A DNA stretch of 64,000 nt, taken from positions 124,001 to 188,000 of IMG/VR virus record IMGVR_UViG_3300026521_000471; one strand, given 5' to 3'. Both the position numbers and the translations under genes were made by a program. The notes beneath the pieces are model-generated. The model did no database searches, had not been told where the DNA came from, and saw only the letters and a list, made by a program, of their open reading frames with translations. Positions 1-64,000 of this stretch are shown one piece after another. How positions within the stretch are numbered: the stretch's first letter is position 1; the number at the start of each line of letters is the position of its first letter.

Positions 1-228
1 GAATACGATTTAAAAGAGTTTGAGTGGGATATTAATCCTAAAGAAGATGAAGTGTACGGAGTGCTATGGGAATTTAAATTACACTCTAACAAATCTTGGA
101 CGGATTGTGGTTATGAATATGATAGTGAGATAGAAACTATTAATTTAACTTTTGATCTTTTTGACTTAGAAGCTACTAATAGGGTTTTAAATGATGAAAG
201 ATATTTTAGCTTTGAAGGAGATAATTGA
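1..228 (+). CDS. partial hypothetical protein (3' end)
   Basis: Frame 1 is open from base 1 to TGA at 226-228 (EYDLKEFEWD...FEGDN*). Confidence 0.7.
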   Translation, partial: EYDLKEFEWDINPKEDEVYGVLWEFKLHSNKSWTDCGYEYDSEIETINLTFDLFDLEATNRVLNDERYFSFEGDN

Positions 229-668
229 TGATATGCCCAATTTGTAATAAAGGTAAGGCATTACCAAATGAAAAACAACCTCAGCCTGGAACACATGCTT
301 ATACCATAGTTTATGATTGTGGTACAAAGATTGATTATGCTTATGGGTATGATGATTATGAAGAAGTTACAGTTAAATGTACCGATAAAAAAACCAATTC
401 AAATGAAAAACCAAAACCACAAGAAAAAAATAATAAATTATCTTCAATAATATTTGAACACAAAGGTTTATTTCCGGAATCGGATATACATTTAGTTCAT
501 AAAGTTTTAGGATTTATGGTTGAAGCTATTGAAGATGCCCCTAAAAATAAAAGAGATATTCAATCTTTAAATGGTTCGGAGTTAATGAAAGAAGTTATGA
601 AAAAAGGTAAAGGATCACTCAATCCAAACACAGTTGAAAAAATTATTAAATTTATTAAGGAGATATAA
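225..668 (+). CDS. hypothetical protein with N-terminal CxxC and a GatB/YqeY-like C-terminal helical tail
   Basis: CPIC at the N-terminus; LMKEVMKKGKGSLNPNTVEKII resembles the GatB/YqeY tail. Confidence 0.45.
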   Translation: MMICPICNKGKALPNEKQPQPGTHAYTIVYDCGTKIDYAYGYDDYEEVTVKCTDKKTNSNEKPKPQEKNNKLSSIIFEHKGLFPESDIHLVHKVLGFMVEAIEDAPKNKRDIQSLNGSELMKEVMKKGKGSLNPNTVEKIIKFIKEI

Positions 669-670
669 TA

Positions 671-1192
671 ATGAAATTAAAAGACTTAATCAATGAAGAA
701 AAAGAAACTAAAGGGACTTATGCAGGTGTATTACTTAGTCAAGACGATGAAGATAAAATCATCTCAATAGTGAAAGAAATGGGAATACCTAATCCTATTC
801 CTCGAAAAGATATTCATATTACACTTTTGTATAGTAGAAAGGTACTACCAGATTATAAACCAAATGAAAATTTAGATATTTGGGCATATCCGACTGAATT
901 TCATATTTTTAATGGTGGTAATGGTAAAGATATTCTTGTATTAAAGATTGACTCTCCTGATTTAGTTAAAAGACATAAAGAGTTGATGAAAGAACATGAA
1001 GCTACTTATGATTTCCCAGAATATATCCCACATATCACATTAAGTTATGATTTAGAAGATTATTTAAATACAGAAGATGATAGACTTAAAGCCATTAATG
1101 AAAAATTTAAAAGTTTATTACCTAAAGAGTTTCATTTAGTTAGAGAATACGTAGAAGATTTAAATTTAGATTGGGAGAATAGTAATGACTGA
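671..1192 (+). CDS. acb1: anti-CBASS 2H phosphodiesterase Acb1 (T4 57B-like)
   Basis: Two HxT motifs (HITLLYSR, PHITLSY); PNPIPR, ATYDFPEY and C-terminal REYVEDLNLDW are colinear with T4 57B. Confidence 0.85.
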   Translation: MKLKDLINEEKETKGTYAGVLLSQDDEDKIISIVKEMGIPNPIPRKDIHITLLYSRKVLPDYKPNENLDIWAYPTEFHIFNGGNGKDILVLKIDSPDLVKRHKELMKEHEATYDFPEYIPHITLSYDLEDYLNTEDDRLKAINEKFKSLLPKEFHLVREYVEDLNLDWENSND

Positions 1193-2132
1193 AAATCTGT
1201 TAAATTATATTAAAGAGTTATCACTTAATGATAAAAAAACTTTAATTCAAAAAGTCACTAAGCTATTTGAAGAAGGTGGTGAACTTTCTAAAGTAGTTTT
1301 ACCATTTGAAGGAGCTTATGCTACAAATCATAGAGTAGTAAACAAACAAAAGATTCTTGAAGAATGTGCTGATGTTTTTCTAGTAAACCAAAGTATAATG
1401 TATAGTGCCGGGTTTACTGATGAAGAATTCAATGATATGGTTTTAAAGAAAGCTCAAGTATGGAATGGATTACAAGTTAAAGAAGATAGAGCATTAGCAA
1501 AAAGTGATTTGATGCCTTATGAAATTCATATTACAGTTAATGCTGAAAATGGCATTGATATAGAACAATATAAAAAAGATTGTAAATTTATCGGTGTTAA
1601 ACCTATTGTACTTGATTTACAAGATAAATCCGGTGAACCTGTTATGGATGATGTAATGACTTCATCTAAAATTGTTGGTAATAATGGTGAAGCATTTGAA
1701 GAAATGAAAAGAATTTCTAATCATCTAACTTCACTAGGTTATAATGTAATTAGAGAAAAGATTGAAGCCAGTTATTGGCATACTAAAGCACCTTTTAAAA
1801 TTGATGGCGATACAAAAATGCCAGAGGGATGCTATTTTGAATGCCACCTAAACGTTTCTTGTACAGATGAAAAATTACCTCTACTATCAACTATAGCAAA
1901 AAATACAAATTGTCATCTTTCAAAAAATAAATTTAAAGTATTTGATGATGGAAGCTTTACAATTATGATGACTTATCGAAGCTATGACCAAATGTTTGAA
2001 GATTTTGAAGATAGTTTAAAATGGATTAAAAAATGTTTAATTACAGATAATTTTGAATTAGAAAAAGAAGTAGTGGAATTTAGTATCTATGATACAAAAA
2101 TTACTCATGACTCAAAATGGTTGGAAGCGTAA
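1185..2132 (+). CDS. MazG-like NTP pyrophosphohydrolase fused to an internally duplicated ExH domain
   Basis: KLFEEGGEL and LEECADV MazG motifs; C-terminal repeats YEIHITV..REKIE and FECHLNV..KEVVE. Confidence 0.6.
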   Translation: MTENLLNYIKELSLNDKKTLIQKVTKLFEEGGELSKVVLPFEGAYATNHRVVNKQKILEECADVFLVNQSIMYSAGFTDEEFNDMVLKKAQVWNGLQVKEDRALAKSDLMPYEIHITVNAENGIDIEQYKKDCKFIGVKPIVLDLQDKSGEPVMDDVMTSSKIVGNNGEAFEEMKRISNHLTSLGYNVIREKIEASYWHTKAPFKIDGDTKMPEGCYFECHLNVSCTDEKLPLLSTIAKNTNCHLSKNKFKVFDDGSFTIMMTYRSYDQMFEDFEDSLKWIKKCLITDNFELEKEVVEFSIYDTKITHDSKWLEA

Positions 2133-2475
2133 ATTGAATACTAATCTTCTTGAGAAAAAAGCTGATGAATTAATAGACAATGCAGGAATTGTTTGTTTAT
2201 GCGGTAGTACAAAATTTAAAAAAGAATTTGAAATAGCTACTTCAATATTATCCAAAAAAGGCTTTATTGTATTAAGTGTTGCACAATTTTCCCATCATGA
2301 TAATTTACCTTTAACCGAATTTGAAAAAATAACTTTTAATAAGTTACATTTTAAAAAAATAGAATTAGCAGATTTAGTTTATATTGTCAATCCAAATAAT
2401 TATATTGGTGAATCTACAAAGGATGAAATTGAATATGCTAAATCTCTAAATAAAAAAATACAATATATGTTTTGA
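2089..2475 (+). CDS. nucleoside 2-deoxyribosyltransferase-like protein
   Basis: VCLCGS..F, HFKKIELAD, YIGEST..EIEYA pattern; start codon uncertain. Confidence 0.55.
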   Translation: MIQKLLMTQNGWKRKLNTNLLEKKADELIDNAGIVCLCGSTKFKKEFEIATSILSKKGFIVLSVAQFSHHDNLPLTEFEKITFNKLHFKKIELADLVYIVNPNNYIGESTKDEIEYAKSLNKKIQYMF

Positions 2476-2506
2476 ATTTGTATAATATAATAAAAAAAGG
2501 AAGAAT

Positions 2507-2665
2507 ATGGATCATAAAATTCGAGAATTATTAGAAAAAATCCAACATTTTACAAATAAAGCCGTAGGTTTACTACAAGAAGAAAAATATGATGAAGCCG
2601 CTTTTTTCTTTAATCTAAGTTCTAGTTTAAATTCTGAAATCGCATTACTAATAAAGAGAGATTAA
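2507..2665 (+). CDS. small hypothetical protein (52 aa, not in ORF track)
   Basis: AAGGAAG RBS and upstream TATAAT; MDHKIRELLEK...LLIKRD*. Confidence 0.65.
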   Translation: MDHKIRELLEKIQHFTNKAVGLLQEEKYDEAAFFFNLSSSLNSEIALLIKRD

Positions 2666-2667
2666 TA

Positions 2668-3999
2668 GTGATTACATTAGAATATGTTGCTAGTGCTTGG
2701 ATGAATTTTAATTTCCTAAATTCAAAAGACCCGGAATTATTAAAATGGGCATCTGAAAATTATACTGCAAATTTAAAATATATGATGAGTAAATTAGAAA
2801 ATAATATTTTTGAATTTTCCGGACTTTATAATGCTTTTTATGAACCCGAACAATATGAGCGTATTTTAGAATGTGGAATAAGTGATCCGAGTTGCGGACA
2901 TAAACATGTTTATGCTGATAGTGGTGGTCTTCAGATGATGAAGCAAAATCTAAATATTACTGAAGAGATTAAAAAAAATATAATGCAAAATCAAGCAAAA
3001 TACTCAGATTTTGCATTTATTTTTGATGAAATACCATCTTATAATGTTGATGATACACGAGTATTTGTGAATGAATGGGTAAAACCTTACGGTGAAAGAA
3101 CAGGACAAAATTTAAATACATTATTAAAAGTTATAAAAGATAATAATTCTCATACAAAAGCAATACCTATTGTTCAAGGTAGAGGAAGAGAGCAAATAAC
3201 TGAATTTACAAACGCAATGTTATCTCAAATATCAAAGAACGATTTAAAATATATTGAAGCTTTTGCTATGGGTAATGCCCATGGAAATGGTTTTGGTTTA
3301 TTGCAATCTACTAGTACTTTTTTATCTATGAAAAATATCGATAATAAATTTAAAAAACACATTCACTTACTTGGAGTAACAGGTTTTGATAGGATGATTC
3401 CAATTCTTCAATTAGTAAAAAATGGTTTATTTGAGCATACCGAAAAGATTTCATTTGATAGCAGTTATCATGCTAAAACCTATGCTTTTGGCAATCTTCA
3501 AAAAAGCGTTGAATGGTGTATTAATGGTATGCAAGATGATAAATTAGGTTTAAAAAGAAATAAAATGACAGAAGACTTTTTTAAAGAATTAGATGATTTT
3601 TGGAAAAATTCTCCCACGTATAATATTGATGAATTTGATGACTATTTTAAATATTCATCATGGGATAAAGATAAAATCAACACACCAAATAGACAATTAG
3701 CTGAGCGAGACGTAGAAGCATATAAAAAAAATGTAAATATTATTCAAAATTATATTTTCTTAAATATGTACAAATATTTTGAAGTTTTAAATAAATTTAT
3801 GACTGATGAACTTACTATGGAGCAGATTCTCCATAGTAAAAAAACTCTAAAGATATTCCAACCATTACAAAATGTATATTCACTTGATGAATTATATGAT
3901 TGGGAAAATTATGCCGCATCAAATTATAAAGTTCAAGTTAGTAGCTCTATCGATAAAGCACCTTTTGACATTGATAAAGTAACTGATGTTTTATTTTAA
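2668..3999 (+). CDS. TGT/DpdA-like guanine transglycosylase, paralogue 1
   Basis: YADSGGLQ, FDEIP, PIVQG, HLLG and SFDSS occur in TGT order; no zinc-binding CxCxxC seen. Confidence 0.75.
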   Translation: MITLEYVASAWMNFNFLNSKDPELLKWASENYTANLKYMMSKLENNIFEFSGLYNAFYEPEQYERILECGISDPSCGHKHVYADSGGLQMMKQNLNITEEIKKNIMQNQAKYSDFAFIFDEIPSYNVDDTRVFVNEWVKPYGERTGQNLNTLLKVIKDNNSHTKAIPIVQGRGREQITEFTNAMLSQISKNDLKYIEAFAMGNAHGNGFGLLQSTSTFLSMKNIDNKFKKHIHLLGVTGFDRMIPILQLVKNGLFEHTEKISFDSSYHAKTYAFGNLQKSVEWCINGMQDDKLGLKRNKMTEDFFKELDDFWKNSPTYNIDEFDDYFKYSSWDKDKINTPNRQLAERDVEAYKKNVNIIQNYIFLNMYKYFEVLNKFMTDELTMEQILHSKKTLKIFQPLQNVYSLDELYDWENYAASNYKVQVSSSIDKAPFDIDKVTDVLF

Positions 4000-4011
4000 T
4001 AGGAAACATTT

Positions 4012-5322
4012 ATGACAACAAATTTAGAATTCGTTTTTTCAGCTTTTCCTCATTATATGAAAATGTGTAGGCAACAGGGTGAGATGTATAAAGCAACAGC
4101 CCAGTCAGTCCAAACATCAATAGCATATATGAGATCAAAACTCAAAGATAATGTATCTGTAAGTGCTTTATTTAATGCATATACAGAGGAAGATTGTGCT
4201 AGAAATGCATCTAATAGATTTACAGGTATGAAATCCATTATTGGTAGTAACCTCTATGCTGATAGTGGTGGATTACAAATGATGACTTTAGGACATACAG
4301 TTGATGAAGCACAAAGAAAAAAAATTTATGAAACCCAAATAAAATATGCGACACATGCTATGAGTTTTGATGAAATTCCCGGTATTTTCATTGATAAAAA
4401 AAAATATTATAAACCAGATACCGTATATAACTGTGGCGTTATTTCTGGGGGAAATTTACTTGAACAGTATAATTTTTTCAAAGAGGCTAGATCAAATACA
4501 AAAATTGTGCCAATTATTCAGGGATGGGGTTATAAAGATACAGATCTATTTACTCAAGGTTTGATGACAAATTGTAAAAATATTTGGAACGAATTTGATA
4601 TGTTAGCTGCTGGATTTCAAAGTTCATCAATTTGGGGAACGGCTCAAAGAGCAATAGATATATATACAAATCCATTACTCAAAAAACAATTTTTAAATCA
4701 TTATCACATGCTTGGTATGAGTGGTTATAAAAGAATAATCCCTATGATAATGATACTTAAAAGCGGATTAATAAAAGATATGAAGACACTTTCATTTGAT
4801 AGTTCCTCAATATCTATGACATATGTAATGGGCAACGTTATAAAATCGACTGATGATTTAATCAATAATAGAAAATATGAATTGGGGAAAGAAAGAACTA
4901 AAGAAGTTGAGGATTACTATAAAGAGCTGTATGAATTCTGGAAAGATGCACCCAATTGCAATTTTAAAGATTGGGAAGACTTATTAGAAAATTCTCAATG
5001 GAATAGTAGGGGTGTTAAGAGTGCAAAAGCTCGTCATGATGAAACCAATGATATTAATGAATCATTAAAATATCTGACACAAGAACAATATTTTATTTTC
5101 TATAATGTATATAAGTATGCTATGGTTCTTGAAGATTTTTTAGAGGGTAATATAGAATTATCAGATATATTTAAAGGTAAGGATTTAGAATTATTCAGTC
5201 AATTAGAAAAAATAGATAATATAGATGATTTCTATGAATGGCAAGATTATGTAAATAAAACACAAAATATAAAATTAGAAATATTTGAGAAAGATAATGA
5301 TTTTTCAAATATTTTATTTTAA
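4012..5322 (+). CDS. TGT/DpdA-like guanine transglycosylase, paralogue 2
   Basis: YADSGGLQ, FDEIP, PIIQG, HMLG and SFDSS; colinear with the upstream paralogue. Confidence 0.75.
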   Translation: MTTNLEFVFSAFPHYMKMCRQQGEMYKATAQSVQTSIAYMRSKLKDNVSVSALFNAYTEEDCARNASNRFTGMKSIIGSNLYADSGGLQMMTLGHTVDEAQRKKIYETQIKYATHAMSFDEIPGIFIDKKKYYKPDTVYNCGVISGGNLLEQYNFFKEARSNTKIVPIIQGWGYKDTDLFTQGLMTNCKNIWNEFDMLAAGFQSSSIWGTAQRAIDIYTNPLLKKQFLNHYHMLGMSGYKRIIPMIMILKSGLIKDMKTLSFDSSSISMTYVMGNVIKSTDDLINNRKYELGKERTKEVEDYYKELYEFWKDAPNCNFKDWEDLLENSQWNSRGVKSAKARHDETNDINESLKYLTQEQYFIFYNVYKYAMVLEDFLEGNIELSDIFKGKDLELFSQLEKIDNIDDFYEWQDYVNKTQNIKLEIFEKDNDFSNILF

Positions 5323-5335
5323 TTTAAATATTTTA

Positions 5336-5343
5336 TATAAATA
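5336..5343 (+). promoter_or_regulatory. T4-type late promoter TATAAATA (representative site)
   Basis: The same octamer lies 15-40 nt before starts at 18247, 20575, 24295, 27822, 31078, 39485, 54368, 63638 (+) and 48311, 60517 (-); AATAAATA variants at 10063, 23508, 33329 (+) and 35684, 58051 (-). Confidence 0.7.
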
Positions 5344-5372
5344 ATATTAATCAGAATAAAAAAGGGAATAAT

Positions 5373-6434
5373 ATGAAATTAATAGATGTTATTATGGATA
5401 ACTCATTAGAAATTGATGAAGGTTTTATCTTAGAACTAGAGGAATTGGATTTACTTGAAAATATAGTAAATGAATTAGAATTATTAGAAGCTAGAAATAT
5501 AGCAACTACAAGCAATGAAAATATAGTGTATGTTAAATCACTTAAAGCATTGCGTGAAAAAGCAAGAAAAATCATTAAAGATGCTATGAAAAAAAATCCA
5601 AAAACTAGAGCTGAATTAATAGCAAAAGTAAGATACTTAACAGGTAGAGGTAAAAAAGAACAACGTATTAAAGATGCTGCAAAAGGAATATATAAAGGTG
5701 GTAAACCAGTTGAAGATAGCGTATATAATATTACTAAAGCGGATTTAGAAATCATAAAGAAAAATGAAGCAGAAGGTAAATCTAAACCTAAAACATTATC
5801 TCCTAACCAAATTACTTATAAAGCTAGCCAGACACCAGGTGACTATAAAACATTAACTTTAACTAATCTTTTTGCTATAAAAATTAAAGATAAAGTTTAT
5901 ACAGTTAAATCGGCAGAAGATAAAATAGAAAAATATGCAACTGATGCAGCAAAAGTTGTAGTTGAAGCTAGAAATAAAACTGCAAAAATTTGTAAAGAGT
6001 TTGGGTTAAAAGAACCTTTCATTCCAAAATCAGAGGAAGAAGCTAAAAAATATATCATTGATGTATTGATTAAACCTATGTCTAAAGCTGCAAGAAATGC
6101 TAAAGAAAAAGCTAAAGAAATGTTAAATCGAAAAATGGCTGGTGAATCATTACCAAAAAATGACTATGTAATTAAAATTGATTCTTATAGACATGGTAAA
6201 GTTACAGTTCTTGTTCAACTACATCTTGATAAAGTTGTTGAATCATTAGGTTTAGAAGGTATAAAAGCAAGTGAAGTTCCAGATTCATGGTCAGGCACTA
6301 AAGCTGCATGGGGGAAACAAGTAAAACAGTACAAGGCAGAAATTCAAGATAAGATTGAGTCAATAGCTGGACCAAATGCTACAGTTTCAATCGGTAATGC
6401 TGGTGGTTGGATTACTATTAGATTTACTAAATAA
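5373..6434 (+). CDS. late hypothetical protein, possible internal virion protein with acidic propeptide
   Basis: Late promoter; acidic L/E-rich first 40 aa ending in LLE, then a Lys/Ala-rich basic body. Confidence 0.5.
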   Translation: MKLIDVIMDNSLEIDEGFILELEELDLLENIVNELELLEARNIATTSNENIVYVKSLKALREKARKIIKDAMKKNPKTRAELIAKVRYLTGRGKKEQRIKDAAKGIYKGGKPVEDSVYNITKADLEIIKKNEAEGKSKPKTLSPNQITYKASQTPGDYKTLTLTNLFAIKIKDKVYTVKSAEDKIEKYATDAAKVVVEARNKTAKICKEFGLKEPFIPKSEEEAKKYIIDVLIKPMSKAARNAKEKAKEMLNRKMAGESLPKNDYVIKIDSYRHGKVTVLVQLHLDKVVESLGLEGIKASEVPDSWSGTKAAWGKQVKQYKAEIQDKIESIAGPNATVSIGNAGGWITIRFTK

Positions 6435-6485
6435 TAATACTATAAGGTTGTTTTTTGTATAATTACAATTATACAGGAGACAACC

Positions 6486-7379
6486 ATGACAATAGCATTT
6501 ATTTCGGATATTCATCTTGATTTTTGGATACCTATAAAATTAAATGGAACTAAAGAAGATTTACGATTAGACAACTTTATATCAAACACTTTAAAACCGA
6601 TAAAAGCTGATGTACTCATTATCGGTGGTGACAATTCCCACTATAATCAACAATTTAAAAAACTCCTTATAAAACTAGCAGAATTAAAATTATTTAAAAA
6701 GATAATTATTACTTATGGTAATCATGATATGTATTTAGTTTCAAATAAACAAATACACGATTATAAAATTTCGATCAATAAAATCACAGAAATGAAAAAA
6801 ATATGTACTGATATTGATACTGTTGAATTTTTAGATGGTAATATAATTGAGGTAGATGGAATAAAAATCGGAGGTTGTGCTATGTGGTATGATTATTCAT
6901 ATGCTAAAAAATTCTTTAATATGAATGATTTCCATATGCTACAAAAATGGAAACAGGTTATGAATGACGCCAACTATATTTATGGTACAGATCACTTAGG
7001 GTTAAATGAAGTTAGATCAATGTATTCATATGGAAAAACTAAAATTTATACTTTTGATCCATTGCTATTTTTTGAATCGGAAAAAGATAAACTATTAAAA
7101 ATAATAGATAAGGTAGATATTTTTGTTTCGCATTTTGGTCCAGCTATACCACCCAATTTGGAATCAAAATATATGAATATTGATACAGGTTTTTATTATT
7201 TTGATGGCGAACATTATCTTTGGGGTGAAAAAGCACCTAAATTATGGATTTTTGGACATACTCATACAAAATATGAATGGAAAGTTAATAATACATGGAT
7301 GGTATCAAATCCATTAGGATATAAATCTGAAAATACTGGAACATCTATTGATATAATAGAGTTAGACGACCTTTATTAA
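6486..7379 (+). CDS. calcineurin-like metallophosphoesterase
   Basis: SDIH, GGD, GNHD, SH and FGHTH motifs. Confidence 0.85.
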   Translation: MTIAFISDIHLDFWIPIKLNGTKEDLRLDNFISNTLKPIKADVLIIGGDNSHYNQQFKKLLIKLAELKLFKKIIITYGNHDMYLVSNKQIHDYKISINKITEMKKICTDIDTVEFLDGNIIEVDGIKIGGCAMWYDYSYAKKFFNMNDFHMLQKWKQVMNDANYIYGTDHLGLNEVRSMYSYGKTKIYTFDPLLFFESEKDKLLKIIDKVDIFVSHFGPAIPPNLESKYMNIDTGFYYFDGEHYLWGEKAPKLWIFGHTHTKYEWKVNNTWMVSNPLGYKSENTGTSIDIIELDDLY

Positions 7380-7382
7380 ATA

Positions 7383-7404
7383 TTAAGTTATATTTAGATA
7401 TAAT
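7383..7404 (+). promoter_or_regulatory. host sigma70-type promoter WTAAG-N11-TATAAT (representative site)
   Basis: Identical spacing at 6442, 7383, 11745, 12907, 26739 (TATTAT variant), 30036, 41538, 48320, 51292, 55834 and 58079, each just upstream of a gene start. Confidence 0.75.
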
Positions 7405-7433
7405 TATAATATTAAAATAAAAAGGTATTATAT

Positions 7434-8234
7434 ATGAACGATAAAACTTTCGATGAAGAAATTGGTGAATTTTCAGGATTTAGTGAAGCAGATTATAATT
7501 TAACTGAACCTATGAAATTAATAGCTAAAATGGAGATGAAAGCACTAAATGTTATTTGTGGTGAAAATAATGTTGGGAAAAGCCTAACAAATAAACTTCT
7601 CTGGGCTAGTACATTTTTTATGAATTTAAAAATTACTCAAAGTTTTAATTCATTACCTAAAGAACAAATGTCTGATGAAGAAATATTAGAATTAATATTA
7701 AATAATACATTTGATGATCAAAGTTTTGAAGGTACTATCAATTATTCATCAAGAGATGAAATAGTAAAGGTGGCTTTTTATAAATTAGAATATAGATTAG
7801 AAAATGGAAAAGTATGCGATCTTGTTATTGATTTTCCTAATAAAGCTAAGCCTATGGGTCCTATTATTTACCTTTCAAAAGAAGCAAGAGATTTTTCTAA
7901 TATTGAAAAATATTTAAAGATTAAAAAATTATTAAATATACACGAAATAGAATCTTGGGACAGTATTACTGCTTTATCTGACTTTTTCAAAATCTATGAT
8001 ATTTTAGCTATAGAATCACTTTTACAAAAGTTTGATAATGCTAGTGAATTTATCACTCTTATAAATCAAATGCCAGGTGGTAATGAATTACTAGATGATG
8101 ATTTAGTCGATATAAAATTAGATCATGAAAATTCTGAATTATATTATATTGATAAAAATAAGAATCAGAAACGTTTAAGTACATTAGGTGCTGGAACACA
8201 ATCTATAATATTAATGCTTCTTTCCGCAGTATAA
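7434..8234 (+). CDS. ABC/AAA_15-type ATPase fragment
   Basis: Walker A GENNVGKS; ends shortly after the signature-like LGAGTQS, with no Walker B. Confidence 0.55.
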   Translation: MNDKTFDEEIGEFSGFSEADYNLTEPMKLIAKMEMKALNVICGENNVGKSLTNKLLWASTFFMNLKITQSFNSLPKEQMSDEEILELILNNTFDDQSFEGTINYSSRDEIVKVAFYKLEYRLENGKVCDLVIDFPNKAKPMGPIIYLSKEARDFSNIEKYLKIKKLLNIHEIESWDSITALSDFFKIYDILAIESLLQKFDNASEFITLINQMPGGNELLDDDLVDIKLDHENSELYYIDKNKNQKRLSTLGAGTQSIILMLLSAV

Positions 8235-8280
8235 AAATTTATTTAGCCTTTTTGTATAATAATTATAAAAAGGCTTTATT

Positions 8281-8634
8281 ATGTTTTATATTTTATACTC
8301 TAACAAAACAATAAATAAATCTCCTGAAATATCCTATGCTAATGGCACTACTCTACCCTTTAAGGAAGGATATTTTTTATTTGATGACAGCGATAAATCT
8401 ATAAATTTTTGGATTAATGAATCATCTAATTATATCGAATTTGAAGGTAACAGATTTAAAATTGATAAAAAATTAAAATTCAAAAATAAAAATCATGCTA
8501 CAATAATCCTTAATTCTTTAAAATTAGCCGAATTGAAAAAAAATGGTGGTGACTTCTTCTTCCCGAATACGTTTAAAAATATCAAAAATACCTTTGAACA
8601 ACTTATAAGTACCTACCCCGAATATTCCATTTAA
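8281..8634 (+). CDS. hypothetical protein (C-terminal YPEYSI)
   Basis: ORF with RBS and promoter. Confidence 0.6.
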   Translation: MFYILYSNKTINKSPEISYANGTTLPFKEGYFLFDDSDKSINFWINESSNYIEFEGNRFKIDKKLKFKNKNHATIILNSLKLAELKKNGGDFFFPNTFKNIKNTFEQLISTYPEYSI

Positions 8635-8674
8635 AAAATTGTAAAATAAGTATAATATATCACAAGGAGTAAAA

Positions 8675-10048
8675 GTGAGTGAAATTTTTAATGTACCAGA
8701 AATAATAGAAAATATAAGTGGTGAAAAAGTAAGTTCTTATCTTGAAGCAGAGCATAGAAGTTTTGCAATTTATACATTGCAGCAAAGAGCAATACCTTTC
8801 TTTAATGGGATGAAGCCCGTTCAACAAAGATGTCTTTGGCAATTAAGAGGAACTAGTAAATATGAAAAAGTCGCAAAACTAACCGGACAAGTTATGAGTA
8901 TTCACCCACACGGCGATGCTTCAATTGCAGATTCAATAAACCAAATGGCCGGACCATATTGTAACAATATTTCATTTTTTGATGGTCATGGTGCTTTTGG
9001 AACAAGAATTAATCCAACAGCATTTGGTAGTCCAAGATATGTATCAGCAAAATTTAGTTCATTTGCAAAAGAAGTGATCTTTAAAGATTGGGAAATTGTA
9101 GAATTACAACCAACATACGATGAAACTGATATGGAACCAACATTACTTTTGCCATTAATCCCACTTTTATTATTAAATGGTATTCAAGGTATTGCTACAG
9201 GTTATTCTACAACAATTTTACCTAGAGACCCTAAAGATGTAATTGATAGACAAATAAAAGTTTTAAAAGGACAAAAGATTGATAATCCTTTACCATACTC
9301 TAAACCTATTGATAACTGGGCTATCCGACATGAAGATAATCCTAACAAATATACATTCTTAGGTGAATGTGAGATCATTGATACGAGTAGTGCAAAAATC
9401 ACTAAATTGCCATTTGGTATGACTCATGCTAAGGTTGTTGAATCATTGGCGAAAATGGTTGATAAAGGGCAAATTGTTGATTATACAGACAAGTCTAAGA
9501 CTGATATTGATATTACAGTAAACTTTAAACGAGCAGCTCTCAAAAATAAAAGTGGGGAATTTGCTGCAAGAAAATTAAAACTTTCCGCAGGTATGACTGA
9601 AAGAATAATTGTCTTGGATTCAGAAGAATCTAAAGCAGTCGTAGAATATGATGATGCTGCACAATTTATTAAGGATTATACAGAATGGAGATTAAGTTTT
9701 TTTCCAAGACGATATGAACGATTTATACAATTAAATCTAGCAGAAATCAGTAGATTAAATGATATAGTTTTGGCAATCGATAATAATTTAGGTGGTCAAG
9801 CTAAAAATATTAAAAATAAAGCAGATTTAATTACATTTATTGAGGGTATTGGAGTTATCGATATAGAATATATCGCATCTTTACCAGTTTATAGATTTAC
9901 AGAAGAAGAATATGATAAAGCTAAAGCAAAAATTGCCGAATTAGAAAAACAAAATATGGAATATAATAACATTATTGATGATGTAGATCTCCAAAAAAAT
10001 ATTTTTATAAATGAACTAAAAGAAGTCAAAAAGAAATTTGCCAAATAA
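8675..10048 (+). CDS. type II DNA topoisomerase, GyrA/ParC-like subunit (T4 gp52-like)
   Basis: GMKPVQQR, HPHGDASI, SPRY active-site Tyr, NGIQGIATGY; no C-terminal pinwheel. Confidence 0.92.
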   Translation: MSEIFNVPEIIENISGEKVSSYLEAEHRSFAIYTLQQRAIPFFNGMKPVQQRCLWQLRGTSKYEKVAKLTGQVMSIHPHGDASIADSINQMAGPYCNNISFFDGHGAFGTRINPTAFGSPRYVSAKFSSFAKEVIFKDWEIVELQPTYDETDMEPTLLLPLIPLLLLNGIQGIATGYSTTILPRDPKDVIDRQIKVLKGQKIDNPLPYSKPIDNWAIRHEDNPNKYTFLGECEIIDTSSAKITKLPFGMTHAKVVESLAKMVDKGQIVDYTDKSKTDIDITVNFKRAALKNKSGEFAARKLKLSAGMTERIIVLDSEESKAVVEYDDAAQFIKDYTEWRLSFFPRRYERFIQLNLAEISRLNDIVLAIDNNLGGQAKNIKNKADLITFIEGIGVIDIEYIASLPVYRFTEEEYDKAKAKIAELEKQNMEYNNIIDDVDLQKNIFINELKEVKKKFAK

Positions 10049-10096
10049 TATTTATTAGTAGTAATAAATAAAGTAAAAATATCAGCAGGTTTATAA

Positions 10097-11284
10097 ATGG
10101 CAATTACACAGATAGCAGACTCAAATAATAATATAGGTACATTATATGAAGAGGTATTAAAACCTCTTTATGGTGATGATGCAGATAGAATTTTATCTAA
10201 TACAATATTAATCAGAAGTTTTTTTTTAAATATTATTAAAAAATTTGTTGATTCTGAAAATATGATTAATATTCGAGAATTTTCAACGGATCCTATTATG
10301 TATTACTTAACAAGTGGCGAGTACAACTATGATATTATTAAAGATTATATTACCGACTCAATAGTAATTCCCAATACTACTGATCTAAGTATGTTAAATA
10401 ATCAAATTAATAATTTGGAATATAAATTACCATTAGTAGTCGAAGCTCTATCATACAATAATGTTACTGAAGAATTATGGGATCAATATTTGGATGATAT
10501 TTTTTTATACTACGCTGATGATGCAAATAATCCAGTTCATAAAATTATAATTGAAGATGTCATATCGGTATTCAAGTTATGGAATGATACATCAAATACA
10601 AACCAAAAAGAAATGCTAAAAGCATACAATGCAAATAATAATATTTCGTATGATACTAATACTTTTTGGTTTGAACCATTTAATTCCATATCTAGTAAAT
10701 ATTGGGAAAAGTTTTCATTCGCTTTAACTATTAATGATTATGATATTTATGATTCTAATAATGATACGTATCTAGATATTATAGCGAATGAGTATTTCAC
10801 CAATGGATATTTTGATGAAATAATAATAAAAATAAACTACTACTATTGGTTTGATAATTTTCAAAAAATTACTGATTGGGTTGAAAAAAATCTAAAATCT
10901 GCTCTGGTTTCATATAGATTCAATACAATATTTTCAATTTCTAATAGATATGCAACTACTGAAGAAGCCGAAAAATATAATGACATCGTACGTCTAAATA
11001 CTGAAGATGAGGAATTAACTATGTATAAAGAACGATTACCAATACTCCTTGATACTATTCTTAAAAACCCTCAAACATATGGCTTTGAACTTATTGGTGG
11101 ATATTTTGGTAAAGAAGGATATAGTAATAATGCTGTTGATCAATCAATTTATGATAATGAGTTCAAAGATTATCTATGTGATATAGCTAATAGCTCACCA
11201 TTTAGCAGTTTAAATGATATGTATGTTAGAGTATTTAATGATCCAAATAAAAAAATTTTTATTTGTATTGATAATACCCCTTAA
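10097..11284 (+). CDS. acidic hypothetical protein, possibly structural
   Basis: 395-aa ORF after AATAAATA. Confidence 0.55.
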   Translation: MAITQIADSNNNIGTLYEEVLKPLYGDDADRILSNTILIRSFFLNIIKKFVDSENMINIREFSTDPIMYYLTSGEYNYDIIKDYITDSIVIPNTTDLSMLNNQINNLEYKLPLVVEALSYNNVTEELWDQYLDDIFLYYADDANNPVHKIIIEDVISVFKLWNDTSNTNQKEMLKAYNANNNISYDTNTFWFEPFNSISSKYWEKFSFALTINDYDIYDSNNDTYLDIIANEYFTNGYFDEIIIKINYYYWFDNFQKITDWVEKNLKSALVSYRFNTIFSISNRYATTEEAEKYNDIVRLNTEDEELTMYKERLPILLDTILKNPQTYGFELIGGYFGKEGYSNNAVDQSIYDNEFKDYLCDIANSSPFSSLNDMYVRVFNDPNKKIFICIDNTP

Positions 11285-11293
11285 AGGTAAATT

Positions 11294-11731
11294 ATGAGAA
11301 TAAAAAAATATTACAATAATGTAATTGTGATTTTTGAGACTATTAATGACAATATAATAATTAAACATGAATCAGTTATTTTTGATATAGTATCTACTTT
11401 TGAGGAAACAGCTTTATTAAATAAGAATATTGAATTTGATAAGTTAATTAAATTACAACAAAAAAACCCTAGACATATTTTAATACCTTATAATACAAAA
11501 CCACTAGACAATATACGTATTATGTTAAAAATGTTAAATAATTTTCTAAGAGTTACTAATCAATCTTATGATTTTATAATCGAAAGTATCATTGTACAAA
11601 ATGATATTGAAATATTAGCTTATGGTCATGAAATATATCTTAATTCTATAAAAGATATTACATTTTCACCATTAGCTCGATCGAAATGGTCAAATCCTCA
11701 ATTAATAGCTAAAATATGTAATGTAGATTAA
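11294..11731 (+). CDS. hypothetical protein
   Basis: ORF with AAGG RBS. Confidence 0.55.
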   Translation: MRIKKYYNNVIVIFETINDNIIIKHESVIFDIVSTFEETALLNKNIEFDKLIKLQQKNPRHILIPYNTKPLDNIRIMLKMLNNFLRVTNQSYDFIIESIIVQNDIEILAYGHEIYLNSIKDITFSPLARSKWSNPQLIAKICNVD

Positions 11732-11788
11732 TATTTATTTAAAATTAAGTTTTATTTTAATATAATTATCGAAAATAAAAGGATAATT

Positions 11789-12442
11789 ATGGTTAATAAG
11801 CTCACAATAGAAAATGCTTGGAAGCAAGATCCATTTAAATCATACTATGTTATACAAAATCCAAAAATCGATAAAAAGAAGCAAAAAATATCTGGACTAA
11901 GTATTAAATACGTTGAATATCGTGTTAAAGATTGGGATGATAAATTTGTACGTTTTGAAAAAGTAAATAAACTTAAAAATAAACGATTCGCAGATATTAT
12001 ATCATTCGATAAACGCTATCCTGATGCTGAAAATGAAGTATATGCTGAAAAAGTTTCAAAAGCAAAAACTAAACCGGATACTTATGTTTCGTATGGTATT
12101 TTTATCGACCCACAAATGGCTACGTATCACAAATTAATTAGATTACATAGACTGGCAGAAGATATGGCTGGCATATATAAAGCCTTAAAAAATAATGAAA
12201 TTAATAGTGTAGATAATGAAACTAATAACTCTTTAAAATCTAAAAAGAAAAAAACAGATACAAGTGATAAAGGTGAAGTTATATCTAAAGAAGCGGAAGA
12301 TGATATTAAGTCGGGAGTTAGTAATAAAGTGACGTTTAGCATAGATGAGGTTAAAAAATATTTTGAAGAAATCCAAAATACTGATTACTTTACTAAATTA
12401 GAGGATATTCAAATTGAAAATCCAGATTTAGCTACAAAATAA
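11789..12442 (+). CDS. hypothetical protein
   Basis: ORF after a sigma70-type promoter and AAGGA RBS. Confidence 0.65.
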   Translation: MVNKLTIENAWKQDPFKSYYVIQNPKIDKKKQKISGLSIKYVEYRVKDWDDKFVRFEKVNKLKNKRFADIISFDKRYPDAENEVYAEKVSKAKTKPDTYVSYGIFIDPQMATYHKLIRLHRLAEDMAGIYKALKNNEINSVDNETNNSLKSKKKKTDTSDKGEVISKEAEDDIKSGVSNKVTFSIDEVKKYFEEIQNTDYFTKLEDIQIENPDLATK

Positions 12443-12452
12443 GGAGATAAAA

Positions 12453-12899
12453 ATGGCTAAGGTAACATCTTGTGGTATTGTACCAATAAGAAATAATAAT
12501 GGGCATATCGAAATTCTTTTAGGACAACCAATTAATGGCGGTTTCTATGGTATGGGATTTTTAAAAGGTCAAGTAGAAAATAATGAAACTGATTTAACCG
12601 CTGCATTACGTGAATTTGCGGAAGAAAGTGGCGATCTGGATATTGAATTGATAGATAAAGAGTTGTTTTTTACACAAAATAATCCAAAAAAATTAATTCA
12701 TATTTGGCCTGCAACAGTTCTTGATACGGCGCACAACAAGTCAAAAATTAGAAATGATGGGGTCGTTGAAGATCATGATGAAGAAAATGATTATATTCAA
12801 TTCTTCGATATAAATGATTTACCTATGGTTTTTAGAAATCAACAAGATATTCTCGATGAATTATTACTATTCATCGAAAAGAACAAAAATAAATTTTAA
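12453..12899 (+). CDS. NUDIX hydrolase
   Basis: Nudix box KGQVENNETDLTAALREFAEESG. Confidence 0.88.
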   Translation: MAKVTSCGIVPIRNNNGHIEILLGQPINGGFYGMGFLKGQVENNETDLTAALREFAEESGDLDIELIDKELFFTQNNPKKLIHIWPATVLDTAHNKSKIRNDGVVEDHDEENDYIQFFDINDLPMVFRNQQDILDELLLFIEKNKNKF

Positions 12900-12961
12900 T
12901 CTTAAATTAAGATAGTTTAGATTATAATACATTATTCAAAAACAATATAAGGAATTAAAAA

Positions 12962-14176
12962 ATGAGTCAATTAAATGCGAGTAAGTTTGAAAATAGTTCT
13001 CAATTAGAGAATCTGTATAAAGTAGCGTGTGATACAAGTGTATCTGTTATTGTTGAAGGTGATCATGGAATTGGTAAATCTGAAAGTGTTTATGCGTTTG
13101 CTAAGAAAAATAATTTTCATGTGGAACCCTTATTTCTATCACACCAAGAAGTTGCCGATTTAATTGGTATTCCAACACTTGAGAGAGATGAAAATGGACA
13201 GCCACTTACAACATGGTCAAAACCTATTTGGCTTCATAGAATGGAAGAAGCAGCTGCAAGAGGACAAAGAACCATTCTATTCTTAGATGAATTAAATAGA
13301 GCACAGACTGAAGTAAGACAGGCTGCTCTACAACTTGTACTTGATAAAATGATTCATGAGCATAAACTACCAGATACTGTTGTAAATGGAGTAGCTTTCC
13401 AAGCATTTGTTGTTGCGGCAGTTAATCCTGCAGATGGTTTCTATCAAGTTGATGAACTTGATCCAGCACTAATGGATAGATTTTTACATTTTAAACTTAC
13501 AGTAAACGCTGATAGTTGGTTAGATTGGGCTTCTGAAAACGGAGTACATAAAACTATTATCAGTTATATCGCTAATAGTAAAGATAAGTTATATGTGCGT
13601 GATGAAAATGCTGCAATCTTTCCAACACCAAGAAGTTGGACAAAGTTAAGTGAGCTTCTTCTTTCGTATGAAGATAAAAATATTGACAATCAAGCATTGA
13701 TGCATAATCTTATTACTGGTAAAATTGGATATACTGTCGGTGCACAATTTATGACATATTACAAAGAAAATTCTGTAATTGTTTCAGTTGAAGATATTGA
13801 AAAAATTACTAAAAAAGCATGGCCTTCTGCTGTTAAAAAATATGGTGATGCTACGGTTGAAGCATGTGATATGGTAGCTAAGAAAATATCAAAAGAGATT
13901 GATGAATTGGAAATTCCACTTCTAAAAGAGTTAAGTGCAAACTTAGTAGAAAAGTATCTTAATGATGAAGGTAAAGTTAAGTTTGAAGATGCAAGACCGT
14001 TAATTTGTTATCTACATGCACTACCAATTGAACAGCTAGCAGCAGTTATTAAAGAAATCCAAGTTGAGGATGAAGAAAATAATTCTAAAAGATATGATAA
14101 CCTTGCAGAAATTACACCTCAAAAAGAAATTTTTAGAAGAATTGTGAAAAGAGTTAAAAAACTTTCAATCGACTAA
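12962..14176 (+). CDS. MoxR-like AAA+ ATPase
   Basis: GDHGIGKS, LFLDELNRA, AVNP, LDPALMDRF, PTPRSW. Confidence 0.85.
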   Translation: MSQLNASKFENSSQLENLYKVACDTSVSVIVEGDHGIGKSESVYAFAKKNNFHVEPLFLSHQEVADLIGIPTLERDENGQPLTTWSKPIWLHRMEEAAARGQRTILFLDELNRAQTEVRQAALQLVLDKMIHEHKLPDTVVNGVAFQAFVVAAVNPADGFYQVDELDPALMDRFLHFKLTVNADSWLDWASENGVHKTIISYIANSKDKLYVRDENAAIFPTPRSWTKLSELLLSYEDKNIDNQALMHNLITGKIGYTVGAQFMTYYKENSVIVSVEDIEKITKKAWPSAVKKYGDATVEACDMVAKKISKEIDELEIPLLKELSANLVEKYLNDEGKVKFEDARPLICYLHALPIEQLAAVIKEIQVEDEENNSKRYDNLAEITPQKEIFRRIVKRVKKLSID

Positions 14177-14187
14177 GATTTTTTTAA

Positions 14188-14209
14188 TAGTGGGGATTTC
14201 CCCCCACAT
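14188..14209 (+). terminator. GC-rich hairpin after the AAA gene
   Basis: GTGGGG-ATTTC-CCCCAC stem-loop. Confidence 0.5.
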
Positions 14210-14240
14210 AAATAAGTATAAACCAATAGGAGATAGTATT

Positions 14241-14426
14241 ATGTCTTTAGAAAATATAAGATTCCAAAAAATTTCACTTAATAAGTTTTCTGATAATGAG
14301 AAAGCTGATTTAGTTAAAGAACTTAAAAAACGTAATATTTCTCATCGTTTAACTTCAACATCAATTTTATTTGATGAAAGATATTTAAAACAAGTTAAGG
14401 ATTTGGTTCCACCTTCTTTAAGATAA
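14241..14426 (+). CDS. small hypothetical protein (start probably 14241, not 14190)
   Basis: AGGAG RBS precedes ATG at 14241; the 14190 start lies inside the hairpin. Confidence 0.55.
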   Translation: MSLENIRFQKISLNKFSDNEKADLVKELKKRNISHRLTSTSILFDERYLKQVKDLVPPSLR

Positions 14427-14535
14427 ATCTTTTAAATTACTTTTAATTATTAATTTTGTATAATAATTAAATTACTACTAAAAAAGTACCATATAACTTT
14501 ATATATGGAAAAAATACAAATGGATAGAATCAATT

Positions 14536-15321
14536 ATGAATATTACTCAACCCGAACCTAATTTAAATACACCTCCAAAGAAAAGAAGAGGACGTTTAAA
14601 AAAAGGGGAAAAAGTTACTGCTAGTGGTTATAAAACTATGACTATGGAAGAAGCTTATAAATCTGTTGAAGGTATGAAATATAAAATAGCAAATAAATAT
14701 AAAGTTTTTTGTAACGCAAGTGTTTCATATGAAGATTTAATTGGAGCAGCAAATATAGGGCTTGCATGGGCATATAGAGATTGGGATGCAAATACTGCTA
14801 AATTTACTACTTTCTCACACAATAGAATTGAAAGACAAATTGACCTATACTTATGTGAAATGCTACCAAAATATAAAAACAATGTAGATGCTAAAAATTG
14901 GCTAAGAAGAAAAAATGATGAAAGCTTTAAACAACTTCAAGAAAGAAAAGTAACTAAAGACCCAGAATTTAATGAATTGCATGGTTTAGATGGTAAAAAA
15001 GAATTCACCAAAGAATTATATAATTTATATACTCAAAAAATGGCTAATAAACTATATAACAATGGACAACATCTAATTGTTACTTCGGCAAGTGGTTTTC
15101 AAAATGGCGATAATGAAGATTTCAATATTTTTGATGCTCTTAATGATGATAATGACAATGTTGATATAGAAGAGGAATTTGATATTAATGAATTAGAAGA
15201 TGTAACGCAAAAAGAAATAGCTTCTATGATTCTTGAAGGGTATTCTATTCAAGAAATTGCTAAAAAATTTGGCGTTTCAAAAGCTAAATTAATAAATTTA
15301 GCGGGTGTAAAGGAATTTTAA
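14536..15321 (+). CDS. sigma70-family-like transcription factor
   Basis: Region-2-like YEDLIGAANIGLAWAYRDWD..AKFTTFSHNRI; C-terminal HTH GYSIQEIAKKFGVSK. Confidence 0.7.
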   Translation: MNITQPEPNLNTPPKKRRGRLKKGEKVTASGYKTMTMEEAYKSVEGMKYKIANKYKVFCNASVSYEDLIGAANIGLAWAYRDWDANTAKFTTFSHNRIERQIDLYLCEMLPKYKNNVDAKNWLRRKNDESFKQLQERKVTKDPEFNELHGLDGKKEFTKELYNLYTQKMANKLYNNGQHLIVTSASGFQNGDNEDFNIFDALNDDNDNVDIEEEFDINELEDVTQKEIASMILEGYSIQEIAKKFGVSKAKLINLAGVKEF

Positions 15322-15566
15322 TGTTACCTTCTATAAATGAAAATCAAGCTGATTATGTATTAAGTTTAGTTAAAAATGGTTTGAACGATCTTATTTCACA
15401 TACAGAATTAGATGAAAGTAAAGATTCAATAAAATTTACTCTACAACCAGATTTAATAGAAAAATTTTCTAATAAATTTCCAGATGCGAATTTAGTAGAT
15501 TTGGATAATGTTGTTACTTGGATACTTTATAAATCTATGATGTTTAAAAAGGAAGATGATGGATAA
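15321..15566 (+). CDS. hypothetical protein
   Basis: Translationally coupled ORF. Confidence 0.55.
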   Translation: MLPSINENQADYVLSLVKNGLNDLISHTELDESKDSIKFTLQPDLIEKFSNKFPDANLVDLDNVVTWILYKSMMFKKEDDG

Positions 15567-15954
15567 TACTGTAACTATTAATGCTCCAGATTATACAATA
15601 GATGGAGATTTAAATATTTTAAGTACTACTTTACATAGTGGATCTTGGCAATCGCCATTATTTGATAATGCTACAATCGTATCAGGTAACAGTAATCCAC
15701 TAATTATTGGGGATAAAGATCCCAATGAACAAGAAATTTATATTGTGGAAAAATGGCAAACCAAAGCACCAATTATTATTGATGCCGACTTAATAATATC
15801 ATTAAAAAAAGATATTTTAAGTGAAGATGAATTATATAAAAAAATAATGGATAAAATCAATAGTGATTATCCAGAAGTAGCTCTTAAAATTGGAGCTAAT
15901 AAACTAAGAATTAGAAAATTATCAATACCTATTGAAATAAAGGACAATCAATGA
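15556..15954 (+). CDS. hypothetical protein
   Basis: Coupled ORF with RBS. Confidence 0.55.
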   Translation: MMDNTVTINAPDYTIDGDLNILSTTLHSGSWQSPLFDNATIVSGNSNPLIIGDKDPNEQEIYIVEKWQTKAPIIIDADLIISLKKDILSEDELYKKIMDKINSDYPEVALKIGANKLRIRKLSIPIEIKDNQ

Positions 15955-16319
15955 CACTTTTAGAAATTATGAATGAAAATAATATAGATCCAAATTGGAT
16001 TTTTACACATGCTAGATTACATGATAAAGAAGGATTATTTTTCTTTGAATCCATTATAAAAGAAAATGATGAAGGTGAGGATGAACATTATTTTGATACA
16101 AAATGTATGCTAATTGATGGAGCTCGTCTTGATTATTCCGATGATATGGAAAAAAATTTAGAGCTCAATAGTAAAGATGGTATGATTATCTTATCTCGTA
16201 TAGATGGAGCATCATTGACACTTAAAAAAAGCGATTTTGAAAATTTACCCTTTAAAGTAACGGAATTTGGCTCAAAAATAAATCATTCAAAACCTAATGA
16301 ATTTATTAAAATCGATTAA
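15951..16319 (+). CDS. hypothetical protein
   Basis: ATGA overlap with the previous gene; RBS. Confidence 0.6.
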   Translation: MTLLEIMNENNIDPNWIFTHARLHDKEGLFFFESIIKENDEGEDEHYFDTKCMLIDGARLDYSDDMEKNLELNSKDGMIILSRIDGASLTLKKSDFENLPFKVTEFGSKINHSKPNEFIKID

Positions 16320-16328
16320 AGGACCATT

Positions 16329-17381
16329 ATGGGATGTTGGAATGAAACATGTGGACTCTCACAAAAATCTATTAGTTATGGTGAAGCAGTATATGCCGTA
16401 ATCATTCTAAATGAAAATGCAGTATATAAATCATGCTATGCTAATGGAATGGCTAGACCTTTTTCTTTTTTAATAGAAGGAACCTATGATGATTATGGCT
16501 CTATCGAAAATATTAAAGATACATTTGCAGCAAAATCTTTAGTTTTATTATTCAATGATCTAATAAATGAAAATAAACTTATTATATCGGATGAAGTTAT
16601 GAATCAGAATTACTTTAATAATGAAGAAATTGGCTATGATGGTAAATACTTTGCCCATCCAGAAGCAATTTTTAAATTTATTGAAAGAGGGTATCTAAGC
16701 CTAAGTACAAATTCTTTCGACGGTGGAAAAAATGAACAAACATTTTCTTTTACTCTTTTTGATTGTGATGCATATGATGCCATGAAAGAAGTAATTGAAT
16801 ATAGAGAAGTAAAATATATAGATCTTCAATATGATGTACAAGAATTTTTAAATACCCTATTAAACAAAAATAATATCAATTTAAATAAGGCTGAAATAAG
16901 AGAAAAATTAAAAGATGACAATTTGAGTGATGAAGAAAAAGATATACTTATTGAACTTTTATTCCAGGACCGTAATTCATTATGGGGTGGTGAGAAATTA
17001 AAGTCTAAAGCATCTAAATGGGGAAACATGTTGTCATATTTAAGAAGTTATGAAAGTGTTAATCGAGATGCATTTAATAAACTAGAAAAAATAGTAAGAT
17101 CAACATATAATCAAAATAACAATAACGACATCAATACAACTATATCAGATTTTATAATAACACTCTTGATATTTAATACTTTTAGAAAATCTTGGGCACC
17201 ACAAGGTCATGCATCACAGGATGATAATCTTATTGAAATAATTGATTTCACAGAACGGTTTTTAAGAAAATTATACAAGAAGAGAGATATTTTAAAAGAA
17301 GAAGGCTACTATGAAGATGAAAATGAAGTTATAGGTAGTGTTTCAATATTAGATGAAAAGAAATTACTATGCAATTCGTAA
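16329..17381 (+). CDS. hypothetical protein (MGCWNETC N-terminus)
   Basis: 350-aa ORF with RBS. Confidence 0.65.
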   Translation: MGCWNETCGLSQKSISYGEAVYAVIILNENAVYKSCYANGMARPFSFLIEGTYDDYGSIENIKDTFAAKSLVLLFNDLINENKLIISDEVMNQNYFNNEEIGYDGKYFAHPEAIFKFIERGYLSLSTNSFDGGKNEQTFSFTLFDCDAYDAMKEVIEYREVKYIDLQYDVQEFLNTLLNKNNINLNKAEIREKLKDDNLSDEEKDILIELLFQDRNSLWGGEKLKSKASKWGNMLSYLRSYESVNRDAFNKLEKIVRSTYNQNNNNDINTTISDFIITLLIFNTFRKSWAPQGHASQDDNLIEIIDFTERFLRKLYKKRDILKEEGYYEDENEVIGSVSILDEKKLLCNS

Positions 17382-17866
17382 ATGTATTTGACTTGGATTG
17401 TACCCTAATAGATAGTTCACACAGAATAAATAAATTTGGAGATCCAAAAAAAGGTCTAGATTTAGACTATTGGATCGACCATTCAATATCAGAATTCATA
17501 AATAAAGATAAGCTCTTACCTTTAGTAGAAGTTTTTCAAGAATTTAAGAAAACAAATTTTTCAAACATCGCTGTAACTGCAAGAGAAATGACTAACGCAG
17601 ATTATGAATTTTTAAAACAGCACGATTTACATTTTGATATGATATTACATAGAGAAGATAGCGTTGAATTAGATCACATACTTAAAAGTAGAAAATTAGA
17701 TGAATTATTTGCATCCACAAACTTAAAGCCTTTTTTAGCGTTTGATGATAAAGAAGAGAATTTAGAAATATTTAAAAAATTTGGTTTTACATGTATTAAT
17801 GCTATCGAAATTAATACTATTATGTTAGGCATATCATTAAAATGCAATGCAGAAAAAAATAATTGA
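17369..17866 (+). CDS. HAD-family phosphatase (PseT 3'-phosphatase-like)
   Basis: FDLDCTL motif I, VTAR motif II, K, FDD motif IV. Confidence 0.75.
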   Translation: MQFVNVFDLDCTLIDSSHRINKFGDPKKGLDLDYWIDHSISEFINKDKLLPLVEVFQEFKKTNFSNIAVTAREMTNADYEFLKQHDLHFDMILHREDSVELDHILKSRKLDELFASTNLKPFLAFDDKEENLEIFKKFGFTCINAIEINTIMLGISLKCNAEKNN

Positions 17867-17890
17867 AATAGGATCTTCCCTATTTCAATT
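17861..17890. terminator. bidirectional terminator hairpin
   Basis: AATTGAAATAGG / CCTATTTCAATT 12-bp inverted repeat between convergent genes. Confidence 0.75.
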
Positions 17891-17925
17891 TTTTCCTTTT
17901 TATAGGCAAGGTAAAGGTGTCCACC

Positions 17926-18228
17926 TTATTCTTTTGAAAAAATTCGTTCTGCAAATTGAGTAACAGGTCCTCTAAGAACTTTTTGTAATTCTATACCAAA
18001 TAGATTTACTTCTTCATGTTCTTCTTTTGTAGCATTTAAAAGGGTGGTTAAACCATTAGTATATCTTGTAATATACTGATTATCAATCTGTCTATTTGAA
18101 CCTAATACAATAACTTTACAAGAAGAATCAATACGACTTAATACTAGTTGTAATGTAGAATTACTCATATTTTGAGCTTCATCAATAATTACAATAGCAT
18201 CTGAAAGTGTTCGACCTCTCATACTACC
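17926..18228 (-). pseudogene. orphaned duplicate of the phoH 3' end
   Basis: (GS)MRGRTLSDAIVIIDEAQN...IFSKE closely matches the last ~100 aa of 19010-20437; similarity stops at the Gly codon near 18228. Confidence 0.85.
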
Positions 18229-18279
18229 AAAACTTTTTAATAATTGTATAAATAATATAAAAGGATTAAGGACAAATTC

Positions 18280-19017
18280 ATGATATATACCATATATAAA
18301 ATCACAAATAAACTAAATAATAAAATATATATAGGAGCCCACACAACAGAGGACATTTCCGACAATTATATGGGTTCGGGAGCAATATTAAAAAAAGCTA
18401 TTGAAAAATATGGGTTAGATAATTTTTATAAAGAGGTGTTATATACGTTTACAACCGAAGAAGAAATGTATTTAAAAGAAGCAGAGTTAGTTAATGAAGA
18501 ATTTATTCAACGAGATGATACTTATAATTTAAAGGTCGGTGGATATGGAGGATGGTCTTATATTAACGAAAATAAATTAAATAATACAGAAAAAAATAGA
18601 TTATCAAGATTAAAAAATTTGGAAAAAGCAAATGAAGCAAATAAAAAATTAGTTGCTGAAGGGAAGCATAGAAAAGGCTTTAAGATTAGTGCGGAAACAA
18701 AATTGAAAATGTCGTTAAATAAGAATCGGTCATTTCCTGGCGAAAAAAACCCTCAATATGGGAAAAAATGCGTTAATAAAAATGGTAAAAATTTGATGAT
18801 ATTAAAAGAGGAAGTAAATGACTATATTAAAAAAGGTTGGGAGTTAGGTCAAATACAAAATAAACCAGATACCAAAGGAAATAAAAATGCGTCCTTTGGT
18901 AAAAGCTGGTACACAAATGGTGAAGAAAGTAAATTATTAAGCCAAGAAGAGTCAATTAAATACATTTCTTTAGGTTGGACAAAGGGTAGAACATTGAAAA
19001 AAAGTAAGACTAGCTAG
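18280..19017 (+). mobile_element. free-standing GIY-YIG (Seg-like) homing endonuclease
   Basis: TIYKITN..KIYIGAH, YMGSG, YNLKVGG; NUMOD-like C-terminal repeats; own TATAAATA promoter at 18247. Confidence 0.85.
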
Positions 19018-19024
19018 TCTTACT
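19003..19024. repeat. perfect 22-bp palindrome carrying the stop codons of both convergent genes
   Basis: AGTAAGACTAGCTAGTCTTACT; both proteins end S-K-T-S-stop. Confidence 0.9.
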
Positions 19025-20437
19025 AAAAATTTTTTCCGCAAATGTTGTTATAGGTCCTCTTAATACTTTCTGTAATTCTATACCGAATAAACTTACTTCT
19101 TCATGTTCTTCTTTTGTAGCATTTAAAAGTGCAGTCAAACCATTCGTATATTTGGTAATATATTGATTATCGATTTGTCTATTTGAACCCAATACAACAA
19201 CTTTACAAGAAGAATCAACCCTAGTCAATGTTAGTTGTAGTGTACTAGTACTCATATTTTGAGCTTCATCAATAATTACAATAGCATTAGATAAAGTTCT
19301 TCCGCGAAGTGCACCAGTCCACATAGTTTCAACTTGATAACGTTCTACTAACTCTTGGACTTTTTCAGATATTCGTTCTTCAGTTACAGTTTCTCCCTTA
19401 CCAGGCTTATTTTCTTTTGATTTTTTTAACATTTGACCCGCAATATAAGCAAGAGTATCAAATAATGGGAAATTATATATCTCAAATTTTGCTTCATTCG
19501 TTGAAAGATAACCTACATCTTCTCCTTTAGCTAACGATTCAACTGAGTTTCTAATATAGACTATACGTTGATATTCTTTACACTTAATCAATTCCATTGC
19601 TGCACTAATAGCTAAAAGGGTTTTACCAGAACCAGCTTTAGCTTCAGCTACAACGATATTATAATGATTATTAAGTAATGCATTACTAAAAAATAATTGT
19701 TCGGCATTCATAGGATTTACATTTTGTTTACGTAATTCTTTTTCATCTAAAAATTGTATTTTATTATTAATTATATAAGCAAGTATTTTTTGCCCGTCTT
19801 TATTAAAAATATAATTAAAATTATTTGGTTTGTGTTCGGAGTTAAAATCTAAAATATTATCTCCCTCTCGAACTTCCTGTCCATTTAAATTAATTTCTTT
19901 AATAAAATCTAAAGAAATCTCTTTATTTCCTAAATTTAATGGTTCTGTCTCCAGTCCTAAACTTATAGCTCTTGTTCTAGCCATCACATCTAATGATATA
20001 AATTTAATATGTTCATAATTTATATCCTCTGTATTATGTATTAAATCCAATGTAATTTCTAAGATCTTTCTATCATTTCTTATACTATTACTCGTATTAT
20101 CAGAATCAGCTTTATATACTTCCTTGGATATAATATGAATAACAGTATCATCTACTTTAGTTTCGATTAAAACTATATCAAATGATTTATTGTTGTCGCT
20201 ATTTGCTTTTATAACTCTTTTATCTTTAATTTCCGCATCAAATAACATTCTACCGAACTCTCTGGCTTGGAAATTTATTTCATCCCAACCACTTTTTTTA
20301 CTATCTATTTCATCTAATACTGTTTCTGGTAAAATAATAAGATTTTTACCATTATCCGATAAAGTGAATAGATTTTTTGCGTCGTCAAGTATTATATTTG
20401 TATCTAAACAAAATACTTTTTCAAATTTTTTAGTCAT
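19010..20437 (-). CDS. phoH: PIN-PhoH ATPase
   Basis: N-terminal PIN (LDTNIILD, VLDEID, NDRKIL); AKAGSGKT; RGRTL; IIDEAQN. Confidence 0.9.
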   Translation of the reverse strand: MTKKFEKVFCLDTNIILDDAKNLFTLSDNGKNLIILPETVLDEIDSKKSGWDEINFQAREFGRMLFDAEIKDKRVIKANSDNNKSFDIVLIETKVDDTVIHIISKEVYKADSDNTSNSIRNDRKILEITLDLIHNTEDINYEHIKFISLDVMARTRAISLGLETEPLNLGNKEISLDFIKEINLNGQEVREGDNILDFNSEHKPNNFNYIFNKDGQKILAYIINNKIQFLDEKELRKQNVNPMNAEQLFFSNALLNNHYNIVVAEAKAGSGKTLLAISAAMELIKCKEYQRIVYIRNSVESLAKGEDVGYLSTNEAKFEIYNFPLFDTLAYIAGQMLKKSKENKPGKGETVTEERISEKVQELVERYQVETMWTGALRGRTLSNAIVIIDEAQNMSTSTLQLTLTRVDSSCKVVVLGSNRQIDNQYITKYTNGLTALLNATKEEHEEVSLFGIELQKVLRGPITTFAEKIFSKTS

Positions 20438-20604
20438 AAATAAAGTCTCCTTTTTGACATTTAAACGGATAGGAATAATTCCAATCTCATTTTTATTTAT
20501 GAAATATTTCCCCCACTTACACCTTTTTCAAATATTTAACTATTAACAAACAATAAAAATTACTACGTACACCATATAAATAAAAAGAAAATAAGGCATT
20601 AAAA

Positions 20605-21048
20605 ATGAAAATAAGAAATATTCTATTAGAAGCTAAAAAAAGAAGATGGAAAGGTCTAAATAATCATATCGTAGAAATTTTACCAAATAAAACGGGTTTC
20701 GGAACTGGTTCTGGTAAGTTTAGAATTAATAAAAAAGATGATAATGAAATTTGGACAATAAAAGTTGGACCAAATAGTACAAAATATTATATATATCTTG
20801 GTATAAGTCCTAATGCTAAAAAAATTGGATTTCGTATCCAGCCAAATAAAATAAATAGTGGAGTTGATGGTCATAAATTATTTAACAAAATTAAAAAATT
20901 AACAGATACTTTCAATAATCAAATAATTTATCCAAAAAATAATAATACTGTAAATGAAGATTTTATTGATGAATTAATTAAATTAAATACTAATTTGTTT
21001 AATGAAATCAATAAAGCTGTGATAGATTTAAAAGAAAACTTTAAATAA
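20605..21048 (+). CDS. late basic hypothetical protein (MKIRNILLE leader)
   Basis: TATAAATA at 20575. Confidence 0.6.
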   Translation: MKIRNILLEAKKRRWKGLNNHIVEILPNKTGFGTGSGKFRINKKDDNEIWTIKVGPNSTKYYIYLGISPNAKKIGFRIQPNKINSGVDGHKLFNKIKKLTDTFNNQIIYPKNNNTVNEDFIDELIKLNTNLFNEINKAVIDLKENFK

Positions 21049-21053
21049 TTTTT

Positions 21054-22463
21054 TTATTTAAAGTTTTTTAATTCTATTTTTTCAACCTCAAATGGGTATT
21101 GAGCCTCTTTATAAAAATCTTTTCTAGATTTTATATGTTTTTTATCATATTTTAAATTAGATGTTATATCAATTACTGTAACATGTTCTTTCTGTCCAGA
21201 TTTTCTTCTAAGCCCTCTTCCAATCGATTGTATAACTTTTGTAAAACTTTTTCCAGGTGTAGGTGCAAGAATTAAGTTGTTAATATGTACAATATCAATT
21301 CCAGTACTAAGTAATGAATATGTTCCAACTGTTACTAAATTACCACCATAAACGAATTCATTAAATTTCTCTTGTCTTTTATCAACCGTTAATTTTGAAC
21401 TAATATAACCACACTCTAGAAATTCTGATAAATCTTCAGCCGGATCTATATTCTTCATCAATATCAATGTGTTACCTTCTAATGAATCAACAATGGCTTT
21501 CATTAATTTTTGAAACATTTCATTACTTTGTAAAAAAACAGTCTCTTCATGCCAGTCAATAAATGAGCCTAAATATTCTTTAGGGTAAACCAATTCAAAA
21601 ATATTAATATCTATTGAAGATAATATATTTCTCTTTTGTAATTCATGTGCTTTTACATCATAAACCACAGGACCAAAACCAGCTGTTAAATTAGCTTTGT
21701 CTAAAGGATCTTTTGGCACAGTACCCGTCAAACCTATTCTCAAATATGAATTTTTTGCCTCATTCATAATTTGTTGAGCTACATATGCTTTAGCGCCATG
21801 TACTTCATCCCATATCACACATTCAAAATCTCGTATAAAATGTTTATTATTTTGTAGTGTTTGCCAAGTAGCCACAATATTAATTTCATTATCTTTTTTA
21901 CCACTACCAAACATACCGACAGGAATATCAAATTGTTTTATATAATCAAATGTCTGTTTTAACAATGATGATGATGGTACAATGACAATCGTTTTCATAT
22001 TTAGTTTATTGGCATATTTAACGATAGCTGATGTCAATAAGGTATTATGATGAACTGTTCCATTTGCTATTTGATATAAATGATTTTCAGAATTAACTTC
22101 GACATCATATAATAAACCCTGTTCATTTAGATTCTCTATATTTGTAACTACTGCCATATGTTTTTCATCAACATTATATAATCTATCACCTATAGACAAT
22201 TCATTGACTTTTTTTATAGTTTGGTCATCTAACATTAAGATATGATTATCAGTAGTTATTATATTCTCTATTGCATCAATCTCTAGCTTTATTAAATTAT
22301 CCTCTTTTACAATAAGACCTTTAATATCAACCCATTTACCGACCTCATCTTGAATTTGAATTGGTGTACGTTGAAAATATTCCTCATCTCTACGAAATGC
22401 AATATCTTCTTCTAACGATATTATTTTAAATAATTGTTCAAAAGTTAATTCTATTTCTTCCAT
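21054..22463 (-). CDS. uvsW: UvsW-like SF2 helicase, C-terminal half, preceded by split-intein IntC (aa 1-140)
   Basis: Intein blocks B (TTDNH), F (YDVEV) and G (VHHN/T); then helicase motifs Ia VPSSSL, DEVH, GLTGT, TGIDI, QSIGRGLR; no Walker A lysine. Confidence 0.9.
   Translation of the reverse strand: MEEIELTFEQLFKIISLEEDIAFRRDEEYFQRTPIQIQDEVGKWVDIKGLIVKEDNLIKLEIDAIENIITTDNHILMLDDQTIKKVNELSIGDRLYNVDEKHMAVVTNIENLNEQGLLYDVEVNSENHLYQIANGTVHHNTLLTSAIVKYANKLNMKTIVIVPSSSLLKQTFDYIKQFDIPVGMFGSGKKDNEINIVATWQTLQNNKHFIRDFECVIWDEVHGAKAYVAQQIMNEAKNSYLRIGLTGTVPKDPLDKANLTAGFGPVVYDVKAHELQKRNILSSIDINIFELVYPKEYLGSFIDWHEETVFLQSNEMFQKLMKAIVDSLEGNTLILMKNIDPAEDLSEFLECGYISSKLTVDKRQEKFNEFVYGGNLVTVGTYSLLSTGIDIVHINNLILAPTPGKSFTKVIQSIGRGLRRKSGQKEHVTVIDITSNLKYDKKHIKSRKDFYKEAQYPFEVEKIELKNFK
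22044..22463 (-). mobile_element. split intein C-fragment (140 aa, no endonuclease)
   Basis: Ends His-Asn at 22044, followed by Thr+1; lacks block A. Confidence 0.88.
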
Positions 22464-22574
22464 TTATAGTCCTAAGAATTTATATAATATATTAATTATA
22501 CATTTTATGTTAATAAATATTTAAAGTATAATAGTGTATAATAATAACTTATTACCATAAAAAGGGATTTTAAC

Positions 22575-23516
22575 TTGAAATTTTTAATTAGTTTTTTATT
22601 TATCATAACACACTTACAAGCACTAAGTACAGAACAAATAAATAAAATAAAATCAACCTATAAAATAGGAATGGAAATAAAAGCGTCAGATGGGATGACA
22701 TTTGGTTATAGTTTAGCAAGTATTATGGGACAAGAAAGTTCTTGGGGACGATACGTTGTTGGTGATAAATGGGCAAATGGAAAATTAAAGCCTCTTTATG
22801 ATTCATCGTTAGGAAACTTTCAAGTAAAATTAGAAACAGCAAAAATAACAATTAAAAAATTTCAACATTTAAAAAAGAAATATGCATATTTAATTTATGA
22901 TGGAAGAATAAATTATGATAAATTTGCTAAATATAAATCGGATTATATATATCTAAAAACTATTACTAAAGATGGTTTTAATAGTTATTTTGAAGCTAAA
23001 TCTGTACATTTATTAAATAATAAAAATTATGACAAAATATTATATTATGAATCAATATTAAATAATCCTATTTGGATTAAAAGATATAACTCTGAGGAGA
23101 AAAGAGCTATAAGAACTTTTAAATGGGCAAAAAAAGAATTAAAATACCATAAAAATATTCATAAAAATAATATTAAAAAATTGAAGATTAAATTAAAAGA
23201 ACAATACCCACAAGATTTAGCACACCTTAAAGAAGTAAAAATCCAATATATAAAAATGAAAAGGAAAGTAGACAAAGATGTATTGATGGTTAATAAATTA
23301 TTAAGTGATTTTAATTTTGGTGCTGAAATTGCTGGACACTATCTCCTTTTATGTTATGAACAAGCTAAGAAAAAACATTTTAAAAATCCTCTTAAAAAAG
23401 CAATAGGACGATATAATGGTGGGTGGAATAATACTCAATATTATCTAAAAGTCAAAGAACGTATGAAAGTTGTTAAAAAAGTTATCAATAATAATTTAAA
23501 TACAATGAATAAATAA
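22575..23516 (+). CDS. secreted lytic transglycosylase-like protein
   Basis: Signal peptide; IMGQESSWG (catalytic Glu), GNFQV and AIGRYNGG, with a long basic insertion. Confidence 0.65.
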   Translation: MKFLISFLFIITHLQALSTEQINKIKSTYKIGMEIKASDGMTFGYSLASIMGQESSWGRYVVGDKWANGKLKPLYDSSLGNFQVKLETAKITIKKFQHLKKKYAYLIYDGRINYDKFAKYKSDYIYLKTITKDGFNSYFEAKSVHLLNNKNYDKILYYESILNNPIWIKRYNSEEKRAIRTFKWAKKELKYHKNIHKNNIKKLKIKLKEQYPQDLAHLKEVKIQYIKMKRKVDKDVLMVNKLLSDFNFGAEIAGHYLLLCYEQAKKKHFKNPLKKAIGRYNGGWNNTQYYLKVKERMKVVKKVINNNLNTMNK

Positions 23517-23540
23517 AAGAAAAATAAGGATGAAACATTC

Positions 23541-23894
23541 ATGGTTATAAATTTTGATAAACAAATAGACCCAAATATAACAGATATTAAAGTAGCTGGA
23601 CAAGACTTTGAAATGATTAATCTTGTAACTGGTGGATCAATGGGGTGGAGTATCGATATTGATCTAAATATTATCAGTTTTCTGGGAACAACAGATGTTC
23701 AAATTACTTTTAATTCAGCATCTTCATTAGAACTTTACTCTAAACAAATAGAGTTGGCTACTAGTACACCATATAATCCATATACACATGGATTAGCAGA
23801 AGATCCTCATTATGATAAAATACCGACAGGTCAAATTCAAACACATACATATACTGATACAGATATTGAACAAGACTTGATCAATAATAATTAA
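23541..23894 (+). CDS. late hypothetical protein, tail shared with the next gene
   Basis: C-terminal HTYTDTDIEQDLIN. Confidence 0.6.
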   Translation: MVINFDKQIDPNITDIKVAGQDFEMINLVTGGSMGWSIDIDLNIISFLGTTDVQITFNSASSLELYSKQIELATSTPYNPYTHGLAEDPHYDKIPTGQIQTHTYTDTDIEQDLINNN

Positions 23895-23910
23895 ATAAAG
23901 GAATTAAATA

Positions 23911-24285
23911 ATGGTTAGATTAGAATTTGTTAAAGGACAAGGTGGTGTTGCAAATATCATTAATGGTAATCTAAGAGATACTGATAGAGAAGAATTATTA
24001 GATATTGAAGATGCAACACGAGTTATAGTTAATTTCTATTCAGCTATCGCTATAAATGATGATTTAATTGCTATGGAGATATCTGGGTATATTATTGTTT
24101 TTGAGTCATTAGAAGATATGGAACCATATCTAACACAAATAGATTTATTAGATGGTGAAATTTTTAATCCTGGTATTAATGGAATAAAAACTCCGGATTG
24201 GGATGTAGCAAGTAGAGATAAAACCGAAGGTATTGTAGAACATACATATGAAGATACCGATATTGAAAAAGATCTAATAAATTAA
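23911..24285 (+). CDS. hypothetical protein, tail shared with the previous gene
   Basis: C-terminal HTYEDTDIEKDLIN. Confidence 0.6.
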   Translation: MVRLEFVKGQGGVANIINGNLRDTDREELLDIEDATRVIVNFYSAIAINDDLIAMEISGYIIVFESLEDMEPYLTQIDLLDGEIFNPGINGIKTPDWDVASRDKTEGIVEHTYEDTDIEKDLIN

Positions 24286-24329
24286 TATATCACATATAAA
24301 TAAAAGTGTAAAAAAAATAAGGAGTTACT

Positions 24330-24539
24330 ATGAAATTAGGTGAACTATTAAACAAAAATACAATAAATGAAAATTCAAATATTACTGAAGATGTTTTAAG
24401 ACAAGCAATGGCAGAATCAGGTAAAACTCGAGCGAATGACCTAAAAGCATACTTAAAATATAAATTTCCAGATATGCCTTTTACTGCTAAAGAACTAACA
24501 GCTATTGTAAAAGAGTTTAGAACAACTCTAGATTATTAA
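24330..24539 (+). CDS. small late protein (MKLGELL leader)
   Basis: TATAAATA at 24295 and AAGGAG RBS. Confidence 0.65.
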   Translation: MKLGELLNKNTINENSNITEDVLRQAMAESGKTRANDLKAYLKYKFPDMPFTAKELTAIVKEFRTTLDY

Positions 24540-24541
24540 TC

Positions 24542-25141
24542 TCAATTATAAGGTTCTATATTAAATTCTTCAAATAGAACCTTAAGCCCAACAGTTAATT
24601 TTCCCGACTTTGGAAAGTCAGGAAATTTTTTCTTTCGTCCACTCAATCCATATTCTTTTTTTAATTTATTATAATTTCGTTTAGATACCTTTTGAGCTTT
24701 TGGTTCTTCTGATGGATGTATATAAAAATTTCCTTCTTCATCTTGATATGCACCAGCTTCTAAATAATCTGCTAAATTTCGTAAAAAATCTGGCAAACTG
24801 ATCGGGTGGTTAGTTTCATCTGCTCCGAAATATCTTTTCCAGTTATTTGTGATTTTTCCTTCCATTGCATTTGCCCTAAACTCTAAAGCATTTCTAATCG
24901 TACCTTTTTGTTCAGAACATTCTTCATTTTTTAATTTATGAATATGATCTAATACCATTTTATCGAGTTCAACCTCAATTCCTAATAATGGACATATTTT
25001 ATTATTTTCTAACCATAATTTTTCTTTTAATTCTTTTATATTTTTCTGTTTTAATTGTATTAATTGTTTCATAGTTTTATTTATATGATAAAAATTGTAA
25101 AATTGATATAAAAAAAATAAGGTTTTGTAATGGATGAGCAA
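24542..25141 (-). CDS. recombination endonuclease VII-like nuclease (true start probably 25072)
   Basis: CPLLG..VLDHIH..GTIRNAL..ANAMEGKI His-Me finger pattern. Confidence 0.7.
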   Translation of the reverse strand: MLIHYKTLFFLYQFYNFYHINKTMKQLIQLKQKNIKELKEKLWLENNKICPLLGIEVELDKMVLDHIHKLKNEECSEQKGTIRNALEFRANAMEGKITNNWKRYFGADETNHPISLPDFLRNLADYLEAGAYQDEEGNFYIHPSEEPKAQKVSKRNYNKLKKEYGLSGRKKKFPDFPKSGKLTVGLKVLFEEFNIEPYN

Positions 25142-26551
25142 ATAGATGATACAGAATATGAAGACGCTTTAGCCGAATTAGAGGCAGAATCATCTTCAAA
25201 AAAGAAAAAGAAGAAAAAAACAGTTGAACATTCAGAAGGCAAACTATTAGATATTGAAGATAAAGAACGAATTTTACTTGCTCAACTTATTAATAACCCA
25301 GAATTATTTGTTAAAGGTATAACTTTTCTAGATAAAGATTTCTTTGAATCAAAAATTAATAAATTAATTGTGGAATTTATGATTGATTATTATGATTTAT
25401 ATAAAAGTATCCCGCCTGAAGATGCTATACTATTAGAATTAAATTTAGATAACGTACATGATGATTGGTTAGATATAAATAAACCTTGGCCAACAGAGTA
25501 TCTTGAAGACTATTTAAATGCGTTTATAAAAAATATGAGTATGAAAGGTGCTATCGAAGATAGTATTGAATTACTAGAAGAAGAAGATTATGGAACTATT
25601 GAGAAGAAGATTAAAGATGCTGTAAACGTTGATATTGATACAAAGTTAGGTGTAACCATAGATACTGATAAAGATAATTTTCGTGACTTATTTAAAATGC
25701 TAACATCAACTGAAGCTACAATTCCAACTGGATGGTGGAACGTAGATGATAAATTAGATGGTGGTGTAACAATACCAAGTTTAAATTATTTATTAGCTAA
25801 ATCTGGTGGTGGTAAATCAATAGGTTTAATAAATTTAGCATGGAATTATATTCAGATGAAAAGGGATGTTATTTATATTTCTCTAGAACTAAAGGAAGAG
25901 AAAATCATGAAGAGGTATATAACCCACTCAACTAAAATTCCGACCCATCAAATTGAAAAGTCTGAGATGGAAATTTATAACCATCTAAAGAAATGTGATA
26001 ATAAGGGGTATGGTCGATTTACTGTTCATTTCTATCAACCCAATACACTAAGTGCAATGAAGTTGGAATTATTTGTAAGAAATTATTTACAAAAATATAA
26101 TACAGTACCTATTATTATTCTAGATTATGCAGGTTTAATGACACCAAATGGTAAAAATTGGCAAGGTATGTTTGAAAAAGATAAATATGTTTCTGAAGAA
26201 TTAAGAGCTGTGGCAACGTTATTTGATACGATCGTTTGGACAGCAGACCAATATAATAGATGTATATCATTTGGTGAACAGGTAATAACACCGAATGGTA
26301 AAAAAAATATTGAAGATGTTGAAATAGGGGATAAAGTTCTTGGGGGCAATAATAGTTATCGTACTGTAACAGCGATAACGGAGCCGGAAGAACAAGAAGT
26401 ATATAAAATTACTTTAAAAAGTGGAAAAACTATCAAAGTATCAGGAAGACATATCTTCCCAAAAGTTTTAGAAGATGGGAAATTAGTAGAAGATTGCATA
26501 TTATCTTCATTAAGTATAGGTGACAAGTTGGTGGTCTCCGATAAAATATGA
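25130..26551 (+). CDS. T4 gp41/DnaB-like replicative helicase, N-terminal part, ending in split-intein IntN
   Basis: AKSGGGKS Walker A, YISLEL, IILDYAGLM, WTADQYNR, then CISFGEQV intein block A. Confidence 0.9.
   Translation: MDEQIDDTEYEDALAELEAESSSKKKKKKKTVEHSEGKLLDIEDKERILLAQLINNPELFVKGITFLDKDFFESKINKLIVEFMIDYYDLYKSIPPEDAILLELNLDNVHDDWLDINKPWPTEYLEDYLNAFIKNMSMKGAIEDSIELLEEEDYGTIEKKIKDAVNVDIDTKLGVTIDTDKDNFRDLFKMLTSTEATIPTGWWNVDDKLDGGVTIPSLNYLLAKSGGGKSIGLINLAWNYIQMKRDVIYISLELKEEKIMKRYITHSTKIPTHQIEKSEMEIYNHLKKCDNKGYGRFTVHFYQPNTLSAMKLELFVRNYLQKYNTVPIIILDYAGLMTPNGKNWQGMFEKDKYVSEELRAVATLFDTIVWTADQYNRCISFGEQVITPNGKKNIEDVEIGDKVLGGNNSYRTVTAITEPEEQEVYKITLKSGKTIKVSGRHIFPKVLEDGKLVEDCILSSLSIGDKLVVSDKI
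26261..26548 (+). mobile_element. split intein N-fragment (96 aa)
   Basis: Cys1 block A; IEDVEIGDKV; block B VSGRHIF; ends LSIGDKLVV with no block F or G. Confidence 0.88.
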
Positions 26552-26736
26552 AAAATGGAACATTCAGATTAAAAACTAGATTATTTATCTTTCCAAAATC
26601 ATTCTTTGGTATTGAGAAGTGGGGCATTCAAAAAGTATATCAACGTTTTTGGAAAGACTATGTTAATTATGAAGAGCCAGACTTTGCATGTTGGGAAGAT
26701 TACTGCTGGGATAATCAAATAGAAAGATTAATTTGA
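26548..26736 (+). CDS. small hypothetical protein
   Basis: ATGA-coupled to the helicase gene; no intein or helicase motifs. Confidence 0.5.
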   Translation: MKNGTFRLKTRLFIFPKSFFGIEKWGIQKVYQRFWKDYVNYEEPDFACWEDYCWDNQIERLI

Positions 26737-26787
26737 TTTTAAGGTTAATTTAGATATTATTTTTAAATATAATTCAAGGAGAATAAT

Positions 26788-27312
26788 ATGCTAGTTATTA
26801 AAGCTATACAATTTGCAGCAGAAAAACATAAAGGTCAAGAACGAAGATGTTCTGGATTACCCTATGTAACACATCCAATTATTGTATCTCAACTAATTGC
26901 AAAATATAAAAATGGCTCTAAAAAGCTAGATGAATTACAATGTGCTGGATTACTCCATGATGTTTTAGAAGATACAGATTGTACATATTCTGAGTTAGAG
27001 CGGGAATTTGGTCCATTAGTAGCTTCAATAGTCGTTGAATTAACGTCAGATCCTGTAGCAATTAAGCAGCTAGGTAAGAATGAATATTTAAAGCAAAAAA
27101 TGATTAAAATGTCTAAATATGCTTTTATCATAAAATTAATAGATCGACTTTCAAATGTTTTAGACAAACCTGGAGAGTCATATGTTAAAAAGACGTTAAA
27201 TATGATGGAATTTCTTAAAAAAAATCGTCCTGATATAACTGAACGGCAATTAAGAATTATAAATGAGATAGAAAATGTGTGTCTGGAGTTTCAAAAAAAT
27301 GAGTGTAAGTAA
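26788..27312 (+). CDS. HD-domain (p)ppGpp hydrolase-like protein (small alarmone hydrolase/Mesh1 type)
   Basis: AAEKHKGQER, PYVTHP, LLHDVLEDT, IKLIDRLSN; no synthetase domain. Confidence 0.85.
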   Translation: MLVIKAIQFAAEKHKGQERRCSGLPYVTHPIIVSQLIAKYKNGSKKLDELQCAGLLHDVLEDTDCTYSELEREFGPLVASIVVELTSDPVAIKQLGKNEYLKQKMIKMSKYAFIIKLIDRLSNVLDKPGESYVKKTLNMMEFLKKNRPDITERQLRIINEIENVCLEFQKNECK

Positions 27313-27817
27313 ATTTGAATATCAACTATTAGAAGATGAATTGAAAAAAACTAAACGTGAGTTAAACCAATTAAAAAATATGCAAGAATTTGAATATCTA
27401 GTAGGTCAAGAATTTAAAATGCCTATGAAATTTGGTTTTGATATTACAGAGTCAAATATTAAATCACTAAAAAGTGATTTAGGATTCATTTTATGGGCAC
27501 TTATAAAAAATAACCATTTAACTCCAGAAGATTTTGATGATGAAGTAATGTCAGCTGTTGAAAAAATAAATCAAATACGTCCAAAAAATTACGTAGAATT
27601 TAAAGCAGCAATATCGTTTAGTAGATTACGTCAATCTAATAAATATGGTAGTACCTATATTGAAGAATTTCAAACACAAATTTTAAATGATGTTTATTGG
27701 TTAGGAATCTGGTTTTATATTAAAAATCCACAAGAATTTTTATTTGAATATAATAATAAAATTATGCAATTAAACACTAAAAATTTTTCATTTGTAAACC
27801 CCCAATTATTTGTTTAA
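27275..27817 (+). CDS. hypothetical protein (C-terminal NPQLFV; start probably 27299)
   Basis: ORF; GGAG RBS precedes ATG at 27299. Confidence 0.55.
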   Translation: MCVWSFKKMSVSKFEYQLLEDELKKTKRELNQLKNMQEFEYLVGQEFKMPMKFGFDITESNIKSLKSDLGFILWALIKNNHLTPEDFDDEVMSAVEKINQIRPKNYVEFKAAISFSRLRQSNKYGSTYIEEFQTQILNDVYWLGIWFYIKNPQEFLFEYNNKIMQLNTKNFSFVNPQLFV

Positions 27818-27850
27818 TAGTTATAAATATTTTAAAAAGTAGGTTTAAAT

Positions 27851-30028
27851 ATGGATGTTAAATATTTTTTAGAAAAATTAGGAAGTTTATTAATTATTGG
27901 ATTTGTTATTATATCCACGTCTATTATACTTTATTTTAGCTATAAGTCAAATAATAAAGATATTATGGATGACATTGACAATAATTTACGCCACGAATTG
28001 ATTATTTTATCTATTGCGTCCGAAGATTTGTTTAACAAATATAACAATATACTTACAATGTTAGGGGATAATATTTTATCCAAAGATAATAAACAAAAAT
28101 ATTTAGATACAGCATTAAAATTAGAAACTGATGCAGTGGGCTATGGTTTTATATCACCCGAAGGTAATATATTAATTAACTCCTCAAACGTCGATATAAA
28201 GAAGATCTCTAATTTTATCTCCAACCCCAAAACTAAAGGAACATTTCTTAAAACTATAAAATCAAAATCATCAATTTTAGGACGGTCATATTTATTTAAA
28301 CCGACAAATCAATTAATTGTACCAATAAGAAAAAGTATTAGGAAAAATTCAAAAGTATATGGTGTACTAGCGGTAGGCATTAATATAAATAAGTCGTTTT
28401 CTAATTTATTTACAAATAAAATACATAACAATTCTATAATTTTATTAATCAAAAATAACTCAGCTAGAATTCAATATTCAAACGATAATACGTTCGAAAT
28501 AGATTCTATTTTAAAAACCGATAATCCTCGACTTTTTAAAACTATAAATCAAATGACATTGACTAATACATCATTAAATAATATAAAATATAGGGTAGGT
28601 GTAAAATTTATTGAAAAATACAATCTATGGCTTGTTATAGGCTTTCCTTCAAAAGTTATATCTTCATTAAAAAATGAATGGTTAATAAATGCTGTATCTA
28701 TATGGTTTGTTTTTAACGTAAGTTTTATTATAATGATATTAATTATTAATAAGATTAATAACGATCGGAAAAATGAATTGGAATATATTTCTATACATGA
28801 TCCATTAACACATATTGGAAATAGATATTATTTAAATAAGAAAATAGTCGATTACGAAGAATATAGTATGCTATTTTTAGATCTAGACAATTTTAAATTT
28901 ATAAATGATAACTTCGGACATAATTACGGAGATAAATTTTTAGTTTCTATAGCAACAGAACTTAAAAAAAATATTTCTGCTGATGATTTATTAATACGTT
29001 TTAGTGGTGATGAATTTATAATTATTACTAGGGAAATGAATAAAGATAAATTATTAAGTTTTGCTAAAAGATTATTGAATATGACTAATGAGAAATTTAA
29101 ATATGAGCATAAGACAACCATGAGTATTGGTATTGCACAACGAGAGGGATCTGAAGATCTACATAATGTAAAATATAAAGCAGATTTAGCTTTATATATA
29201 GCAAAAGAAGAACTAAACACCATTATATTCTATGATAAAAATATAGAAGAATCATTTAAAGAAGAACATTTAATAGAAAATGAACTATTAGAAGGTATTA
29301 TTTTAAAAGAAATTTTCATGGTTTATCAACCACAATTAAATACTAAAAATAAAATCGTAGGAATAGAAGCATTAGTTCGATGGAATAATTCAAAGTTAGG
29401 TTATATAAATCCCGAGACATTTATCAAAATCGCTGAAAAAAATGGAAATATGATAATTTTAGGTGATCATATATTAAATCAAGTTTTTAGTGATATTAAT
29501 ACATTTAAAAATATAATTCCAGATAATTTTAATATATCTATTAATATTTCTGTTAAACAATTTATGGAAGATAACTTTGTACAAAAATTAAAGGATAAAT
29601 TATACCAATATAAAGTCAATCCAAATAATATCACATTAGAAGTAACAGAAAATATATTTATTTTAGATTTAAACTATATGGAACAAATAATAAATGATTT
29701 GCATACATTGGGTGTAAAAATTTCTATTGATGATTTTGGAACAGGATACTCTTCTTTATCTTCTGTTAAACATCTGACTATTGATGAAATAAAGATTGAT
29801 AAATCTTTTGTAGATAATATTGAAAACGACCATAGTTCCAAAAGTATGGCTGAAGTAATTATTAAAATGAGTAAAATTTTTAATACCATTATTTTAGCTG
29901 AAGGTATAGAAAATATCAAACAAAAAGAAATTCTTGATAACTTAGGGTGCGATTTCTACCAAGGATATTACTTTTCAAAACCTTTACCATTAACAAAATT
30001 AAAAGAGTTCATAAAAAATAATATTTAA
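27851..30028 (+). CDS. membrane Cache-GGDEF-EAL c-di-GMP enzyme
   Basis: Two TM helices flank a Cache-like domain; HDPLT, DLDNFKFINDNFGH, RFSGDEF; GIEALVRW, EVTE, DDFGTGYSS, EIKID, AEGIE, QGYY. Confidence 0.92.
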   Translation: MDVKYFLEKLGSLLIIGFVIISTSIILYFSYKSNNKDIMDDIDNNLRHELIILSIASEDLFNKYNNILTMLGDNILSKDNKQKYLDTALKLETDAVGYGFISPEGNILINSSNVDIKKISNFISNPKTKGTFLKTIKSKSSILGRSYLFKPTNQLIVPIRKSIRKNSKVYGVLAVGININKSFSNLFTNKIHNNSIILLIKNNSARIQYSNDNTFEIDSILKTDNPRLFKTINQMTLTNTSLNNIKYRVGVKFIEKYNLWLVIGFPSKVISSLKNEWLINAVSIWFVFNVSFIIMILIINKINNDRKNELEYISIHDPLTHIGNRYYLNKKIVDYEEYSMLFLDLDNFKFINDNFGHNYGDKFLVSIATELKKNISADDLLIRFSGDEFIIITREMNKDKLLSFAKRLLNMTNEKFKYEHKTTMSIGIAQREGSEDLHNVKYKADLALYIAKEELNTIIFYDKNIEESFKEEHLIENELLEGIILKEIFMVYQPQLNTKNKIVGIEALVRWNNSKLGYINPETFIKIAEKNGNMIILGDHILNQVFSDINTFKNIIPDNFNISINISVKQFMEDNFVQKLKDKLYQYKVNPNNITLEVTENIFILDLNYMEQIINDLHTLGVKISIDDFGTGYSSLSSVKHLTIDEIKIDKSFVDNIENDHSSKSMAEVIIKMSKIFNTIILAEGIENIKQKEILDNLGCDFYQGYYFSKPLPLTKLKEFIKNNI

Positions 30029-30085
30029 GTTAATTATAAGTTTATTTTGTATATAATAAAACCTAATAAAAATTTAGGAGTTAGA

Positions 30086-31009
30086 ATGGAAAAACTTATG
30101 AAGACCATTGGATGGTCAGTAGTACTAGGTATTGGCCTTGTTATAATCTTAGGATTTATGGCAATCACAAAAACTGGATTTGCAATTGTAAATGACGGTG
30201 AAAGAGGCGTTATGAAAACAGGTACAAAATATGATATGACGGAAGTACAACCCGGTTATCATTTCTTTATACCAATCTATCAGAGTATTGAGATAGACAC
30301 GATTCGTCCAAAACTTATTAATTATTCAAGAACAGAAGCAAACAAAGAAGATTCTGAATTACTTATTTTTGAACCGGTTCTTAAAGGTTTAGATAAAAAA
30401 GGTATTCCTATTGAGTTAGCTTTAAGTATTGAAGTAAAACCCGTAGCAGATCAACTAGCTGAAATGTATAAGAATGATGGTGATTTTGAAAATGCATTCT
30501 ATAAAAAAGTTAAGCAGGTAAATAGAGAGGCCGTACAAGCTACAATTTCTAGATTTAGTGTTGATACTATTATGGATAAAAGACCTGAAGTTGAAAAGTA
30601 TCTTACAGAAAAACTTAATGAAAGTTACTCTAAAAACCCATATTTTAAATTGGTAAATATCAATCTTAAAGATATTATAGTGCCAAAAGAGATCGCTGAT
30701 AAGATGTTAGAAGTTCAATCGGCTAAACAAGATGCTCTCAAATCACAAGAGTTAATTAAGAAAGCACAAAATGAAGCTAAAGCGAGAGAAGCTAAAGCTC
30801 AAGGTGAAGCTAATGCAGTTAAAATTGCGGCACAAGGTAGAGCTGATGCTATTTTAGTCGAGGCTAATGCCCAATCAAAAGCTAATAAATTACTTAGTGC
30901 ATCATTAACTGATAAGGTTATTAAAATTCAAACCGTTGAAAAGTGGAATGGTTCTGTACCTACTTATGTTGGTGGAGAAAATTCACAATTTATTATGGAT
31001 ATGAAATAA
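30086..31009 (+). CDS. SPFH/band-7 (prohibitin-like) membrane protein
   Basis: TM helix, GERGV, PGYHFFIP, AEA-type coiled coil, EKWNG..P; AGGAG RBS before ATG at 30086. Confidence 0.85.
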   Translation: MEKLMKTIGWSVVLGIGLVIILGFMAITKTGFAIVNDGERGVMKTGTKYDMTEVQPGYHFFIPIYQSIEIDTIRPKLINYSRTEANKEDSELLIFEPVLKGLDKKGIPIELALSIEVKPVADQLAEMYKNDGDFENAFYKKVKQVNREAVQATISRFSVDTIMDKRPEVEKYLTEKLNESYSKNPYFKLVNINLKDIIVPKEIADKMLEVQSAKQDALKSQELIKKAQNEAKAREAKAQGEANAVKIAAQGRADAILVEANAQSKANKLLSASLTDKVIKIQTVEKWNGSVPTYVGGENSQFIMDMK

Positions 31010-31023
31010 TCCTTACAACTAAA

Positions 31024-31046
31024 TATCTAGGTTTTTAACCTAGATA
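31024..31046 (+). terminator. terminator hairpin
   Basis: TATCTAGGTT-TTT-AACCTAGATA. Confidence 0.65.
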
Positions 31047-31099
31047 CCTCTCTTTATACTAATCCCTAATAAACCCATATAAATAAATTAAAAATATGG

Positions 31100-31303
31100 A
31101 TGTATAGAATGAAAAAACAATTTACATACCAAAATAATATTTTAGCATTTCCTTGCGGTATTGAAGTTGAAATCAACAAACAGAAACTCAAAGACATTTA
31201 TAAAATCTTTAAATTGGAAAATGAATTTGAAGAAATGATTAAAATAGGTTATAGTGAAATACCCCAATGGGCTGCTTCTCAAATTAGACAATATCTAACA
31301 TAA
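31100..31303 (+). CDS. small late hypothetical protein
   Basis: TATAAATA at 31078. Confidence 0.45.
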   Translation: MYRMKKQFTYQNNILAFPCGIEVEINKQKLKDIYKIFKLENEFEEMIKIGYSEIPQWAASQIRQYLT

Positions 31304-31341
31304 AAATTGTATAATAAAAAGAAACAATTAAGGAGTATATT

Positions 31342-32457
31342 TTGGCTTTACCAAAAAAGAAAAAAATTTTTTCTATCCCACTTAACCCGTACACTTCAAA
31401 AGAAGACTTTGAAAACATCTTTGTTCCATTCTTAAAAAAGAATGCCGATTGGATTTATGATGTATATTTTACAAGTAGAATCCCACCATTTATGCAAGAT
31501 GCAATGGGAGCAAATTTTGATAATAATTCATTAGTACAAATTTTTAATAATGCTATGGCATTAGAACAAGCTACAGGAGTTAGAGTTTCAGCAACTTTCA
31601 ATAATGTTAATGTTCCACCTACTGCAGAGAATTTAGAAATATTTTGTTCAAATCTACAATTTTTATATGATGCAGGACTCAGAAGCATGACACAACCACA
31701 CAATCATTGGATGATGACCGGTGTATTTAAAGAAAAATTTCCCGAATTACAAGTAAAGAATACAGTTTTAAAAAGAGTTGCTACAGCACAAGACTTTTGG
31801 ACTGCATGTGAAGCAGGTTATGATTATATTAATATTGATAGAATTCTTTTGCGTGATGAAGAAATGCTAAAGAGAATTAAAAAAGCCCAACTTAAATTTG
31901 AAAAAGAAACTGGAAAATATGTACCTATCGCATTACTTGCTAATGAAGGGTGTAGAGGTAAATGTCCGGTAATGAATGAACATTATACAATTAATAATGC
32001 TAGTGGTAGCAAACAACCAGGAACAGACAAACCATATTTTTATCAAAAAATTAGTGAAGTTAGTTGCCCTAAATGGAGATTAGAAGATCCTGCTTATTCA
32101 TTCAAAATAGGCAACATACCACCATATCGAGAAGATTTTGAAAGACTTTTAGAGTATGTAGATGTAATAAAAACTCATGGTAGAGAAGGGTTTGGACTAC
32201 TAAATGATACTATCAAATTCATTGAGAGTTATATTAATGGTGATGAAGAATTACATGACATTTCAATTAGAGGTCAAATTGAAGATTTAAAAGTCGACCA
32301 AAATAAATTGCAATTATGGCGAAAACATATTAGAACGTGTCAATTTGAATGTTGGGATTGTCATCTTTGTGATGAACTAGTAGCATCAGCTCAAAAAAAG
32401 AAGGATAAAGATTTAGGTACATCAATAGATGATTTAATAAATTCATATGAAGGATAA
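31342..32457 (+). CDS. peptidase U32-family (Fe-S hydroxylase-like) protein
   Basis: LLANEGCRGKCP..EH, SC, DVIKTHGR, C-terminal CxxxCxxCxxC. Confidence 0.65.
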   Translation: MALPKKKKIFSIPLNPYTSKEDFENIFVPFLKKNADWIYDVYFTSRIPPFMQDAMGANFDNNSLVQIFNNAMALEQATGVRVSATFNNVNVPPTAENLEIFCSNLQFLYDAGLRSMTQPHNHWMMTGVFKEKFPELQVKNTVLKRVATAQDFWTACEAGYDYINIDRILLRDEEMLKRIKKAQLKFEKETGKYVPIALLANEGCRGKCPVMNEHYTINNASGSKQPGTDKPYFYQKISEVSCPKWRLEDPAYSFKIGNIPPYREDFERLLEYVDVIKTHGREGFGLLNDTIKFIESYINGDEELHDISIRGQIEDLKVDQNKLQLWRKHIRTCQFECWDCHLCDELVASAQKKKDKDLGTSIDDLINSYEG

Positions 32458-32719
32458 CATTATGATTAAGATAATTTCAAAATATGATGATAATTCATCA
32501 TTAGATTTTTTAGCGACTAAATGTAATTATGAAGTTGTTATAAGTACTATTGATGATACAACACAATCCACTATATGTGATGGTAAAGATGCAGGACTAA
32601 AAGCATTAGAAGTAATTGATCAATATAAATTGCTTTCTGATAGTAATCCTCCTTTCCCATTCATAGAATCGACAATAGTAAAATATCTTGCTCCATTAAT
32701 TAATAAGATAGGTTTATAA
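32447..32719 (+). CDS. hypothetical protein
   Basis: Coupled ORF. Confidence 0.55.
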   Translation: MKDNIMIKIISKYDDNSSLDFLATKCNYEVVISTIDDTTQSTICDGKDAGLKALEVIDQYKLLSDSNPPFPFIESTIVKYLAPLINKIGL

Positions 32720-32721
32720 TT

Positions 32722-33333
32722 ATGAGTGTTTTACTTGGAAGTAAGATTATAGAAGAAGTATCTAATGGGAAAATTATCATTGAACCATTCAATAAATCTT
32801 TTGTAGGACCAAATTCTATTGATATAACATTAGCTAATAAACTAATTACATATGAACATTGTGAAATTAGAAAAATTGATGGGGAATATACTGTTGTACC
32901 CGCAAAAATATTTGGTTATCAAGAGCCTATTATTGATATGGCTAAAGAAAATACAACGTATGAATTAAAAATTCCGGAAGAAGGATTAGTACTTTCTCCA
33001 AATATTCTATATTTAGGAAGTACAAATGAAAAGGCAGGAAGTGATTATTATGTCCCAATGTATGAAGGTCGTAGCTCAATGGCTCGATTAGGAATACAAT
33101 CTCATGTTTCTGCAGGATTTGGGGATATTTTTTTTAAAAGTAATTGGACCTTAGAAATAACAGTAGTACATAAAACAAAGATATACCCAAATTGTCGAAT
33201 TGGACAAGTATATTTTCATGAAGTAAATGAATTAGAAAGAAGAGATTTAATTAAAATGAAAAAATACTACCAAGGAAAATATTCAGACCAGATAGGTCCT
33301 CAAAAATCTAAATCATATTTAGATTTTCAATAA
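32722..33333 (+). CDS. dcd: dCTP deaminase
   Basis: PNSIDITL, EGRSSMARLG, AGFGD, WTLEI, IGQVYF, KYSDQ. Confidence 0.88.
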   Translation: MSVLLGSKIIEEVSNGKIIIEPFNKSFVGPNSIDITLANKLITYEHCEIRKIDGEYTVVPAKIFGYQEPIIDMAKENTTYELKIPEEGLVLSPNILYLGSTNEKAGSDYYVPMYEGRSSMARLGIQSHVSAGFGDIFFKSNWTLEITVVHKTKIYPNCRIGQVYFHEVNELERRDLIKMKKYYQGKYSDQIGPQKSKSYLDFQ

Positions 33334-33357
33334 ATAAAATAAAAAAGGAGATTTACT

Positions 33358-34272
33358 ATGGCAGTAATTCAAAATATATTCAAAAATCTTGAATACAAAT
33401 TAAATATGACCGAAGAAATAAAACTTTTCAAATGGTCAAATAAAAATATTAAAGAAAAATTAGCGGAATTAATGGATTGGAATGAACAATATTCACCAGA
33501 AGCAGTTATTGTTAAAGCAGCTGAGCAAATTTTAGAATTAAATTATCCTAATGATTATTTAAAGTATTCTGCTATGCAGCAAAAATTTAAACACTCACAT
33601 CCATTTTATATTGAAAATACCGTTGATGATGTATCGGGATTTATTGATTGGGTGAATAGTGTATTTGACCATTTTGATGGGCTTCAAGAAGGTTTATTAG
33701 GTGGATTAGTAGTAACTCCAGCTATTGAGGGGTCTATGATTTCATGCGAATATGAAAAAGGGAAACTTGTAAGAGTACTTAACAAGGGTGATGGAGATGA
33801 CGCAGAGATGATTATTAATATGATGGATTTATCATCAATCCCACAAGAAATTTCAGTTAAGAAAAATATAGCTGTTAGAGGAATAGTCACCCTTAAAGAT
33901 CCAAATAAAAAGAATAAAGGACAAACTGTTACATCGGCTGTTAATTCAATAATGTTTGCAGATAATGCTGATGATAGTAATCTAGTATTCATACCTAATG
34001 AATGGCTTGCTGCTGACGGTAAATGGCAGAATACTTCAAAAACATATCAAATACTTAAAGATAATGGATTTATTGTTCCAGCAGTACATAAGGCTGCACA
34101 AGTTATTGAGGCTCTTGAAAAATATGAAGAATACATTGCAACAGATTTTGGTTATGAATTAATGGGTTGTAGAATTGAAGTAGAAAAATCAGATACAATT
34201 AATGAGCTTATTGACATTATGAAAGAAGAAAATCTTTCAGATTATCAACATAAAATAATTTTGATGGGATAA
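33358..34272 (+). CDS. degenerate NAD-dependent DNA ligase adenylation-domain homologue
   Basis: VTPAIEG..ISCEYEKGKLVRVLNKGDG..E, IPQEI, AVRGIV; motif I Lys absent; no OB, HhH or BRCT domain. Confidence 0.6.
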   Translation: MAVIQNIFKNLEYKLNMTEEIKLFKWSNKNIKEKLAELMDWNEQYSPEAVIVKAAEQILELNYPNDYLKYSAMQQKFKHSHPFYIENTVDDVSGFIDWVNSVFDHFDGLQEGLLGGLVVTPAIEGSMISCEYEKGKLVRVLNKGDGDDAEMIINMMDLSSIPQEISVKKNIAVRGIVTLKDPNKKNKGQTVTSAVNSIMFADNADDSNLVFIPNEWLAADGKWQNTSKTYQILKDNGFIVPAVHKAAQVIEALEKYEEYIATDFGYELMGCRIEVEKSDTINELIDIMKEENLSDYQHKIILMG

Positions 34273-34291
34273 AGGTTTTATACCTTTATCC
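34269..34291. terminator. hairpin between convergent genes
   Basis: GATAAAGG-N7-CCTTTATC. Confidence 0.55.
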
Positions 34292-34567
34292 ATTATATCT
34301 GAATGGTTCACTATCAATCGTTATTGTCCCTTCAGATGAATCTGTATCTCCTGCAAATAATGAATCCTCTTTATTTTCACCATCTTGAATGAATGTCCAT
34401 ATTAATGTATTACCTTTAGTTTTAAATTTCAAATTTTTAATTTCGATACCTAATTCTTCAGCATACTCAATTAAACTATCTTTTATATCAGCCTTAACCG
34501 CTTCCAATCCCTTATAATCATTTTTAACTTCTACACTATTACTCTCTAGTAAATCCTTTAATTTCAT
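34286..34567 (-). CDS. small protein (MKLKDLLE leader)
   Basis: AGGAG RBS; coupled in a minus-strand operon. Confidence 0.65.
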   Translation of the reverse strand: MKLKDLLESNSVEVKNDYKGLEAVKADIKDSLIEYAEELGIEIKNLKFKTKGNTLIWTFIQDGENKEDSLFAGDTDSSEGTITIDSEPFRYNG

Positions 34568-34854
34568 TTGTTCTTCTCCTTATTTAATTTTTTATTTTTA
34601 CCCCATTTTTTAAAAGTTTTAGCTAGGGTCGCTCTTTTTTTTAATAATACCGCTTCATCATGATCTTTCTTTGAAGCTTTAGGATTATTTATAATTTTAT
34701 CAGCTTTTTCAATAGCTGTTTTAATACAATCATAAGATGTTTTTCTAAATCCCATATCTTCACATTGTTGAGTAAAAGCTCCAACTGTTCCTTTTTTCTT
34801 CATAGATTTAGCTACATCTTGAGCCCACCATTCATTTAATTGTTTTAATTTCAC
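34564..34854 (-). CDS. small basic protein (MKLKQLNE leader)
   Basis: GGAG RBS, GTG start. Confidence 0.65.
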   Translation of the reverse strand: MKLKQLNEWWAQDVAKSMKKKGTVGAFTQQCEDMGFRKTSYDCIKTAIEKADKIINNPKASKKDHDEAVLLKKRATLAKTFKKWGKNKKLNKEKNK

Positions 34855-34863
34855 TTTGTACTC

Positions 34864-35418
34864 CTAAAATATAAATATTTCTTTAATTTCTGGCATTAAC
34901 TCAGCAATATCACTACTAACAATCTCAGTCAAATTCTTATCTACATAATTAATAAACTCGTTAATAAGTATTTTTGACTCCTTAATCATTTTATTTACTT
35001 GTTCTTCTTCAGGTTTATCCTCTATACCTTCAAATAAATAAAGGGCTGAAGTATCCAATTTATTATATATGGCATTCATAATTTGGTTATTTGTTTTTGA
35101 ACCTATTTTAGAACCAAACATTAATGAACCTTTCAAATATCGTTCTCCAGGCGATCTAAAAGCAGACCCCATCCTAGTAACTGATATACCAAATTTAAAA
35201 TATATTTGTAATGGATTCTTATCTGGAAATGCTGAAAACTCATAAATTATATCTAATGTATCATTCCAACCTGTTCTAAGTTCTATTGCTTCGATACTAA
35301 TACCATAATCTTTAAAAGAATTATCTATTTGAACTAAAAATTCATCTTTTGATTTTTTTAAATAAAAATATTGTATATCCTTACTGGGAAACATACCCAA
35401 ATTATTGATAAATTCCAT
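34864..35418 (-). CDS. hypothetical protein
   Basis: Coupled ORF. Confidence 0.6.
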   Translation of the reverse strand: MEFINNLGMFPSKDIQYFYLKKSKDEFLVQIDNSFKDYGISIEAIELRTGWNDTLDIIYEFSAFPDKNPLQIYFKFGISVTRMGSAFRSPGERYLKGSLMFGSKIGSKTNNQIMNAIYNKLDTSALYLFEGIEDKPEEEQVNKMIKESKILINEFINYVDKNLTEIVSSDIAELMPEIKEIFIF

Positions 35419-35660
35419 TATATTTCCTGGATTATTATAGTATTCATACCTAAATAAGAGATACTATATTTTCTCATTAGAGATGGTATAGAATTCATAT
35501 CATCAACTATATTTTTAACTCTTTTCGATGGTAATGATACATCAATTTCGTACCCATTTGACTTTTTAAAGTATTTAACTTTTAAATTATTATTTTTAAA
35601 ATATTCTTCAATATCACTTATTTTAGATTCATTTATCTTCAATATATTCTTTAATAGCAT
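35418..35660 (-). CDS. small protein (MLLKNILKINE leader)
   Basis: AATAAATA at 35684-35691 on the minus strand. Confidence 0.55.
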   Translation of the reverse strand: MLLKNILKINESKISDIEEYFKNNNLKVKYFKKSNGYEIDVSLPSKRVKNIVDDMNSIPSLMRKYSISYLGMNTIIIQEI

Positions 35661-35769
35661 AGTATTTTAACCTTTTTTTCTTTTATTTATTAAAAAATTA
35701 CTTTTTAGTACCAAAATTATAATTAATTTTGTAAAGTAATCTAAAAGAACTATATTTTAAAGGCATAAT

Positions 35770-36324
35770 ATGATAATTAAAAAACATAGAAATAATTTAA
35801 ATCTATTGAACTGCTCTAAAGAAGAAATGGAAAAGATACTTACTTTTCTAGAAAATGATATGGATACTTCACTAAAAATAGAAGAATATCCGACATGGGA
35901 TAAATGGAGTGATCATATTAATATTATGGATCATGCCAATTCTTTAGGCGATATTTCCGAATTTAAACGTTCGGGAGTATATAAAATATACCATAAGAAA
36001 AAACTTATATATATTGGTGAAACTAGATGTGATGGTTCATTAAGTACTAAAGATCATAAAGTTAGAAATGGTATGTGGGCTAGAAGAGGAGATTTTAGAA
36101 GTACAGCGTTAAGTAATGGGACTGTTAAAAACCCATATGGTAATGCTTTATCATTTCTTGAAAAGTTTGGGGTAGATGAATTAAAAAATGTAACTCATAG
36201 ATTCCATGTTGTATCACCAGAATTTTGTCTTGAAGCTGAAACAGATTTATTACAGCAATATTATGATAAACACAAAACATTACCAATATTACAAACCGAA
36301 ATCGATTATAAGCGTGTTCAGTAA
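35770..36324 (+). CDS. GIY-YIG-like nuclease domain protein
   Basis: SGVYKIY..LIYIGET..R..E pattern. Confidence 0.55.
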   Translation: MIIKKHRNNLNLLNCSKEEMEKILTFLENDMDTSLKIEEYPTWDKWSDHINIMDHANSLGDISEFKRSGVYKIYHKKKLIYIGETRCDGSLSTKDHKVRNGMWARRGDFRSTALSNGTVKNPYGNALSFLEKFGVDELKNVTHRFHVVSPEFCLEAETDLLQQYYDKHKTLPILQTEIDYKRVQ

Positions 36325-36372
36325 TTTTTAAATAAAATGTAAAATATTACTATAATCAATTAAAGGCTTAAA

Positions 36373-37398
36373 ATGAAATATGAATGTATAATGGATTTTG
36401 CATTAACCGATAATAAGGTTGGCGATATAGTAAATATTGAAAAAACGAATGCCGGATACTTAGTAAATGATATTGAAATATTAGATTCTGAATCAACATA
36501 CAAATATTTTAAAAAAAGAAAAATCCCAGGTTTTAACCATGCACCATTTAGCCATTCAAAAATGGAGACATGGGCTAGTTGTCCTAAAAAATTTGAATTT
36601 AATTACATCATTCGTCCACCTAGGGAATCTACACCCAACCCTATTTTAGAAAAAGGAACTTTATTTCACGCTGTTTTAGAGTTTGATATGGTAGATAAAC
36701 TTGATGATTTTGATATTCCTGATAATTTTGAGGCTCTGTCTCGTGATGATTGTGGAAAAATTATTACTCAAGCATTAGAATTTTCAGAAAATTCAGAAAT
36801 TTACCAATGGATTAAAAATCTAAAAGGTAAAAAAGTACCAGAACAAGAAATGTTCCTTGGACCAAATCTTGAACCTGTAGAATGTTTAGAAGATTCTTTA
36901 ATACGAGGCTTTATAGACTTAATAATTTGGGATGATGAAACTGGTTCGTGTTATATATTTGATTGGAAAACAGGCGGCAAATCAAAAGAGGCTCTAAAAA
37001 AGTGGCCTAAATCAAAAGACCAATTAGAATTATATGCCATTTGGGCTCATGAAGTTTATGGTGCTAGTTATATAGAAACTGCGTTTGTTTATGTAGAACA
37101 TAATCATATGGCTAAATATACATTTGAATCTAAAGATATTCCTATACTCAAAAAAAAGTTTTTAAATAAAATAAATAATATTGAAAAAGATAAAACTTTT
37201 AATAAATCTATATCACAACTTTGTGCATGGTGCGATTTTAAAGAATTATGCTTAGGTATTCCAGCAGATAAAAATCCAAGAGAAATAACTAAGGATGAAA
37301 TATTTTCCGCAGCTAAAGGTACACCTAAAAAAAATAAATCAAATTCTAAAAATACTGCTTTCTTAAATAAAATTAGAAAAGGTCGAAATAAAGAATGA
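36373..37398 (+). CDS. Cas4/RecB-like PD-(D/E)XK exonuclease
   Basis: SHSK..CPKKF, GTLFHAVLE, RGFIDL, DWKTG, QLELYA, CAWCDFKELC. Confidence 0.85.
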   Translation: MKYECIMDFALTDNKVGDIVNIEKTNAGYLVNDIEILDSESTYKYFKKRKIPGFNHAPFSHSKMETWASCPKKFEFNYIIRPPRESTPNPILEKGTLFHAVLEFDMVDKLDDFDIPDNFEALSRDDCGKIITQALEFSENSEIYQWIKNLKGKKVPEQEMFLGPNLEPVECLEDSLIRGFIDLIIWDDETGSCYIFDWKTGGKSKEALKKWPKSKDQLELYAIWAHEVYGASYIETAFVYVEHNHMAKYTFESKDIPILKKKFLNKINNIEKDKTFNKSISQLCAWCDFKELCLGIPADKNPREITKDEIFSAAKGTPKKNKSNSKNTAFLNKIRKGRNKE

Positions 37399-38003
37399 AA
37401 CTCGAAACATTAATTTCAACAGTTAAAGATAAAATTATATACAAAATGGATTTCTATCAATCTATTATTATTATTAATGTTCCAAAGCAAAAAATTTTAA
37501 ATAAAGGTACTATAATTTTTTTGCTAAATAAACAATCAGGTGTATTATCTGGAGAATGGTTTAATAATAAAAATAGCAATATAAAATTATTTGGAATTCT
37601 AAATAATAAATTTATAAAATCCATATTAAAAAATAAAAAATTAAGATTATTAAATAGTATCTTACCTGATGTATTAGTCAATAAAGATTTTATAATAGAA
37701 TATAAATTTCTTTCACCAGAAGAGAAAAAATTATTGAAAGAGTATATAATATCTTCTGAAGAACAAATACACAACAAGTATATGACATTTGATAATAAAT
37801 TTAATAAAGTCTCTTGGGAACAAAGCATTAAACTATCTTCTAACTATTTTGTAGAATGGTGTAAAGATAGCTCAAATATACAAGATTGTATTAAAAATGC
37901 AATCAACATTGCTAATAAAAATTTAGATATAAATTTAAAACGCAGAGCAATTTTAAATAAATGTTTTATAGATATTAGAAAATGGAGAGAAAAAAATGGC
38001 TAA
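37395..38003 (+). CDS. hypothetical protein
   Basis: ATGA-coupled ORF. Confidence 0.55.
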   Translation: MKLETLISTVKDKIIYKMDFYQSIIIINVPKQKILNKGTIIFLLNKQSGVLSGEWFNNKNSNIKLFGILNNKFIKSILKNKKLRLLNSILPDVLVNKDFIIEYKFLSPEEKKLLKEYIISSEEQIHNKYMTFDNKFNKVSWEQSIKLSSNYFVEWCKDSSNIQDCIKNAINIANKNLDINLKRRAILNKCFIDIRKWREKNG

Positions 38004-38544
38004 AAAAAAGAAAAATATACCTATCCATATTACAAAACGTGATTCATCAACATTTGTTTTAAATAAGATTTCGTCTAGTATGTTATATCATGTACAACAA
38101 AAATTCGCATATTTACCACCAGGTTATAAATTTCAACCTAGATTTAGACTTATGGGTATTAAAGGTGTACAAGTTAAGCTAGTACACGCAGATGGTTCAT
38201 TCCCAATGGGATTATTTTCAGAAGTTGTAGAATATTTAACAGAGGTGCAAAAAAAGAAAGTTACTATGAGCAGTGAAGTAATGGAACATTTTTTACCACT
38301 AACTGATTTTTTTGAAGATGGTATAAAAGATGATATATTCTCAGACTATGAATTCGATGGTAATCCTGTAATATTAAGAGATTATCAATTAGGTGCAGTT
38401 GAAGCCGCTTTTGAAAATAGAAACGGCTTATTAAATTTATCTACTGGTGCAGGTAAGTGCTTAGGTGGTGAAACTAAAATACGAGTAAAATTAAGTAGTG
38501 AACTAATTAAAAAATATAAAGTTATTATAAAAGGCGAATTATGA
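37996..38544 (+). CDS. uvsW: UvsW-like helicase, N-terminal half, ending in a 28-aa split-intein IntN
   Basis: PGYKFQPRFR (UvsW N-domain), Q-motif LRDYQ, Walker A STGAGK followed directly by CLGGETKI. Confidence 0.9.
   Translation: MAKKKKNIPIHITKRDSSTFVLNKISSSMLYHVQQKFAYLPPGYKFQPRFRLMGIKGVQVKLVHADGSFPMGLFSEVVEYLTEVQKKKVTMSSEVMEHFLPLTDFFEDGIKDDIFSDYEFDGNPVILRDYQLGAVEAAFENRNGLLNLSTGAGKCLGGETKIRVKLSSELIKKYKVIIKGEL
38458..38541 (+). mobile_element. atypical short split intein N-fragment (28 aa)
   Basis: CLGGETKIRVKLSSELIKKYKVIIKGEL contains block A only. Confidence 0.85.
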
Positions 38545-38831
38545 AATTATGGATGAATGGATATGATACGACCATAGATGATTTTCCACAAATCATCTAT
38601 AAAAATAAAATTTTATCATATGAAGAACAAGCCTTTTTAACTAATAAAATTTTTGGCTTATTTCAATTAACACATCGAGATAAATTTAAAGAAATAAATG
38701 AAATAAAATTAAATACAAATGAATTACCATTTAAAAAATTATATCAATTAATTCATTCAGATGATAAATATGAATTTGAAGCTGAATATATGGTATATCT
38801 ATTAAATTATTTCTCCGTGGAACTAGATTAA
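38541..38831 (+). CDS. hypothetical protein
   Basis: ATGA-coupled ORF. Confidence 0.55.
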   Translation: MKLWMNGYDTTIDDFPQIIYKNKILSYEEQAFLTNKIFGLFQLTHRDKFKEINEIKLNTNELPFKKLYQLIHSDDKYEFEAEYMVYLLNYFSVELD

Positions 38832-39034
38832 TGATAACTGAAATTATAAGATTTAACTGTCATGTATTAAAGGTAAATAAATATAACAAAATAACTCCTG
38901 ATGAATTGTTATTAGAATATAAAACTCGTAACAACCTTATTTTAGAAAATACGGAAGTATATGTTGAAAGCTGTAAATGGGCTGCTGGAAGTACTAGTAC
39001 TATTATAACAAAAGTGAAAAGGATAGAAAAATGA
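38831..39034 (+). CDS. small hypothetical protein
   Basis: Coupled ORF. Confidence 0.5.
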   Translation: MITEIIRFNCHVLKVNKYNKITPDELLLEYKTRNNLILENTEVYVESCKWAAGSTSTIITKVKRIEK

Positions 39035-39480
39035 CTTATGCTCAAAATAAAAAGGCTAGATTTAATTATGAAATCATAGAAATATTTGAAGCAGGGATTG
39101 TACTAACAGGTGGTGAAGTAAAATCTGTAAGAGATAGTACAATTTCTCTTAAAGAAAGCTATGTTAAAATAAAAAATAATGAATTATTTTTAACTCAAGC
39201 TCATGTTTCAGTCCCTACATACATACCATCATATGCAGTATTTGATGAAGTCCAAGATAGAAAATTGTTAATGCATAAAAGAGAGATTTTAAAACTTAAA
39301 AATAAATTGAAAGAACAGGGTTTGACTTTAATTGTATTATCAATTTATCAACGTGAAGGCACAAAAAAGATAAAAGTACAGTTGGCATTAGCTAGAGGTA
39401 AAAAATTATATAATAAAAAACAAACTATCAAAGAACGTGATATTAAACGAGATATGGAAAGAACATTAAAAAAATTCTAA
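39031..39480 (+). CDS. smpB: SsrA-binding protein SmpB
   Basis: NKKARFNYEI, EAGIVLTGGEVKSVR, RKLLMHKREI, ARGKKLYNKKQTIKERD. Confidence 0.95.
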   Translation: MTYAQNKKARFNYEIIEIFEAGIVLTGGEVKSVRDSTISLKESYVKIKNNELFLTQAHVSVPTYIPSYAVFDEVQDRKLLMHKREILKLKNKLKEQGLTLIVLSIYQREGTKKIKVQLALARGKKLYNKKQTIKERDIKRDMERTLKKF

Positions 39481-39520
39481 TAGGTATAAATAATTATAAA
39501 ATAATCTTAGGAGCAATAAA

Positions 39521-39814
39521 ATGGCAAGAAAGAAAAAGATTCAAGAAGAAGTAGAAGTACCAGTTGTTGAAGTAACTGATGAAGAGATTCAAGAAGAAGT
39601 AGAAGTAGAAGTAGAAGTACCAGTTGTTGAAGTAACTGATGAAGAGATTCAAGAAGAAGTAACTGATGATTTTGATAATATTGCAATTACTGATTATGCT
39701 ATGGTATCAAATGAATTAGCAAAAAAAATACTTGAGAAAAAAGGTAAAAAAGTATTATTTGAAGAGCCAGAAGACGTTCAATCTAGCTTTCATATGAAAC
39801 CATTAAAAAAATAA
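39521..39814 (+). CDS. late acidic repeat protein
   Basis: TATAAATA at 39485; IQEEVEVPVVEVTDEE repeats. Confidence 0.65.
   Translation: MARKKKIQEEVEVPVVEVTDEEIQEEVEVEVEVPVVEVTDEEIQEEVTDDFDNIAITDYAMVSNELAKKILEKKGKKVLFEEPEDVQSSFHMKPLKK
39537..39669 (+). repeat. in-frame tandem repeat (~48-bp unit, about 2.5 copies, with GTAGAA expansion)
   Basis: AGATTCAAGAAGAAGTA occurs three times; CCAGTTGTTGAAGTAACTGATGAAG occurs twice. Confidence 0.85.
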
Positions 39815-39851
39815 TTTTTTATTGTAAAATAAAATTATATTAAATAAAAAA

Positions 39852-40011
39852 ATGACTTTAAATTTTTAAGTGTTTAGTCATCACTTCATTAAATCAAAAT
39901 ATATTATGTTAGTCTCTGTATGTTAATAATAAAGTATATTCGTTAATATACGGAGGTTAATCCTCAAAAATATTTTTATAGACTTAAAAAATAATTGTGT
40001 TAGTCTATCAC
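39852..40011 (+). promoter_or_regulatory. candidate structured 5' leader RNA (three hairpins)
   Basis: ATGACT..AGTCAT, TTAGTCTCTGTAT..ATACGGAGGTTAA (with G-U pairs), ATAGACT..AGTCTAT. Confidence 0.45.
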
Positions 40012-40023
40012 AAAGGAAAAATC

Positions 40024-40812
40024 ATGTATAACAAAAAATTAATAGCTTGTATAAAAGCTGATGGTAAAATTTTAAGAGAACAGGGTGAAAACGTATATCT
40101 CCCATTTGGTACAGAGTACCAAATTTTTCTTAAAAATGAAAACGATAGAAAGGTTGAAATATCCATAACTATTGATGGTGAAGATGTTTTAAATGGTAGT
40201 AAACTATTATTATCTCCAGGTAAAAATATGGAACTAAAAGGTTTTATTAGAGATATAAATGGTGGTGAAGATAATAGAGCTTTTAAATTTATAGAAAAAA
40301 CTCAAGAGATTAGTGAATTTAGAGGTGATAAACCAGAAGATGGTCTTGTTAAAATTACTTATCAATTTGAACAAGAATCTATTACTAATAAACTTAGGGA
40401 TTTTTGGTATTCTGATGATAGAATATATACAAATCATACTAACCCAAGTTTTGGACCTGGATTTATTGAAACATCGACTACACCTACATATGGAACAACA
40501 AGTATATCATCAAATGAAGTATTTTGTAGTACTGAGATGGTATCCAACAATATTAGTACAAATGCTTTAAGAAATAATGATATGGGTATTACCGTAGAAG
40601 GTACTGCTACTAATCAAAAATTCCAAGAAGGTAATATCGGATATTTAGAAAATGAAACACATTCGATAATTCTTAAGCTAGTTGGTGTAAATGGTAATGA
40701 AAAGATTTCTGAACCTATAACTGTCAAAACAAAAAAGCAATGTCCATCTTGTGGACGAAAATATAAAAGTTCATTTCAATATTGTCCACAAGATGGGACA
40801 TATTTAAGATGA
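40024..40812 (+). CDS. hypothetical protein with C-terminal zinc ribbon
   Basis: AAGGA RBS before ATG at 40024; CPSC..YCPQDG. Confidence 0.7.
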   Translation: MYNKKLIACIKADGKILREQGENVYLPFGTEYQIFLKNENDRKVEISITIDGEDVLNGSKLLLSPGKNMELKGFIRDINGGEDNRAFKFIEKTQEISEFRGDKPEDGLVKITYQFEQESITNKLRDFWYSDDRIYTNHTNPSFGPGFIETSTTPTYGTTSISSNEVFCSTEMVSNNISTNALRNNDMGITVEGTATNQKFQEGNIGYLENETHSIILKLVGVNGNEKISEPITVKTKKQCPSCGRKYKSSFQYCPQDGTYLR

Positions 40813-40839
40813 TTTGTATAATATATAAAAAGGATCAAA

Positions 40840-41106
40840 ATGAGTTATAAATTAGATTTATTAAATTCTACAAATAATAGTTTTTTGGGTTATATTGGTG
40901 CAGCTGTTTTAGGATACATTCTAAGTCTAATGTTTAATTTGGTATTATCCAATCAGGTGGGGACTGCCATAGTATTATATACTACCTATATGATATTTAT
41001 CATAATTAGTCAAGTAATGTGTGAGAAAAATATTAAATATTTATGTCAATTTAATGAATTTTGGTATTCTCTAGAACAATTAATCATTAATAAATTACAT
41101 AGATAA
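40840..41106 (+). CDS. small two-TM membrane protein
   Basis: Two hydrophobic segments. Confidence 0.55.
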   Translation: MSYKLDLLNSTNNSFLGYIGAAVLGYILSLMFNLVLSNQVGTAIVLYTTYMIFIIISQVMCEKNIKYLCQFNEFWYSLEQLIINKLHR

Positions 41107-41114
41107 AATTTAAT

Positions 41115-41534
41115 ATGGCGTTAATTCAGAATCAATTCTATTCACAAATATCATTAGCAACAATTAGTAAAATTGCTAAAAAACAACCATATAAACAGAA
41201 ATTAGAATTTTGGGAATGTGATGTTAGATTTAATTTAAAAAATTCCAATTTTAATTTTGAAGTTATAGAGCCAAAAATTAATTTTGCTTTATATTCCGAT
41301 AATACAAATAATGTGACTTTTGATAATACAGTTTATAATACTGAATTAAAACGTTTCTGGACAAAAGAAGAAGCTGAAAATTTTATTATTTTCAGCTTAA
41401 TGCAAGTTTTTAAACCATTAAACAATTATATTTTAAATAATAAAATTGATAAAAAATTTACAAATATAATCGAAAACAACCCTGACAAAATATTAAAAGA
41501 AATAGAATCTGGATATAAATGGTTTATTAATTAA
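41115..41534 (+). CDS. hypothetical protein
   Basis: ORF. Confidence 0.5.
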   Translation: MALIQNQFYSQISLATISKIAKKQPYKQKLEFWECDVRFNLKNSNFNFEVIEPKINFALYSDNTNNVTFDNTVYNTELKRFWTKEEAENFIIFSLMQVFKPLNNYILNNKIDKKFTNIIENNPDKILKEIESGYKWFIN

Positions 41535-41588
41535 TTTTTAAGTTTATTTCTTTTATAATTATGTATAAAATTATATAAGGAATATTAT

Positions 41589-42842
41589 ATGGCTATTTTA
41601 CAGCTCCATTCTGATGATCCAAATTTTGGATACATTATCAAAAAAAACCCAAATTCATCTATGCAAATAAGAAGTATACGTAAAGGTACTGCTTTTACAT
41701 GGTATTCTCATAATGGTACCGACTTTAATATTTATTTTAAAGATGCTGATAATGATGTATCGTTTGGATCGCAAGAATTCGATTATCTAAATATTTCTAA
41801 ATATAATTCACCGATGTTTATTATCAATGCAATAAGTGAGTTTTTTTCAAGTACTGTTAGAGAAGAATCAGAATTAGATATAAAAAGTTCAAAATATTTT
41901 TATATTAACTTACTTGAAATCAAAAGAATAAAACAATTAATGGATTTTAAGAAATATTTCCCTGATTTTGAAATTGAAATTACCGAACAAGTTGGGAAAA
42001 ATTATACTATTAAAGTAATAACTGAAAATAGTTGGTTTATGTTATTAAATTATATTAATCTTATGATGATTTTTATTGCATTATCAAGTAACGACTACGT
42101 ACATTTAGATAGTTCAAATATTGAAAAATATCTAAATGCTATGAATCGATTGGATGCACCATTTTTTATACGTTATTTAGTAAGTAGAAATCTTATTAAA
42201 AGTAAAAACCAATTTAAAAAATATAAACAATTACTTGAAAAATCAAAAAGATATAATATCAATATGGCATATGGTAATACGGCTATGCAACGGAAAGACA
42301 AAATAGAACGTTTATTATCATTTGATAAATCGATTCTTGATATTGGGTGTGGAGAAGGTTTTTATGCTATAGATTTTTCTAAAAAAATAGAAAAATATTC
42401 TTATAATGCCATTGACATTAATCCTAATCTATTAGAGTCGATCAAGATAAAAGCTTCAAAAAAAGAAATTACAAATATTAATCTCTTTAATAGTCTAGAA
42501 GATTTTATAAAGATTTACAATGATGAGTTAGTAGATATAATACTAACTGAAGTTATTGAACACATGCCAAAAGATGAATCAAAAAGATTAATAGAGACAG
42601 TATTGATGTCTATTAATTTTAATACATTCATTATTACCGTACCAAATAAAGACTTTAATATTTTTTATGAATTAGGTGATGAAATGAGACATGATGATCA
42701 TGACTGGGAACCTACATTTGATGAATTTAAAAATTTTATAGCTAATTTTAATAATGATGGTTTATCTTTTGAATTTATAGAAATAGGTGATACTATCGAT
42801 GGTATCTCTACAAGTATCGGTTGTATAATTAAAAAGGTATAA
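41589..42842 (+). CDS. hen1: Hen1-like RNA 3'-terminal 2'-O-methyltransferase
   Basis: N-terminal FGYIIKKNP; LDIGCGEG, TEVIEH, TVPNKDFN, RHDDHDWE. Confidence 0.85.
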   Translation: MAILQLHSDDPNFGYIIKKNPNSSMQIRSIRKGTAFTWYSHNGTDFNIYFKDADNDVSFGSQEFDYLNISKYNSPMFIINAISEFFSSTVREESELDIKSSKYFYINLLEIKRIKQLMDFKKYFPDFEIEITEQVGKNYTIKVITENSWFMLLNYINLMMIFIALSSNDYVHLDSSNIEKYLNAMNRLDAPFFIRYLVSRNLIKSKNQFKKYKQLLEKSKRYNINMAYGNTAMQRKDKIERLLSFDKSILDIGCGEGFYAIDFSKKIEKYSYNAIDINPNLLESIKIKASKKEITNINLFNSLEDFIKIYNDELVDIILTEVIEHMPKDESKRLIETVLMSINFNTFIITVPNKDFNIFYELGDEMRHDDHDWEPTFDEFKNFIANFNNDGLSFEFIEIGDTIDGISTSIGCIIKKV

Positions 42843-42844
42843 AA

Positions 42845-43729
42845 ATGCTATTAACATTTGGAGGATATGGTGGTGAATATTGCTGTGGTGAACTCAGTAA
42901 GCTTCATATTAACAATATAAAAGAACTACTTAGACGTTTTGAATACGAAGATATTATTGGACATTTCGATACAATTTTTAGTAGTAGTGGATGGGAAAGA
43001 CAATATTATGATTTTGATGATATTGAACATATTTCTAGCTGTGCCATTGATGGTAGTATTTCTATTAATCCTAATGAACGCGAACATACAAAGTATGATT
43101 CTATTAATATTAGTGATTTAACTATCAATATCAATGATGATGACTTTTTATCTGATGGTTGGTATATTTCATCAGCTTCCATAGAAAAAGGTATTTTTTT
43201 TGAAGCAGAAATTTTAGATGATGTCAATGAATTTAATAAAGATTTACTGATCATAGATGCAAAAGATACAGATTATATTGGTACTGGAGACATTTTAGTT
43301 ACTGATGTTTTTTACAATAATAAAGTCCTCGAAATGAACTATGATGTTATGGATACATTCGGTAAAGGTTTCTATCAAAGTATTTTTCATGTTAAAGATA
43401 GGATACATTATGACGGAAAGGAAAAACTCCTAGACGATTTTAAAAACTCTTTTAATATTATTGAAATGGTTGGTATGGATCGTGAAGATATAATCTTTGA
43501 ATATTTAGAATATGTAGAAGCTGCAAATAATAAGCATTTAATAAAAGATGATCGAATTATAGTTTGGGCTAGTCCATTCTTATATGAACATTTTGAAAAA
43601 GAAGATGTAGACCTTTTATGGATGACTGAAAAGAATATTAAATTCGCATTGAAAAATGGTTTAAAAGATGAAATACCACCAAATATTTTTGAACGTATTA
43701 TTATGAGGTTTCCAGAATGGCTAATTTAG
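42845..43729 (+). CDS. acidic hypothetical protein (C-terminal FPEWLI)
   Basis: ORF. Confidence 0.6.
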   Translation: MLLTFGGYGGEYCCGELSKLHINNIKELLRRFEYEDIIGHFDTIFSSSGWERQYYDFDDIEHISSCAIDGSISINPNEREHTKYDSINISDLTININDDDFLSDGWYISSASIEKGIFFEAEILDDVNEFNKDLLIIDAKDTDYIGTGDILVTDVFYNNKVLEMNYDVMDTFGKGFYQSIFHVKDRIHYDGKEKLLDDFKNSFNIIEMVGMDREDIIFEYLEYVEAANNKHLIKDDRIIVWASPFLYEHFEKEDVDLLWMTEKNIKFALKNGLKDEIPPNIFERIIMRFPEWLI

Positions 43730-44007
43730 TATATGGTATTACCATTGATAGAAAATTATTTCATGGCAAAATTATAAAATCCAGTTTGAAATCTATGATT
43801 TCTATTAAGACAGTTGATAATAGAATTTTAAATTTTCCTAAGTCTCATAAATTATTTAAAACAAAAGAAGAACGAGATATAGAAATTTTTTTAAATAATA
43901 ATAATTTAAGCATAGATAAAGTTGCAGAGTTATATAATATTAACAAAAAAGAGGCAATTTTAGCTTACCAATCAGCTATTAAAAAATTTCCCGAAAAATT
44001 TATATAA
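43717..44007 (+). CDS. hypothetical protein (C-terminal FPEKFI)
   Basis: Coupled ORF. Confidence 0.6.
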   Translation: MANLVYGITIDRKLFHGKIIKSSLKSMISIKTVDNRILNFPKSHKLFKTKEERDIEIFLNNNNLSIDKVAELYNINKKEAILAYQSAIKKFPEKFI

Positions 44008-44016
44008 AGGATCATT

Positions 44017-44610
44017 GTGAATATTAAAAGCAATATAAAATCTAACATTAAAGGTAAATCCTTAATAAGAACAAAATCTTACATTATACCGACTACTGTA
44101 ACATTTCTTATAGGTTGTTTTATATGGTTATTAGATGGTAGCTGGGGAGTATATTTAACATTTTTAATTATAGGTATCATTACCCACTTTATTTATGTAG
44201 GTATAAATGAACATTCAAGATATAATCATGATCTGCATTGGGATAATGAAGCCTATTATAATTGGTTTGCCATTGTTGGTTTACCAATGATATTAATTGG
44301 TATTTTTTACCCATTTGCTATATCCCCAGCAATCCACGACTATTATCATGCAGAACGAATTGATGAAGAAATACCTATCGACAAAAATATTTCTCTTATG
44401 TACAATGACTACCATAGTACATTTATATTAATGGTTGAAGGAGAAAAACAACCTCTTCTAATTGATAAAGGTGGTTCTAGCGATACTTACAATCGTATGA
44501 AAGCTAGCTATCTTGATAAAAAAATAAAAGTAGTTAAAAAAAGATATAAATCTTGGACTGATGACGAAATTCAAACAGTTTATCAGTTAGATGGTTACAC
44601 ATTCAAATAA
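44017..44610 (+). CDS. three-TM membrane protein
   Basis: Hydrophobic segments at about aa 22-60 and 82-101. Confidence 0.6.
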   Translation: MNIKSNIKSNIKGKSLIRTKSYIIPTTVTFLIGCFIWLLDGSWGVYLTFLIIGIITHFIYVGINEHSRYNHDLHWDNEAYYNWFAIVGLPMILIGIFYPFAISPAIHDYYHAERIDEEIPIDKNISLMYNDYHSTFILMVEGEKQPLLIDKGGSSDTYNRMKASYLDKKIKVVKKRYKSWTDDEIQTVYQLDGYTFK

Positions 44611-44619
44611 AGGATTTTT

Positions 44620-47310
44620 ATGAATAAAATTAAAACACAAGTACATACTATAATAATGCTTATTGGACCTAGTGGTTCTGGTAAAACAACATTCGCTAAT
44701 GAAATTCTAATACCCACATTACAAGAATATAAAGGTAGTGGAAATGACAATTTAAAAACAAATATACAATATATTAGTTCTGATGATATTAGAAAAGATA
44801 TTTTAGGATATAATTATAGTAAAATAGATGAAATTATGACTGAAAGTTCAACACAAGCATTTGAAATATTATTTACAAAATTAAGAGCTGTTACTAGTTA
44901 TCCAATCAATGCTGAATTTGTTATTTTAGATACAACTGGATTAAGTGAAAAATTTAGAAATGATGTTTTAGATATAGCAAAAGATAATAATTATAATGTC
45001 GATATTATAGTTTTCGATTATAAGAATATTGATGAATATCAGAAAAATTTTTCTGATGAAGTTTATCAACAACCTAGTACTAATGGCAAAATTATTTCTA
45101 AGCATATAAAAAGATTAAAAACAGAAACATTAAAAACATTAAAAAAAGGTGTATATAAAAATATTCATAAAATTAAAAATAAAGATTTTCTTTTAGAAGT
45201 TGAACAGGAGAATCCATATGATTTAACACCTACTATGTTAAAACCTCTTTATAGTGTAGATGTATGGGATTGGAAAAAATATACTGATAGAATATTAAAT
45301 AGTACTTATGATTGGATTACTATTGGTGATGTTCATGGATGTATTCATGAATTAAAACAATTACTTGAAAAATATGGTTTTATAATTGAAGACAATGAAA
45401 TCATAGATACAAACAAAACAAAAAATATAGGATTGATTTTTGCAGGTGATTTAATTGATAAGTCGTCAGAAGAAGATTTAACTGAAACTATAAGATTTAT
45501 ACATAAAAATATGATAAAATTTCAAGATCGTTTTCAATTAATATTAGGTAATCATGAAGAGATGGTCTGGAAATGGATAACAAATCATAAAGATTTAGAA
45601 ATTACTCCAGAACGATTGGATCAGAAAAAAAGATACTATAATACAGCAATTTTACTAGAGAAAAATGAAGAGTTAAAATCTATGTTTTTAGATATTTTTC
45701 ATAATATGAAAGGTTGGGTTAAATTTATAGGATTAAACAAAAGAAGTTTTGTAGTTACACATGCACCATGTGAGGTTAAATATCTCGAAAAAATGGATCG
45801 TATTTCATTAAAACGTCAATATAAATGCGCTAGTAGAAGTAAAAACAAAGATAAGACTAATGATGAACTAACACCATATTTAAAAGAAGAAGCAGTTAAT
45901 AACCATCCAGTTCACATATTTGGTCATATGGGACAATCATCTGTTAGATCTTTTAAAAATAAAGTTTGTATTGATACAGGCTGTGTATATGGTGGAAGAT
46001 TAACTGGATACAGTATAGGATACGGTAAACCATTTATTCAAAGTGTAAAATCATTATCTCCTAAGAGTGCAAGAAACGACTTTGGAAATAATCTATTTGA
46101 AGATATAGGTAAAGCTATAAAAGAAGTATCTATTGAAGATTTAAATCCATACAACCAAAAAAGATTAGATTATATAGTAAAAAATGGCATAGGATACATA
46201 GGAGGTACAATTTCACCTTCAAATAAAAACATCGAAAAAAATTCACTAGAATCTTTAGATAGTGGACTTAATTATTTCAAAGATAAAGTAGATAGTGTAG
46301 TTCTACAACCTAAATATATGGGGTCTAGAGCACAACTGTATCTCTTTAAAGATAATATTGAAAAATGCTATGCTACAAGTAGAAATGGATATAAAATTAG
46401 AGAGGACTTAACTGATTTATTCTCATCTAAATTAATAGAATACAAGCATATTTTTGATATGTATAATGCTGATGAGATAATTATAGATGGTGAATTATTA
46501 CCATGGGCTCTTTTAGGAAAAGGTTTGATAGAAACACATTTTAAAACTGCGGATATAGCTATCCAAACAGAAATCGACTTTCTGGATGATAATGGGTTTG
46601 ATAAGGCTTTTTTAAGTTTAAAGGATGAATTTAATGAATCAGAATTTTTAAAAGATAAAAATATTTTAGCTAAAAAAGAATTAGCTAAAAAATATGGTCA
46701 CAAATATCACTCTTATAAAGATTTAAAATTTGAAATTGATAGATTCATACCTTTAAGTAAACACAAAAAAGCTTGGAAAATTTTCAATAAACAAATAACC
46801 CTTTATGGAGATGATACAAATACAGATTTTAAAGGTTTTAGATTATTAAAAGTAATATCAAATAACAATATAATCGATTTGGATCTAACCCCTAGCGAAC
46901 ACTTTAAACTATTAAATTCAGATGATATTCATATTGTTGATTTCAATGATAAAGACTATTTAGTTAAAGCTGAAAGATGGTATGATGATTTAGTGAGTAA
47001 TCAAAATATGGAAGGTTGTGTAATAAAACCGGAAGTAAAGTTATTAGAATCTTGGATTGCTCCATATTTAAAAGTAAGAAATGAAGAATATCTTTCTATC
47101 ATTTATGGGTATGATTATAAATTCCCTGTCAAATTTAATAGATTATTAAATCAAAAAAATATTTCTAAAAAATTAAGACTCTCTATATCAGAGTATAAAT
47201 TAGGAGAAGAAATGCTTAAAGCTCCTATGGGTAGTAAAGAACAAATACAGATTATAGCCAATCTATTATTTGAAAATGAAAAAGAAGAAAGCGTCGATCC
47301 AAGATTATAA
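44620..47310 (+). CDS. pnkp: bacterial-type Pnkp (kinase-phosphatase-ligase) RNA repair enzyme
   Basis: GPSGSGKT kinase; GDVHG, GDLID, GNHE, FGH, IDTG phosphoesterase; QPKYMGSR, DGELLPW, EGCVIKP, KVRN ligase; C-terminal VDPRL. Confidence 0.92.
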   Translation: MNKIKTQVHTIIMLIGPSGSGKTTFANEILIPTLQEYKGSGNDNLKTNIQYISSDDIRKDILGYNYSKIDEIMTESSTQAFEILFTKLRAVTSYPINAEFVILDTTGLSEKFRNDVLDIAKDNNYNVDIIVFDYKNIDEYQKNFSDEVYQQPSTNGKIISKHIKRLKTETLKTLKKGVYKNIHKIKNKDFLLEVEQENPYDLTPTMLKPLYSVDVWDWKKYTDRILNSTYDWITIGDVHGCIHELKQLLEKYGFIIEDNEIIDTNKTKNIGLIFAGDLIDKSSEEDLTETIRFIHKNMIKFQDRFQLILGNHEEMVWKWITNHKDLEITPERLDQKKRYYNTAILLEKNEELKSMFLDIFHNMKGWVKFIGLNKRSFVVTHAPCEVKYLEKMDRISLKRQYKCASRSKNKDKTNDELTPYLKEEAVNNHPVHIFGHMGQSSVRSFKNKVCIDTGCVYGGRLTGYSIGYGKPFIQSVKSLSPKSARNDFGNNLFEDIGKAIKEVSIEDLNPYNQKRLDYIVKNGIGYIGGTISPSNKNIEKNSLESLDSGLNYFKDKVDSVVLQPKYMGSRAQLYLFKDNIEKCYATSRNGYKIREDLTDLFSSKLIEYKHIFDMYNADEIIIDGELLPWALLGKGLIETHFKTADIAIQTEIDFLDDNGFDKAFLSLKDEFNESEFLKDKNILAKKELAKKYGHKYHSYKDLKFEIDRFIPLSKHKKAWKIFNKQITLYGDDTNTDFKGFRLLKVISNNNIIDLDLTPSEHFKLLNSDDIHIVDFNDKDYLVKAERWYDDLVSNQNMEGCVIKPEVKLLESWIAPYLKVRNEEYLSIIYGYDYKFPVKFNRLLNQKNISKKLRLSISEYKLGEEMLKAPMGSKEQIQIIANLLFENEKEESVDPRL

Positions 47311-47367
47311 TAGTATTTTTGTATAATTCTAATAAATAATTAGTCATATCGACAAAAGGAGATAATT

Positions 47368-47430
47368 ATGTTACATTCAATTAGTAGATCTTATTTAAAT
47401 TTTATTCTTACTCGGATAGCATTTACGTAA
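47368..47430 (+). CDS. candidate micro-peptide MLHSISRSYLNFILTRIAFT (20 aa)
   Basis: AAGGAG RBS at normal spacing; TATAAT and AATAAATA upstream. Confidence 0.4.
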   Translation: MLHSISRSYLNFILTRIAFT

Positions 47431-47482
47431 ATACATTTATTGAATCTTCTATAAAAAATATCTTTGATTTAGGTGGTGATTT

Positions 47483-47536
47483 ATGAGTTTAATAATCATC
47501 TCCTATATAATAAAATGGTATAAAAAGAAAAAATAG
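47483..47536 (+). CDS. candidate micro-peptide MSLIIISYIIKWYKKKK (17 aa)
   Basis: AGGTGG RBS held in a 12-bp stem, with ATG in the loop. Confidence 0.3.
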   Translation: MSLIIISYIIKWYKKKK

Positions 47537-47585
47537 AAGTCAAATCACTATGGTAACATGATTTGTATATTTATCGGATGAAATT

Positions 47586-47924
47586 TCATCTAATTTGATT
47601 ATCATCCGATATTAAAGGGTTTACTCGATAACCTTTGTAAATTTTATTTTTTAACGAATCATTCACACAAGCATCATACTTTTTTAAAAACTGATTTGAT
47701 ATTTCTAAATATCTATTTTGTAATTCATATGATTTTACATTATTAACTTTATTTAAAAAATTTATTACTTCTTTTTTATATATTAAACATGAATCTTTAA
47801 TATTTCTTTGATCAATTATAATTATTTTATTTTTGATATATGAAATCCCTTCAGATGCATTATACCATTGATCATCAGCGTTTAAAAATATTATACTAAT
47901 TAATATTATTAATATCTTTTGCAT
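47586..47924 (-). CDS. exported protein with signal peptide
   Basis: MQKILIILISIIFLNA leader; overlaps the upstream gene. Confidence 0.55.
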   Translation of the reverse strand: MQKILIILISIIFLNADDQWYNASEGISYIKNKIIIIDQRNIKDSCLIYKKEVINFLNKVNNVKSYELQNRYLEISNQFLKKYDACVNDSLKNKIYKGYRVNPLISDDNQIR

Positions 47925-48289
47925 TGTTCAGTATCCTCCATTAATCTTTCTATCGGTTCCCATTTAGCATTTGTACTGATTTTTTTATATTTTTTCTTGA
48001 GAGATTGTAATATACTATAATTTTCTAAATACTCATCCCATTCCGTATCACTTACTGCACATGGATTATGTTCAGAACGACGCACTATATCTTTCAATAT
48101 CATCATTTGAGTAATCTCTATTCGTTCAGTATTTTCCGATATACTATCTAATATACCCTCATAACTAATATACCCACCAATACCGACTGTAATAACAAAA
48201 GATAAAAATCCGTATAAGGCAACGACTGTATTCGTCATTTTATTAAATTTATCAAAAAATGAATTATTATTTTCTTTATTTTTAGACAT
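47909..48289 (-). CDS. late single-TM membrane protein (possible lysis accessory)
   Basis: One TM helix plus coiled segment; TATAAATA at 48311 on the minus strand. Confidence 0.5.
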   Translation of the reverse strand: MSKNKENNNSFFDKFNKMTNTVVALYGFLSFVITVGIGGYISYEGILDSISENTERIEITQMMILKDIVRRSEHNPCAVSDTEWDEYLENYSILQSLKKKYKKISTNAKWEPIERLMEDTEQCKRY

Positions 48290-48429
48290 TTTATTACCTC
48301 TATTTTTCTTTATTTATATTTAAGTATTTTTTTTGTATAATATAATATAAATAAAAACACACTTTGTGTATTATTAAAACTGTTATTGGATCTAACACAA
48401 GTTAGAATGAATAACTAAGGAGAACTAAT

Positions 48430-49068
48430 ATGAAAAAAATACTTATAGTAGTAGACTACCAATTTGACTTTGCTAGCCCAACAGGGGCTCTATCAGTACC
48501 CAATGCTGATAAAATAGTTGATAACATCCAATCTTATATCAATGATAAATCGTATGAAAATATAATTTATACTTTTGATACTCATACATCTGATAAATAT
48601 AATGGTTCTGATGAATCTAAAATTTTTCCTTCAATTCATTGTGAATTTGGAACAATCGGTTGGAATTTTTATAAAATTAAACCCAGATATAAAAATTGGG
48701 ATAATTTTATTGCAAATCGTGGAATCGATGAAGGTACAGTACCTTTTAACACCTTTATAGTTGAATCGGAAATGTTTTTTACAAAAGATGTTTTTGATAT
48801 TTGGCAAGGAAATTCAATCTTTAAATCTATTTTTACAAATACCTTTAAACCAAAGGACACAATTATAGACATTGTAGGTGTAGCTACAAATTACTGCGTA
48901 TTTATGAATGTTATGGGTCTAGTAAAAAATGGTTATACAGTTAATGTTCTTTCAGATGCTGTTGAAGGGATTAAATCATTTCCAGATGGATCAATAGATG
49001 ATAGTTTTCAAACAAATATCAATGTTATGAAAAATAAAGGTGTAACTTTTTCTGGAGACATAAAATGA
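48430..49068 (+). CDS. pncA: nicotinamidase
   Basis: VVDYQFDF, GALSV, DTH, HC, K, VGVATNYCV. Confidence 0.85.
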   Translation: MKKILIVVDYQFDFASPTGALSVPNADKIVDNIQSYINDKSYENIIYTFDTHTSDKYNGSDESKIFPSIHCEFGTIGWNFYKIKPRYKNWDNFIANRGIDEGTVPFNTFIVESEMFFTKDVFDIWQGNSIFKSIFTNTFKPKDTIIDIVGVATNYCVFMNVMGLVKNGYTVNVLSDAVEGIKSFPDGSIDDSFQTNINVMKNKGVTFSGDIK

Positions 49069-49961
49069 TTATGAAAGTAATAGAAAGTTCAGAAGAGAAT
49101 GTTTGGAAATATATTTTTAATGATAATGAAATAGTTTTGGAAAGTGTATTATATAAATACGGTTCATTCGATAAAAGAACTGTTATTTGTTGTTCTGTAC
49201 AAAGTGGTTGTCCGGTTGGATGTACATTTTGTGGAACAGGTGCAAATTTCTTAAAAAATATTTCATCAGATCAAATAGTTGAGCAAATAACAACTATTTT
49301 TAAAGATAAAAATATCGAGGATATAAACAGTAGATGTGAAAAGCTTCAAATAATGTTTATGAGTATGGGTGAACCATTTCTTAATTACAAAAATGTTAAA
49401 GAAGCAATAATTAAATTGAATAAATTATACCCTAATGCCGACTTATTAATATCTACTGTTGGTATTAATGATGATAAAATTTTTAAAGATTTTATTTCAT
49501 TATCTAAAATGATTAAAAAAGTTGGTTTACAATTTAGTATTCATAAATCAAATGATACAGATAGAGATAAATTAATACCCTTTAAAAAGAAATATACACT
49601 TAGGGAAATCAGAGATAGAGGTACTATTTGGCATAAAGAAACAGGGAGACAAGTATATCTCAACTACTGTGTTGATGGTACAAATAATAGTCAAAATGAT
49701 ATTGAGAATCTTAAGAATCTCTTTTCTCCAATTATTTTTAATATGACATTTAGTGTTATTTGTGAAGCAGATGAAACAATGAAAGATAGTTCATGTAGAA
49801 ATTTGAATACGATTAGAGATTTTGAAAAATCTTTTATTGAAGAAGGGTATAATACCAGAATATTTGATCCTGCTGGACAGGACGATATTGGTGGAGGATG
49901 TGGCCAATTATGGTTCGTTCAAGATTATCTTAAAAATAAAAAAATGAAAGCAGAGGTATAA
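49065..49961 (+). CDS. RlmN/Cfr-like radical SAM RNA methyltransferase
   Basis: SVQSGCPVGCTFC, FMSMGEP, ISTVG, FSIH, DIGGGCGQL. Confidence 0.8.
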   Translation: MIMKVIESSEENVWKYIFNDNEIVLESVLYKYGSFDKRTVICCSVQSGCPVGCTFCGTGANFLKNISSDQIVEQITTIFKDKNIEDINSRCEKLQIMFMSMGEPFLNYKNVKEAIIKLNKLYPNADLLISTVGINDDKIFKDFISLSKMIKKVGLQFSIHKSNDTDRDKLIPFKKKYTLREIRDRGTIWHKETGRQVYLNYCVDGTNNSQNDIENLKNLFSPIIFNMTFSVICEADETMKDSSCRNLNTIRDFEKSFIEEGYNTRIFDPAGQDDIGGGCGQLWFVQDYLKNKKMKAEV

Positions 49962-49965
49962 AATT

Positions 49966-50919
49966 ATGGAAAAAATAGAAACACTAACCGATATGGTAGA
50001 AGTAATCAGAGAAATAAAAACACCGACAAGTCAAAAAGCTAATATGGTTGTAGGAAATATTAGAGCACAAATTAAAAATTACGTACAACGTAATAATCTT
50101 AAATCACTTGTAGTAGGTGTGAGTGGGGGTCTTGATTCAGCTGTTGTAGCGGCTCTTTGTCAAGAAGAATTTACAGGAGTACCTCTAATTGGTCTTTCTA
50201 TTCCTATGAGTTCAACTAACGCTCACAAAGAACAGGCAGAATGGGTAGGTAATACCTTTTGTACGGCTTTTGAAGAATTCAACTATTGGGATGAAACTTT
50301 TCAGTACAATGAAGAAGAAGGTACTGATATGATGAGTGAAGTATTTAATACCGTTTCAGCAACAGATAAAGTTGCTGAAAAAGCAGGATTTAAAACGGAA
50401 GATTTTCCAAAAAATGTTCTTCAAGGTAATATTAAAGCGAGGCTTAGAATGATAACTCTTTATGACCTTGCAAGAAAAACAAACGGTATGGTTCTTTCAA
50501 CAGATAACCTTTCTGAATTTCAAATGGGATTTTGGACTATTTGTGGTGATGTAGGTGATTTTGGACCTATCCAAAATGTTGGTAAGGGGTTTGAGCTTCC
50601 AGCCATAGCAAGAGCTCTTGGAATAAGAGCAGATATTATCACTCAATCGCCTAGTGATGGACTAATGGTAACTGAAGAAAATACAGATGAGGCTCAACTT
50701 GGAGCTAATTATGAGGAAGTTGATACTATTATGAGTATTTATCTTGGCAATATCAATAAACCAAAAGAAATTATAGATAAACTTAAAAGTAACCTATTTA
50801 ATATTATTAATGATAAAAAGAGTGCTAAGAAAATTTCAAATGTAATTACACGTTATGAAAATTCACACTTTAAACGTAATGGTACAATCAACCTTACAAG
50901 AGAACAGATCGGAATCTAA
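49966..50919 (+). CDS. nadE: NH3-dependent NAD synthetase
   Basis: GVSGGLDS, GNIKARLRM, STDNLSE, GD, PSDGL, TDEAQLG, HFKR. Confidence 0.9.
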   Translation: MEKIETLTDMVEVIREIKTPTSQKANMVVGNIRAQIKNYVQRNNLKSLVVGVSGGLDSAVVAALCQEEFTGVPLIGLSIPMSSTNAHKEQAEWVGNTFCTAFEEFNYWDETFQYNEEEGTDMMSEVFNTVSATDKVAEKAGFKTEDFPKNVLQGNIKARLRMITLYDLARKTNGMVLSTDNLSEFQMGFWTICGDVGDFGPIQNVGKGFELPAIARALGIRADIITQSPSDGLMVTEENTDEAQLGANYEEVDTIMSIYLGNINKPKEIIDKLKSNLFNIINDKKSAKKISNVITRYENSHFKRNGTINLTREQIGI

Positions 50920-50944
50920 ATTCCGATCAAAAAAAAGGATATTT

Positions 50945-51289
50945 ATGGTTTACCGTTCTAAAGCTGATTTAGAGGAAATTAGAAAGTCACAAAATAATAT
51001 TAAATTATATGCTGTATATTCACATCTTGCATTACCCGTATTTAAAATCAAATCATTAAGTAAAAAATATGTATATTGGGAAGATAATTCAAAACATCCA
51101 TATCCTAGTAATTCAGCAGGTTATATATTAACAGACAATTTATATGAAGGTTGGAAAATATATAAAGATACTTATAATAAACGGAAAAAATTTATTGAAG
51201 ACCAATATAAATCAGAAATACAAAAATTAACAATGGCAGAATCTATACTAGATTCTCTTTCAAAATCAAATCCAGAACTTTTTATCTGA
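50945..51289 (+). CDS. hypothetical protein (C-terminal NPELFI)
   Basis: AAGGA RBS before ATG at 50945; the track start at 50855 overlaps nadE. Confidence 0.6.
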   Translation: MVYRSKADLEEIRKSQNNIKLYAVYSHLALPVFKIKSLSKKYVYWEDNSKHPYPSNSAGYILTDNLYEGWKIYKDTYNKRKKFIEDQYKSEIQKLTMAESILDSLSKSNPELFI

Positions 51290-51318
51290 TTTTAAGTATA
51301 ATTCCATTATAATCCACT

Positions 51319-51639
51319 ATGTTAAATAATTTAAAATTAAAGTTCATTTATACATTTATCAATTTTAAAATACAAAGGGTAGGACATATGTTAAATCTCA
51401 AAATAGATCCAGATAATAAATCCATAAAATTATCTATTTTATTACTTGGTGAAGATGAACCATTAGATATAGATATTAAATCTTATGAACTAATAGAAGA
51501 AAATAATAAATCTTATATAAAAATAAATGATGTAGAAACTAGTAAAACATGGATGAATATCCTAATATTAGAATTTGTTGAAAATAATAAGATAGAAATT
51601 TCAAATAAAATTTCAAAACTATTGAAAATAATTATATAA
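51319..51639 (+). CDS. hypothetical protein
   Basis: ATG directly after a WTAAG-N11-TATAAT promoter (possibly leaderless); alternative start at 51388. Confidence 0.55.
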   Translation: MLNNLKLKFIYTFINFKIQRVGHMLNLKIDPDNKSIKLSILLLGEDEPLDIDIKSYELIEENNKSYIKINDVETSKTWMNILILEFVENNKIEISNKISKLLKIII

Positions 51640-51652
51640 AAAAGGACATAGC

Positions 51653-51856
51653 ATGACACATAATGAATTAACAAAATTAAATAATTTAGTAGAAAACCTA
51701 AATACAAAATTTAATGAAAATAAAACATTAGAGGGTTTTATACGTTTTACGAAAAAAATTAATATGGTTGAGACAGTTTCATTTAAACAAGTTAAGTATG
51801 AGATTGATTTAATGTATGAACGTCTTTTAGAAGAACAAGAAGAAAATACATGGTAA
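51653..51856 (+). CDS. small hypothetical protein
   Basis: AAGGA RBS. Confidence 0.55.
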   Translation: MTHNELTKLNNLVENLNTKFNENKTLEGFIRFTKKINMVETVSFKQVKYEIDLMYERLLEEQEENTW

Positions 51857-51865
51857 AGGATAACT

Positions 51866-53005
51866 ATGAAAAAAAGTATGAGAGAAGAATCTTTAGGAAC
51901 TAGACTTAAAGGTTATGAAAGAGAGTTTGAATCAGTAATCGATCCAAAGGATTTTATTATTTGTAGAATTGATGGACATAAATTTAGCAAATATACAAAA
52001 GGTATGAAAAAACCATTTGATAAAATGTTGTCAAATACAATGGAGGAAACTACTAAAGACCTTGTTGAAAAATTTGGAGCCGTAACGGGCTATACGCAAT
52101 CTGATGAAATTTCATTGGTTTTTGTCCCTCAATTCAAAGAAAGATTAATACCTATTGAAACCAAAGAATTATTTGTTCTTAATGATGAAGAAGCAACCTA
52201 TAAAGTTTATGACAAAGAATACAACTTGCTAGGTTCATTAGATATTAGTTATGAAGATATGGATGATGAATATTTCAGTATTAACTTTTGGGTAGTTTCT
52301 GATACTAATGATGAAATTATCGATCAATGTTCTTGGCAAAATAGAAACTCTAAAACTGAGGCTAAAGCATTAGAAACGCTTTTAAAGTATATCATTAAGA
52401 AAGTTGAAATAACAAATGAGCAAATTTTTGGAGGAAGAGTTCAGAAATTAACTTCTTTGATTGCGGCATATACTACTATGCAGTTTAATAAACACTTTTC
52501 TAAATTTTTAGAAAAAACATACGAAGATTATGAAGAAAAATTAGAAAAGGGCGAAATCGATACGAATAGTTTAGAGGCCATGAAATACCTTAAAACAATG
52601 GATGAAAAAGTAGGTAATGCTTGGTTTGATGCTAGAGTTTATGGCGTATCATCTAAAGAAGAAGCATTTAACAGTATTATGTGGCGAATTCGTGATGCCG
52701 AGAAGAACTCTAGATCAATGTTTGCACAGACATACTGCTCTCATAAATCGCTATTAGGAAAAAATGGTCTTGAACAGGTTGAATACTGTAAAGAAACTAC
52801 TGGTAAAGATTGGGAAGAAGTTGAAGATAAATACAAATATGGCATTTTAGTTAAAAAAGAAAAATATCTTAAACCTATTTCTGAAGGGACTATGGATTAT
52901 GCTCAAAATGATTTTGTAGAAAGATCCAGAATTATTAGTTGGGCTGAAAAAATTACTACTTTCTCTGGTGAAAAAGTTGAAATGGTTGTTAGGAAATATA
53001 AATGA
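51866..53005 (+). CDS. Thg1-like 3'-5' nucleotidyltransferase with internal insertion
   Basis: CRIDGHKFSKYT, KPFD, GYTQSDEISL, FGGRVQKL, FDAR, WRIRDAEKNS. Confidence 0.88.
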   Translation: MKKSMREESLGTRLKGYEREFESVIDPKDFIICRIDGHKFSKYTKGMKKPFDKMLSNTMEETTKDLVEKFGAVTGYTQSDEISLVFVPQFKERLIPIETKELFVLNDEEATYKVYDKEYNLLGSLDISYEDMDDEYFSINFWVVSDTNDEIIDQCSWQNRNSKTEAKALETLLKYIIKKVEITNEQIFGGRVQKLTSLIAAYTTMQFNKHFSKFLEKTYEDYEEKLEKGEIDTNSLEAMKYLKTMDEKVGNAWFDARVYGVSSKEEAFNSIMWRIRDAEKNSRSMFAQTYCSHKSLLGKNGLEQVEYCKETTGKDWEEVEDKYKYGILVKKEKYLKPISEGTMDYAQNDFVERSRIISWAEKITTFSGEKVEMVVRKYK

Positions 53006-53268
53006 TTTCTAATCCTCCAGAAGATTTAGTAGAGGTTGTGAAACTTCTACTAACAGATAATCTTAAAGATTTTAAACCTTTAGATGATTTTATTAAAACA
53101 GATGAAAATGATTTGATAAAATATCATTTTAGTTTGGGTATGGAGTTAAGAAATCATTATAGTTTATGGACGAAAAGATTCGAAGATAAAAATGGCTTTG
53201 AAATTCATCCAGATGACGTATCATTTGAATTTATAAAATATGCTCATACACAATTAAAAATTAATTAG
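53002..53268 (+). CDS. small protein, DUF6794-like
   Basis: HFSLGMELRNHYSLW..HPDDVS. Confidence 0.5.
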   Translation: MISNPPEDLVEVVKLLLTDNLKDFKPLDDFIKTDENDLIKYHFSLGMELRNHYSLWTKRFEDKNGFEIHPDDVSFEFIKYAHTQLKIN

Positions 53269-53276
53269 GAAAATTT

Positions 53277-53705
53277 ATGAAACCTACGTCTATTGGAATT
53301 ATTCCCTATCGGTTTTCTGAAAACGGGGTATCTATTCTTTTAATGCGGTCTTCTAAGAAAAATGATAGATTCGATTTTGTTAAAGGTAAGATAGAACCTT
53401 ATGAAACTAGAGTAGACTGTTGTTTACGAGAAGTTCAGGAAGAAATAGGTGTTTCACTTTCCAAAGAAGATTTAGACTTTTCTGTTAAGCAATACAATAA
53501 GAAGAAAAATATTGAATTATTCTTTATTCATTGGGATAAATATTTGTATAAGCAATTTAAATTAGATGAACGAGAAGTTTTTGAACTAAAATGGTTTAAT
53601 TTGAATGAAATACCTACAATTTCTCAGAACCAACGTTTGATTATTACGAAAATAAATGAAAGATTTAACAAATTACATCAACTACTAAGGAGTAACTATG
53701 TTTGA
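53277..53705 (+). CDS. NUDIX hydrolase
   Basis: KGKIEPYETRVDCCLREVQEEIG. Confidence 0.85.
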   Translation: MKPTSIGIIPYRFSENGVSILLMRSSKKNDRFDFVKGKIEPYETRVDCCLREVQEEIGVSLSKEDLDFSVKQYNKKKNIELFFIHWDKYLYKQFKLDEREVFELKWFNLNEIPTISQNQRLIITKINERFNKLHQLLRSNYV

Positions 53706-53843
53706 TGAATTAAAAATTACTTGTCTTAAAACTGGCGAATTTAAAATACTTAATATATGGGAAAGTAGACTATCTATTCATGACCTCAATATTATAACAT
53801 TGTTTTACAAAAATCATAAAGATTTTACTATTGAAGTTGTTGA

Positions 53844-54365
53844 ATGAACGCCTTGTTCTTAGATATTGATGGAGTTTTAAATAATTACCATCTTAAAGAA
53901 CCATTTACTTTTCCAAACGGTTATACACAGCAACCAGTTAAAGGCACTCAAAATAAATGGAATGGTTTAATGGGTATGGATTATGATAAAGTTAATTTAT
54001 TAAATGAAATACTTGAAAGTAACGAGTGGAAAGTAATAATATCAAGCTCTTGGTATTATTCGGATAGTACTGTTAATGCGTTAAAACATTTTGGTTTTAA
54101 ATATTCAGATAGAATTATTGGTGGTACAAATAGAAAATCATATGGTAGAGGAAAACAAATCCTAGATGCTGTTGAAGATTTTAAAGTAACAGATTTTATT
54201 ATTTTAGATGATGAACTATTTGATATTACTGGAAACTCTGAATTTGTTAGTAATAATATGCGAGAAATATTTAGAGATAGAGTGTTTAAAACAAATCCAT
54301 ACATAGGTTTAACTGAAAAGACAGTCTCTAATATTTTAAAAAGATTAGACTATTTTATAATTTAA
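53844..54365 (+). CDS. HAD phosphatase of the RNA-repair (Swiss-army-knife) type
   Basis: LFLDIDGVLN, VIISSSW, RGKQI, FIILDD, GLT. Confidence 0.75.
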   Translation: MNALFLDIDGVLNNYHLKEPFTFPNGYTQQPVKGTQNKWNGLMGMDYDKVNLLNEILESNEWKVIISSSWYYSDSTVNALKHFGFKYSDRIIGGTNRKSYGRGKQILDAVEDFKVTDFIILDDELFDITGNSEFVSNNMREIFRDRVFKTNPYIGLTEKTVSNILKRLDYFII

Positions 54366-54403
54366 GGTATAAATATATTAAAAATAGAATATGGAGAATA
54401 TTT

Positions 54404-54658
54404 ATGAAATTTTCAACAGTAAAAGAAATGGAAGAGACATTGAAAAAAATTAAATCAAAAAAAGAATTATCTCAAGATATATCATTTAGAAGTCAAGGTG
54501 AAGAAATTTTTCTTGAATTTATAGGTGAAGGAACAAGACAAAATCTTAAAGATATGATATGGATAGGTAGAGAAACAGCAGATAATCTAAGGATTTCATT
54601 TGATGATAATGGCGATGATTCAATTAATATCCTAGAATATTCTTTAAATAGAGGATAA
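54404..54658 (+). CDS. small late hypothetical protein
   Basis: TATAAATA at 54368 and GGAG RBS. Confidence 0.6.
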   Translation: MKFSTVKEMEETLKKIKSKKELSQDISFRSQGEEIFLEFIGEGTRQNLKDMIWIGRETADNLRISFDDNGDDSINILEYSLNRG

Positions 54659-54662
54659 TAAA

Positions 54663-55814
54663 ATGCGAGTTGATAATATCTTAATAAAAACAGAGTATGG
54701 AGATATAGAAATCTCAGGAAGAGTAGATAGCGGTGAATTTATTCCAGATGATTTAGATATTTCAACGGAATTAGGTGAATTTTTAGGAAAATGGATTGAA
54801 GCTGGAAATTTATTTTTTTCAGATAATGAAATTGATATGGTCGGTCAAGATATTGATGATGATTTAATCGATGAATTAAAAAATTTCGTTACATTGAGTG
54901 ATTTTTCAGATCCTATGAGAGCATTAGCTTTACATCAACATACAGGATACGATTTTACAAATATTGATGAAGATAGAAACCCATACACATTTACATCTGG
55001 AAGAGAAGAATATATGGTTTTGACCGATGATGAAGCTGATGAAATGGCTAAAGAACGGGTTGAAAATTTATTAGATGATGTAGGATTTGATGGATTTAGT
55101 GATTGGGCTAAAGATCATGCATTAGATAATTTTATTGATACTGATTGGTTTGACGATGCAAAAATTGAAATGAGTATGAGCTATGCTGAAGATATTAAAC
55201 ACGAGGGTGCAAATTCGGATGAATACATTAATAGACTACATGAAGAAATGGTAGAATTAGGTGTTCTTTTTGAACCGGAATGGCCTGAAGAACCAGATGA
55301 ATCAGATTATACCTATGAAAGAGAGGAATTTGATAGTTCAGATTTTTATGATAATGAACCAGTAGAAGATGATTATGAAACTGAAGAAGAATGGGAAGAA
55401 GCACATAGTAAATGGGAAGATGATTTATCAAATGCTGAAAAAGAATGGGAAGAAGAACAAGACCGTTTAGAAGAAGAAGCTCAAGAAGAATATGACGATG
55501 CGATTGAAGCTTGGGAACGTGAAAAAGAAGAATATGAATCAGATTTAGAAAATGATATAGATAATAATATTGAAGAGTTTGCTGAAAAACGTGTAGAAGA
55601 TGAAGACGGCATCGAATATTGGAAAAATAATATTGGTGATATTTCCGATGTAGTAAAAGAACAAGGTTTATTAGACGAAGACGCTTTTATAGAATGGATT
55701 GTTGAAACTGATGGTAGAGGTACTAATATTGCAACTTATGATGAGGCGGAGTACGAAGAAACTGTAACCTTAAATGGTGAAACTGAAGATTTTTATATTT
55801 ACAGAACCGAATAA
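54663..55814 (+). CDS. extremely acidic hypothetical protein
   Basis: 383 aa, D/E-rich with periodic W/Y. Confidence 0.7.
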   Translation: MRVDNILIKTEYGDIEISGRVDSGEFIPDDLDISTELGEFLGKWIEAGNLFFSDNEIDMVGQDIDDDLIDELKNFVTLSDFSDPMRALALHQHTGYDFTNIDEDRNPYTFTSGREEYMVLTDDEADEMAKERVENLLDDVGFDGFSDWAKDHALDNFIDTDWFDDAKIEMSMSYAEDIKHEGANSDEYINRLHEEMVELGVLFEPEWPEEPDESDYTYEREEFDSSDFYDNEPVEDDYETEEEWEEAHSKWEDDLSNAEKEWEEEQDRLEEEAQEEYDDAIEAWEREKEEYESDLENDIDNNIEEFAEKRVEDEDGIEYWKNNIGDISDVVKEQGLLDEDAFIEWIVETDGRGTNIATYDEAEYEETVTLNGETEDFYIYRTE

Positions 55815-55884
55815 ATTACCACTTTATATTTTTTTAAGACTCTTTTAGATATAATTATTATATATTAAATAAAGGGGTCTTAAA

Positions 55885-57288
55885 ATGGCTTTATTAACTT
55901 ACGATGAAGTATTAGAAATCACAAAAATAAATGAAACTTTTAAAATGAAACACCAAAAAATAGGTAACACAGAAATTGCAATGTGTACTTATTTTTTAGC
56001 AAATGCAGGTGATTTTTTTGATGCAAAATTAGATGGCTCTATGGTTAGAGCCACAGAATTAAGAGGTATAACATTTGTAAAAGCTCCAAATTCAGACTGG
56101 AAAACATATTTGTTTATCGATAAATTTTTTAATATCGGTCAAACAAATGGAACTAATATAACAAATATGGAACTTTCTATCAATGACTCAACTGAAATTT
56201 GTAATATTAATAAACTTTTTATCGATGAAAATGAGAAAACATATCGTGCAATAGATTTAAAGTTAAATATGATTGTTGCTGAATTTGATAGAAATACTGA
56301 AACTCATGGGGATTTTTTTCAAATTTTATCACTAGATAAAAAAGTTTTACCTACATTGAAACCTGAAAATTCTTGGATGTATGAGGATGTAAAAGATTTA
56401 GAAATTGTAAGAATTGCAAATAAAGAAGATGGATCCGCAATAAGATTTCTTTTAATTGAAGGAAAATTAGTGGCTAAAACAAAATTTTCTTTTGAATCAG
56501 AACAATGCAAATTAGCTATGGAAATAGTTGAAAAAGATCCTAAACTTAAAGCATTTATTTTAACAACTTTAGAGTTTGGATATGCAGCAATTTTTGAAAT
56601 AGTTTCACCATTTAATAAAATCGTTTTAACATATCCAGAAACATCTCTTAGATTGTTGCAACTAAGAGATGAAAATAATGATGGGTTATATCTAAATATA
56701 TATGATAATACATTAGTAAAAGCATTTAATATCTTGACTGCCAATCAAGAACCTTTATACACACTTGATGAGTTACTTAAATTAAAAGAAACCGTTGAAG
56801 ATAAAGAAGGTTGGGTAATTACATTTGAAAATGGAAAAATGGCAAAGGTAAAAACTGATTGGTATATGTCACTTCATGGTATTTTAACTGATGGGTTAAA
56901 AGAACATAAAATAATTGAAAAGGTTTTAGACGAAACGATTGATGATACTATAGCAATGATACCAGAAGAAAATATTGAAGAACGAGATTTTATTGATGGT
57001 ATCTCTGAAATTATAATTAATCATGTAAATCATTTAGTGTCAGATGCAGAAGCTAAATTTAAAAATTCATGGAATGGAAATAAAAAAGAGTTAGCACTAA
57101 AATTTAAGGATGATAAACGTGCTTTTCCATATATAATGAGTTTTGCAAATGGAAAAAATATTGAAGAAATTGAAAAACAAGTTATAGATAGAGTTAAATT
57201 TGAATGTAGACGTTTAGAAATGGCTAAACAATACCTTAAAAATTTAGGTTTTGACAAAGAACTCGAAATAAAAATTGAGGATGATTAA
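55885..57288 (+). CDS. T4 Rnl1-like RNA ligase with insertion
   Basis: ELRG, KFFN, motif I KEDGS, FEIVSP.N.IV..Y, EGWV, KVKTDWY..LH. Confidence 0.85.
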   Translation: MALLTYDEVLEITKINETFKMKHQKIGNTEIAMCTYFLANAGDFFDAKLDGSMVRATELRGITFVKAPNSDWKTYLFIDKFFNIGQTNGTNITNMELSINDSTEICNINKLFIDENEKTYRAIDLKLNMIVAEFDRNTETHGDFFQILSLDKKVLPTLKPENSWMYEDVKDLEIVRIANKEDGSAIRFLLIEGKLVAKTKFSFESEQCKLAMEIVEKDPKLKAFILTTLEFGYAAIFEIVSPFNKIVLTYPETSLRLLQLRDENNDGLYLNIYDNTLVKAFNILTANQEPLYTLDELLKLKETVEDKEGWVITFENGKMAKVKTDWYMSLHGILTDGLKEHKIIEKVLDETIDDTIAMIPEENIEERDFIDGISEIIINHVNHLVSDAEAKFKNSWNGNKKELALKFKDDKRAFPYIMSFANGKNIEEIEKQVIDRVKFECRRLEMAKQYLKNLGFDKELEIKIEDD

Positions 57289-57290
57289 TC

Positions 57291-57458
57291 ATGAAATACG
57301 GTTTTAGTTTATTTGAATTAATTATTGTAGTTGTAATATTGGGAATTCTAGCAGCAGTTGCTATTCCTAGATTATCAAATTCTTCATCAAATAATGATAA
57401 AATTTCATACAAAAAAATAATTTTTACTAATGGTGATGGTGGATCCGCCGAGAATTGA
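57291..57458 (+). CDS. mini prepilin-like peptide (55 aa, not in ORF track)
   Basis: MKYG/FSLFELIIVVVILGILAAVAIPRL class III signal (G-1, F+1, E+5); GAGG RBS. Confidence 0.75.
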   Translation: MKYGFSLFELIIVVVILGILAAVAIPRLSNSSSNNDKISYKKIIFTNGDGGSAEN

Positions 57459-57818
57459 ACTCGGGTCTGCCACTACTTCCATTTAAATCTCATTTACAAG
57501 TTTAGTTTGATTTTTAATACTTTAATACTTAGATAACCAAACAAATCGGTATTAAAGGCACTTGATATAATTTTCGTCTAAAGGTATCAAGTTTAACTTT
57601 AGCTTATCTATTTTTTATTATACACTCTGTATTTATTAGTAAATAGACAACTAATAAACTGAGTGATTCCGGGCTCCCAGAGGGAGGATTAAGCAGCTAC
57701 TCTCGCAGTCTGTGGAATATAAAGTTTTGTGTTTGCATTTAAGCTTTTTTGATGATTAAGTCATCACTCTACTTGCAATTTAAATTTCTTATAGCAACAT
57801 CGATCCCAATTCGGACCC
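57437..57818 (-). ncRNA. ssrA: tmRNA
   Basis: 5' GGGTCCG pairs with 3' CGGATCC-ACCA with a G3-U wobble; T-arm CCGAG-TTCAATT-CTCGG; tag ORF ANTKLYIPQTARVAA* at 57736-57689. Confidence 0.93.
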
Positions 57819-57825
57819 ATAAAAA

Positions 57826-57856
57826 ATATCAGTATATAGAAATTATATACTGATAT
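57826..57856. repeat. 13-bp inverted repeat next to the tmRNA 5' end
   Basis: ATATCAGTATATA-GAAAT-TATATACTGATAT. Confidence 0.7.
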
Positions 57857-58136
57857 GATAATATCCTTTATTTTATACCCAAGGTAACAAAGAACCCTTT
57901 ACATAAAAAAACACATACGATATTAATTTATCTTTTTACTTGTAAGTAAATTAGAGCGTTATCAATTAAGATAAATACGTTCCATAAGAGTTATTTTCTC
58001 TAGGTCAATCTCTAAGATAAAATTTTAAAGAGTAATTTAAATCTCTTATATATTTATTTTACAATTTTTAATTTAATTATAAGGTATTTTTTGATATAAT
58101 ATATTACAAATTTTAAATAATTAAGGAGATTGTCCT

Positions 58137-59636
58137 ATGGCAAAATTTAACCAAGGTACTAAAAGTATCCCAAATAGTAAAAATATGGCTGGAGGGGTAT
58201 CATATGATCGCCCAATAAAAAAAGAGGTTGCGACTGTTGTTTTAAACTCTATGCTTAATGGTGATTCATATTATGAAAAAGAAGGTGAACGTTTAAAACG
58301 AATTGAAACTCTTATCACTACATCAAAGTCTGATGCTGAGTTTGTAGCAAAAGCTATGGTGTTTACTAGAACAAATGGTCGTCTTAGAAGTATTTCACAT
58401 TTCATGGCAAATATTTTAGCAGAAAATGTAAAAGGTAGTGACTTTTTACGTTCAGCATTAACAAAAGCTATTGTAAGACCGGATGATATGACAGAAATGT
58501 TATCACTTTGGGATACAAGAAATCCAAATAAAATGGTTCCGAATTCACTTAGAAGAGCCTTTAAGAAAGCTTTGGAAACTAAATTTGATGAATATCAATT
58601 TCGTAAATATGCTCAACCAAAATCAAAAGTGAAACTAAAAGATGTCGTTAAACTAGCACATCCTTCACCTAAGAATTTTGATGATGAAACTATTTTTAAA
58701 AGAGTTATCGAAGATCAATTAAAGGCTGTTGAAACAGCACAAACTATCAATGCATCTAAAACTGGTGAAGATCGAGTTGAAGCATATATGAAAGAAATTA
58801 AATCTGGTAAAATGGGTTATATGGCAGCATTAAAAAATATTAGAACATTGATGGAAAATAATATTTCAGAAGATGACTTAAAACAATGGTCTAATTTTAT
58901 AACTGATCCTAAAAGGGTACAAAAATCAATGGTACTTCCATTTAGATTTGTTGATGCATGGAATGCTGTAAAAGATTTACCTATTAATGAATTTAAGAAA
59001 AATATTGTTAAGAAAGCACTTGAGAGAGCTTTTGCCCTATCAGCTGGAAATACAAATATTGCTTCTGATGATGAAAAAGTGGCTATTTTACTTGATGAAT
59101 CAGGTTCTATGGGCGGATATTCAAATAATGACCGTAAAACACCATTTTATATTGGTAAAGTATTATCAGCTGCGATGAAAGTAGGTATGGATGATGATAA
59201 GTGTCTGTTTTATACTTGGGCAGATACATGTACAAGAAGAGATATAAAAGGTTTGTCATCTTTTGATTTTATCAATAATTTAAATACTAGAGGTGGAGGT
59301 ACTGATGTATCAGCTCCTTTAAAAGAGTTAATTAAAACAAAAACATTTGTTGATAAAATTATAATCTTTAGTGATATGCAGATGTATGGTGGATGGGGAA
59401 ATATTGGAGATCAACTCAAAAATTATTTAAAAACATATCGTAAAGAAGTCAATCCAAATGTAAAAGTATTATTTTGGAATTTAGAAGGATATGGTGGTGG
59501 TTCACCATTAGATATTGAAAAAACATCTGATATTTTTGAAGTAGCTGGTTTTTCAGATAGCATGCTTCAAATTATACCTAAATTATGGAGTGATAAAGAT
59601 TTTTTAATTAAAGAGATTGAAGCTATATCACTTTAA
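58137..59636 (+). CDS. Ro60/TROVE-domain RNA-binding protein with vWA domain
   Basis: NMAGGVSY, SYYE, RPDD, FDEYQFRKY, LKDVVKLAHP, LPFRF, DESGSM, GGTD, FSDMQ, VAGFSD. Confidence 0.9.
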   Translation: MAKFNQGTKSIPNSKNMAGGVSYDRPIKKEVATVVLNSMLNGDSYYEKEGERLKRIETLITTSKSDAEFVAKAMVFTRTNGRLRSISHFMANILAENVKGSDFLRSALTKAIVRPDDMTEMLSLWDTRNPNKMVPNSLRRAFKKALETKFDEYQFRKYAQPKSKVKLKDVVKLAHPSPKNFDDETIFKRVIEDQLKAVETAQTINASKTGEDRVEAYMKEIKSGKMGYMAALKNIRTLMENNISEDDLKQWSNFITDPKRVQKSMVLPFRFVDAWNAVKDLPINEFKKNIVKKALERAFALSAGNTNIASDDEKVAILLDESGSMGGYSNNDRKTPFYIGKVLSAAMKVGMDDDKCLFYTWADTCTRRDIKGLSSFDFINNLNTRGGGTDVSAPLKELIKTKTFVDKIIIFSDMQMYGGWGNIGDQLKNYLKTYRKEVNPNVKVLFWNLEGYGGGSPLDIEKTSDIFEVAGFSDSMLQIIPKLWSDKDFLIKEIEAISL

Positions 59637-59638
59637 TA

Positions 59639-59660
59639 TTAGATAGGGAAACCTATCTAA
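59639..59660. terminator. hairpin between convergent genes
   Basis: TTAGATAGG-GAAA-CCTATCTAA. Confidence 0.7.
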
Positions 59661-60487
59661 TCAATGGGTGACAAATCAACTAATTCTTGATTTCCTTCTT
59701 CATCAATTTCAATCTCAAATTCTCTACCTTCTAAATTTTCTTTAGCATACTCATCACTATAATAATAGTCCCACGAAGTTTGTAAAGAGTTTTGTAATGT
59801 ATCATAATGTTCTTCTAAAAGATTATTAACTTCTTCAACATAAAGCTCTATTTCATTTTCTATTTGACTTTCTATTTCAGCTCGTATTTCAGAAGTTAAA
59901 TCATAAAATTCATTCAAATCCATATTATAAACATCTTGAAAAAACATTTTTGATGCTTTAATGCCATCTTTAATACTATTCAATGAGTCTTTATATTCCG
60001 GTTCATAACCTAATTCATTTAACCATTTTTCAATTGACTGTTCAACTTCAAAAACTATTTCGATTTGTTCTCCATCCTCTAATGGATCTAAAAAAATCCT
60101 TGATTCGATTTCACTATCTATAACATCAGTATCGATATAATAATCTTCAGTTTCTAATTCATAATTTTGAAAACTATATGGAAGATCATAAACAAATGAT
60201 TCTTTTTCAAATTCATCCAAACGAGATGACTTAATTTCTTTAATAGATTTATGACCATCATCGATTGTACCTCTATATTCTAATTCATTTCTATAAAGGT
60301 CGAATGTAAAACTATCTTCATCTATATCTATCCCAAATTCAGTTTTCATAGTATTGACAAAATCATCAAAAATCCACTCATACCAATCTTCAGGAACTAA
60401 AAATTCATCTTCCTGAAAATTAACAATTATTTCTTCTTTTAATTTTTGAGGTAAATCCTCAAATTTTACAATTTCAGTTTTAAACAT
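59657..60487 (-). CDS. late acidic hypothetical protein
   Basis: TATAAATA at 60517 on the minus strand; GGAG RBS. Confidence 0.65.
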   Translation of the reverse strand: MFKTEIVKFEDLPQKLKEEIIVNFQEDEFLVPEDWYEWIFDDFVNTMKTEFGIDIDEDSFTFDLYRNELEYRGTIDDGHKSIKEIKSSRLDEFEKESFVYDLPYSFQNYELETEDYYIDTDVIDSEIESRIFLDPLEDGEQIEIVFEVEQSIEKWLNELGYEPEYKDSLNSIKDGIKASKMFFQDVYNMDLNEFYDLTSEIRAEIESQIENEIELYVEEVNNLLEEHYDTLQNSLQTSWDYYYSDEYAKENLEGREFEIEIDEEGNQELVDLSPID

Positions 60488-60532
60488 AATATCTCCAATT
60501 AAGTTTTTATTATGTTTATTTATACCTTATTT

Positions 60533-60808
60533 CTAATCATTACGGATGATACCAAATATTTCATCCATTTCAATAATTAATAATTTTTCTTTATCTAATT
60601 CAATTTCAGTACCAGAAAATTTTCCAAAAACAACTGTCGTACCAATATCTACACCGAAATCTTCTTTAGTATCATCGTTACATGCTACAATTTTTCCAAA
60701 AGATGGAGTTTCTTTTGATGAATCAGGTATAATAATACCACTTGCTGTTGTTTTCTGAGCTTCCTCTACTTTTACCGCTACTCTAGTTCCTAATGGTTCA
60801 AAATTCAT
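60533..60808 (-). CDS. groES: co-chaperonin GroES
   Basis: FEPLGTRV, TTASGIIIPDSSKE, VVFGKFSGTEI. Confidence 0.92.
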   Translation of the reverse strand: MNFEPLGTRVAVKVEEAQKTTASGIIIPDSSKETPSFGKIVACNDDTKEDFGVDIGTTVVFGKFSGTEIELDKEKLLIIEMDEIFGIIRND

Positions 60809-60832
60809 TTTAATTCCTTATTTTTTATTTTA

Positions 60833-61123
60833 TTATACAAATTTTTCAGGGTATTTTTCTAACATTTTAGTAAACATTTTATGAAGATCATTAATATTTA
60901 CTTTAAACTGCTCTTCTATAACCTTATTAATACTTAATATAGTTTTTAACATGGCTTCATCTTCTGATTTTTCTAATAAATGTTTAGATTTTCTTTTTGT
61001 ATTTCCTCGACCAACATCAATAATACAAAACTTATTTGTAATCCTTAAAATTTTTCCAGTAGAAATTTTTCCAGACCACTCATCTTGATACCAAACTTGC
61101 ATACCTATTTCAAAATCTTTCAT
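60833..61123 (-). CDS. small SH3-like hypothetical protein (C-terminal YPEKFV)
   Basis: FEIGMQVW..GKILRI beta-barrel pattern. Confidence 0.55.
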   Translation of the reverse strand: MKDFEIGMQVWYQDEWSGKISTGKILRITNKFCIIDVGRGNTKRKSKHLLEKSEDEAMLKTILSINKVIEEQFKVNINDLHKMFTKMLEKYPEKFV

Positions 61124-61160
61124 TTAAAACCTTATTAAAAAACTTATATTATATATATTA

Positions 61161-62234
61161 TTATACAATGAATGTAGCAATAAATGCCCATATCAATAAT
61201 AAAATCTGCCAACCAATTATAGCTTCAAAATAACGACGTATTGGAGTACCAAAATACCCACTACCAATAGATAAACATTTATGCATCGGTGATATATTAT
61301 AGGCAAAAAATTCAAGAACTAAAAACCATACTAAATATTGTACACCATAAATGGTTGTTAATAATGCTACAATTCCTGCAAACTTTCCACTACTACCCAT
61401 TAACCAGCTCGAAATAAATGCGAAGCTACTTATCGCTATTAATCCAGACATAGTACTAATATCAAATATATTTTTATGACTATTAATAAATTCTATAATT
61501 TCTGTATTGTGACTTTTAAAAAATACTGATAACATTAGAATTACACTCAATAATAAAACTAACCACCAGTTTACATACCCAAATAACTCTTTAATATTAT
61601 ATGATTTTGTTAGTATGATATAATAAATTGTAAGAATACCAAATATTATGGCTCCATTAAAACCGAATGCTAATAATCCAACACCTACAATCAAAGGTAT
61701 TGCACCAGTTATGAAACGTTTAATATCATATTTATCAAAAATTGACGCATCTAATATTATATCACTTTCGTCAAATTTCCAAAATATATACCATACGATA
61801 TATAAGAAAGTGATTAAAATTAATGGCCACACATACCCTATAAATGCTCCCCAACTTAATCCTAAAGCTGCCATCGGTAAAATTACTGTTTTCTCTAAAG
61901 GAGACCATAGATAATAATGATGTGTTGATAAATAATCTATAATACCAAATTTAGATCTAGATTTCCTACATTTTCTTTCGCCTTGATTACAATTATCCTT
62001 ACTGCAACATGGGGCTAAATTTGATAATATACCTGCAGAAACAGTCACTCTACCAGGTATCGGCAATATACCACCGATAAATGATATTAAAGCAATTACA
62101 CCCCTTTTACTTGGAATTTTTTCAGATATATACTTAAATACATCCACCATCAAATTATGTGTTTTCATAATTCCTGAACTTATCATTACACCGATAAGAA
62201 AAATTAAATATGTTTGTACTAATAAATATGACAT
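61161..62234 (-). CDS. multi-pass membrane protein, putative ion/solute transporter
   Basis: About 10 hydrophobic segments; GGILPIPGR, SPLEK and SPMHKC re-entrant-like motifs. Confidence 0.6.
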   Translation of the reverse strand: MSYLLVQTYLIFLIGVMISSGIMKTHNLMVDVFKYISEKIPSKRGVIALISFIGGILPIPGRVTVSAGILSNLAPCCSKDNCNQGERKCRKSRSKFGIIDYLSTHHYYLWSPLEKTVILPMAALGLSWGAFIGYVWPLILITFLYIVWYIFWKFDESDIILDASIFDKYDIKRFITGAIPLIVGVGLLAFGFNGAIIFGILTIYYIILTKSYNIKELFGYVNWWLVLLLSVILMLSVFFKSHNTEIIEFINSHKNIFDISTMSGLIAISSFAFISSWLMGSSGKFAGIVALLTTIYGVQYLVWFLVLEFFAYNISPMHKCLSIGSGYFGTPIRRYFEAIIGWQILLLIWAFIATFIV

Positions 62235-62313
62235 ATTTCCTCCTTTTGTATTAAGTATTTTACAAATTATGATATTTTATATAATAAATATACTTAAAAT
62301 TAAGGAAAATTTA

Positions 62314-62535
62314 ATGTATTTTGCAATAATTAATGAGAAAAATGAATATCTAAAAGTAGAATTTGTCGATAATATATTTTGTTTAAATAATAAAGGGGTG
62401 GTCTTTACTAGTAGTTCATTAGAAGTAATAAAAAAAGTATTGGATGGGGGTGAGGGTACATTAGAAATACCCTCAAATAGTTTTAAAAATCTTAAAGCTG
62501 TACAATTAGCAATTAATATAACAGCCGAGTATTAG
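62314..62535 (+). CDS. small hypothetical protein
   Basis: AAGGA RBS before ATG at 62314. Confidence 0.5.
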   Translation: MYFAIINEKNEYLKVEFVDNIFCLNNKGVVFTSSSLEVIKKVLDGGEGTLEIPSNSFKNLKAVQLAINITAEY

Positions 62536-63572
62536 AATTCATCCCAACCATCAACAGCAGAAGATTGATTATATGATGTTACAGTAGATTCAAAGAAATT
62601 ACCTTTAACATCACCATCACCTTCTGTATCGGCAATTTTTTCTAAATGCCCATAAGGATTTTTTTGATATTTTTCATCTAAATAAAGTTTTGGGGCACCA
62701 ATAGCTTCTAATCGTTTATTTGCCATCCATTTTGTGTATCTATCTGTACTTTCTTCACTTATTCCCAAAATATCATTTCCAATAATATGGTTAGTCCATT
62801 GAATTTCTTGATTTGTTGCAATTTCAGTCATTTCTAAAATTATACCAACATTATACATATCTGGAAATTCTTGCTTTATAGCATATATAATATTTTCAAA
62901 TAATACACAATGCGTTAATTCATCACGATTAATATAACGAATTACATCCGATGATCCGGGCATTAAGTTTCTACTAGCTAAATTATAAAAAAAGTTAAAA
63001 CCATTATAAAAATAAAGCCCTTCTAATAAGTAATTAGCAATAAGAACTCTAAAATAATTTTCATCAGAAGGATCATCGATAAATTTTTGATAAATTTCAG
63101 CGATATATTTATTTCTTGTTAATAACACATCATCGCTTCTCCAAAAATCATAAATTTTTTCTCTCTTATTTTTAGGTATTACTGTTTCTATTGTATATGC
63201 ATATGATTGTGAATGGATTGCTTCTTGATATGTTTGTATGCTCAATACCAATCCAACTTCGGGAGCAGTTATCATATCACTAATATTTGGTAAATTATTT
63301 ACTTGAATACTATCCAAAAAAACTAAGAATGATAAAATACCATCATATGCTTTTTGTTCAGCTTTAGTAAGCTTCTTATAATCATTTGAATCAATACTCA
63401 AATCAACTTTTTCTGGAATCCAAAAATTAGCCATCATACTTCTATAAAGTTTATTCGCCCAAGTATATTTAACATCATTTAAATTAAATAAATTAGTTGG
63501 ATCCCCTTTAATAATTGTTCTACTTTGAATACTATCATCACCTAATGGATTAAATAATTTTTTCTTTTCCAT
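62532..63572 (-). CDS. nrdB: ribonucleotide reductase class I beta subunit
   Basis: FWIPE, FLDSIQ, QEAIHSQSY (radical Tyr), LEGLYFY, RDELTH, NFFE. Confidence 0.93.
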   Translation of the reverse strand: MEKKKLFNPLGDDSIQSRTIIKGDPTNLFNLNDVKYTWANKLYRSMMANFWIPEKVDLSIDSNDYKKLTKAEQKAYDGILSFLVFLDSIQVNNLPNISDMITAPEVGLVLSIQTYQEAIHSQSYAYTIETVIPKNKREKIYDFWRSDDVLLTRNKYIAEIYQKFIDDPSDENYFRVLIANYLLEGLYFYNGFNFFYNLASRNLMPGSSDVIRYINRDELTHCVLFENIIYAIKQEFPDMYNVGIILEMTEIATNQEIQWTNHIIGNDILGISEESTDRYTKWMANKRLEAIGAPKLYLDEKYQKNPYGHLEKIADTEGDGDVKGNFFESTVTSYNQSSAVDGWDEF

Positions 63573-63665
63573 TTATTATCCTTCTGTTATTATTTTAATA
63601 TTATTTTACATTTTTTCAATAATCTATTCAAAACTACTATAAATACTTTTAAAATAGGAGATAAT

Positions 63666-64000
63666 ATGAAAATAATAGATGAAATAGTTAAAAAACTTAA
63701 TCCAGGTGGTATTAGTTATTATGCTGATAGGAATAATACTTATGACCAAAAGACTATTACTGATACAACAGCTGAATTTGATAAATTTATTAAAAATGAA
63801 AAAAATTGGGGAGAATTAATTAGTGCTATATATAGTACACACTCTGATTTTAAATCGGGTAAATATGCTGTAGCACCGTCAAAGCAGAAAGGTGTATTTA
63901 CTGTGATTAATACAAAAAATCCAAAAGAACCAGCTTTTGATGTTAAAGTTGAGGTTGTTAAAAATACATTAGTTATTAATAATCTTAAATCCAAATCTAA
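63666..64000 (+). CDS. late hypothetical protein, runs off the window end
   Basis: TATAAATA at 63638, AGGAG RBS, open frame MKIIDEIVKK... to the end. Confidence 0.65.
   Translation, partial: MKIIDEIVKKLNPGGISYYADRNNTYDQKTITDTTAEFDKFIKNEKNWGELISAIYSTHSDFKSGKYAVAPSKQKGVFTVINTKNPKEPAFDVKVEVVKNTLVINNLKSKS

What the first reader, a model, noticed from the sequence alone, without database searches (positions are those of the whole stretch)
17926..20437. Homing endonuclease cassette that appears to have supplied a replacement 3' end for phoH
Seen on the minus strand: complete phoH, then an antisense GIY-YIG gene, then an orphan copy of the last ~100 phoH codons beginning at the conserved G-x-x-R-G-R-T motif (GSMRGRT versus GALRGRT). 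The two copies differ at many positions. Inference: the element cut at the RGRT-coding site and inserted with a cleavage-resistant phoH 3' end, displacing the original. This keeps the target gene intact without an intron or intein and predicts the cut site near 18228/19315.
Basis: partly seen in the sequence, partly recalled or inferred. Interest (0 to 1): 0.62.

Follow-up and report, generated by a model that had tools for sequence, protein, structure and literature searches.

The report
Endonuclease cassette replaced phoH 3' end
In this uncultured hydrothermal-vent phage a selfish endonuclease gene sits inside phoH and brought a foreign copy of the gene's last 100 codons, so phoH stays whole while its original end is left behind as an orphan; this is known from fungal mitochondria, but I found no phage report.

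Summary
The window holds phoH (19010-20437, minus), an antisense GIY-YIG endonuclease gene (18280-19017, plus) and an orphan of phoH codons 375-473 (17926-18228, minus).

- **Relative without the insert:** a 221-kb relative (L004) has phoH directly followed by the next gene.
- **The orphan is native:** it is 92.9% identical in DNA to that relative's 3' end (dS 0.35, as for the native 5' part). The in-gene 3' end is only 78.1% identical (dS 1.10).
- **Sharp junctions:** identity to the relative drops abruptly at a TGGT that also starts the orphan.
- **Empty site:** a contig from another run, about 98.5% identical, joins 19313 to 18225 and skips exactly 1087 bases.
- **Recurrence:** the endonuclease subfamily (49-79% identity) lay at a phoH 3' end, or beside a phoH orphan, on every contig examined. 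Two further cassettes (L007, L184) have orphans. In L007 the 5' part and orphan group together, while the in-gene 3' end groups with another cassette's.

Cleavage, the exact cut site and resistance of the hybrid allele are inferred, not shown. The architecture matches fungal mitochondrial 'mobile ORF' gene hybrids (Allomyces atp6). Here it is in a phage, with an antisense endonuclease gene preceded by its own putative late-type promoter.

The parts
19313..20437 (-). Native 5' part of phoH (codons 1-375: PIN domain, Walker A half of the PhoH ATPase)
   Evidence: 93.2% DNA identity over the last 900 nt and 359/370 identical residues over the last 370 codons to relative L004; 100% identical over 19334-19423; groups with L004 at 100/100 support.
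19010..19312 (-). Foreign, in-frame replacement 3' end of phoH (codons 376-475 plus stop); completes the PhoH domain
   Evidence: Only 78.1% DNA identity to L004 (dS 1.10, omega 0.11). Unplaced in the 3'-end tree. Pfam PhoH match runs through it, 2-203 of 205.
19313..19316 (-). Left junction: TGGT shared by native and inserted sequence
   Evidence: Identity to L004 falls from 100% to about 75% here. The empty-site contig joins 19313 to 18225 with a 4-nt ambiguity.
18226..19312 (.). The 1087-nt inserted cassette as a whole (equivalently 18230-19316)
   Evidence: Absent from L004 and from the run X6 contig, which 'skips 1087'.
19003..19024 (.). Perfect 9-bp-stem palindrome with T runs on both sides; covers both convergent stop codons; likely bidirectional terminator inside the cassette
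   Evidence: Both proteins end in SKTS because the palindrome is read on both strands.
18280..19017 (+). Free-standing GIY-YIG homing endonuclease gene (245 aa), antisense to phoH
   Evidence: PHROG 314 'homing endonuclease' E 2.3e-45. Weak Pfam hits to SegE_GIY-YIG and NUMOD3, both under their cut-offs. Subfamily profile hits the I-TevI catalytic domain 1MK0, E 0.003. Close homologues lie at a phoH 3' end or beside a phoH orphan on every contig examined.
18247..18262 (+). Conserved TATAAATA-containing 16-mer, 17 nt upstream of the endonuclease ATG; putative T4-type late promoter
   Evidence: The exact 16-mer precedes five of the related endonuclease genes (window, L007, L096, L184, L010 with one mismatch). 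TATAAATA alone precedes three same-sense ones. The 16-mer is unique in the window. TATAAATA is depleted in the window, 19 against 32.6 expected. Promoter function is inferred.
18226..18229 (-). Right junction: TGGT; cassette end meets the displaced native 3' end
17926..18228 (-). Orphan: the displaced native phoH 3' end (codons 375-474 plus stop), still an open frame
   Evidence: 92.9% DNA identity to the L004 3' end, dS 0.353, omega 0.025. These are the values of the native 5' part (dS 0.333, omega 0.041). 0 differences in 41 nt to the empty-site contig.
17861..17890 (.). Native bidirectional terminator between phoH and the convergent dNMPase-like gene, now downstream of the orphan
   Evidence: Its flank is collinear with L004.

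Best explanation
A 1087-nt homing cassette has inserted into phoH at codon 375. It consists of a foreign, recoded copy of the last 100 phoH codons, a palindromic terminator, an antisense GIY-YIG endonuclease gene with its own putative late-type promoter, and a short remnant of the target site. Most likely course: during co-infection the endonuclease cut an endonuclease-free phoH close to the TGGT at codons 374/375. The upstream end primed repair synthesis on the donor's phoH, copying the donor's 3' end and the endonuclease gene. The downstream end was rejoined through the short target-like stub, or the TGGT microhomology, at the cassette's far end. The recipient's own 3' end therefore survives, displaced, as the orphan. 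phoH stays a single open frame, so no intron or intein is needed. The full target sequence is no longer present at either junction, which should make the carrier immune. Shown: the architecture, the direction of change (orphan native, in-gene end foreign), the precise empty site, and recurrence in other phages. Inferred: nuclease activity, cut position, immunity, and the repair pathway.
For: 1. A relative lacks the cassette. L004 (221 kb, phoH 95% identical) has phoH followed directly by the same dNMPase-like gene, with no endonuclease and no orphan.
2. Polarity. Orphan against L004: 92.9% DNA identity, 19 synonymous and 2 non-synonymous codon differences, dS 0.353. In-gene end against L004: 78.1%, 31 and 14, dS 1.10. 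Native 5' part: dS 0.333. Orphan + L004 form a clade at 100/99 and the in-gene end falls outside it.
3. Sharp breakpoint. Identity to L004 is 100% over 19334-19423 and falls right after TGGT, the same 4 nt that precede the orphan.
4. Empty site. A contig of run X6 (8 differences in 535 nt on the phoH side, 0 in 41 nt on the orphan side) joins 19313 to 18225, skipping 1087 nt with a 4-nt ambiguity. Runs of other studies hold pieces of the hybrid allele.
5. Target association. Endonucleases 49-79% identical to this one lay at a phoH 3' end, or beside a phoH orphan, on every contig examined (L007, L010, L013, L016, L096, L097, L098, L184). The 78 more distant IMG/VR relatives examined had no phoH within the fetched flanks.
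6. Independent repeats. L007 has phoH, antisense endonuclease and a 97-codon orphan. Its 5' part (100/100) and its orphan (97/97) group with the L105 lineage. Its in-gene 3' end groups with the in-gene end of another cassette, L096 (95/93). L184 carries a third endonuclease + orphan pair.
7. No intron or intein. There are no Rfam hits and no Hint domain in phoH.
Against: - No biochemical evidence that the protein cuts DNA, or where.
- The window protein's Pfam GIY-YIG and NUMOD3 scores are below the curated cut-offs, and the catalytic arginine was not located.
- The donor of the in-gene 3' end was not found. Its nearest relative at DNA level is the window's own orphan (81%), and the closest protein match among the top 60 phoH relatives was 85/99.
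- No common 'resistant' sequence signature separates endonuclease-bearing from endonuclease-free alleles across the family.
- Two antisense cassettes (L096, L010) have no orphan, so orphan formation is not obligatory or orphans are lost.
- The orphan's terminal branch is shorter than expected (0.014 against 0.044 for the 5' part). The two copies also share a 39-nt identical block. Some gene conversion between the copies may therefore blur the picture.
- All sequences are metagenomic assemblies.
Confidence: 0.78

Rival explanations
1. Passenger model. The hybrid arose by ordinary, nuclease-independent recombination with a divergent co-infecting phage: homologous on the left, illegitimate on the right. 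The endonuclease gene was merely carried along.
For: The repair pathway and cleavage are not shown. Phage genomes are mosaic. The donor was not found. The right junction rests on only 4 nt of shared sequence.
Against: The same endonuclease subfamily lay at a phoH 3' end or beside a phoH orphan on every contig examined, in unrelated genomic contexts with dNMPase, PDDEXK, TnsA-like or membrane-protein neighbours. Three separate cassettes have orphans that start within about two codons of the same motif. Left and right junctions coincide to within 4 nt.
Confidence: 0.12
2. Ancestral-cassette model. The cassette and duplication are old, and the endonuclease-free relatives (L004, the X6 contig and others) lost them by precise deletion.
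For: Direct repeats can mediate deletion. L096 and L010 show that orphans can be absent.
Against: Deletion between the repeats would most likely cross over in the 39-nt identical block and leave a chimeric 3' end. L004 and X6 are instead orphan-type from the first base after TGGT. Thirteen endonuclease-free relatives spread over the tree have a single phoH. The orphan shows no relaxation of constraint (omega 0.025), which means a recent event.
Confidence: 0.04
3. In-situ duplication model. The phoH 3' end was tandemly duplicated in this lineage, the endonuclease gene later landed between the copies, and the in-gene copy diverged.
For: The in-gene end's closest DNA relative is the orphan itself (81.1%). 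dS between in-gene end and orphan (0.67) is lower than between in-gene end and L004 (1.10).
Against: The expressed copy, under purifying selection (omega 0.11-0.19), would have had to gather about three times the synonymous change of the rest of the gene since the split from L004 (dS 1.10 against 0.33-0.35). The X6 empty-site phage is about 98.5% identical in the 5' part, which leaves no time for this. The tree places the in-gene end outside the orphan + L004 clade.
Confidence: 0.03
4. Assembly chimera: the duplication is an artefact of co-assembling two strains.
For: The source is a metagenome assembly. One contig of another phage (L115) breaks exactly at codon 375, which shows that assemblers struggle at this position. 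No listed contig piece bridged the window's right junction at 18228.
Against: Contigs of independent studies span the left junction (19249-19858, 0 differences) and the endonuclease/phoH overlap (18354-19122, 1 difference). Runs X1 and X2 hold 96-97% of the stretch's sampled words. The analogous L007 structure was assembled by ENA, JGI and Logan separately, bridging orphan, endonuclease and phoH.
Confidence: 0.03

Closest known systems
Fungal mitochondrial 'mobile ORF' (mORF) gene hybrids: Allomyces macrogynus atp6; Glomus sp. atp6, atp9, cox2, nad3; atp6 and cob C-terminal duplications in Endoconidiophora (PMC3630166, PMC6279837)
   Same: An endonuclease ORF lies inside a protein-coding gene. 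It comes with a foreign C-terminal segment in frame with the native 5' part. The native C-terminus is displaced downstream and is more similar to close relatives than the inserted one is (Glomus: 91-98% against 64-81%; here 92.9% against 78.1%).
   Different: This case is in a phage, not an organelle. The endonuclease gene is antisense, free-standing, and has its own putative promoter and terminator. In the Glomus atp6 and nad3 hybrids the mORF is in phase with the host gene. The target is phoH. An empty-site allele is seen in a ~98.5% identical genome.
Free-standing Seg/Mob GIY-YIG and HNH endonucleases of T4-like phages and 'intronless homing' (SegF, SegG, SegB; Belle et al. 2002, listed; SegB paper listed; mechanism from my own knowledge)
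   Same: A free-standing GIY-YIG enzyme of SegE-like type next to the gene it presumably cuts. It spreads by double-strand-break repair with co-conversion of flanking markers. T4-style late expression signals are present.
   Different: Seg and Mob genes normally sit between genes, and homing replaces flanking sequence without duplication. Here the element lies inside the coding region and leaves a 100-codon orphan.
Genes-in-pieces made by endonuclease insertion (Aeromonas phage Aeh1 nrdA split by mobE, Friedrich et al. 2007; split gp43, Petrov et al. 2010; both cited)
   Same: A phage homing endonuclease gene is inserted within a conserved enzyme gene, without an intron or intein, and host-gene function is kept.
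   Different: In those cases the host gene is split into two polypeptides. Here it stays one open frame because a replacement 3' end came with the element.
Intein-interrupted phoH of Campylobacter phages CPt10 and CP21
   Same: The same PIN-PhoH gene family (about 45% identical in the nearest cultured relative, CP220). It is invaded by an endonuclease-bearing element only about 16 codons downstream, at the Walker B DE motif. phoH's conserved ATPase motifs are therefore repeated homing targets.
   Different: In those phages the frame continues from DE into a Cys-started intein-like segment, followed by a TnsA-like endonuclease ORF, an intein end and the native C-terminus. There is no duplicated 3' end. 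The apparent overlap in my first tblastn was spurious.

Membership tests
GIY-YIG homing endonucleases (SegE/I-TevI type) | N-terminal ~90-residue GIY-YIG domain with the two Tyr-containing motifs | tested here: met
   Tyr6, Tyr17-Ile-Gly19 and later Glu67 and Asn83 are invariant in the 12-member subfamily alignment A2. The A2 profile aligns over positions 1-88 to the I-TevI catalytic domain 1MK0, E 0.003. PHROG 314 'homing endonuclease' scores E 2.3e-45. The Pfam SegE_GIY-YIG hit is 22.9 bits, under the 25-bit cut-off.
GIY-YIG homing endonucleases (SegE/I-TevI type) | Full catalytic set, including the conserved arginine | tested here: inconclusive
   Glu and Asn candidates are invariant. The I-TevI Arg27 region falls in an insertion of the alignment, so no equivalent could be assigned.
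GIY-YIG homing endonucleases (SegE/I-TevI type) | C-terminal DNA-binding modules (NUMOD3 or similar) | tested here: met
   NUMOD3 scores 17.4 bits in the window protein, under the 20.4-bit cut-off. At the same residues (133-163) it scores 26.1 and 30.3 bits in homologues L010 and L013.
GIY-YIG homing endonucleases (SegE/I-TevI type) | Site-specific cleavage of the element-free allele and resistance of the carrier allele | not testable with these tools
   This needs protein and DNA substrates. The only indirect evidence is the precise empty site and the dense recoding after the junction.
Homing elements in general | Presence/absence polymorphism at one exact site among close relatives | tested here: met
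   L004 (about 91-93% identical) and the X6 contig (about 98.5% identical) lack exactly the 1087 nt.
mORF-type gene hybrid (Allomyces atp6 type) | Foreign C-terminal segment in frame with the native 5' part, endonuclease ORF, then displaced native C-terminus that is closer to relatives | tested here: met
   Criteria as described in PMC3630166.
mORF-type gene hybrid (Allomyces atp6 type) | Endonuclease ORF on the same strand, often in phase with the host gene and co-transcribed with it | tested here: not met
   The ORF is antisense. It is convergent with phoH over a palindromic terminator and has its own putative promoter-like element.
Intron- or intein-borne endonuclease | Self-splicing RNA fold around the ORF, or a Hint domain in frame with the host protein | tested here: not met
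   No Rfam match at E <= 1 in 17300-21000. phoH is one uninterrupted frame with only PIN and PhoH/AAA-type domains.

The most novel reading that the evidence does not exclude
This is a phage counterpart of the mitochondrial mORF: a self-contained, currently active 'end-replacement' homing cassette that circulates among phages from hydrothermal-vent and other aquatic metagenomes, whose hosts are probably Campylobacterota. It would have five parts: a recoded target 3' end, a palindromic terminator, an antisense GIY-YIG gene, a late promoter, and a target-site stub. The stub would do double duty. It would serve as the short homology that closes the repair event and so creates a fresh orphan at each invasion. 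It would also form one arm of a hairpin that hides the endonuclease's ribosome-binding site in read-through transcripts. Orphans would then be short-lived footprints that date invasions.
Probability: 0.45. Interest if true: 0.62.

Novelty: new variant of a known kind. Interest (0 to 1): 0.52.

Why it matters
- **A third route.** It shows how a homing endonuclease gene can sit inside an essential-looking coding region of a phage without destroying it. The known routes are hiding in an intron or intein, and splitting the gene in two.
- **Rare natural resolution.** The window offers the occupied site, the displaced native end, a 93%-identical relative and a 98.5%-identical empty site. Together they place both junctions within a shared 4-nt TGGT and give a concrete target for cleavage assays.
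- **Annotation and marker use.** Short 'PhoH' ORFs next to endonuclease genes can be orphans, not genes. phoH is also used as a marker for phage diversity (cited). A hybrid phoH with a xenologous 3' end, plus a second partial copy, can mislead amplicon and phylogenetic work.

Tried and rejected
- **Megablast of the region against GenBank phages:** no match. The nearest cultured relatives are Campylobacter CP220-like and Vibrio Va1-like phages, at about 45% protein identity.
- **IMG/VR scan with the single phoH protein:** one distant locus only.
- **IMG/VR scan with the endonuclease alignment:** 80 loci, but only L016 had phoH next to the gene. The 35-46% identical relatives were uninformative.
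- **Campylobacter phage lead:** CPt10 and CP21 seemed to carry a duplicated phoH segment. Comparison with CP220 and the ORFs showed an intein-like insertion at the Walker B DE motif with a TnsA-like endonuclease, not a duplication.
- **Donor of the in-gene 3' end:** not found. No protein among the top 60 phoH relatives was closer than 85/99, and no sampled 3' end was closer than 81% in DNA.
- **Shared 'resistant' codon signature in endonuclease-bearing alleles:** none convincing. The first Arg codon is CGN in 3 of 4 carriers, as against a minority of the endonuclease-free alleles, by my reading.
- **L183:** a short PhoH ORF on an 84-kb contig belongs to a differently disrupted phoH (PIN part, 600-nt gap, C-terminal part) and has no cassette.
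- **Literature:** full-text searches for a phage description of this architecture found none. The library lacks most subscription journals, so this is not proof of absence.
- **Tool use:** The large representative-protein search, structure prediction and complex prediction were not needed.
Full report
**What is there**

The window is bases 124001-188000 of a 224-kb IMG/VR virus record with about 27% G+C. Between 17926 and 20437 there are three features.
- phoH, a 475-aa PIN + PhoH ATPase gene, at 19010-20437 on the minus strand.
- A 245-aa ORF at 18280-19017 on the plus strand, convergent with phoH and overlapping its stop by 8 nt.
- A 98-aa minus-strand ORF at 17926-18222. With the two codons before it, this repeats phoH residues 375-473 at 85/99 identity, without gaps or stops.

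The plus-strand ORF is a GIY-YIG homing endonuclease.
- PHROG 314 'homing endonuclease' scores E 2.3e-45.
- A profile of the subfamily aligns to the I-TevI catalytic domain.
- NUMOD3 passes Pfam's cut-off in homologues. The window protein's own Pfam scores fall just under the cut-offs.

**Which copy is the original**

A word search with phoH found a 95% identical protein on a 221.5-kb contig (L004). There phoH is followed directly by the same convergent dNMPase-like gene, with no endonuclease and no orphan.

At DNA level the window aligns to L004 in two blocks: 21100-19025 at 90.9% and 18228-17300 at 90.5%. L004 positions 7123-7413 are used twice.

| Comparison over the 99 shared codons | DNA identity | Synonymous / non-synonymous codon differences | dS | omega |
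|---|---|---|---|---|
| Orphan vs L004 | 92.9% | 19 / 2 | 0.353 | 0.025 |
| In-gene end vs L004 | 78.1% | 31 / 14 | 1.10 | 0.11 |
| Native 5' part (370 codons) vs L004 | n/a | n/a | 0.333 | 0.041 |

The orphan's values equal those of the native 5' part.

A maximum-likelihood tree of 17 3' ends joins orphan and L004 at 100/99 support. The in-gene end stays outside, on its own branch. In the protein alignment, the orphan carries the family's usual residues at most positions where the two copies differ. So the orphan is the phage's own former 3' end, and the end now in use is foreign.

**The junctions**

Identity of the window's phoH to L004 is 100% over 19334-19423. It collapses to about 75% immediately after TGGT at 19316-19313. 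The orphan is preceded by the same TGGT at 18229-18226.

Public runs were searched with the stretch and the contigs of four of them were laid on it.
- Run X6 has a 576-nt contig with 8 differences in 535 nt on the phoH side and none in 41 nt on the orphan side. It joins 19313 to 18225, skipping exactly 1087 nt with a 4-nt ambiguity.
- This is an unoccupied site in a phage about 98.5% identical to the window's.
- Runs from other studies hold the occupied form. One contig spans the left junction (19249-19858) without a difference. No listed piece bridged the right junction.

A secondary deletion is unlikely to give this picture. Recombination between the repeats would be expected in their 39-nt identical block and would leave a chimeric end. 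L004 and X6 are orphan-type from the first base.

The orphan's lack of any relaxed constraint, and the 98.5% empty-site relative, mean the insertion is recent.

**Is it one accident or a habit of this element?**

- Proteins 49-79% identical to the endonuclease form a tight subfamily.
- On every contig of this subfamily that I fetched, the gene lies at a phoH 3' end or, on the short contig L184, beside a phoH orphan.
  - Four carry it antisense to phoH: the window, L007-L009, L096 and L010-L012.
  - L184 carries the endonuclease gene divergent from a phoH orphan on a 1.1-kb contig that holds no full phoH.
  - Four carry it downstream on the same strand: L013-L015, L016, L097 and L098-L099.
  - The genomic neighbourhoods differ.
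- More distant GIY-YIG genes in IMG/VR are not next to phoH.
- Thirteen related phage contigs have a single phoH and no endonuclease.
- L007 repeats the whole architecture with a 97-codon orphan.
  - Its 5' part groups with the endonuclease-free L105 lineage (100/100), and so does its orphan (97/97).
  - Its in-gene 3' end groups with the in-gene end of cassette L096 (95/93).
  - The L007 and L096 cassettes are more alike (77.9% DNA, 78.7% endonuclease protein) than their flanking PDDEXK genes (52.7% protein).
- L184 is a third endonuclease + orphan pair.
- L096 and L010 have no orphan, so orphans are either lost or not always made.

**Anatomy of the cassette**

- The two convergent stop codons lie in a perfect 22-nt palindrome (19003-19024) with T runs on both sides. 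It is a plausible bidirectional terminator, and it explains why both proteins end in SKTS.
- A 16-mer containing TATAAATA, the T4 late-promoter consensus (from my own knowledge), lies 17 nt upstream of the endonuclease ATG.
  - The 16-mer is conserved before five related endonuclease genes, and TATAAATA alone before three more.
  - It is unique in the window. TATAAATA is under-represented there: 19 occurrences against 32.6 expected.
- In L007, L096 and L010 this element sits in the loop of a strong hairpin (z -6.1, -4.0 and -7.2) whose 3' arm covers the ribosome-binding site.
  - The arms differ between the cassettes but remain complementary.
  - The window's leader has no such hairpin (z 0.26).
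- The 5' arm of that hairpin is the antisense of a short phoH-like stub (F-G-x-x-R-G-R) at the cassette's edge.
  - In L007 and L184 the stub is followed by about 15-20 unrelated bases and then the orphan.
  - In the window the stub position merges seamlessly with the orphan.

**Mechanism proposed**

The endonuclease cuts endonuclease-free phoH near codon 375. The upstream end copies the donor's phoH 3' end and the endonuclease gene. The newly made strand is then joined to the downstream end through the stub or the TGGT microhomology, which leaves the recipient's 3' end as an orphan.

Neither junction keeps the complete target. The foreign end differs from the native one in 8 of the first 9 codons, with the RGRTLS codons all changed synonymously.

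These mechanistic steps are inferences from the structure. A nuclease-independent recombination that merely carried the gene along is the main rival. I give it about 0.12, because of the repeated association with one site.

**Comparison with what is known**

- **Fungal mitochondria.** The same design is established there: 'mobile ORF' gene hybrids, first described in Allomyces macrogynus atp6 and then in Glomus atp6, atp9, cox2 and nad3. An inserted foreign C-terminus and an endonuclease ORF displace the native C-terminus, and that native C-terminus is the copy closer to relatives (PMC3630166; also PMC6279837).
- **Differences here.** The host is a phage. The endonuclease gene is antisense and free-standing, with its own putative promoter and terminator. 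In the Glomus atp6 and nad3 hybrids the mORF is in phase with the host gene.
- **T4-type phages.** Free-standing Seg and Mob endonucleases and 'intronless homing' are the nearest phage relatives, but these lie between genes and leave no duplication. Endonuclease insertions that split nrdA or gp43 leave genes in pieces (cited).
- **Campylobacter phages CPt10 and CP21.** These have phoH interrupted about 16 codons further on by an intein-like element with a TnsA-like endonuclease. That is a different solution at nearly the same place.
- **Literature.** I found no phage report of the end-replacement design in the searchable library. That library is incomplete.

**Verdict**

I rate it a new variant of a known kind, of moderate interest. 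It has an unusually clean natural 'before and after' that makes the nuclease's target directly testable.

Noticed in passing
window 19003-19024: A perfect palindrome spans the convergent stop codons of phoH and the endonuclease gene, so both proteins end in SKTS. It scores as a terminator on both strands. This also explains the odd C-terminus of the hybrid PhoH compared with the family's usual SKD.
   Followed up: partly
L007:965-1070, L096:1311-1416, L010:4916-5021 (plus strands); window 18195-18300 for contrast: The endonuclease leaders of three related cassettes fold into strong hairpins (z -4 to -7). These enclose the TATAAATA element and pair with the ribosome-binding site, and the arm sequences differ between cassettes while staying complementary. 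The 5' arm is the antisense of a phoH-like G-x-x-R-G-R stub. The window's leader has no such hairpin.
   Followed up: partly
window 19249-19287 and 18162-18200: The two phoH 3' copies share a 39-nt identical block (Walker B region) although they are only 81% identical overall. The orphan's tree branch is also shorter than that of the native 5' part (0.014 against 0.044). This may reflect short gene conversion between the copies.
   Followed up: no
L115 (contig Ga0256824_10004158), last bases: The contig of another related phage ends exactly at the phoH codon 375 (…M-W-T-G). This is what an assembler would do at a repeat or at a presence/absence polymorphism of the same cassette.
   Followed up: no
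window 21054-22463 (-): The helicase ORF (ResIII + Helicase_C) starts with about 140 residues that hit Intein_splicing weakly and end in VHHN followed by T. This may be the C-terminal half of a split or degenerate intein. The same gene in L004, L005 and L010 shows the same feature.
   Followed up: no
window 25130-26551 (+) and 24542-25141 (-): The DnaB-like helicase ORF runs into an intein-like N-terminal splice region (…NR then CISFGEQ…) and stops. By eye, the neighbouring minus-strand ORF looks like an endonuclease VII/HNH-type nuclease. The region appears rich in homing elements.
   Followed up: no
L180 (Campylobacter phage CPt10) 2998-5973; L181 (CP21): The phoH annotated as a pseudogene 'disrupted' by an endonuclease reads as extein, an intein-like N-part (DE then C-L-H-E-D…), a TnsA-like endonuclease ORF, an intein-like C-part and then extein. 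It may therefore be a split-intein 'fractured gene' rather than a dead gene.
   Followed up: partly
L183 2627-4357: On an 84-kb phage contig phoH appears as a 257-aa PIN ORF, a 600-nt uncalled gap and a 118-aa PhoH C-terminal ORF. This is a different kind of disruption and I did not examine it.
   Followed up: no
window 20575-20582 (+): A second TATAAATA lies 22 nt upstream of the ATG of ORF 20605-21048. The motif is depleted in the window overall (19 against 32.6 expected). Both points fit its use as a promoter element in this phage.
   Followed up: partly

Follow-up and report, generated by a model that had tools for sequence, protein, structure and literature searches.

A UvsW-type helicase of a jumbo phage very probably carries a naturally split intein in its Walker A P-loop

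How can a phage keep a helicase whose gene is broken in the middle of the ATP-binding motif, with the two parts on opposite strands and 15.5 kb apart? The question is raised by a 64-kb stretch of DNA (the window, to which all positions refer) from an uncultivated 224-kb jumbo phage, which has a UvsW-like helicase and is not closely related to T4; a megablast search with 20 kb against deposited phages found no close relative. In T4, UvsW ends origin-dependent replication. A naturally, atypically split class-1 intein very probably interrupts the Walker A P-loop of the protein encoded here, an SF2 helicase of the UvsW type, at GAGK-T (hyphens within motifs mark the splice junctions).

The first-pass annotation had described one open reading frame (ORF) encoding the UvsW N-domain up to STGAGK, followed by 28 residues of IntN and a stop, and another encoding 140 residues with intein blocks B, F and G, followed by TLLTSAI and the SF2 motifs. 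Both have been found as described (Table 1). In the N piece UvsW_N, LRDYQ, STGAGK and CLGGETKIRVKLSSELIKKYKVIIKGEL follow each other up to the TGA at 38542-38544, which shares bases with the following ORF's ATG. In the C piece residues 1-140 include TTDNH (with His74), YDVEV and HHN, and the helicase resumes from T141 with the rest of motif I and motifs Ia, II (WDEVH), III (LTGT) and VI (QSIGRGLRR).

Table 1. Coordinates of the two uvsW pieces and of their parts within the window.
Feature	Position	Strand	Content or evidence
N piece (182 aa)	37996-38544	+	UvsW N-domain to STGAGK, then IntN, stop
N-extein of UvsW, residues 1-154	37996..38457	+	UvsW N-domain, Q-motif region LRDYQ, Walker A to STGAGK
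IntN, 28 aa (CLGGETKI...; full CLGGETKIRVKLSSELIKKYKVIIKGEL), and TGA stop	38458..38544	+	sequence read directly
C piece (469 aa)	21054-22463	-	140-aa IntC ending HHN, then TLLTSAI and remaining SF2 helicase
IntC, 140 aa (MEEIELTFEQLF ... TTDNH ... YDVEV ... VHHN)	22044..22463	-	AF2 model, fold and profile matches
C-extein of UvsW, residues 141-469 (TLLTSAI...), and stop	21054..22043	-	Pfam ResIII, Helicase_C; T4 UvsW 2oca match
Intergenic region upstream of C piece, 111 bp	22464..22574	-	TAGGA RBS; promoter-like TTAACA-16-TATATT

Membership in UvsW is based on the UvsW N-domain found in the N piece (Pfam PF21241, 32.4 bits against a cut-off of 25.3), together with ResIII (1e-10) and Helicase_C (1.5e-8) in the C-extein, all helicase motifs being intact; the N-extein also matches PHROG DNA helicase families. 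In alignments, the N-extein ends exactly at the TGAGK of contiguous UvsW homologues, the C-extein starts exactly after their GK, and on the UvsW of phages Cassandra and RaK2, which has no interruption, the two abut exactly. Joining K154 to T141, as originally proposed, rebuilds GAGK-T on these homologues and yields a protein of 154 + 329 = 483 aa. The expected likeness to T4 UvsW is also borne out, the family profile matching 2oca at 1e-17; phage UvsW proteins are no more than ~27-36% identical. T4 UvsW (PDB 2oca, 1rif) is the same host protein, with UvsW_N and the SF2 core, but is one uninterrupted chain.

In all searches IntN and IntC were used as separate pieces, never concatenated. The AlphaFold (AF2) model of IntC has a pLDDT of 93, and its first helix spans IntC residues 8-19; as IntC was folded by itself, the model has no IntN strands. 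Inteins and BIL/HINT domains make up all of the top 50 Foldseek matches of this model in the PDB, TM values reaching 0.80, and the IntC profile matches PolB16 OarG (8.5e-6), VidaL (2.8e-5) and gp41-1 (1e-4). Pfam Intein_splicing scores 31.2 bits on the C piece, below the gathering score of 35.8, as expected for a domain without its N-terminal part. A contiguous counterpart is provided by P0179, a UvsW-like protein with a natural intein at the same site (GAGK-C...HHN-T): the N piece is colinear with its residues 30-159, IntN aligning to the start of the intein, and the C piece with residues 177-396. The fold search, the PolB16 OarG match and this colinearity argue, in line with the first-pass annotation, that the fragments form parts of one Hint domain. 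Cys1 after GAGK, the block B His, block F, HHN, Thr+1 and the Hint fold assign the intein to class 1; separate ORFs with matching exteins, colinear with an uninterrupted homologue, qualify it as naturally split, and an IntN of 28 aa with an IntC of 140 aa as atypically split. The break is of the S1 type (after the first beta hairpin, before helix alpha1), the IntC Met aligning with that of PolB16 IntC. A tail of 12-16 aa in IntN is extra, and the shortest relatives are devoid of it.

We infer trans-splicing, including association, the splicing itself and its rate, along the following lines. The product of the N gene would be UvsW(1-154)-IntN(28 aa), that of the C gene IntC(140 aa)-UvsW(155-483). 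The basic IntN, plausibly a beta hairpin followed by a short helix, would dock on the acidic N-terminal region of IntC and complete the Hint fold. Cys1 would form a thioester with Lys154, the hydroxyl of Thr+1 would attack it to give a branched ester, and cyclisation of Asn140, aided by His139, followed by an O-to-N shift, would leave a native K154-T155 bond; the P-loop of the resulting 483-aa helicase would be intact. The junction lies within the ATP site, and a half on its own should therefore be inactive. As to the history of the locus, the most economical view is that a contiguous P-loop mini-intein broke at the loop after the first hairpin, and that a genome rearrangement then parted the halves. 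Contiguous forms of the P-loop intein are still present in relatives.

The ORF pair is not a chance occurrence, because the N pieces (~180 aa) of 71 protein clusters all end GxGK-CLG..., and HHN-T, hence the Thr+1 nucleophile first noticed in the window, is found in 35/35 two-piece C pieces. Cys1 is invariant in 69/69 aligned N pieces; among 74 IntC sequences K53, H74 and N140 are invariant, and H128, H138 and H139 invariant or nearly so. The family IntN measures 14-32 aa, with one outlier of 63 aa, and some relatives, including close ones, have 14-16 aa. In the window, IntN carries 7 K/R and 3 D/E, and the first 30 aa of IntC 10 D/E and 3 K/R, counts which reproduce the basic and acidic character originally reported. 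Across the family the median charge is +2 for IntN (positive in 61/71) and -6 for the first 30 aa of IntC, and the short-IntN lineage is near neutral; charge complementarity is a tendency with exceptions.

Complementary charges of IntN and of the IntC N-terminus would also suit association alone, the intein halves acting as a high-affinity dimerisation module which does not splice, and UvsW as a non-covalent two-chain enzyme. The variability of the block B Thr of TTDNH, replaced in relatives having CAETH, would fit such a scheme. Yet, residues serving only the chemistry (C1, His74, His139, Asn140 and Thr+1) are invariant over wide divergence. Moreover, the geometry of Walker A is such that an insertion between GK and T is expected to hinder nucleotide binding, and a 168-aa intein at this place should block it. 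We regard a module of this kind as distinctly unlikely.

Both halves of the putative trans-splicing intein are under purifying selection. In the comparison with a relative at dS ~0.5, dN/dS is 0.03 for the N-extein, 0.04 for the C-extein, 0.09 for IntN and 0.12 for IntC. Split genes of phages are sometimes pseudogenes, and no uninterrupted uvsW was seen within the 64-kb window, but these ratios, full-length conservation in 71 N-piece and at least 35 C-piece clusters, and the integrity of the helicase motifs make it very improbable that the two ORFs are functionless, decaying remnants of a broken uvsW.

Separation of the halves is a conserved trait. Distances, measured through exact-protein look-ups, are 10.7-17.5 kb in five assemblies, among which N-piece identity goes down to 43%. 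The halves are likewise apart in the four assemblies other than the window, obtained from different samples and by different pipelines, where each half has a stop or start codon of its own and the flanking synteny is conserved. The contig is a metagenome assembly, but a genome in which the halves actually adjoin or run on without a break is vanishingly improbable, misassembly being excluded because the separation recurs in five independent assemblies. A join at the DNA level would, moreover, still leave the stop codon of IntN and the start context of IntC as an interruption. A search for inverted or direct repeats at the junctions, which could serve DNA-level joining, returned only AT-rich chance matches.

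The first-pass annotation had placed the halves in separate transcription units with no endonuclease flanking the break. This picture holds: the transcription context differs between the halves, which are encoded on opposite strands, and the immediate neighbours of either match no endonuclease family in Pfam or PHROGs. The nearest HNH/EndoVII-like gene (24542-25141) adjoins a DnaB fragment, away from uvsW; the latter fragment (25130-26551) is split at the canonical position. Searches of Pfam, PHROGs and the PDB gave no match for the 96-aa ORF that follows the N piece. The ribosome-binding site of the C piece lies 6 nt before its ATG; the promoter-like site upstream is weak, because such sites are no commoner than in shuffled sequence, and promoter and terminator scans of this DNA (27% GC) gave counts at the shuffled-sequence level. 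When metagenomes and GTDB genomes were scanned with the N-piece profile, the matches listed were mostly distant uninterrupted helicases; three close relatives were among them, all on short contigs and none from GTDB genomes.

In atypically split inteins IntN measures some 15-37 aa and IntC makes up the long remainder (PMC13014065), and the characterised natural ones with a short IntN are a handful, namely AceL TerL, GOS TerL, VidaL and PolB16 OarG (PMC13014065, PMC10189870). The PolB16 OarG intein (PDB 8cpn), which is metagenomic and likewise split both naturally and atypically, its IntN being very short and its IntC long (PMC10189870), is the solved structure that matches best in sequence. 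Its split position appears equivalent to that in the window, as the alignment begins at the IntC initiator Met in both. PolB16 OarG uses Ser1 and Ser+1, and can do without the block B His (Pasch et al. 2023; PMC10189870); the window intein has Cys1 and Thr+1 instead, which, like its block B His, are invariant. The two also differ in size and host protein: 15 aa of IntN and 168 aa of IntC in the PolB polymerase, against a 28-aa IntN with an extra helix-like tail and a 140-aa IntC in the UvsW P-loop. VidaL (PDB 6vgv) compares with the IntC model at TM 0.63, rmsd 2.1 Å and 24% identity, and is a distant sequence relative only. Its full name presumably refers to a 'T4-like helicase'. VidaL is cysteine-dependent and atypically split at the S1 position, with a 16-aa IntN (PMC13014065).

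Other split inteins are less similar. AceL TerL and GOS TerL, natural split inteins from phage-like metagenomic DNA with an IntN of 25 and 37 aa, respectively (PMC13014065), reside in the large terminase and, unlike the window intein, are split after helix alpha1 (S2 position); no close sequence match of the window intein to either was seen. Cyanobacterial DnaE is encoded as two halves at loci that are apart and enclose no endonuclease, and the halves undergo trans-splicing (PMC2677866). DnaE thus shares with the window both the separate loci and the lack of an endonuclease, but the split is canonical (IntN ~100 aa or more, IntC ~36 aa), and the host is another protein, encoded by a cellular chromosome. 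Fractured genes from phage metagenomes (gp41-1, NrdJ-1, IMPDH-1; Dassa et al. 2009) are phage replication and repair genes with charge-complementary, canonically split intein halves, which lie next to each other around a free-standing homing endonuclease gene (PMC2677866). The uvsW pair does not have this arrangement, its halves being distant, on opposite strands and with no adjoining endonuclease.

The uvsW locus is a further example of known, rarely described inteins which are atypically split and inserted in P-loops. The family of this intein, found in phage ATPases at GK-T/S of ClpB, ClpX, MoxR, RecA, PhoH and helicase genes, is large and consists mostly of split members. The initial statement that short-IntN splits are rare is true of published cases; in sequence databases, by contrast, IntC regions of this type are common, and most belong to split inteins. 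A phage can apparently live for long evolutionary times with a helicase important for repair and replication in distant pieces, and without a homing endonuclease. IntN pieces of a size accessible to peptide synthesis are sought for ligation tools; the locus adds a predicted Cys1/Thr+1 pair with a 28-aa IntN, and the P-loop family could give many orthogonal pairs.

A bolder view is that the split is maintained as a post-translational AND gate, active UvsW being formed only when both separately controlled transcription units are expressed, and that the P-loop family equips a single phage lineage with several short-IntN pairs orthogonal to each other. This is speculative and rather improbable. 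The orthogonal pairs named are those of UvsW in two or three pieces and of ClpB-like proteins. Relatives in the same lineages have UvsW in three pieces, ClpB-like proteins carry IntC and IntN on one chain, and DnaB is also split in these lineages.

Both open reading frames (ORFs) which the first-pass annotation had put forward as the pieces of one split UvsW gene were recovered at the positions proposed (see table). Pfam UvsW_N is recognised in the N piece at 32.4 bits (cut-off 25.3), and PHROG helicase families match this piece as far as residue ~156. Past the STGAGK motif it continues with CLGGETKIRVKLSSELIKKYKVIIKGEL, and ends at a TGA stop overlapping the ATG of the next gene. Residues 1-140 of the C piece gave a Pfam Intein_splicing match below threshold, and are followed from T141 by ResIII and Helicase_C. 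Each extein was aligned on its own to the UvsW-type helicases of phages Cassandra and RaK2, which are uninterrupted. The N-extein stops at TG(A/F)GK, and the C-extein starts one column on (TLLTSAI versus TLVTAAL and TIICAAL), with zero overlap and zero gap. This exact abutment, along with the match of the C-piece profile to T4 UvsW (2oca, 1e-17), supports the reading that the two exteins make up one UvsW gene. The predicted spliced protein would be 154 + 329 = 483 aa long.

Features of the window (coordinates are window positions)
Feature	Position	Strand	Remark
UvsW C piece	21054-22463	-	ORF, 469 aa
Endonuclease VII/HNH-like gene	24542-25141	-	
DnaB/gp41-like fragment	25130-26551	+	DnaB_C at residues 198-377
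dCache-GGDEF-EAL protein	27851-30028	+	725 aa
UvsW N piece	37996-38544	+	ORF, 182 aa
ORF overlapping the N-piece stop	38541-38831	+	96 aa
SmpB	39031-39480	+	Pfam, 1.4e-48
Predicted Hen1-type methyltransferase and PNKP kinase/phosphatase/ligase	41589-42842 and 44620-47310	+	
tmRNA	57437-57818	-	ARAGORN; tag peptide ANTKLYIPQTARVAA

IntN and IntC were searched and modelled separately throughout. The AlphaFold model of IntC, obtained from a 74-sequence alignment, has a mean pLDDT of 93, and the top 50 structures matching its fold in the PDB comprise only inteins and HINT domains of bacteria or ciliates, among which Pho RadA, Prp8, VidaL, gp41-1 and Npu DnaE. A six-sequence IntC profile retrieved the atypically split PolB16 OarG intein (8cpn, 8.5e-6), the alignment beginning at the IntC initiator Met in both, as well as VidaL (2.8e-5) and gp41-1 (1e-4). 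Natural contiguous versions of the intein were recovered by an exhaustive IntC search against 1.84 billion representatives. One resides at the same site in the UvsW-like protein P0179 (...TGAGK↓CVSGKTPITISVSEKL...VHHN↓TSITAG; arrows mark intein junctions). The N piece covers residues 30-159 of P0179, the C piece residues 177-396. This places the pieces in colinear order without overlap, and the break between them corresponds to a 17-residue linker of P0179. Cys1 is found in 69/69 aligned N pieces, His74 and Asn140 in 74/74 IntC sequences, and HHN↓T in all 35 C genes of the two-piece type. Fold, profile matches, P0179 and invariant catalytic residues agree that IntN and IntC are, as proposed, parts of one Hint domain.

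IntN consists of the first hairpin and a tail of 12-16 aa, missing from the shortest relatives; IntC supplies the first helix, at its residues 8-19 in the AlphaFold model. The split position is S1-type, as in PolB16 and VidaL (PMC13014065). The first-pass annotation had described IntN as basic and the start of IntC as acidic. Its charge counts were reproduced; at +4 versus -7, the two regions clearly complement each other in the window, but across the family this is only a trend. From the anatomy, which is that of a class 1 intein, we infer trans-splicing, and the standard class 1 pathway, an established piece of intein chemistry, would apply. Association of IntN and IntC would be followed by an N-S shift at Cys1, trans-esterification by Thr+1, cyclisation of Asn140, and an O-N shift generating GAGK-T. 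Since the junction falls within Walker A, unspliced UvsW halves should lack ATPase activity.

The source contig (UViG_3300026521_000471, IMG/VR) is 224,467 bp long. The wide separation of the halves, and the lack of an endonuclease flanking the break, were both borne out. The halves are apart (10.7-17.5 kb) in all five assemblies in which both pieces were paired. They are divergent, and 15.5 kb from each other, in the window, as in Ga0256837_1000002 (17.5 kb), JACCDW010215491.1 (10.7 kb) and Ga0115369_10000051 (15.8 kb); in Ga0486129_000021, the most divergent of the five assemblies, they lie on the same strand, with the C piece 11.2 kb upstream of the N piece. No endonuclease family was matched in the immediate neighbours of either half, and no repeats pointing to DNA-level joining were found at the junctions. 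Synteny around both halves is conserved. The N piece belongs to a compact series of genes (PD-(D/E)XK exonuclease, 202-aa ORF, N piece, 96-aa ORF, 67-aa ORF, SmpB), the C piece adjoins PhoH. An exonuclease lies directly upstream of uvsW in RaK2 as well, which suggests that the N piece kept the ancestral uvsW locus. In the comparison with a relative 88-96% identical (dS ~0.5), dN/dS was 0.12 for IntC, 0.09 for IntN and 0.03-0.04 for the exteins. N pieces of ~180 aa form 71 clusters (90% identity), which all end GxGK↓CLG..., with IntN spanning 14-32 aa.

Searches of Pfam, PHROGs and the PDB gave no match for the 96-aa ORF; in all the related contigs inspected, an ORF of similar size (92-103 aa) comes after the N piece. 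SmpB is three genes downstream of the N piece in 4 of the 5 paired assemblies; in Ga0486129_000021, the genes called next to the N piece do not include it. SmpB and tmRNA provide the phage with a complete trans-translation pair.

Natural atypically split inteins are already known (PMC10189870, PMC13014065), as are phage replication genes broken by split inteins (PMC2677866, PMC6892783) and separate loci for split halves, in cyanobacterial DnaE (PMC2677866). No report of a split UvsW was found in a literature search. Of biological interest is that a phage keeps the pieces of a gene stably dispersed without an accompanying endonuclease; in practical terms, the locus is of interest for its short IntN and for the large number of related pairs.

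IntC is at the extreme protein N-terminus, denoting the split form, in ~90 of 118 matching representative clusters (manual count). Family exteins include ClpB/ClpA, ClpX, MoxR-type AAA_5, RecA, PhoH, SF2 helicases, DnaB and others, and the insertion site is always GK↓T/S of the P-loop, a well known location for inteins (PMC4760082). In relatives of the phage UvsW has a second break at motif II (WDE↓C), hosting in some a canonical split intein, which results in three UvsW pieces, in others a contiguous intein; P0218, P0220 and P0225 are listed with these relatives. In three-piece UvsW, the middle protein (P0008, P0011, P0012, P0259-P0272) consists of IntC1, extein up to WDE, and IntN2, and C-terminal pieces are represented by P0233-P0258; a 289-aa protein opens with a 36-aa IntC2 (MKIKKIEE...VKN↓CH...). 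The window, without the second intein, reads WDEVH, its closest relative WDECH. Among the representatives retrieved, proteins P0131 and P0162 carry an N-terminal IntC of this type, and a C-terminal IntN of the same type directly after a GVGK P-loop motif (GVGK↓CLRGNQEIVV... and GVGK↓CLERNTRVKV..., respectively). It may be asked how a chain with two split inteins of the same family escapes mis-pairing.

A second split helicase is present in the window. The DnaB/gp41-like fragment ends with a canonical 92-aa IntN (DQYNR↓CISFGEQV...SGRH...) followed by a stop, and no matching C part was found within the 64-kb window; the same fragment occurs in JACCDW010215491.1. Its divergent neighbour, endonuclease VII/HNH-like, could be a homing endonuclease. 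The dCache-GGDEF-EAL protein, phage-encoded cyclic-di-GMP signalling machinery, is found in a close relative too. The Hen1-type methyltransferase and PNKP, assigned by Pfam on the syntenic genes of a relative, would constitute a predicted RNA repair pair.

Follow-up and report, generated by a model that had tools for sequence, protein, structure and literature searches.

When a gene for a replicative helicase runs without interruption into half an intein and then stops, the question arises whether the remainder of the enzyme is encoded elsewhere or has been lost. Such a gene lies at 25130-26551 (+ strand, 473 aa) of the window, by which we mean the whole 64,000-nucleotide stretch analysed here (positions 124,001-188,000 of contig IMGVR_UViG_3300026521_000471, a vent phage contig of 224,467 bp and 27% G+C, on which the same gene occupies 149,130-150,551). 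Examination of the gene, of its uncultured relatives and of a candidate partner gene (P0134) leads us to propose, with a probability of roughly 0.84, that the two genes encode a split replicative helicase whose halves would be joined by protein trans-splicing at the gp41-8 site, P0134 being the most likely C piece.

Judged from its sequence, ORF 25130-26551 encodes a DnaB/gp41-type helicase as far as its N-terminal three quarters and continues unbroken into an intein N-fragment (IntN). The helicase portion, or N-extein (25130-26260, residues 1-377), comprises the N-terminal domain, a Walker A motif (SGGGKS) and the core up to ...WTADQYNR. The Pfam DnaB_C profile matches residues 198-377 with 52.8 bits (cut-off 27 bits), and the match covers only positions 2-180 of the 255 in the profile, so the helicase core is cut short. 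Identity is 28-31% to the helicases of large phages (PA5oct, XaC1) and 41-44% to a set of intact uncultured relatives (P0055-P0059). Directly after QYNR follows Cys378 (TGT at 26261-26263), the first residue of a 96-aa IntN (26261-26548) with blocks A and B; after 95 further residues the gene ends in a TGA (26549-26551) that overlaps the ATG (26548) of a 62-aa ORF. The catalytic Cys1 and the block B histidine (block B reads S-G-R-H) are both kept. The preliminary description of this locus, made from the letters alone, had placed the WTADQYNR motif, the cysteine at 26261, the 96-aa IntN and the stop correctly in every detail.

Residues 5-68 of the IntN align with residues 8-70 of the gp41-1 intein (PDB 6QAZ; E 2.8e-9). 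In an alignment with about 14 split relatives and the contiguous intein of P0073, which occupies the same site, the IntN matches the N part of the P0073 intein and stops where its C part starts. Matches to the Pfam Hint and Intein_splicing profiles stay under their cut-offs, as half a domain would be expected to. Residues 45-70 carry a net charge of +5. On these grounds we assign the fragment to a predicted canonical (class 1, Cys1) split intein, one that terminates at the canonical split point and carries no endonuclease domain.

A promoter-like motif, AAAAATTGTAAAAT, lies at 25090-25103 (+ strand), 27 nt before the start codon; it is weak and recognized by consensus only. The same motif, or a near-identical one, precedes the starts at 8675, 31342 and 36373 and those of several minus-strand genes by 25-40 nt. 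A promoter-like motif of the extended -10 type, AAATTGTAAAAT, is found at the same distance before several start codons, that of the helicase N piece included, at 8634, 25090, 31302 and 36332, and on the minus strand at 63616, 62270 and 60845. Directly before the C-piece gene described below AAATTGTAAAAT is absent, and that gene sits 21 nt after a CYTH gene. On its 5′ side the N piece is abutted by a divergent ORF (24542-25141, - strand) with a weak match to Endonuclease VII (E 0.0019, below the cut-off), which could be a free-standing nuclease beside the split gene.

The remainder of the helicase was sought throughout the window. No C half was detected by tblastn with helicase C-termini (XaC1, RsoM2USA, ESh36, P0057, P0073), by tblastn with 121 proteins of the partner family introduced below, or by a profile search of all six frames, and the sole match to a regular expression for blocks F and G followed by HN[SCT] was the C-fragment of a different intein, that of the UvsW-like helicase, near 22049. 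The match to 6QAZ, the alignment with P0073 and the search of all frames together bear out the claim that the window holds an intein N-fragment without its C-fragment. The 36 kb upstream of the window likewise contain no C piece, and show no synteny with the C locus of an 89-kb relative (Ga0486129_000021). The ORF that follows the stop (26548-26736, 62 aa) had been called unrelated, and indeed has no family match.

Two leads within the window were rejected. A gene 2.2 kb from the C piece of the 89-kb relative is homologous to window 31342-32457; on the strength of this synteny, remnants of a C half were looked for at 26.5-31.3 kb, which holds none and is a block of cargo. Window 1185-1403 gives a weak match (E 8e-4) to the N-termini of P0231-like proteins, but is not an intein segment. 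Besides the 62-aa ORF, the variable cargo block (26548-31300) encodes an HD-domain protein, a 180-aa ORF, a dCache-GGDEF-EAL protein and an SPFH/Band 7 protein. Neither a sister phage nor the 89-kb relative has it here: in the former a DUF7487 gene abuts the N piece, and in the latter a dCTP deaminase gene follows the N piece directly.

What the N piece lacks can be read from the intact relatives P0055-P0059, which continue as ...QFNR-[TS]G..EEN[IV]QGG[IL]SK.... A profile of the C-termini of intact relatives, subsequently widened, uncovered a family of proteins of about 190-200 aa that consist of a 37-aa intein C-fragment (IntC) ending ...ILTHN, a serine, and the helicase C-terminus. An exhaustive profile search retrieved 1,087 representatives of this family at E <= 0.001, many of them stand-alone pieces of 130-200 aa that combine an IntC with a helicase C-terminus. 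To this family belongs P0134 (201 aa), whose gene lies at 225,495-226,100 of contig IMGVR_UViG_3300026521_000003 (289,880 bp, 27.6% G+C), from the same vent metagenome as the N contig. It begins with a 37-aa IntC ending ILTHN, followed by Ser+1 and the missing helicase C-terminus. The preliminary description had suggested a search for just such a gene, an IntC ending in HN and fused to the gp41 C-terminus, and had placed it far from the N piece; P0134 answers to both expectations, lying on a second contig that occurs in the same sequencing runs.

The two fragments complement each other. Residues 1-37 of P0134 align with residues 92-128 of the gp41-1 intein, which are exactly its C-fragment (E 9.5e-6), so that the IntN (on 6QAZ 8-70) and this IntC (on 92-128) together make up one intein fold. 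The IntC has a net charge of -6. When the exteins are joined in silico, the resulting 541-aa protein aligns over its full length with intact helicases, without a gap at the junction, and possesses a RecA-type core, a Walker A motif and the full DnaB_C domain; residues 342-463 of the PA5oct helicase align to the C-piece gene at L009 10109-10459. Within the data covered, neither of the two observations that would have refuted the preliminary description, the lack of a partner gene or an intact gp41 elsewhere, was made.

The proposed pathway follows the established class 1 intein mechanism, to which the conserved catalytic residues point. The two polypeptides would be made separately, and the basic strand of the IntN would associate with the acidic IntC to form one HINT domain. 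Cys1 would then undergo an N-S acyl shift, Ser+1 would attack the thioester, the terminal asparagine of the IntC would cyclise, and an O-N shift would yield the 541-aa helicase, with the junction ...QYNR-SAAG.... Splicing of the N piece with P0134 is thus a prediction from the two sequences.

This reading presupposes that the stop codon is genuine. That it is an assembly or sequencing artefact, and that the gene really continues into a contiguous intein, has a negligible probability: the exact N-piece protein occurs on three independently assembled contigs (JGI, ENA ERZ27262639 and Logan SRR7968103), contigs from three DNA runs, each of a different study, read through 26261-26740 without a difference, indel or joint, and relatives end at the same place. 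The identity across assemblies and runs shows that the stop is not an assembly error. A genuine stop might still mark a decaying pseudogene with a truncated intein, replication being left to another helicase or to the host DnaB, a possibility raised by the lack of a C half in the window and by a region 3′ of the stop that differs among relatives. We consider this highly improbable, though less so than an artefact, as the layout, with its stop at the same point, recurs in about 35 uncultured relatives at 50-94% identity, Cys1 and the block B histidine are retained, and a matching partner family has been found. In addition, comparison with the sister phage (94% identical protein) gives a dN/dS of 0.011 for the N-extein and 0.17 for the IntN; the corresponding value for the IntC is 0.044, and those for the exteins of the two halves are 0.011-0.015. 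Both halves of the helicase are under purifying selection, and the low ratios, together with the layout shared by the relatives, indicate a maintained gene and not a wreck. A 354-nt contig from an RNA run lies inside the N piece and hints at transcription, but could be DNA carry-over.

Given a maintained gene, two further alternatives concern the identity and the whereabouts of the partner. P0134 might derive from a co-occurring phage, the true partner being a more diverged IntC-helicase gene in the unread part of the N contig. About 100 kb of that 224-kb contig (the window and the 36 kb upstream) were read directly; for the remainder, absence of a C piece rests on the contig records of the protein searches and on three motif scans of the viral contig collection ([TS]EENIQG, KIQ[AS]ADN and QGGxxKxQxxDN), which require exact motifs and gave 0 matches on the window's own contig. 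Profile searches, however, found no partner-family protein on a contig of 224,467 or 140,120 bp, and no N piece was found on the C contig, so the two contigs are complementary and a P0134 from another phage would have no partner of its own. The N and C loci also occur in identical sets of runs: every one of the eight runs with the N locus also contains the C locus (five studies, of vent, epibiont and biofilm samples), with N/C word shares of 1.00/1.00, 1.00/1.00, 0.86/0.77, 0.84/0.86, 0.55/0.32, 0.16/0.17, 0.13/0.22 and 0.08/0.19. Exact copies of P0134 were recovered from ENA ERZ27262639, ENA ERZ27262685 and Logan SRR33939667, in each case with genes of the window, and the N and C pieces diverge to a similar degree from those of the 89-kb relative (52% and 60%). 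The sister phage shows the same co-occurrence, its N piece P0001 and C piece P0136 both being present in JGI 3300026484 and in Logan SRR7968107. A different partner is accordingly unlikely, although of all the alternatives it is the one to which we give most weight. It is a good deal less probable again that P0134 is the partner but that the halves reside on separate molecules (one of about 222 kb, the other of about 290 kb or more), as a two-part genome or a dependent partner element; if this were so, trans-splicing would make replication depend on the presence of both molecules in the same cell. In both metagenomes the halves do fall on different contigs, even though contigs there reach 222-347 kb (P0001 and P0136 of the sister phage, too, lie on two contigs), and the JGI, ENA and sister-phage assemblies place the ends of the N contig within 0.1-4 kb of one another. 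Coinciding ends would fit a separate molecule, but are most simply explained by a repeat-bounded segment of a larger genome, with assemblies breaking at the repeats. The 89-kb relative, moreover, carries both halves on a single contig (P0034, N, and P0166, C; same strand, 51.5 kb apart), and multipartite tailed phages are not known.

We therefore favour a single genome with unlinked halves. The neighbours of P0034 and P0166 have homologues on both the N and the C contig, among them RNase HII next to a ligase, and the homologue of window 31342-32457 near the C piece. Tetranucleotide usage is compatible with common origin, though not decisive (r 0.83-0.88 between the N and C contigs, 0.87-0.92 within the contig). 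We infer that both contigs belong to one genome, probably of more than 500 kb; if they abut, the two genes would be at least about 138 kb apart and the genome would exceed 514 kb. The vent phage is probably very large. Its gene content includes two aminoacyl-tRNA synthetases, a Cpn60 chaperonin, NAPRTase, radical SAM enzymes and two GGDEF proteins, and a PHROGs scan of the large ORFs of the window for structural genes, as a guide to whether the contig might exist by itself, returned only genes of replication and nucleotide metabolism. Two other features of the window may be recorded here. The PhoH locus (17926-20437) looks like the footprint of a homing endonuclease: a full PIN-PhoH gene (19010-20437, - strand) stands beside a GIY-YIG/NUMOD3 endonuclease gene (18280-19017, + strand) and is accompanied by a 98-aa duplicate of the PhoH C-terminus (17926-18222, - strand) with 87% protein and 86% DNA identity to the full copy. 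At 39537-39660, inside ORF 39521-39814, lies a triple tandem repeat whose unit, about 48-60 nt long, contains AGATTCAAGAAGAAGTA.

The gp41-type helicase is not the only one to be divided in this phage. As had been proposed, a second helicase is split by a differently built intein, and in this case both halves lie in the window. The N piece of the UvsW-like helicase (37996-38544, + strand) ends GAGK|C with a 28-aa IntN (Cys codon at 38458), and its C piece (22463-21054, - strand) starts with a 140-aa IntC ending HHN|T (Thr codon at 22043). These halves are 15.5 kb apart on opposite strands, and the split, placed at the P-loop, is atypical; natural atypical splits such as AceL-TerL have been described as rare. 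The gp41 and UvsW inteins of the phage are about 27% identical. Cross-reaction between them seems unlikely on architecture alone, since the 28-aa IntN with the 37-aa IntC would miss the core of the fold, and the 96-aa IntN with the 140-aa IntC would duplicate it.

Relatives divide their helicases further still, in keeping with the earlier suggestion that gene splitting is dispersed across the genome. In these relatives (JGI Ga0243129_1000046, 2981-11194; proteins P0036-P0054, P0051) the same helicases are broken at additional points. Here gp41 is in three pieces: an N1 piece with a short IntN after GGGK|C, a middle piece composed of a long IntC of about 155 aa, the core and a canonical IntN, and a third piece, none being found within 10 kb. 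The P-loop intein of this gp41 is homologous to the UvsW intein of the window. A second break divides the UvsW core at WDE|C..., where a small zinc-finger ORF separates the halves. That helicases were broken time and again in the vent-phage lineage, by several orthogonal split inteins and as far as the natural three-piece gp41 and UvsW of relatives, is far more likely than a division of the genome between two molecules.

The locus thus offers a conserved, naturally split pair at the gp41-8 site, and its unlinked halves correspond to ‘genomic uncoupling’, the final step of a published model of the origin of split inteins. The rare atypical split in the same phage and the three-piece helicases of its relatives make this lineage a natural source of mutually orthogonal split inteins, which may find use in protein engineering. 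They also raise the question of why large phages tolerate, or exploit, the piecewise assembly of essential replication enzymes. In practical terms, split helicase genes of this kind are easily annotated as truncated or hypothetical.

Among known inteins, the closest counterpart by insertion site is gp41-8, an active split intein that is orthogonal to gp41-1, NrdJ-1 and IMPDH-1 (PMC7090010, PMC11168065) and whose native junction is LNR|SAY (Pinto et al. 2020, supplement). The preliminary description had noted the resemblance of the junction, and the partner completes it: with YNR|C in the N piece and HN|SAA in P0134, the site here reads YNR|SAA, by which the intein can be placed, on sequence grounds, in the gp41-8 class. 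As in gp41-8, the host protein is a phage DnaB/gp41-like helicase, and the intein has Cys1, Ser+1, a terminal HN, a canonical split, a basic IntN interface and an acidic IntC, a polarity described for both gp41-1 and gp41-8 (PMC2677866). The arrangement of the genes differs. In gp41-8 a primase gene lies upstream, and in this and other fractured genes a free-standing homing endonuclease gene separates two adjacent halves (Dassa et al. 2009, PMC2677866), whereas here neither an endonuclease nor a C half follows the N piece, and genes for HD, GGDEF-EAL and SPFH proteins come after the stop. The classical layout is seen in Shigella phage ESh36 (T4-like, ON528746.1, 1492-4374), where an N half with its IntN (...DIAE|C), a 333-aa ORF and a C half with its IntC (...TKN|S) follow one another; the deposit labels them, in turn, no more than ‘DNA primase/helicase’, ‘hypothetical protein’ and once more ‘DNA primase/helicase’. 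The gp41-1 intein (PDB 6QAZ, 6RIZ) is the closest solved structure and has the same split point, but is inserted further downstream in gp41 (...DIAE|C, as in ESh36) and belongs to a fractured-gene locus.

Contiguous mini-inteins of the P0073 type (561 aa) share the DnaB site (QVNR|C...THN|S) and have homologous N and C blocks; unlike the pair described here, they form one polypeptide and splice in cis. In the cultured-phage collection we found no close relative and no phage with this split, the matches being confined to intact helicases from large phages, with identities of about 30% (N piece) and 42-46% (C-extein). Because no cultured phage in the searched collection has the split, we file the pair under the known class with an unlinked arrangement, and regard it as a probable new natural example of a known mechanism, with its halves unlinked. 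Genomic uncoupling, step IV of the model of Dassa et al., was illustrated in their paper only by cyanobacterial DnaE and the Nanoarchaeum polymerase (PMC2677866). As in cyanobacterial DnaE and Nanoarchaeum PolB, an essential replication protein is encoded in halves at unlinked loci and joined by trans-splicing, which is predicted in the present case; those proteins are cellular polymerases, whereas the protein divided here is a phage helicase, whose two loci probably belong to one genome.

Follow-up and report, generated by a model that had tools for sequence, protein, structure and literature searches.

Sequence comparison shows that a family of very large phages from hydrothermal vents shares a conserved island of about 20-25 kb, which encodes an apparently intact machinery for handling RNA ends and stalled ribosomes. 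In the stretch of 64,000 nt analysed here (the window), the block extends from position 39031 to 59636, i.e. exactly from the start of SmpB to the stop of Ro60 (Table 1). The best explanation, which we hold to be rather probable, is that this RNA-repair and ribosome-rescue island keeps translation running under attack.

A preliminary description of this DNA had assigned nine genes to the block: smpB, hen1, pnkp, genes for an RlmN-like, a Thg1-like and a HAD protein, an Rnl1-like ligase gene, tmRNA and Ro60. All nine were found where they had been placed (Pfam, NCBIfam, ARAGORN, Rfam), and the identity of each was confirmed. Catalytic motifs are intact across the block genes.

Table 1. Features of the repair block and its flanks (window coordinates).
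Feature	Position	Strand	Evidence
304-aa protein, NAD-dependent ligase adenylation domain (upstream context)	33358..34272	+	PF01653 1.8e-11
PD-(D/E)XK nuclease (anchor upstream of smpB)	36373..37398	+	PF12705 6.9e-23
202-aa ORF (anchor upstream of smpB)	37395..38003	+	no family match
Protein with UvsW_N-like domain (anchor upstream of smpB)	37996..38544	+	PF21241 1.3e-07
SmpB, tmRNA-binding protein, 149 aa	39031..39480	+	PF01668 1.4e-48; NF003843 166.9 bits (cut-off 130)
Hen1, RNA 3'-terminal 2'-O-methyltransferase	41589..42842	+	Hen1_N 1.5e-64; Methyltransf_25
Three ORFs between hen1 and pnkp (294, 96, 197 aa)	42845..44610	+	no Pfam or PHROG match
Pnkp, 896 aa	44620..47310	+	AAA_33 kinase, PrpE-like metallophosphoesterase, PNKP_ligase; TIGR04075 6.5e-58
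PncA-like nicotinamidase (isochorismatase fold)	48430..49068	+	PF00857 2.3e-14; NF008623 7.6e-13 (below cut-off)
RlmN/Cfr-like radical-SAM RNA methyl synthase	49065..49961	+	TIGR00048 1e-35 (below cut-off)
NadE, NH3-dependent NAD+ synthetase	49966..50919	+	PF02540 3.1e-43
Thg1-like protein (3'-5' nucleotidyltransferase)	51866..53005	+	PF04446 4.8e-27
DUF6794 protein	53002..53268	+	PF20594 2.3e-08
NUDIX hydrolase	53277..53705	+	PF00293 7.2e-16; Nudix box GKIEPYETRVDCCLREVQEEIGV
HAD phosphatase, 'Swiss-army-knife' RNA-repair type	53844..54365	+	PF18143 HAD_SAK_2 2.1e-18 (above cut-off)
84-aa and 383-aa protein pair upstream of rnl1	54404..55814	+	conserved pair
Rnl1-like ATP-dependent RNA ligase, 467 aa	55885..57288	+	PF09511 6.1e-13; TIGR02308 3e-27 (below cut-off)
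55-aa ORF, prepilin-type N-terminus (G|FSLFELIIVVVILGILAAVAIP)	57291..57458	+	translation
tmRNA, tag ANTKLYIPQTARVAA	57437..57818	-	ARAGORN; Rfam RF00023 115.5 bits (gathering score 47)
Perfect 13-bp hairpin, just upstream of tmRNA 5' end	57826..57856	.	fold of 318-nt spacer
Ro60 (TROVE ring and vWA)	58137..59636	+	PF05731 5.9e-16; vWA_Ro60 5.4e-05 (below cut-off)
GroES co-chaperonin, downstream of Ro60	60533..60808	-	PF00166 4.8e-21

Source contig and conservation of the block

The window covers positions 124,001-188,000 of the 224-kb IMG/VR virus contig IMGVR_UViG_3300026521_000471, a linear and incomplete record from vent metagenomes with a G+C content of 27%. The record contains viral-type genes (rIIA, rIIB, T4-type topoisomerase II, UvsW_N, PhoH), and several of its larger proteins match nothing but phage families of unknown function. 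It further encodes EF-Tu, AspRS, at least 22 tRNAs, ribonucleotide reductase and GroEL/GroES, with the GroEL gene immediately ahead of the window start, and an RlaP nucleotidyltransferase outside the repair block.

At least five related contigs of 221-496 kb have the block in syntenic arrangement. Whole-block synteny was seen in those measuring 496, 261, 228 and 221.5 kb as well as in shorter pieces, Pnkp being 53-63% identical. The anchor genes upstream of smpB occur in identical order in relatives, where GroES is conserved as well (64-100% identity). Given this conservation and synteny within a phage family, functional linkage of the set is reasonable. Many further ORFs in the block are unrelated or unknown, so the block may be a general 'auxiliary gene' region instead of one pathway. 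NCBIfam equivalog cut-offs were not reached by Pnkp, Hen1, Rnl1, RlmN and PncA, so that their exact substrates may differ.

We regard it as very improbable that the block is not a phage feature, either because the contig is cellular or plasmid-derived or because the genes are recent, non-functional captures such as a tmRNA left from an integration site. tmRNA genes are frequent integration sites, many database 'phage' SmpB matches resemble prophage edges, and no virion gene (capsid, terminase and sheath models) was detected across the 224 kb of the incomplete, linear record. Against this stand the listing as a virus in IMG/VR, the viral-type genes and phage-only families named above, and the lack of rRNA in the record. 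Recent capture or decay of the block is ruled out by its synteny in at least five diverged contigs, by compensatory evolution of the tmRNA and by motifs that are intact throughout.

Pnkp and Hen1

Three activities, 5'-kinase, 2',3'-phosphatase and RNA ligase, are assigned by domain to the single protein Pnkp. Its PrpE-like phosphatase comprises residues 234-465 (NCBIfam) and matches PDB entry 4j6o, while the ligase domain matches Rnl of the Capnocytophaga Pnkp1-Rnl-Hen1 complex (4xru, 3.5e-46). The P-loop G16..G21-K22, the GDxH / GD / GNHE motifs and ligase residue K565 are invariant in 18 homologues. Hen1 consists of an N-terminal ligase-activating domain and a C-terminal methyltransferase, and has kept the SAM motif ILDIGCGEG and the metal-binding motifs EVIEH / HDDH. 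A complex of Hen1 with the Pnkp ligase domain was predicted with a score of 0.71 (best of three controls, 0.01). Of 78 solved complexes 51 attained the mark for this score, as did 2 of 108 mismatched pairs. The predicted interface lies on the N-terminal domain of Hen1 (residues 1-140), and the predictor may simply have reproduced known Pnkp-Hen1 structures.

In 10 of 11 further IMG/VR contigs hen1 is located just upstream of pnkp. Pfam and PHROG searches found no match for the three intervening ORFs, and Atlas yielded nothing informative. The ORFs are kept in the 496-kb relative (39-47% identity), had no match in the 261-kb relative, and are missing where hen1 abuts pnkp. Judged by eye, the 197-aa ORF appears membrane-spanning.

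Rnl1, HAD_SAK, Thg1-like and RlmN-like proteins

The Rnl1-like ligase aligns with T4 Rnl1 (2c5u, 1.8e-19), including the adenylylation motif KEDGS. Immediately 5' of it, in this phage and in three other lineages (35-41% identity), lies a pair of genes for proteins of 84 and 383 amino acids, the latter very acidic (34% D+E). The pair had no family match in Pfam, NCBIfam or PHROG, and its Atlas neighbours are hypothetical, phage-only clusters. The HAD_SAK_2 protein contains the DxD motif (FLDIDGV).

The Thg1-like protein matches the Bacillus thuringiensis TLP (4kgk, 1.5e-22) in two blocks (residues 8-87 and 221-336) with RIDG and SDEIS kept; it carries an insertion of about 130 amino acids, and its orthologue in the 496-kb relative is of equal length (376 aa). 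As the phage tRNA-His gene already encodes G-1, repair is a more likely role of this enzyme than maturation. The RlmN-like enzyme is devoid of the N-terminal domain and matches positions 73-342 of TIGR00048 as well as PDB RlmN (6fz6, 3.5e-20). Its cysteines are present in CPVGCTFC, upstream in VICCSVQ and in the C-terminal GCGQL.

tmRNA and SmpB

SmpB is 60-72% identical to the SmpB encoded at the matching position in related contigs and at most 52% identical to the best cellular matches found. The tmRNA occurs at an equal place and on the same strand in five lineages, with compensatory changes in 40 of 95 predicted pairs and an invariant G3:U70. The tag is conserved in the phage family as ..KLYIPQ.ARVAA, its forms being ANTKLYIPQ(T/S)ARVAA, AEAKLYIPQSARVAA and ANAKLYVPSAMRVAA; it differs from the common ..ALAA tags. 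RNA libraries of vent and biofilm origin contain fragments of tmRNA, Rnl1 and Ro60, with 100% identity in X5 and near-identity in X7. In X5, one of the two metatranscriptomes compared, the tmRNA gave the strongest signal of the window, with a word depth of 240 for a 326-nt contig versus 2-17 on neighbouring genes, although depth is poorly measured by assembled metatranscriptome contigs and carried-over DNA may contribute.

On the opposite strand, the 3' end of the tmRNA is overlapped by the 55-aa ORF, whose 60-aa orthologue, at an equal position in the 496-kb relative, weakly matches PF07963 N_methyl. The prepilin leader is Campylobacterota-like and, like the vent origin and the 27% G+C, gives no more than a hint at the host. 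The hairpin upstream of the tmRNA is followed by a U-run on the minus strand and was also recovered as an inverted repeat in a self-BLAST of the spacer; it was not called a terminator by a pattern scan because it has too few G-C pairs.

An offensive or self-immunity role is conceivable in which a ribotoxin belonging to the phage or to a competing element serves to shut off the host or exclude superinfection, Pnkp-Hen1 marks and shields phage tRNAs, and phage tmRNA and SmpB supplant the host system, whereby stalled host products would receive a phage-chosen tag. The family-conserved tag, the phage's own supply of tRNAs, EF-Tu and SmpB, and the distance of this SmpB from any cellular one found would fit. 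However, searches of the block (Pfam, PHROG) revealed no ribotoxin-like gene, ClpP is absent from the record, no protease or adaptor to read the tag is encoded, and the scenario is purely inferred; we consider it improbable.

Ro60 and Y-RNA-like elements

Ro60 has DESGS at the expected MIDAS position and is 50% identical to TROVE proteins of Vibrio phages Va1 and phiKT1024 and 67-95% identical to those of family members. In relatives, one to four copies of Y-RNA-like elements are located just upstream of Ro60 on the same strand. This phage has two copies in a tRNA array outside the window, about 100-112 kb from Ro60, one of which abuts a GOLLD-like RNA. The elements consist of a long closing stem with an internal loop, and some copies enclose a permuted tRNA-like domain. 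Their core reads 5' GA-AUUACA-7-bp helix-AUUACAUCG, pairing with 3' helix-GAUUU(U/C)A-UC. One element has a sub-threshold match to Rfam YrlA (39.5 bits, E 3e-05), and the published GNCGAAN0-1G motif is absent from the candidates. They are the likely RNA partner of Ro60.

NAD genes

Genes for a PncA-like protein, NadE, a NUDIX hydrolase and a DUF6794 protein are interleaved with the repair set. The preliminary description had missed these NAD genes, as well as the minus strand of the tmRNA and the candidate Y-RNA partner of Ro60. NadE scored 142.8 bits with TIGR00552 (cut-off 63.65) and contains the PP-loop SGGLDS. The PncA-like gene is syntenic in relatives, the DUF6794-NUDIX order is repeated in the 496-kb relative, and a sister lineage has Nampt and Nmnat at the position of PncA/NadE. 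Counterparts of equal length to the 304-aa NAD-type ligase, for which no PDB sequence match was found, are located upstream of the block in two relatives.

Proposed function

The following steps are inferred from what is established for each protein family. Pnkp would heal ribotoxin-type breaks by opening or removing 2',3'-cyclic or 3'-phosphates and phosphorylating 5'-OH ends; Hen1, with its N-terminal domain on the Pnkp ligase domain, would 2'-O-methylate the 3' nucleotide before Pnkp seals, making the junction proof against re-cutting by a transesterifying nuclease. Rnl1 would provide a second, T4-type sealing route, probably with the stand-alone HAD_SAK phosphatase and RlaP. The Thg1-like enzyme may rebuild trimmed tRNA 5' ends, and the RlmN-like enzyme may re-install or add a methyl mark at tRNA A37 or 23S rRNA A2503. 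Ro60 and the Y-RNA-like RNAs would bind misfolded or broken RNAs, while tmRNA and SmpB would free ribosomes from truncated mRNAs, nascent chains being tagged ..ARVAA. PncA-like protein, NadE and NUDIX might sustain NAD+ and ADP-ribose metabolism, for example for the NAD-type ligase upstream. Selection most likely acts to keep translation going while a host or competing element attacks tRNA, rRNA, mRNA or NAD+ during a long jumbo-phage infection.

Alternatively, the set could serve general upkeep, maintaining translation whether or not a nuclease attacks, and compensate damage and shortages of the phage's own making, for example when host mRNA and tRNA are turned over following shut-off, when latency is long, or under vent stresses such as heat and oxidation. 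AspRS, EF-Tu, GroEL/GroES, ribonucleotide reductase and the tRNAs of the record form a broad 'self-sufficiency' repertoire in line with this. Yet the classical response to an anticodon nuclease is Rnl1 combined with end-healing. Huge phages are said to carry translation genes 'to maintain translation efficiency' (PMC7162821), and Ro60 with Y RNA acts in stress RNA quality control in bacteria (PMC4201824); by contrast, the one special property known for Pnkp-Hen1, rendering a mended junction proof against further cleavage (PMC4411300), is easiest to understand if the opponent is a site-specific nuclease. We consider upkeep on its own somewhat unlikely, and it is compatible with counter-defence, not exclusive of it. 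Layered counter-defence against anticodon nucleases and mRNA-cleaving toxins, put forward in the preliminary description, is plausible but not new, the same logic having been proposed before (PMC7824862, PMC5852040, PMC7162821, PMC4411300).

Comparison with known systems

With known Pnkp-Hen1 systems the phage-borne version shares the domain set, the catalytic motifs and the predicted contact between the Hen1 N-terminal domain and the ligase domain. It differs in its gene order, hen1 preceding pnkp with three extra ORFs in between, and in scores far under the NCBIfam equivalog cut-offs. The ligase domain, although fused as in the two-protein system, finds its closer match in the three-protein system's stand-alone Rnl (3.5e-46, against 2.5e-16 for the C. 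thermocellum Pnkp ligase). As in T4, where Rnl1/Pnk repairs tRNA damaged by the PrrC anticodon nuclease, an Rnl1-family ligase with KEDGS and end-healing activities are phage-encoded; however, T4-type Pnk is lacking and healing would proceed via Pnkp and perhaps HAD_SAK, and the ligase is about 80 aa longer at the N-terminus and below the T4 RnlA equivalog cut-off.

Phage-encoded tmRNA together with SmpB has been reported for huge phages (Al-Shayeb et al. 2020, PMC7162821), and tmRNA for cluster-C mycobacteriophages and Bacillus phage G (PMC4131195). Here, in contrast, both belong to a single conserved repair island in which the tmRNA is invariably divergent from Ro60 and adjoins Rnl1, with a family-conserved tag and evidence of expression. 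The TROVE and vWA protein is common to bacterial and phage Ro60-Y RNA RNPs (YrlA; PMC4201824), including that of Thermus phage phiLo (PMC12135203). The candidate partner RNAs share the long closing stem, internal loop and, in some, tRNA-like domain, but have another core in place of GNCGAAN0-1G, and the copies of this phage are not beside Ro60.

For jumbo phages, RNA repair, tRNAs, several RNA ligases, TROVE, Thg1, HAD-SAK and NAD salvage have been described (Iyer et al. 2021, PMC7824862), and Xanthomonas phage XacN1 has Pnkp-Hen1 with Thg1 (PMC5852040). Also shared are an end-healing kinase and phosphatase, RlaP, GroES and genes for NAD+ synthesis; close to the NAD salvage genes of XacN1 lie a kinase, Hen1 and a protein with a ligase domain. 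Pnkp is here a full-length three-domain protein, whereas cultured phages match its ligase part only, in a gene adjoining Hen1, and the NAD genes are PncA and NadE instead of Nampt and Nmnat. tmRNA and SmpB are additions, both being absent from the two Hen1 phages checked (XacN1, RYC) and from the Ro60 phage phiKT1024. Hen1 occurs in 5 of 50,697 catalogued phage records, and the gene combination is rare among them. Two ligation systems plus both trans-translation components had been thought unusual; since the same inference is already published, this holds for the breadth of the set but not for the kind of system. Both the components and the concept were known from jumbo phages, and the island is a richly equipped new example.

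Gene content of the island

A preliminary description of the region had named a set of translation-rescue and RNA-repair genes. All of them were found where it had placed them, the protein genes by Pfam and NCBIfam matches and the tmRNA by ARAGORN and Rfam. Genes for a PncA-like nicotinamidase, NadE, a NUDIX hydrolase and a DUF6794 protein, which it had not listed, are interspersed among the repair genes. The motifs of the NadE, NUDIX and HAD proteins are all kept on inspection. Several island enzymes are divergent members of their families, scoring far under NCBIfam equivalog cut-offs, and may differ from them in their exact substrates.

Features of the island (39031-59636, SmpB start to Ro60 stop), its surroundings and the rest of the record. 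Bare coordinates are window positions; genome coordinates and handles L005 to L010 refer to the same 224-kb record outside the window, and L039 to a stretch of a related contig.
Feature	Location	Strand	Remarks
PHROG 10773 paralogues	2668-5322; L009:580-1929; L009:12040-13350		four, ~440 aa, scattered over the record; family of unknown function
NAD-type ligase-domain protein	33358-34272	+	304 aa
SmpB	39031-39480		Pfam/NCBIfam match
Hen1	41589-42842		Hen1_N and methyltransferase domain
Pnkp	44620-47310		896 aa, three domains
PncA-like nicotinamidase	48430-49068		newly listed
RlmN/Cfr-like radical-SAM enzyme	49065-49961		Pfam/NCBIfam match
NadE	49966-50919		newly listed
Thg1-like protein	51866-53005		Pfam/NCBIfam match
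NUDIX hydrolase	53277-53705		newly listed
DUF6794 protein			among repair genes; newly listed
HAD_SAK_2 phosphatase	53844-54365		Pfam/NCBIfam match
84-aa ORF	54404-54658
Acidic protein	54663-55814	+	383 aa
Rnl1-like ligase	55885-57288		Pfam/NCBIfam match
Prepilin-like ORF	57291-57458	+	55 aa
tmRNA	57437-57818	-	divergent from Ro60; ARAGORN; Rfam 115.5 bits over full model
Non-coding block	57953-58013; L039:15275-15335		64 nt
Ro60	58137-59636		Pfam/NCBIfam match
RlaP RNA-repair nucleotidyltransferase	L005:4928-6436		same record
PAS-GGDEF diguanylate cyclase	L005:6842-8137		same record
EF-Tu	L006:2531-3682		same record; full three-domain
Alp7A-like actin	L006:3739-4713		same record
TnpB/Cas12f-like IS605 OrfB	L006:5833-7023		same record
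GOLLD-like large non-coding RNA	genome 69,284-69,785 (L007:9284-9785)	+	RF02032 110.7 bits, E 2.7e-28; gathering score 150
Y-RNA-like copy 1	genome 69,803-69,925 (L007:9803-9925)		fold z-score -5.2
Y-RNA-like copy 2	genome 81,730-81,810 (L008:1730-1810)		AUUACA / GAUUUYA motif
Aspartyl-tRNA synthetase (AspRS)	L008:14364-16214		same record
GroEL	L010:1726-3351		same record

Pnkp, Hen1 and the Rnl1-like ligase

Pnkp combines a 5'-kinase, a 2',3'-phosphatase and a ligase module. Its P-loop, metallophosphoesterase motifs and ligase lysine K565 are invariant among 18 homologues. The best match of the ligase domain was the stand-alone Rnl of the Capnocytophaga Pnkp1-Rnl-Hen1 complex (3.5e-46), and the phosphatase domain matched the C. 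thermocellum module. Hen1 consists of the N-terminal ligase-activating domain Hen1_N (1.5e-64) and a C-terminal methyltransferase domain, with the SAM and metal motifs kept. Curated equivalog cut-offs were missed (TIGR04075, 196.6 bits vs 750; TIGR04074, 65.2 vs 340); as the window genes are divergent phage versions, they were filed as Pnkp- and Hen1-like and not as equivalogs.

The distance between hen1 and pnkp is 1.8 kb in the window, and the two genes are adjacent in relatives. When the Pnkp ligase domain was modelled together with Hen1, the predicted complex had a score of 0.71 vs 0.01 for the best of three controls. That mark was attained by 51 of 78 solved complexes and by 2 of 108 mismatched pairs, and the score may reflect solved structures already known to the predictor. 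The predicted interface lies on the N-terminal domain of Hen1, like in solved bacterial complexes. Structure prediction, the one line of evidence on this point, suggests that Pnkp and Hen1 may assemble into a complex.

The Rnl1-like ligase exceeded the cut-off of PF09511 and contains the nucleotidyltransferase lysine motif KxDG, its KEDGS aligning with T4 Rnl1; similarity to T4 RnlA was not at equivalog level (TIGR02308, 95.7 bits vs 242.25). Directly 5' of its gene, the 84-aa ORF and the gene for the acidic protein form a constant pair in four lineages. The acidic protein (34% Asp+Glu, 7% Lys+Arg) had no family match and only phage neighbours in the protein Atlas; it could be a nucleic-acid mimic. 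For the orphan ORFs in general, a PHROGs search gave no match and the Atlas hypothetical clusters only. On the other side of the ligase gene, the 55-aa ORF shows a textbook leader of the prepilin type with a hydrophobic helix (MKYG|FSLFELIIVVVILGILAAVAIPRL) and terminates within the tmRNA gene on the opposite strand. A 60-aa N_methyl ORF is its counterpart in the 496-kb relative, and its first 35 nt draw unrelated pilin transcripts of the vent community.

Thg1-like, RlmN-like and NAD genes

The Thg1-like protein matched PF04446 with 94.9 bits (cut-off 29.2), and its RIDG and SDEIS motifs, which hold the metal-binding carboxylates, align with those of the B. thuringiensis TLP. Its palm domain is split by an insertion of ~130 aa (roughly residues 88-220) that is not intein-like by eye. 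The resulting length is common to the 376-aa orthologue of the 496-kb relative and not to the 274-aa orthologue of the 228-kb relative. A main role of this protein in adding G-1 to the phage tRNA-His was rejected, since the tRNA gene already encodes G-1 opposite C73.

In the RlmN-like enzyme, the CPVGCTFC cluster, an upstream CC and a C-terminal GCGQL indicate that both methyl-transfer cysteines are kept. The N-terminal domain is missing: the match begins at model position 73 and reached 123.3 bits vs an equivalog cut-off of 290.

The NAD genes lie at a constant spot across lineages, as PncA and NadE in most and as Nampt and Nmnat in one. A constant spot occupied by varying types of NAD gene argues for selection on NAD function and not for hitch-hiking. 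A complete Preiss-Handler pathway was rejected, because the search revealed no NAPRTase but just a CTP_transf_like gene elsewhere. The 304-aa protein encoded 5' of the island has an NAD-dependent ligase adenylation domain only. It is conserved in relatives and had no sequence match in the PDB; it may consume NAD+ and so account for the NAD genes close by, or else be a third ligase for nucleic acids.

tmRNA and SmpB

The tmRNA has a tRNA-like domain with G3:U70, a CCA end and a tag frame. The tag reads ANTKLYIPQTARVAA followed by a stop in the window phage and in its 221.5-kb sister phage, and ANTKLYIPQSARVAA, AEAKLYIPQSARVAA and ANAKLYVPSAMRVAA in other lineages. Position and orientation of the gene are constant in five lineages. 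An alignment of these five revealed compensatory double changes at 40 of 95 predicted pairs, with a covarying acceptor stem and an invariant G3:U. SmpB is full-length and exceeded the curated cut-offs (NF003843, 166.9 bits vs 130; TIGR00086, 164.4 vs 119.1). Its identity is 60-72% within the phage family, whereas with the cellular SmpBs retrieved it does not exceed 52%. Given the conservation of the tmRNA and these identities, both components appear to be long-term residents of the phage lineage and not recent captures. A host or donor could not be assigned from SmpB, as the best cellular matches were 44-52% identical and scattered over phyla.

Two metatranscriptomes, X5 and X7 (RNA libraries of vent and biofilm samples), were compared with the window. 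All X5 pieces were 100% identical to it, and the longer X7 pieces differed by at most one letter. In X5, a 326-nt contig on the tmRNA (57453-57778) had a word depth of 240 vs 2-17 for the pieces on Rnl1 and Ro60, while in X7 the tmRNA contig (57489-57802) had a depth of 6.2, like other X7 pieces; these depths are crude, being derived from assembled contigs that carry no strand information and may include DNA carry-over. No X5 piece fell on the spacer between tmRNA and Ro60. The tmRNA appears to be made in nature, for which these data are supportive only.

A more distant Ro60-carrying contig harbors an unusually long tmRNA-like gene of 567 nt (L046:15158-15724; Rfam 74.3 bits) with the odd tag VGKILKSAFP according to ARAGORN.

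Ro60 and Y-RNA-like elements

The TROVE ring of Ro60 scored 59.1 bits (cut-off 23). The vWA_Ro60 match was slightly under its cut-off (23.6 vs 27.7), with DESGS at the expected MIDAS position. In two related contigs (L051:10001-11607 and L052), the Ro60 frame is broken after approximately residue 186 and continues in another frame, which may reflect inserted sequence, an intron or a frameshift. Ro60 of the 261-kb relative has ~29 aa inserted in frame.

Rfam searches, even at E 10, detected no Y RNA in the 318-nt tmRNA-Ro60 spacer or the rest of the window; the spacer contains a hairpin and a block common to one relative, and nothing more. The 64-nt non-coding block (..GAGTTAT(T/G)TTCTCTAGGTCAATCTCT..) is 81% identical between the window phage and the 496-kb relative, against only ~60-70% for their proteins, and might act as a promoter or operator or encode a small RNA. 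In relatives, the spacer measures 0.8-1.1 kb, its ORFs do not exceed 84 codons, and an element recurs in it on the same strand as Ro60. This Y-RNA-like motif is present in one to four copies just 5' of Ro60. Its closing stem is long and ends in G-A/U-C; next come an internal loop, formed by AUUACA (5') and GAUUU(U/C)A (3'), and a 7-bp helix, followed by AUUACAUCG. Compensatory changes affect every position of the 7-bp helix among the 19 distinct instances in Ro60 loci. Within some copies lies a permuted tRNA-like domain, made up of a T arm, a closed acceptor stem and a D arm.

Two copies exist in the window phage, both in the tRNA array outside the window and 100-112 kb away from Ro60. Copy 1 directly follows the GOLLD-like RNA, whose score is under the gathering score and which includes a nested tRNA-like element (69,347-69,416).

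The Ro-binding motif of bacterial Y RNAs, GNCGAAN0-1G (PMC4201824), is absent from the candidate elements, which have AUUACA..AUUACAUCG / GAUUUYA in its place. Only one relative's copy matched Rfam YrlA, under threshold (39.5 bits, E 3e-05). A pairing-only descriptor yielded ~3 chance matches per shuffle of 0.5 Mb, so that the conserved loops are needed for specificity. A scan of IMG/VR with the 5' half of the motif gave 115 matches, more than 100 of which were one unrelated coding sequence; the 3' partner was present in only four. By position, architecture and covariation, the candidate elements look like a divergent Y-RNA subclass.

Conservation of the island in relatives

The relative contigs that were examined are syntenic with the window, and the grouping of the island genes is therefore more than chance. 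Approximately 30 Pnkp homologues (53-63% identity) reside on metagenomic contigs. The 496-kb contig carries SmpB, Hen1, the three unknown ORFs that separate hen1 from pnkp in the window, Pnkp, PncA, NadE, the RlmN-like gene, Thg1, DUF6794, NUDIX, HAD_SAK_2, Rnl1, the pilin-like ORF, tmRNA, Ro60 and GroES. The 261-kb contig has SmpB, Hen1, Pnkp, PncA, NadE, Rnl1, tmRNA and Ro60, and the 228-kb contig Hen1, Pnkp, Nmnat, Nampt, Thg1, the acidic protein and Rnl1. In the sister phage and in two shorter contigs, the right half of the block is present. Full-length Pnkp was also found in 11 more distant IMG/VR contigs, ten of which have Hen1 immediately upstream. The Pnkp and Ro60 relatives were obtained through an alignment of Pnkp homologues and a metagenome scan; a nucleotide search of 50,697 phage records with the complete region, and IMG/VR searches with a single Pnkp protein or a Ro60 alignment, gave no match.

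Probable viral nature of the record

The 224,467-bp IMG/VR virus record, of which the window covers bases 124,001-188,000, is linear, 85% complete by CheckV estimate and has a G+C content of ~27%. Phage hallmarks include rIIA, rIIB, a T4-type topoisomerase II, a UvsW_N-domain protein and PhoH; a DnaB-like helicase, ribonucleotide reductase and GroEL/GroES are also encoded, and several larger proteins match only phage families (PHROG-only) without an assigned function. The tRNAs (22 by ARAGORN, 23 by Rfam) are clustered at 67.7-83.7 kb, and no rRNA was found in the record. Searches of this incomplete record with four virion and packaging models (Gp23, Terminase_6N, Terminase_6C, tail sheath) gave no match, and ClpP, RtcB and a CCA-adding enzyme were likewise absent from it. 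The viral nature is well supported by non-structural hallmarks but not closed. As one relative's contig measures 496 kb, the true genome may be larger than the record. The sequence occurs in public runs from hydrothermal-vent, epibiont and biofilm metagenomes.

Proposed function

If the enzymes act like their families, the following division of labor can be proposed: (i) Pnkp-Hen1 would heal, methylate and seal breaks made by transesterifying ribotoxins, leaving a junction that would be immune to re-cutting; (ii) Rnl1 with HAD_SAK and RlaP would provide a second sealing route; (iii) the Thg1-like enzyme would repair tRNA 5' ends; (iv) the RlmN-like enzyme would place a methyl mark on tRNA or rRNA; (v) Ro60 with Y RNA would handle damaged or misfolded RNA; (vi) tmRNA, SmpB and the phage EF-Tu would clear ribosomes on broken mRNAs; (vii) PncA, NadE and NUDIX would sustain NAD+. 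We prefer host defence as the selective driver of this set; the alternative is general upkeep during a long infection.

A bolder and, in our judgement, improbable reading is a phage-private RNP system, made up of the island and RNAs encoded elsewhere in the genome, in which Ro60 and an undescribed Y-RNA class, with AUUACA / GAUUUYA for GNCGAA and permuted tRNA-like domains in some copies, would tether damaged tRNAs or rRNA to Pnkp-Hen1, Rnl1 and the TLP. In parallel, a separate tmRNA/SmpB/EF-Tu channel would add a conserved ..ARVAA tag that is read unlike the host tag.

Provided that family functions hold, the island would be among the most complete portable kits known for translation under RNA attack. 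It would seal breaks by two routes, methylate the junction, rebuild 5' ends, survey RNA, rescue ribosomes and supply NAD+. Because it is compact and syntenic, and at least its tmRNA is apparently expressed in nature, it is well suited as a source of parts for learning which of the defences that target RNA, such as anticodon nucleases, mRNA interferases, Cas13-type collateral RNases and NADases, are reversible and which component reverses them. The phage-specific tmRNA tag and the divergent Y-RNA motif offer material for mechanistic study.

Comparison with known phages

For jumbo phages, Iyer et al. 2021 (PMC7824862) have described an RNA-repair repertoire of several non-redundant ligases, kinases and phosphatases, among them the HAD 'Swiss-army-knife', together with RlaP, CCA-adding enzymes, Thg1, TROVE, tRNA provisioning and NAD+ synthesis. 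The authors took this set to counter attacks by the host on translation and NAD+. Phage XacN1 is reported to encode Pnkp-Hen1, Thg1, a CCA enzyme and GroES (PMC5852040), and we found NAD salvage genes in its Hen1 neighbourhood as well. Furthermore, tmRNAs and SmpB have been reported in huge phages (PMC7162821), and phage Ro60 with Y-like RNAs has been the subject of a structural study (PMC12135203). The island thus opens no new category, the concept and most components being known from jumbo and huge phages, although no description of the island as such was found in the literature. The preliminary description had called the set unusual, which holds for its breadth in one conserved island but not for the concept or most of the parts.

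Among 50,697 catalogued phage records, Hen1 was found in 5, SmpB in 67 (many of them apparently fragments or prophage edges), Ro60 in 94 and Thg1 in 162. Neither tmRNA nor SmpB was present in the Hen1 phages checked (XacN1, RYC) or in the Ro60 phage phiKT1024, whereas the window phage has both.
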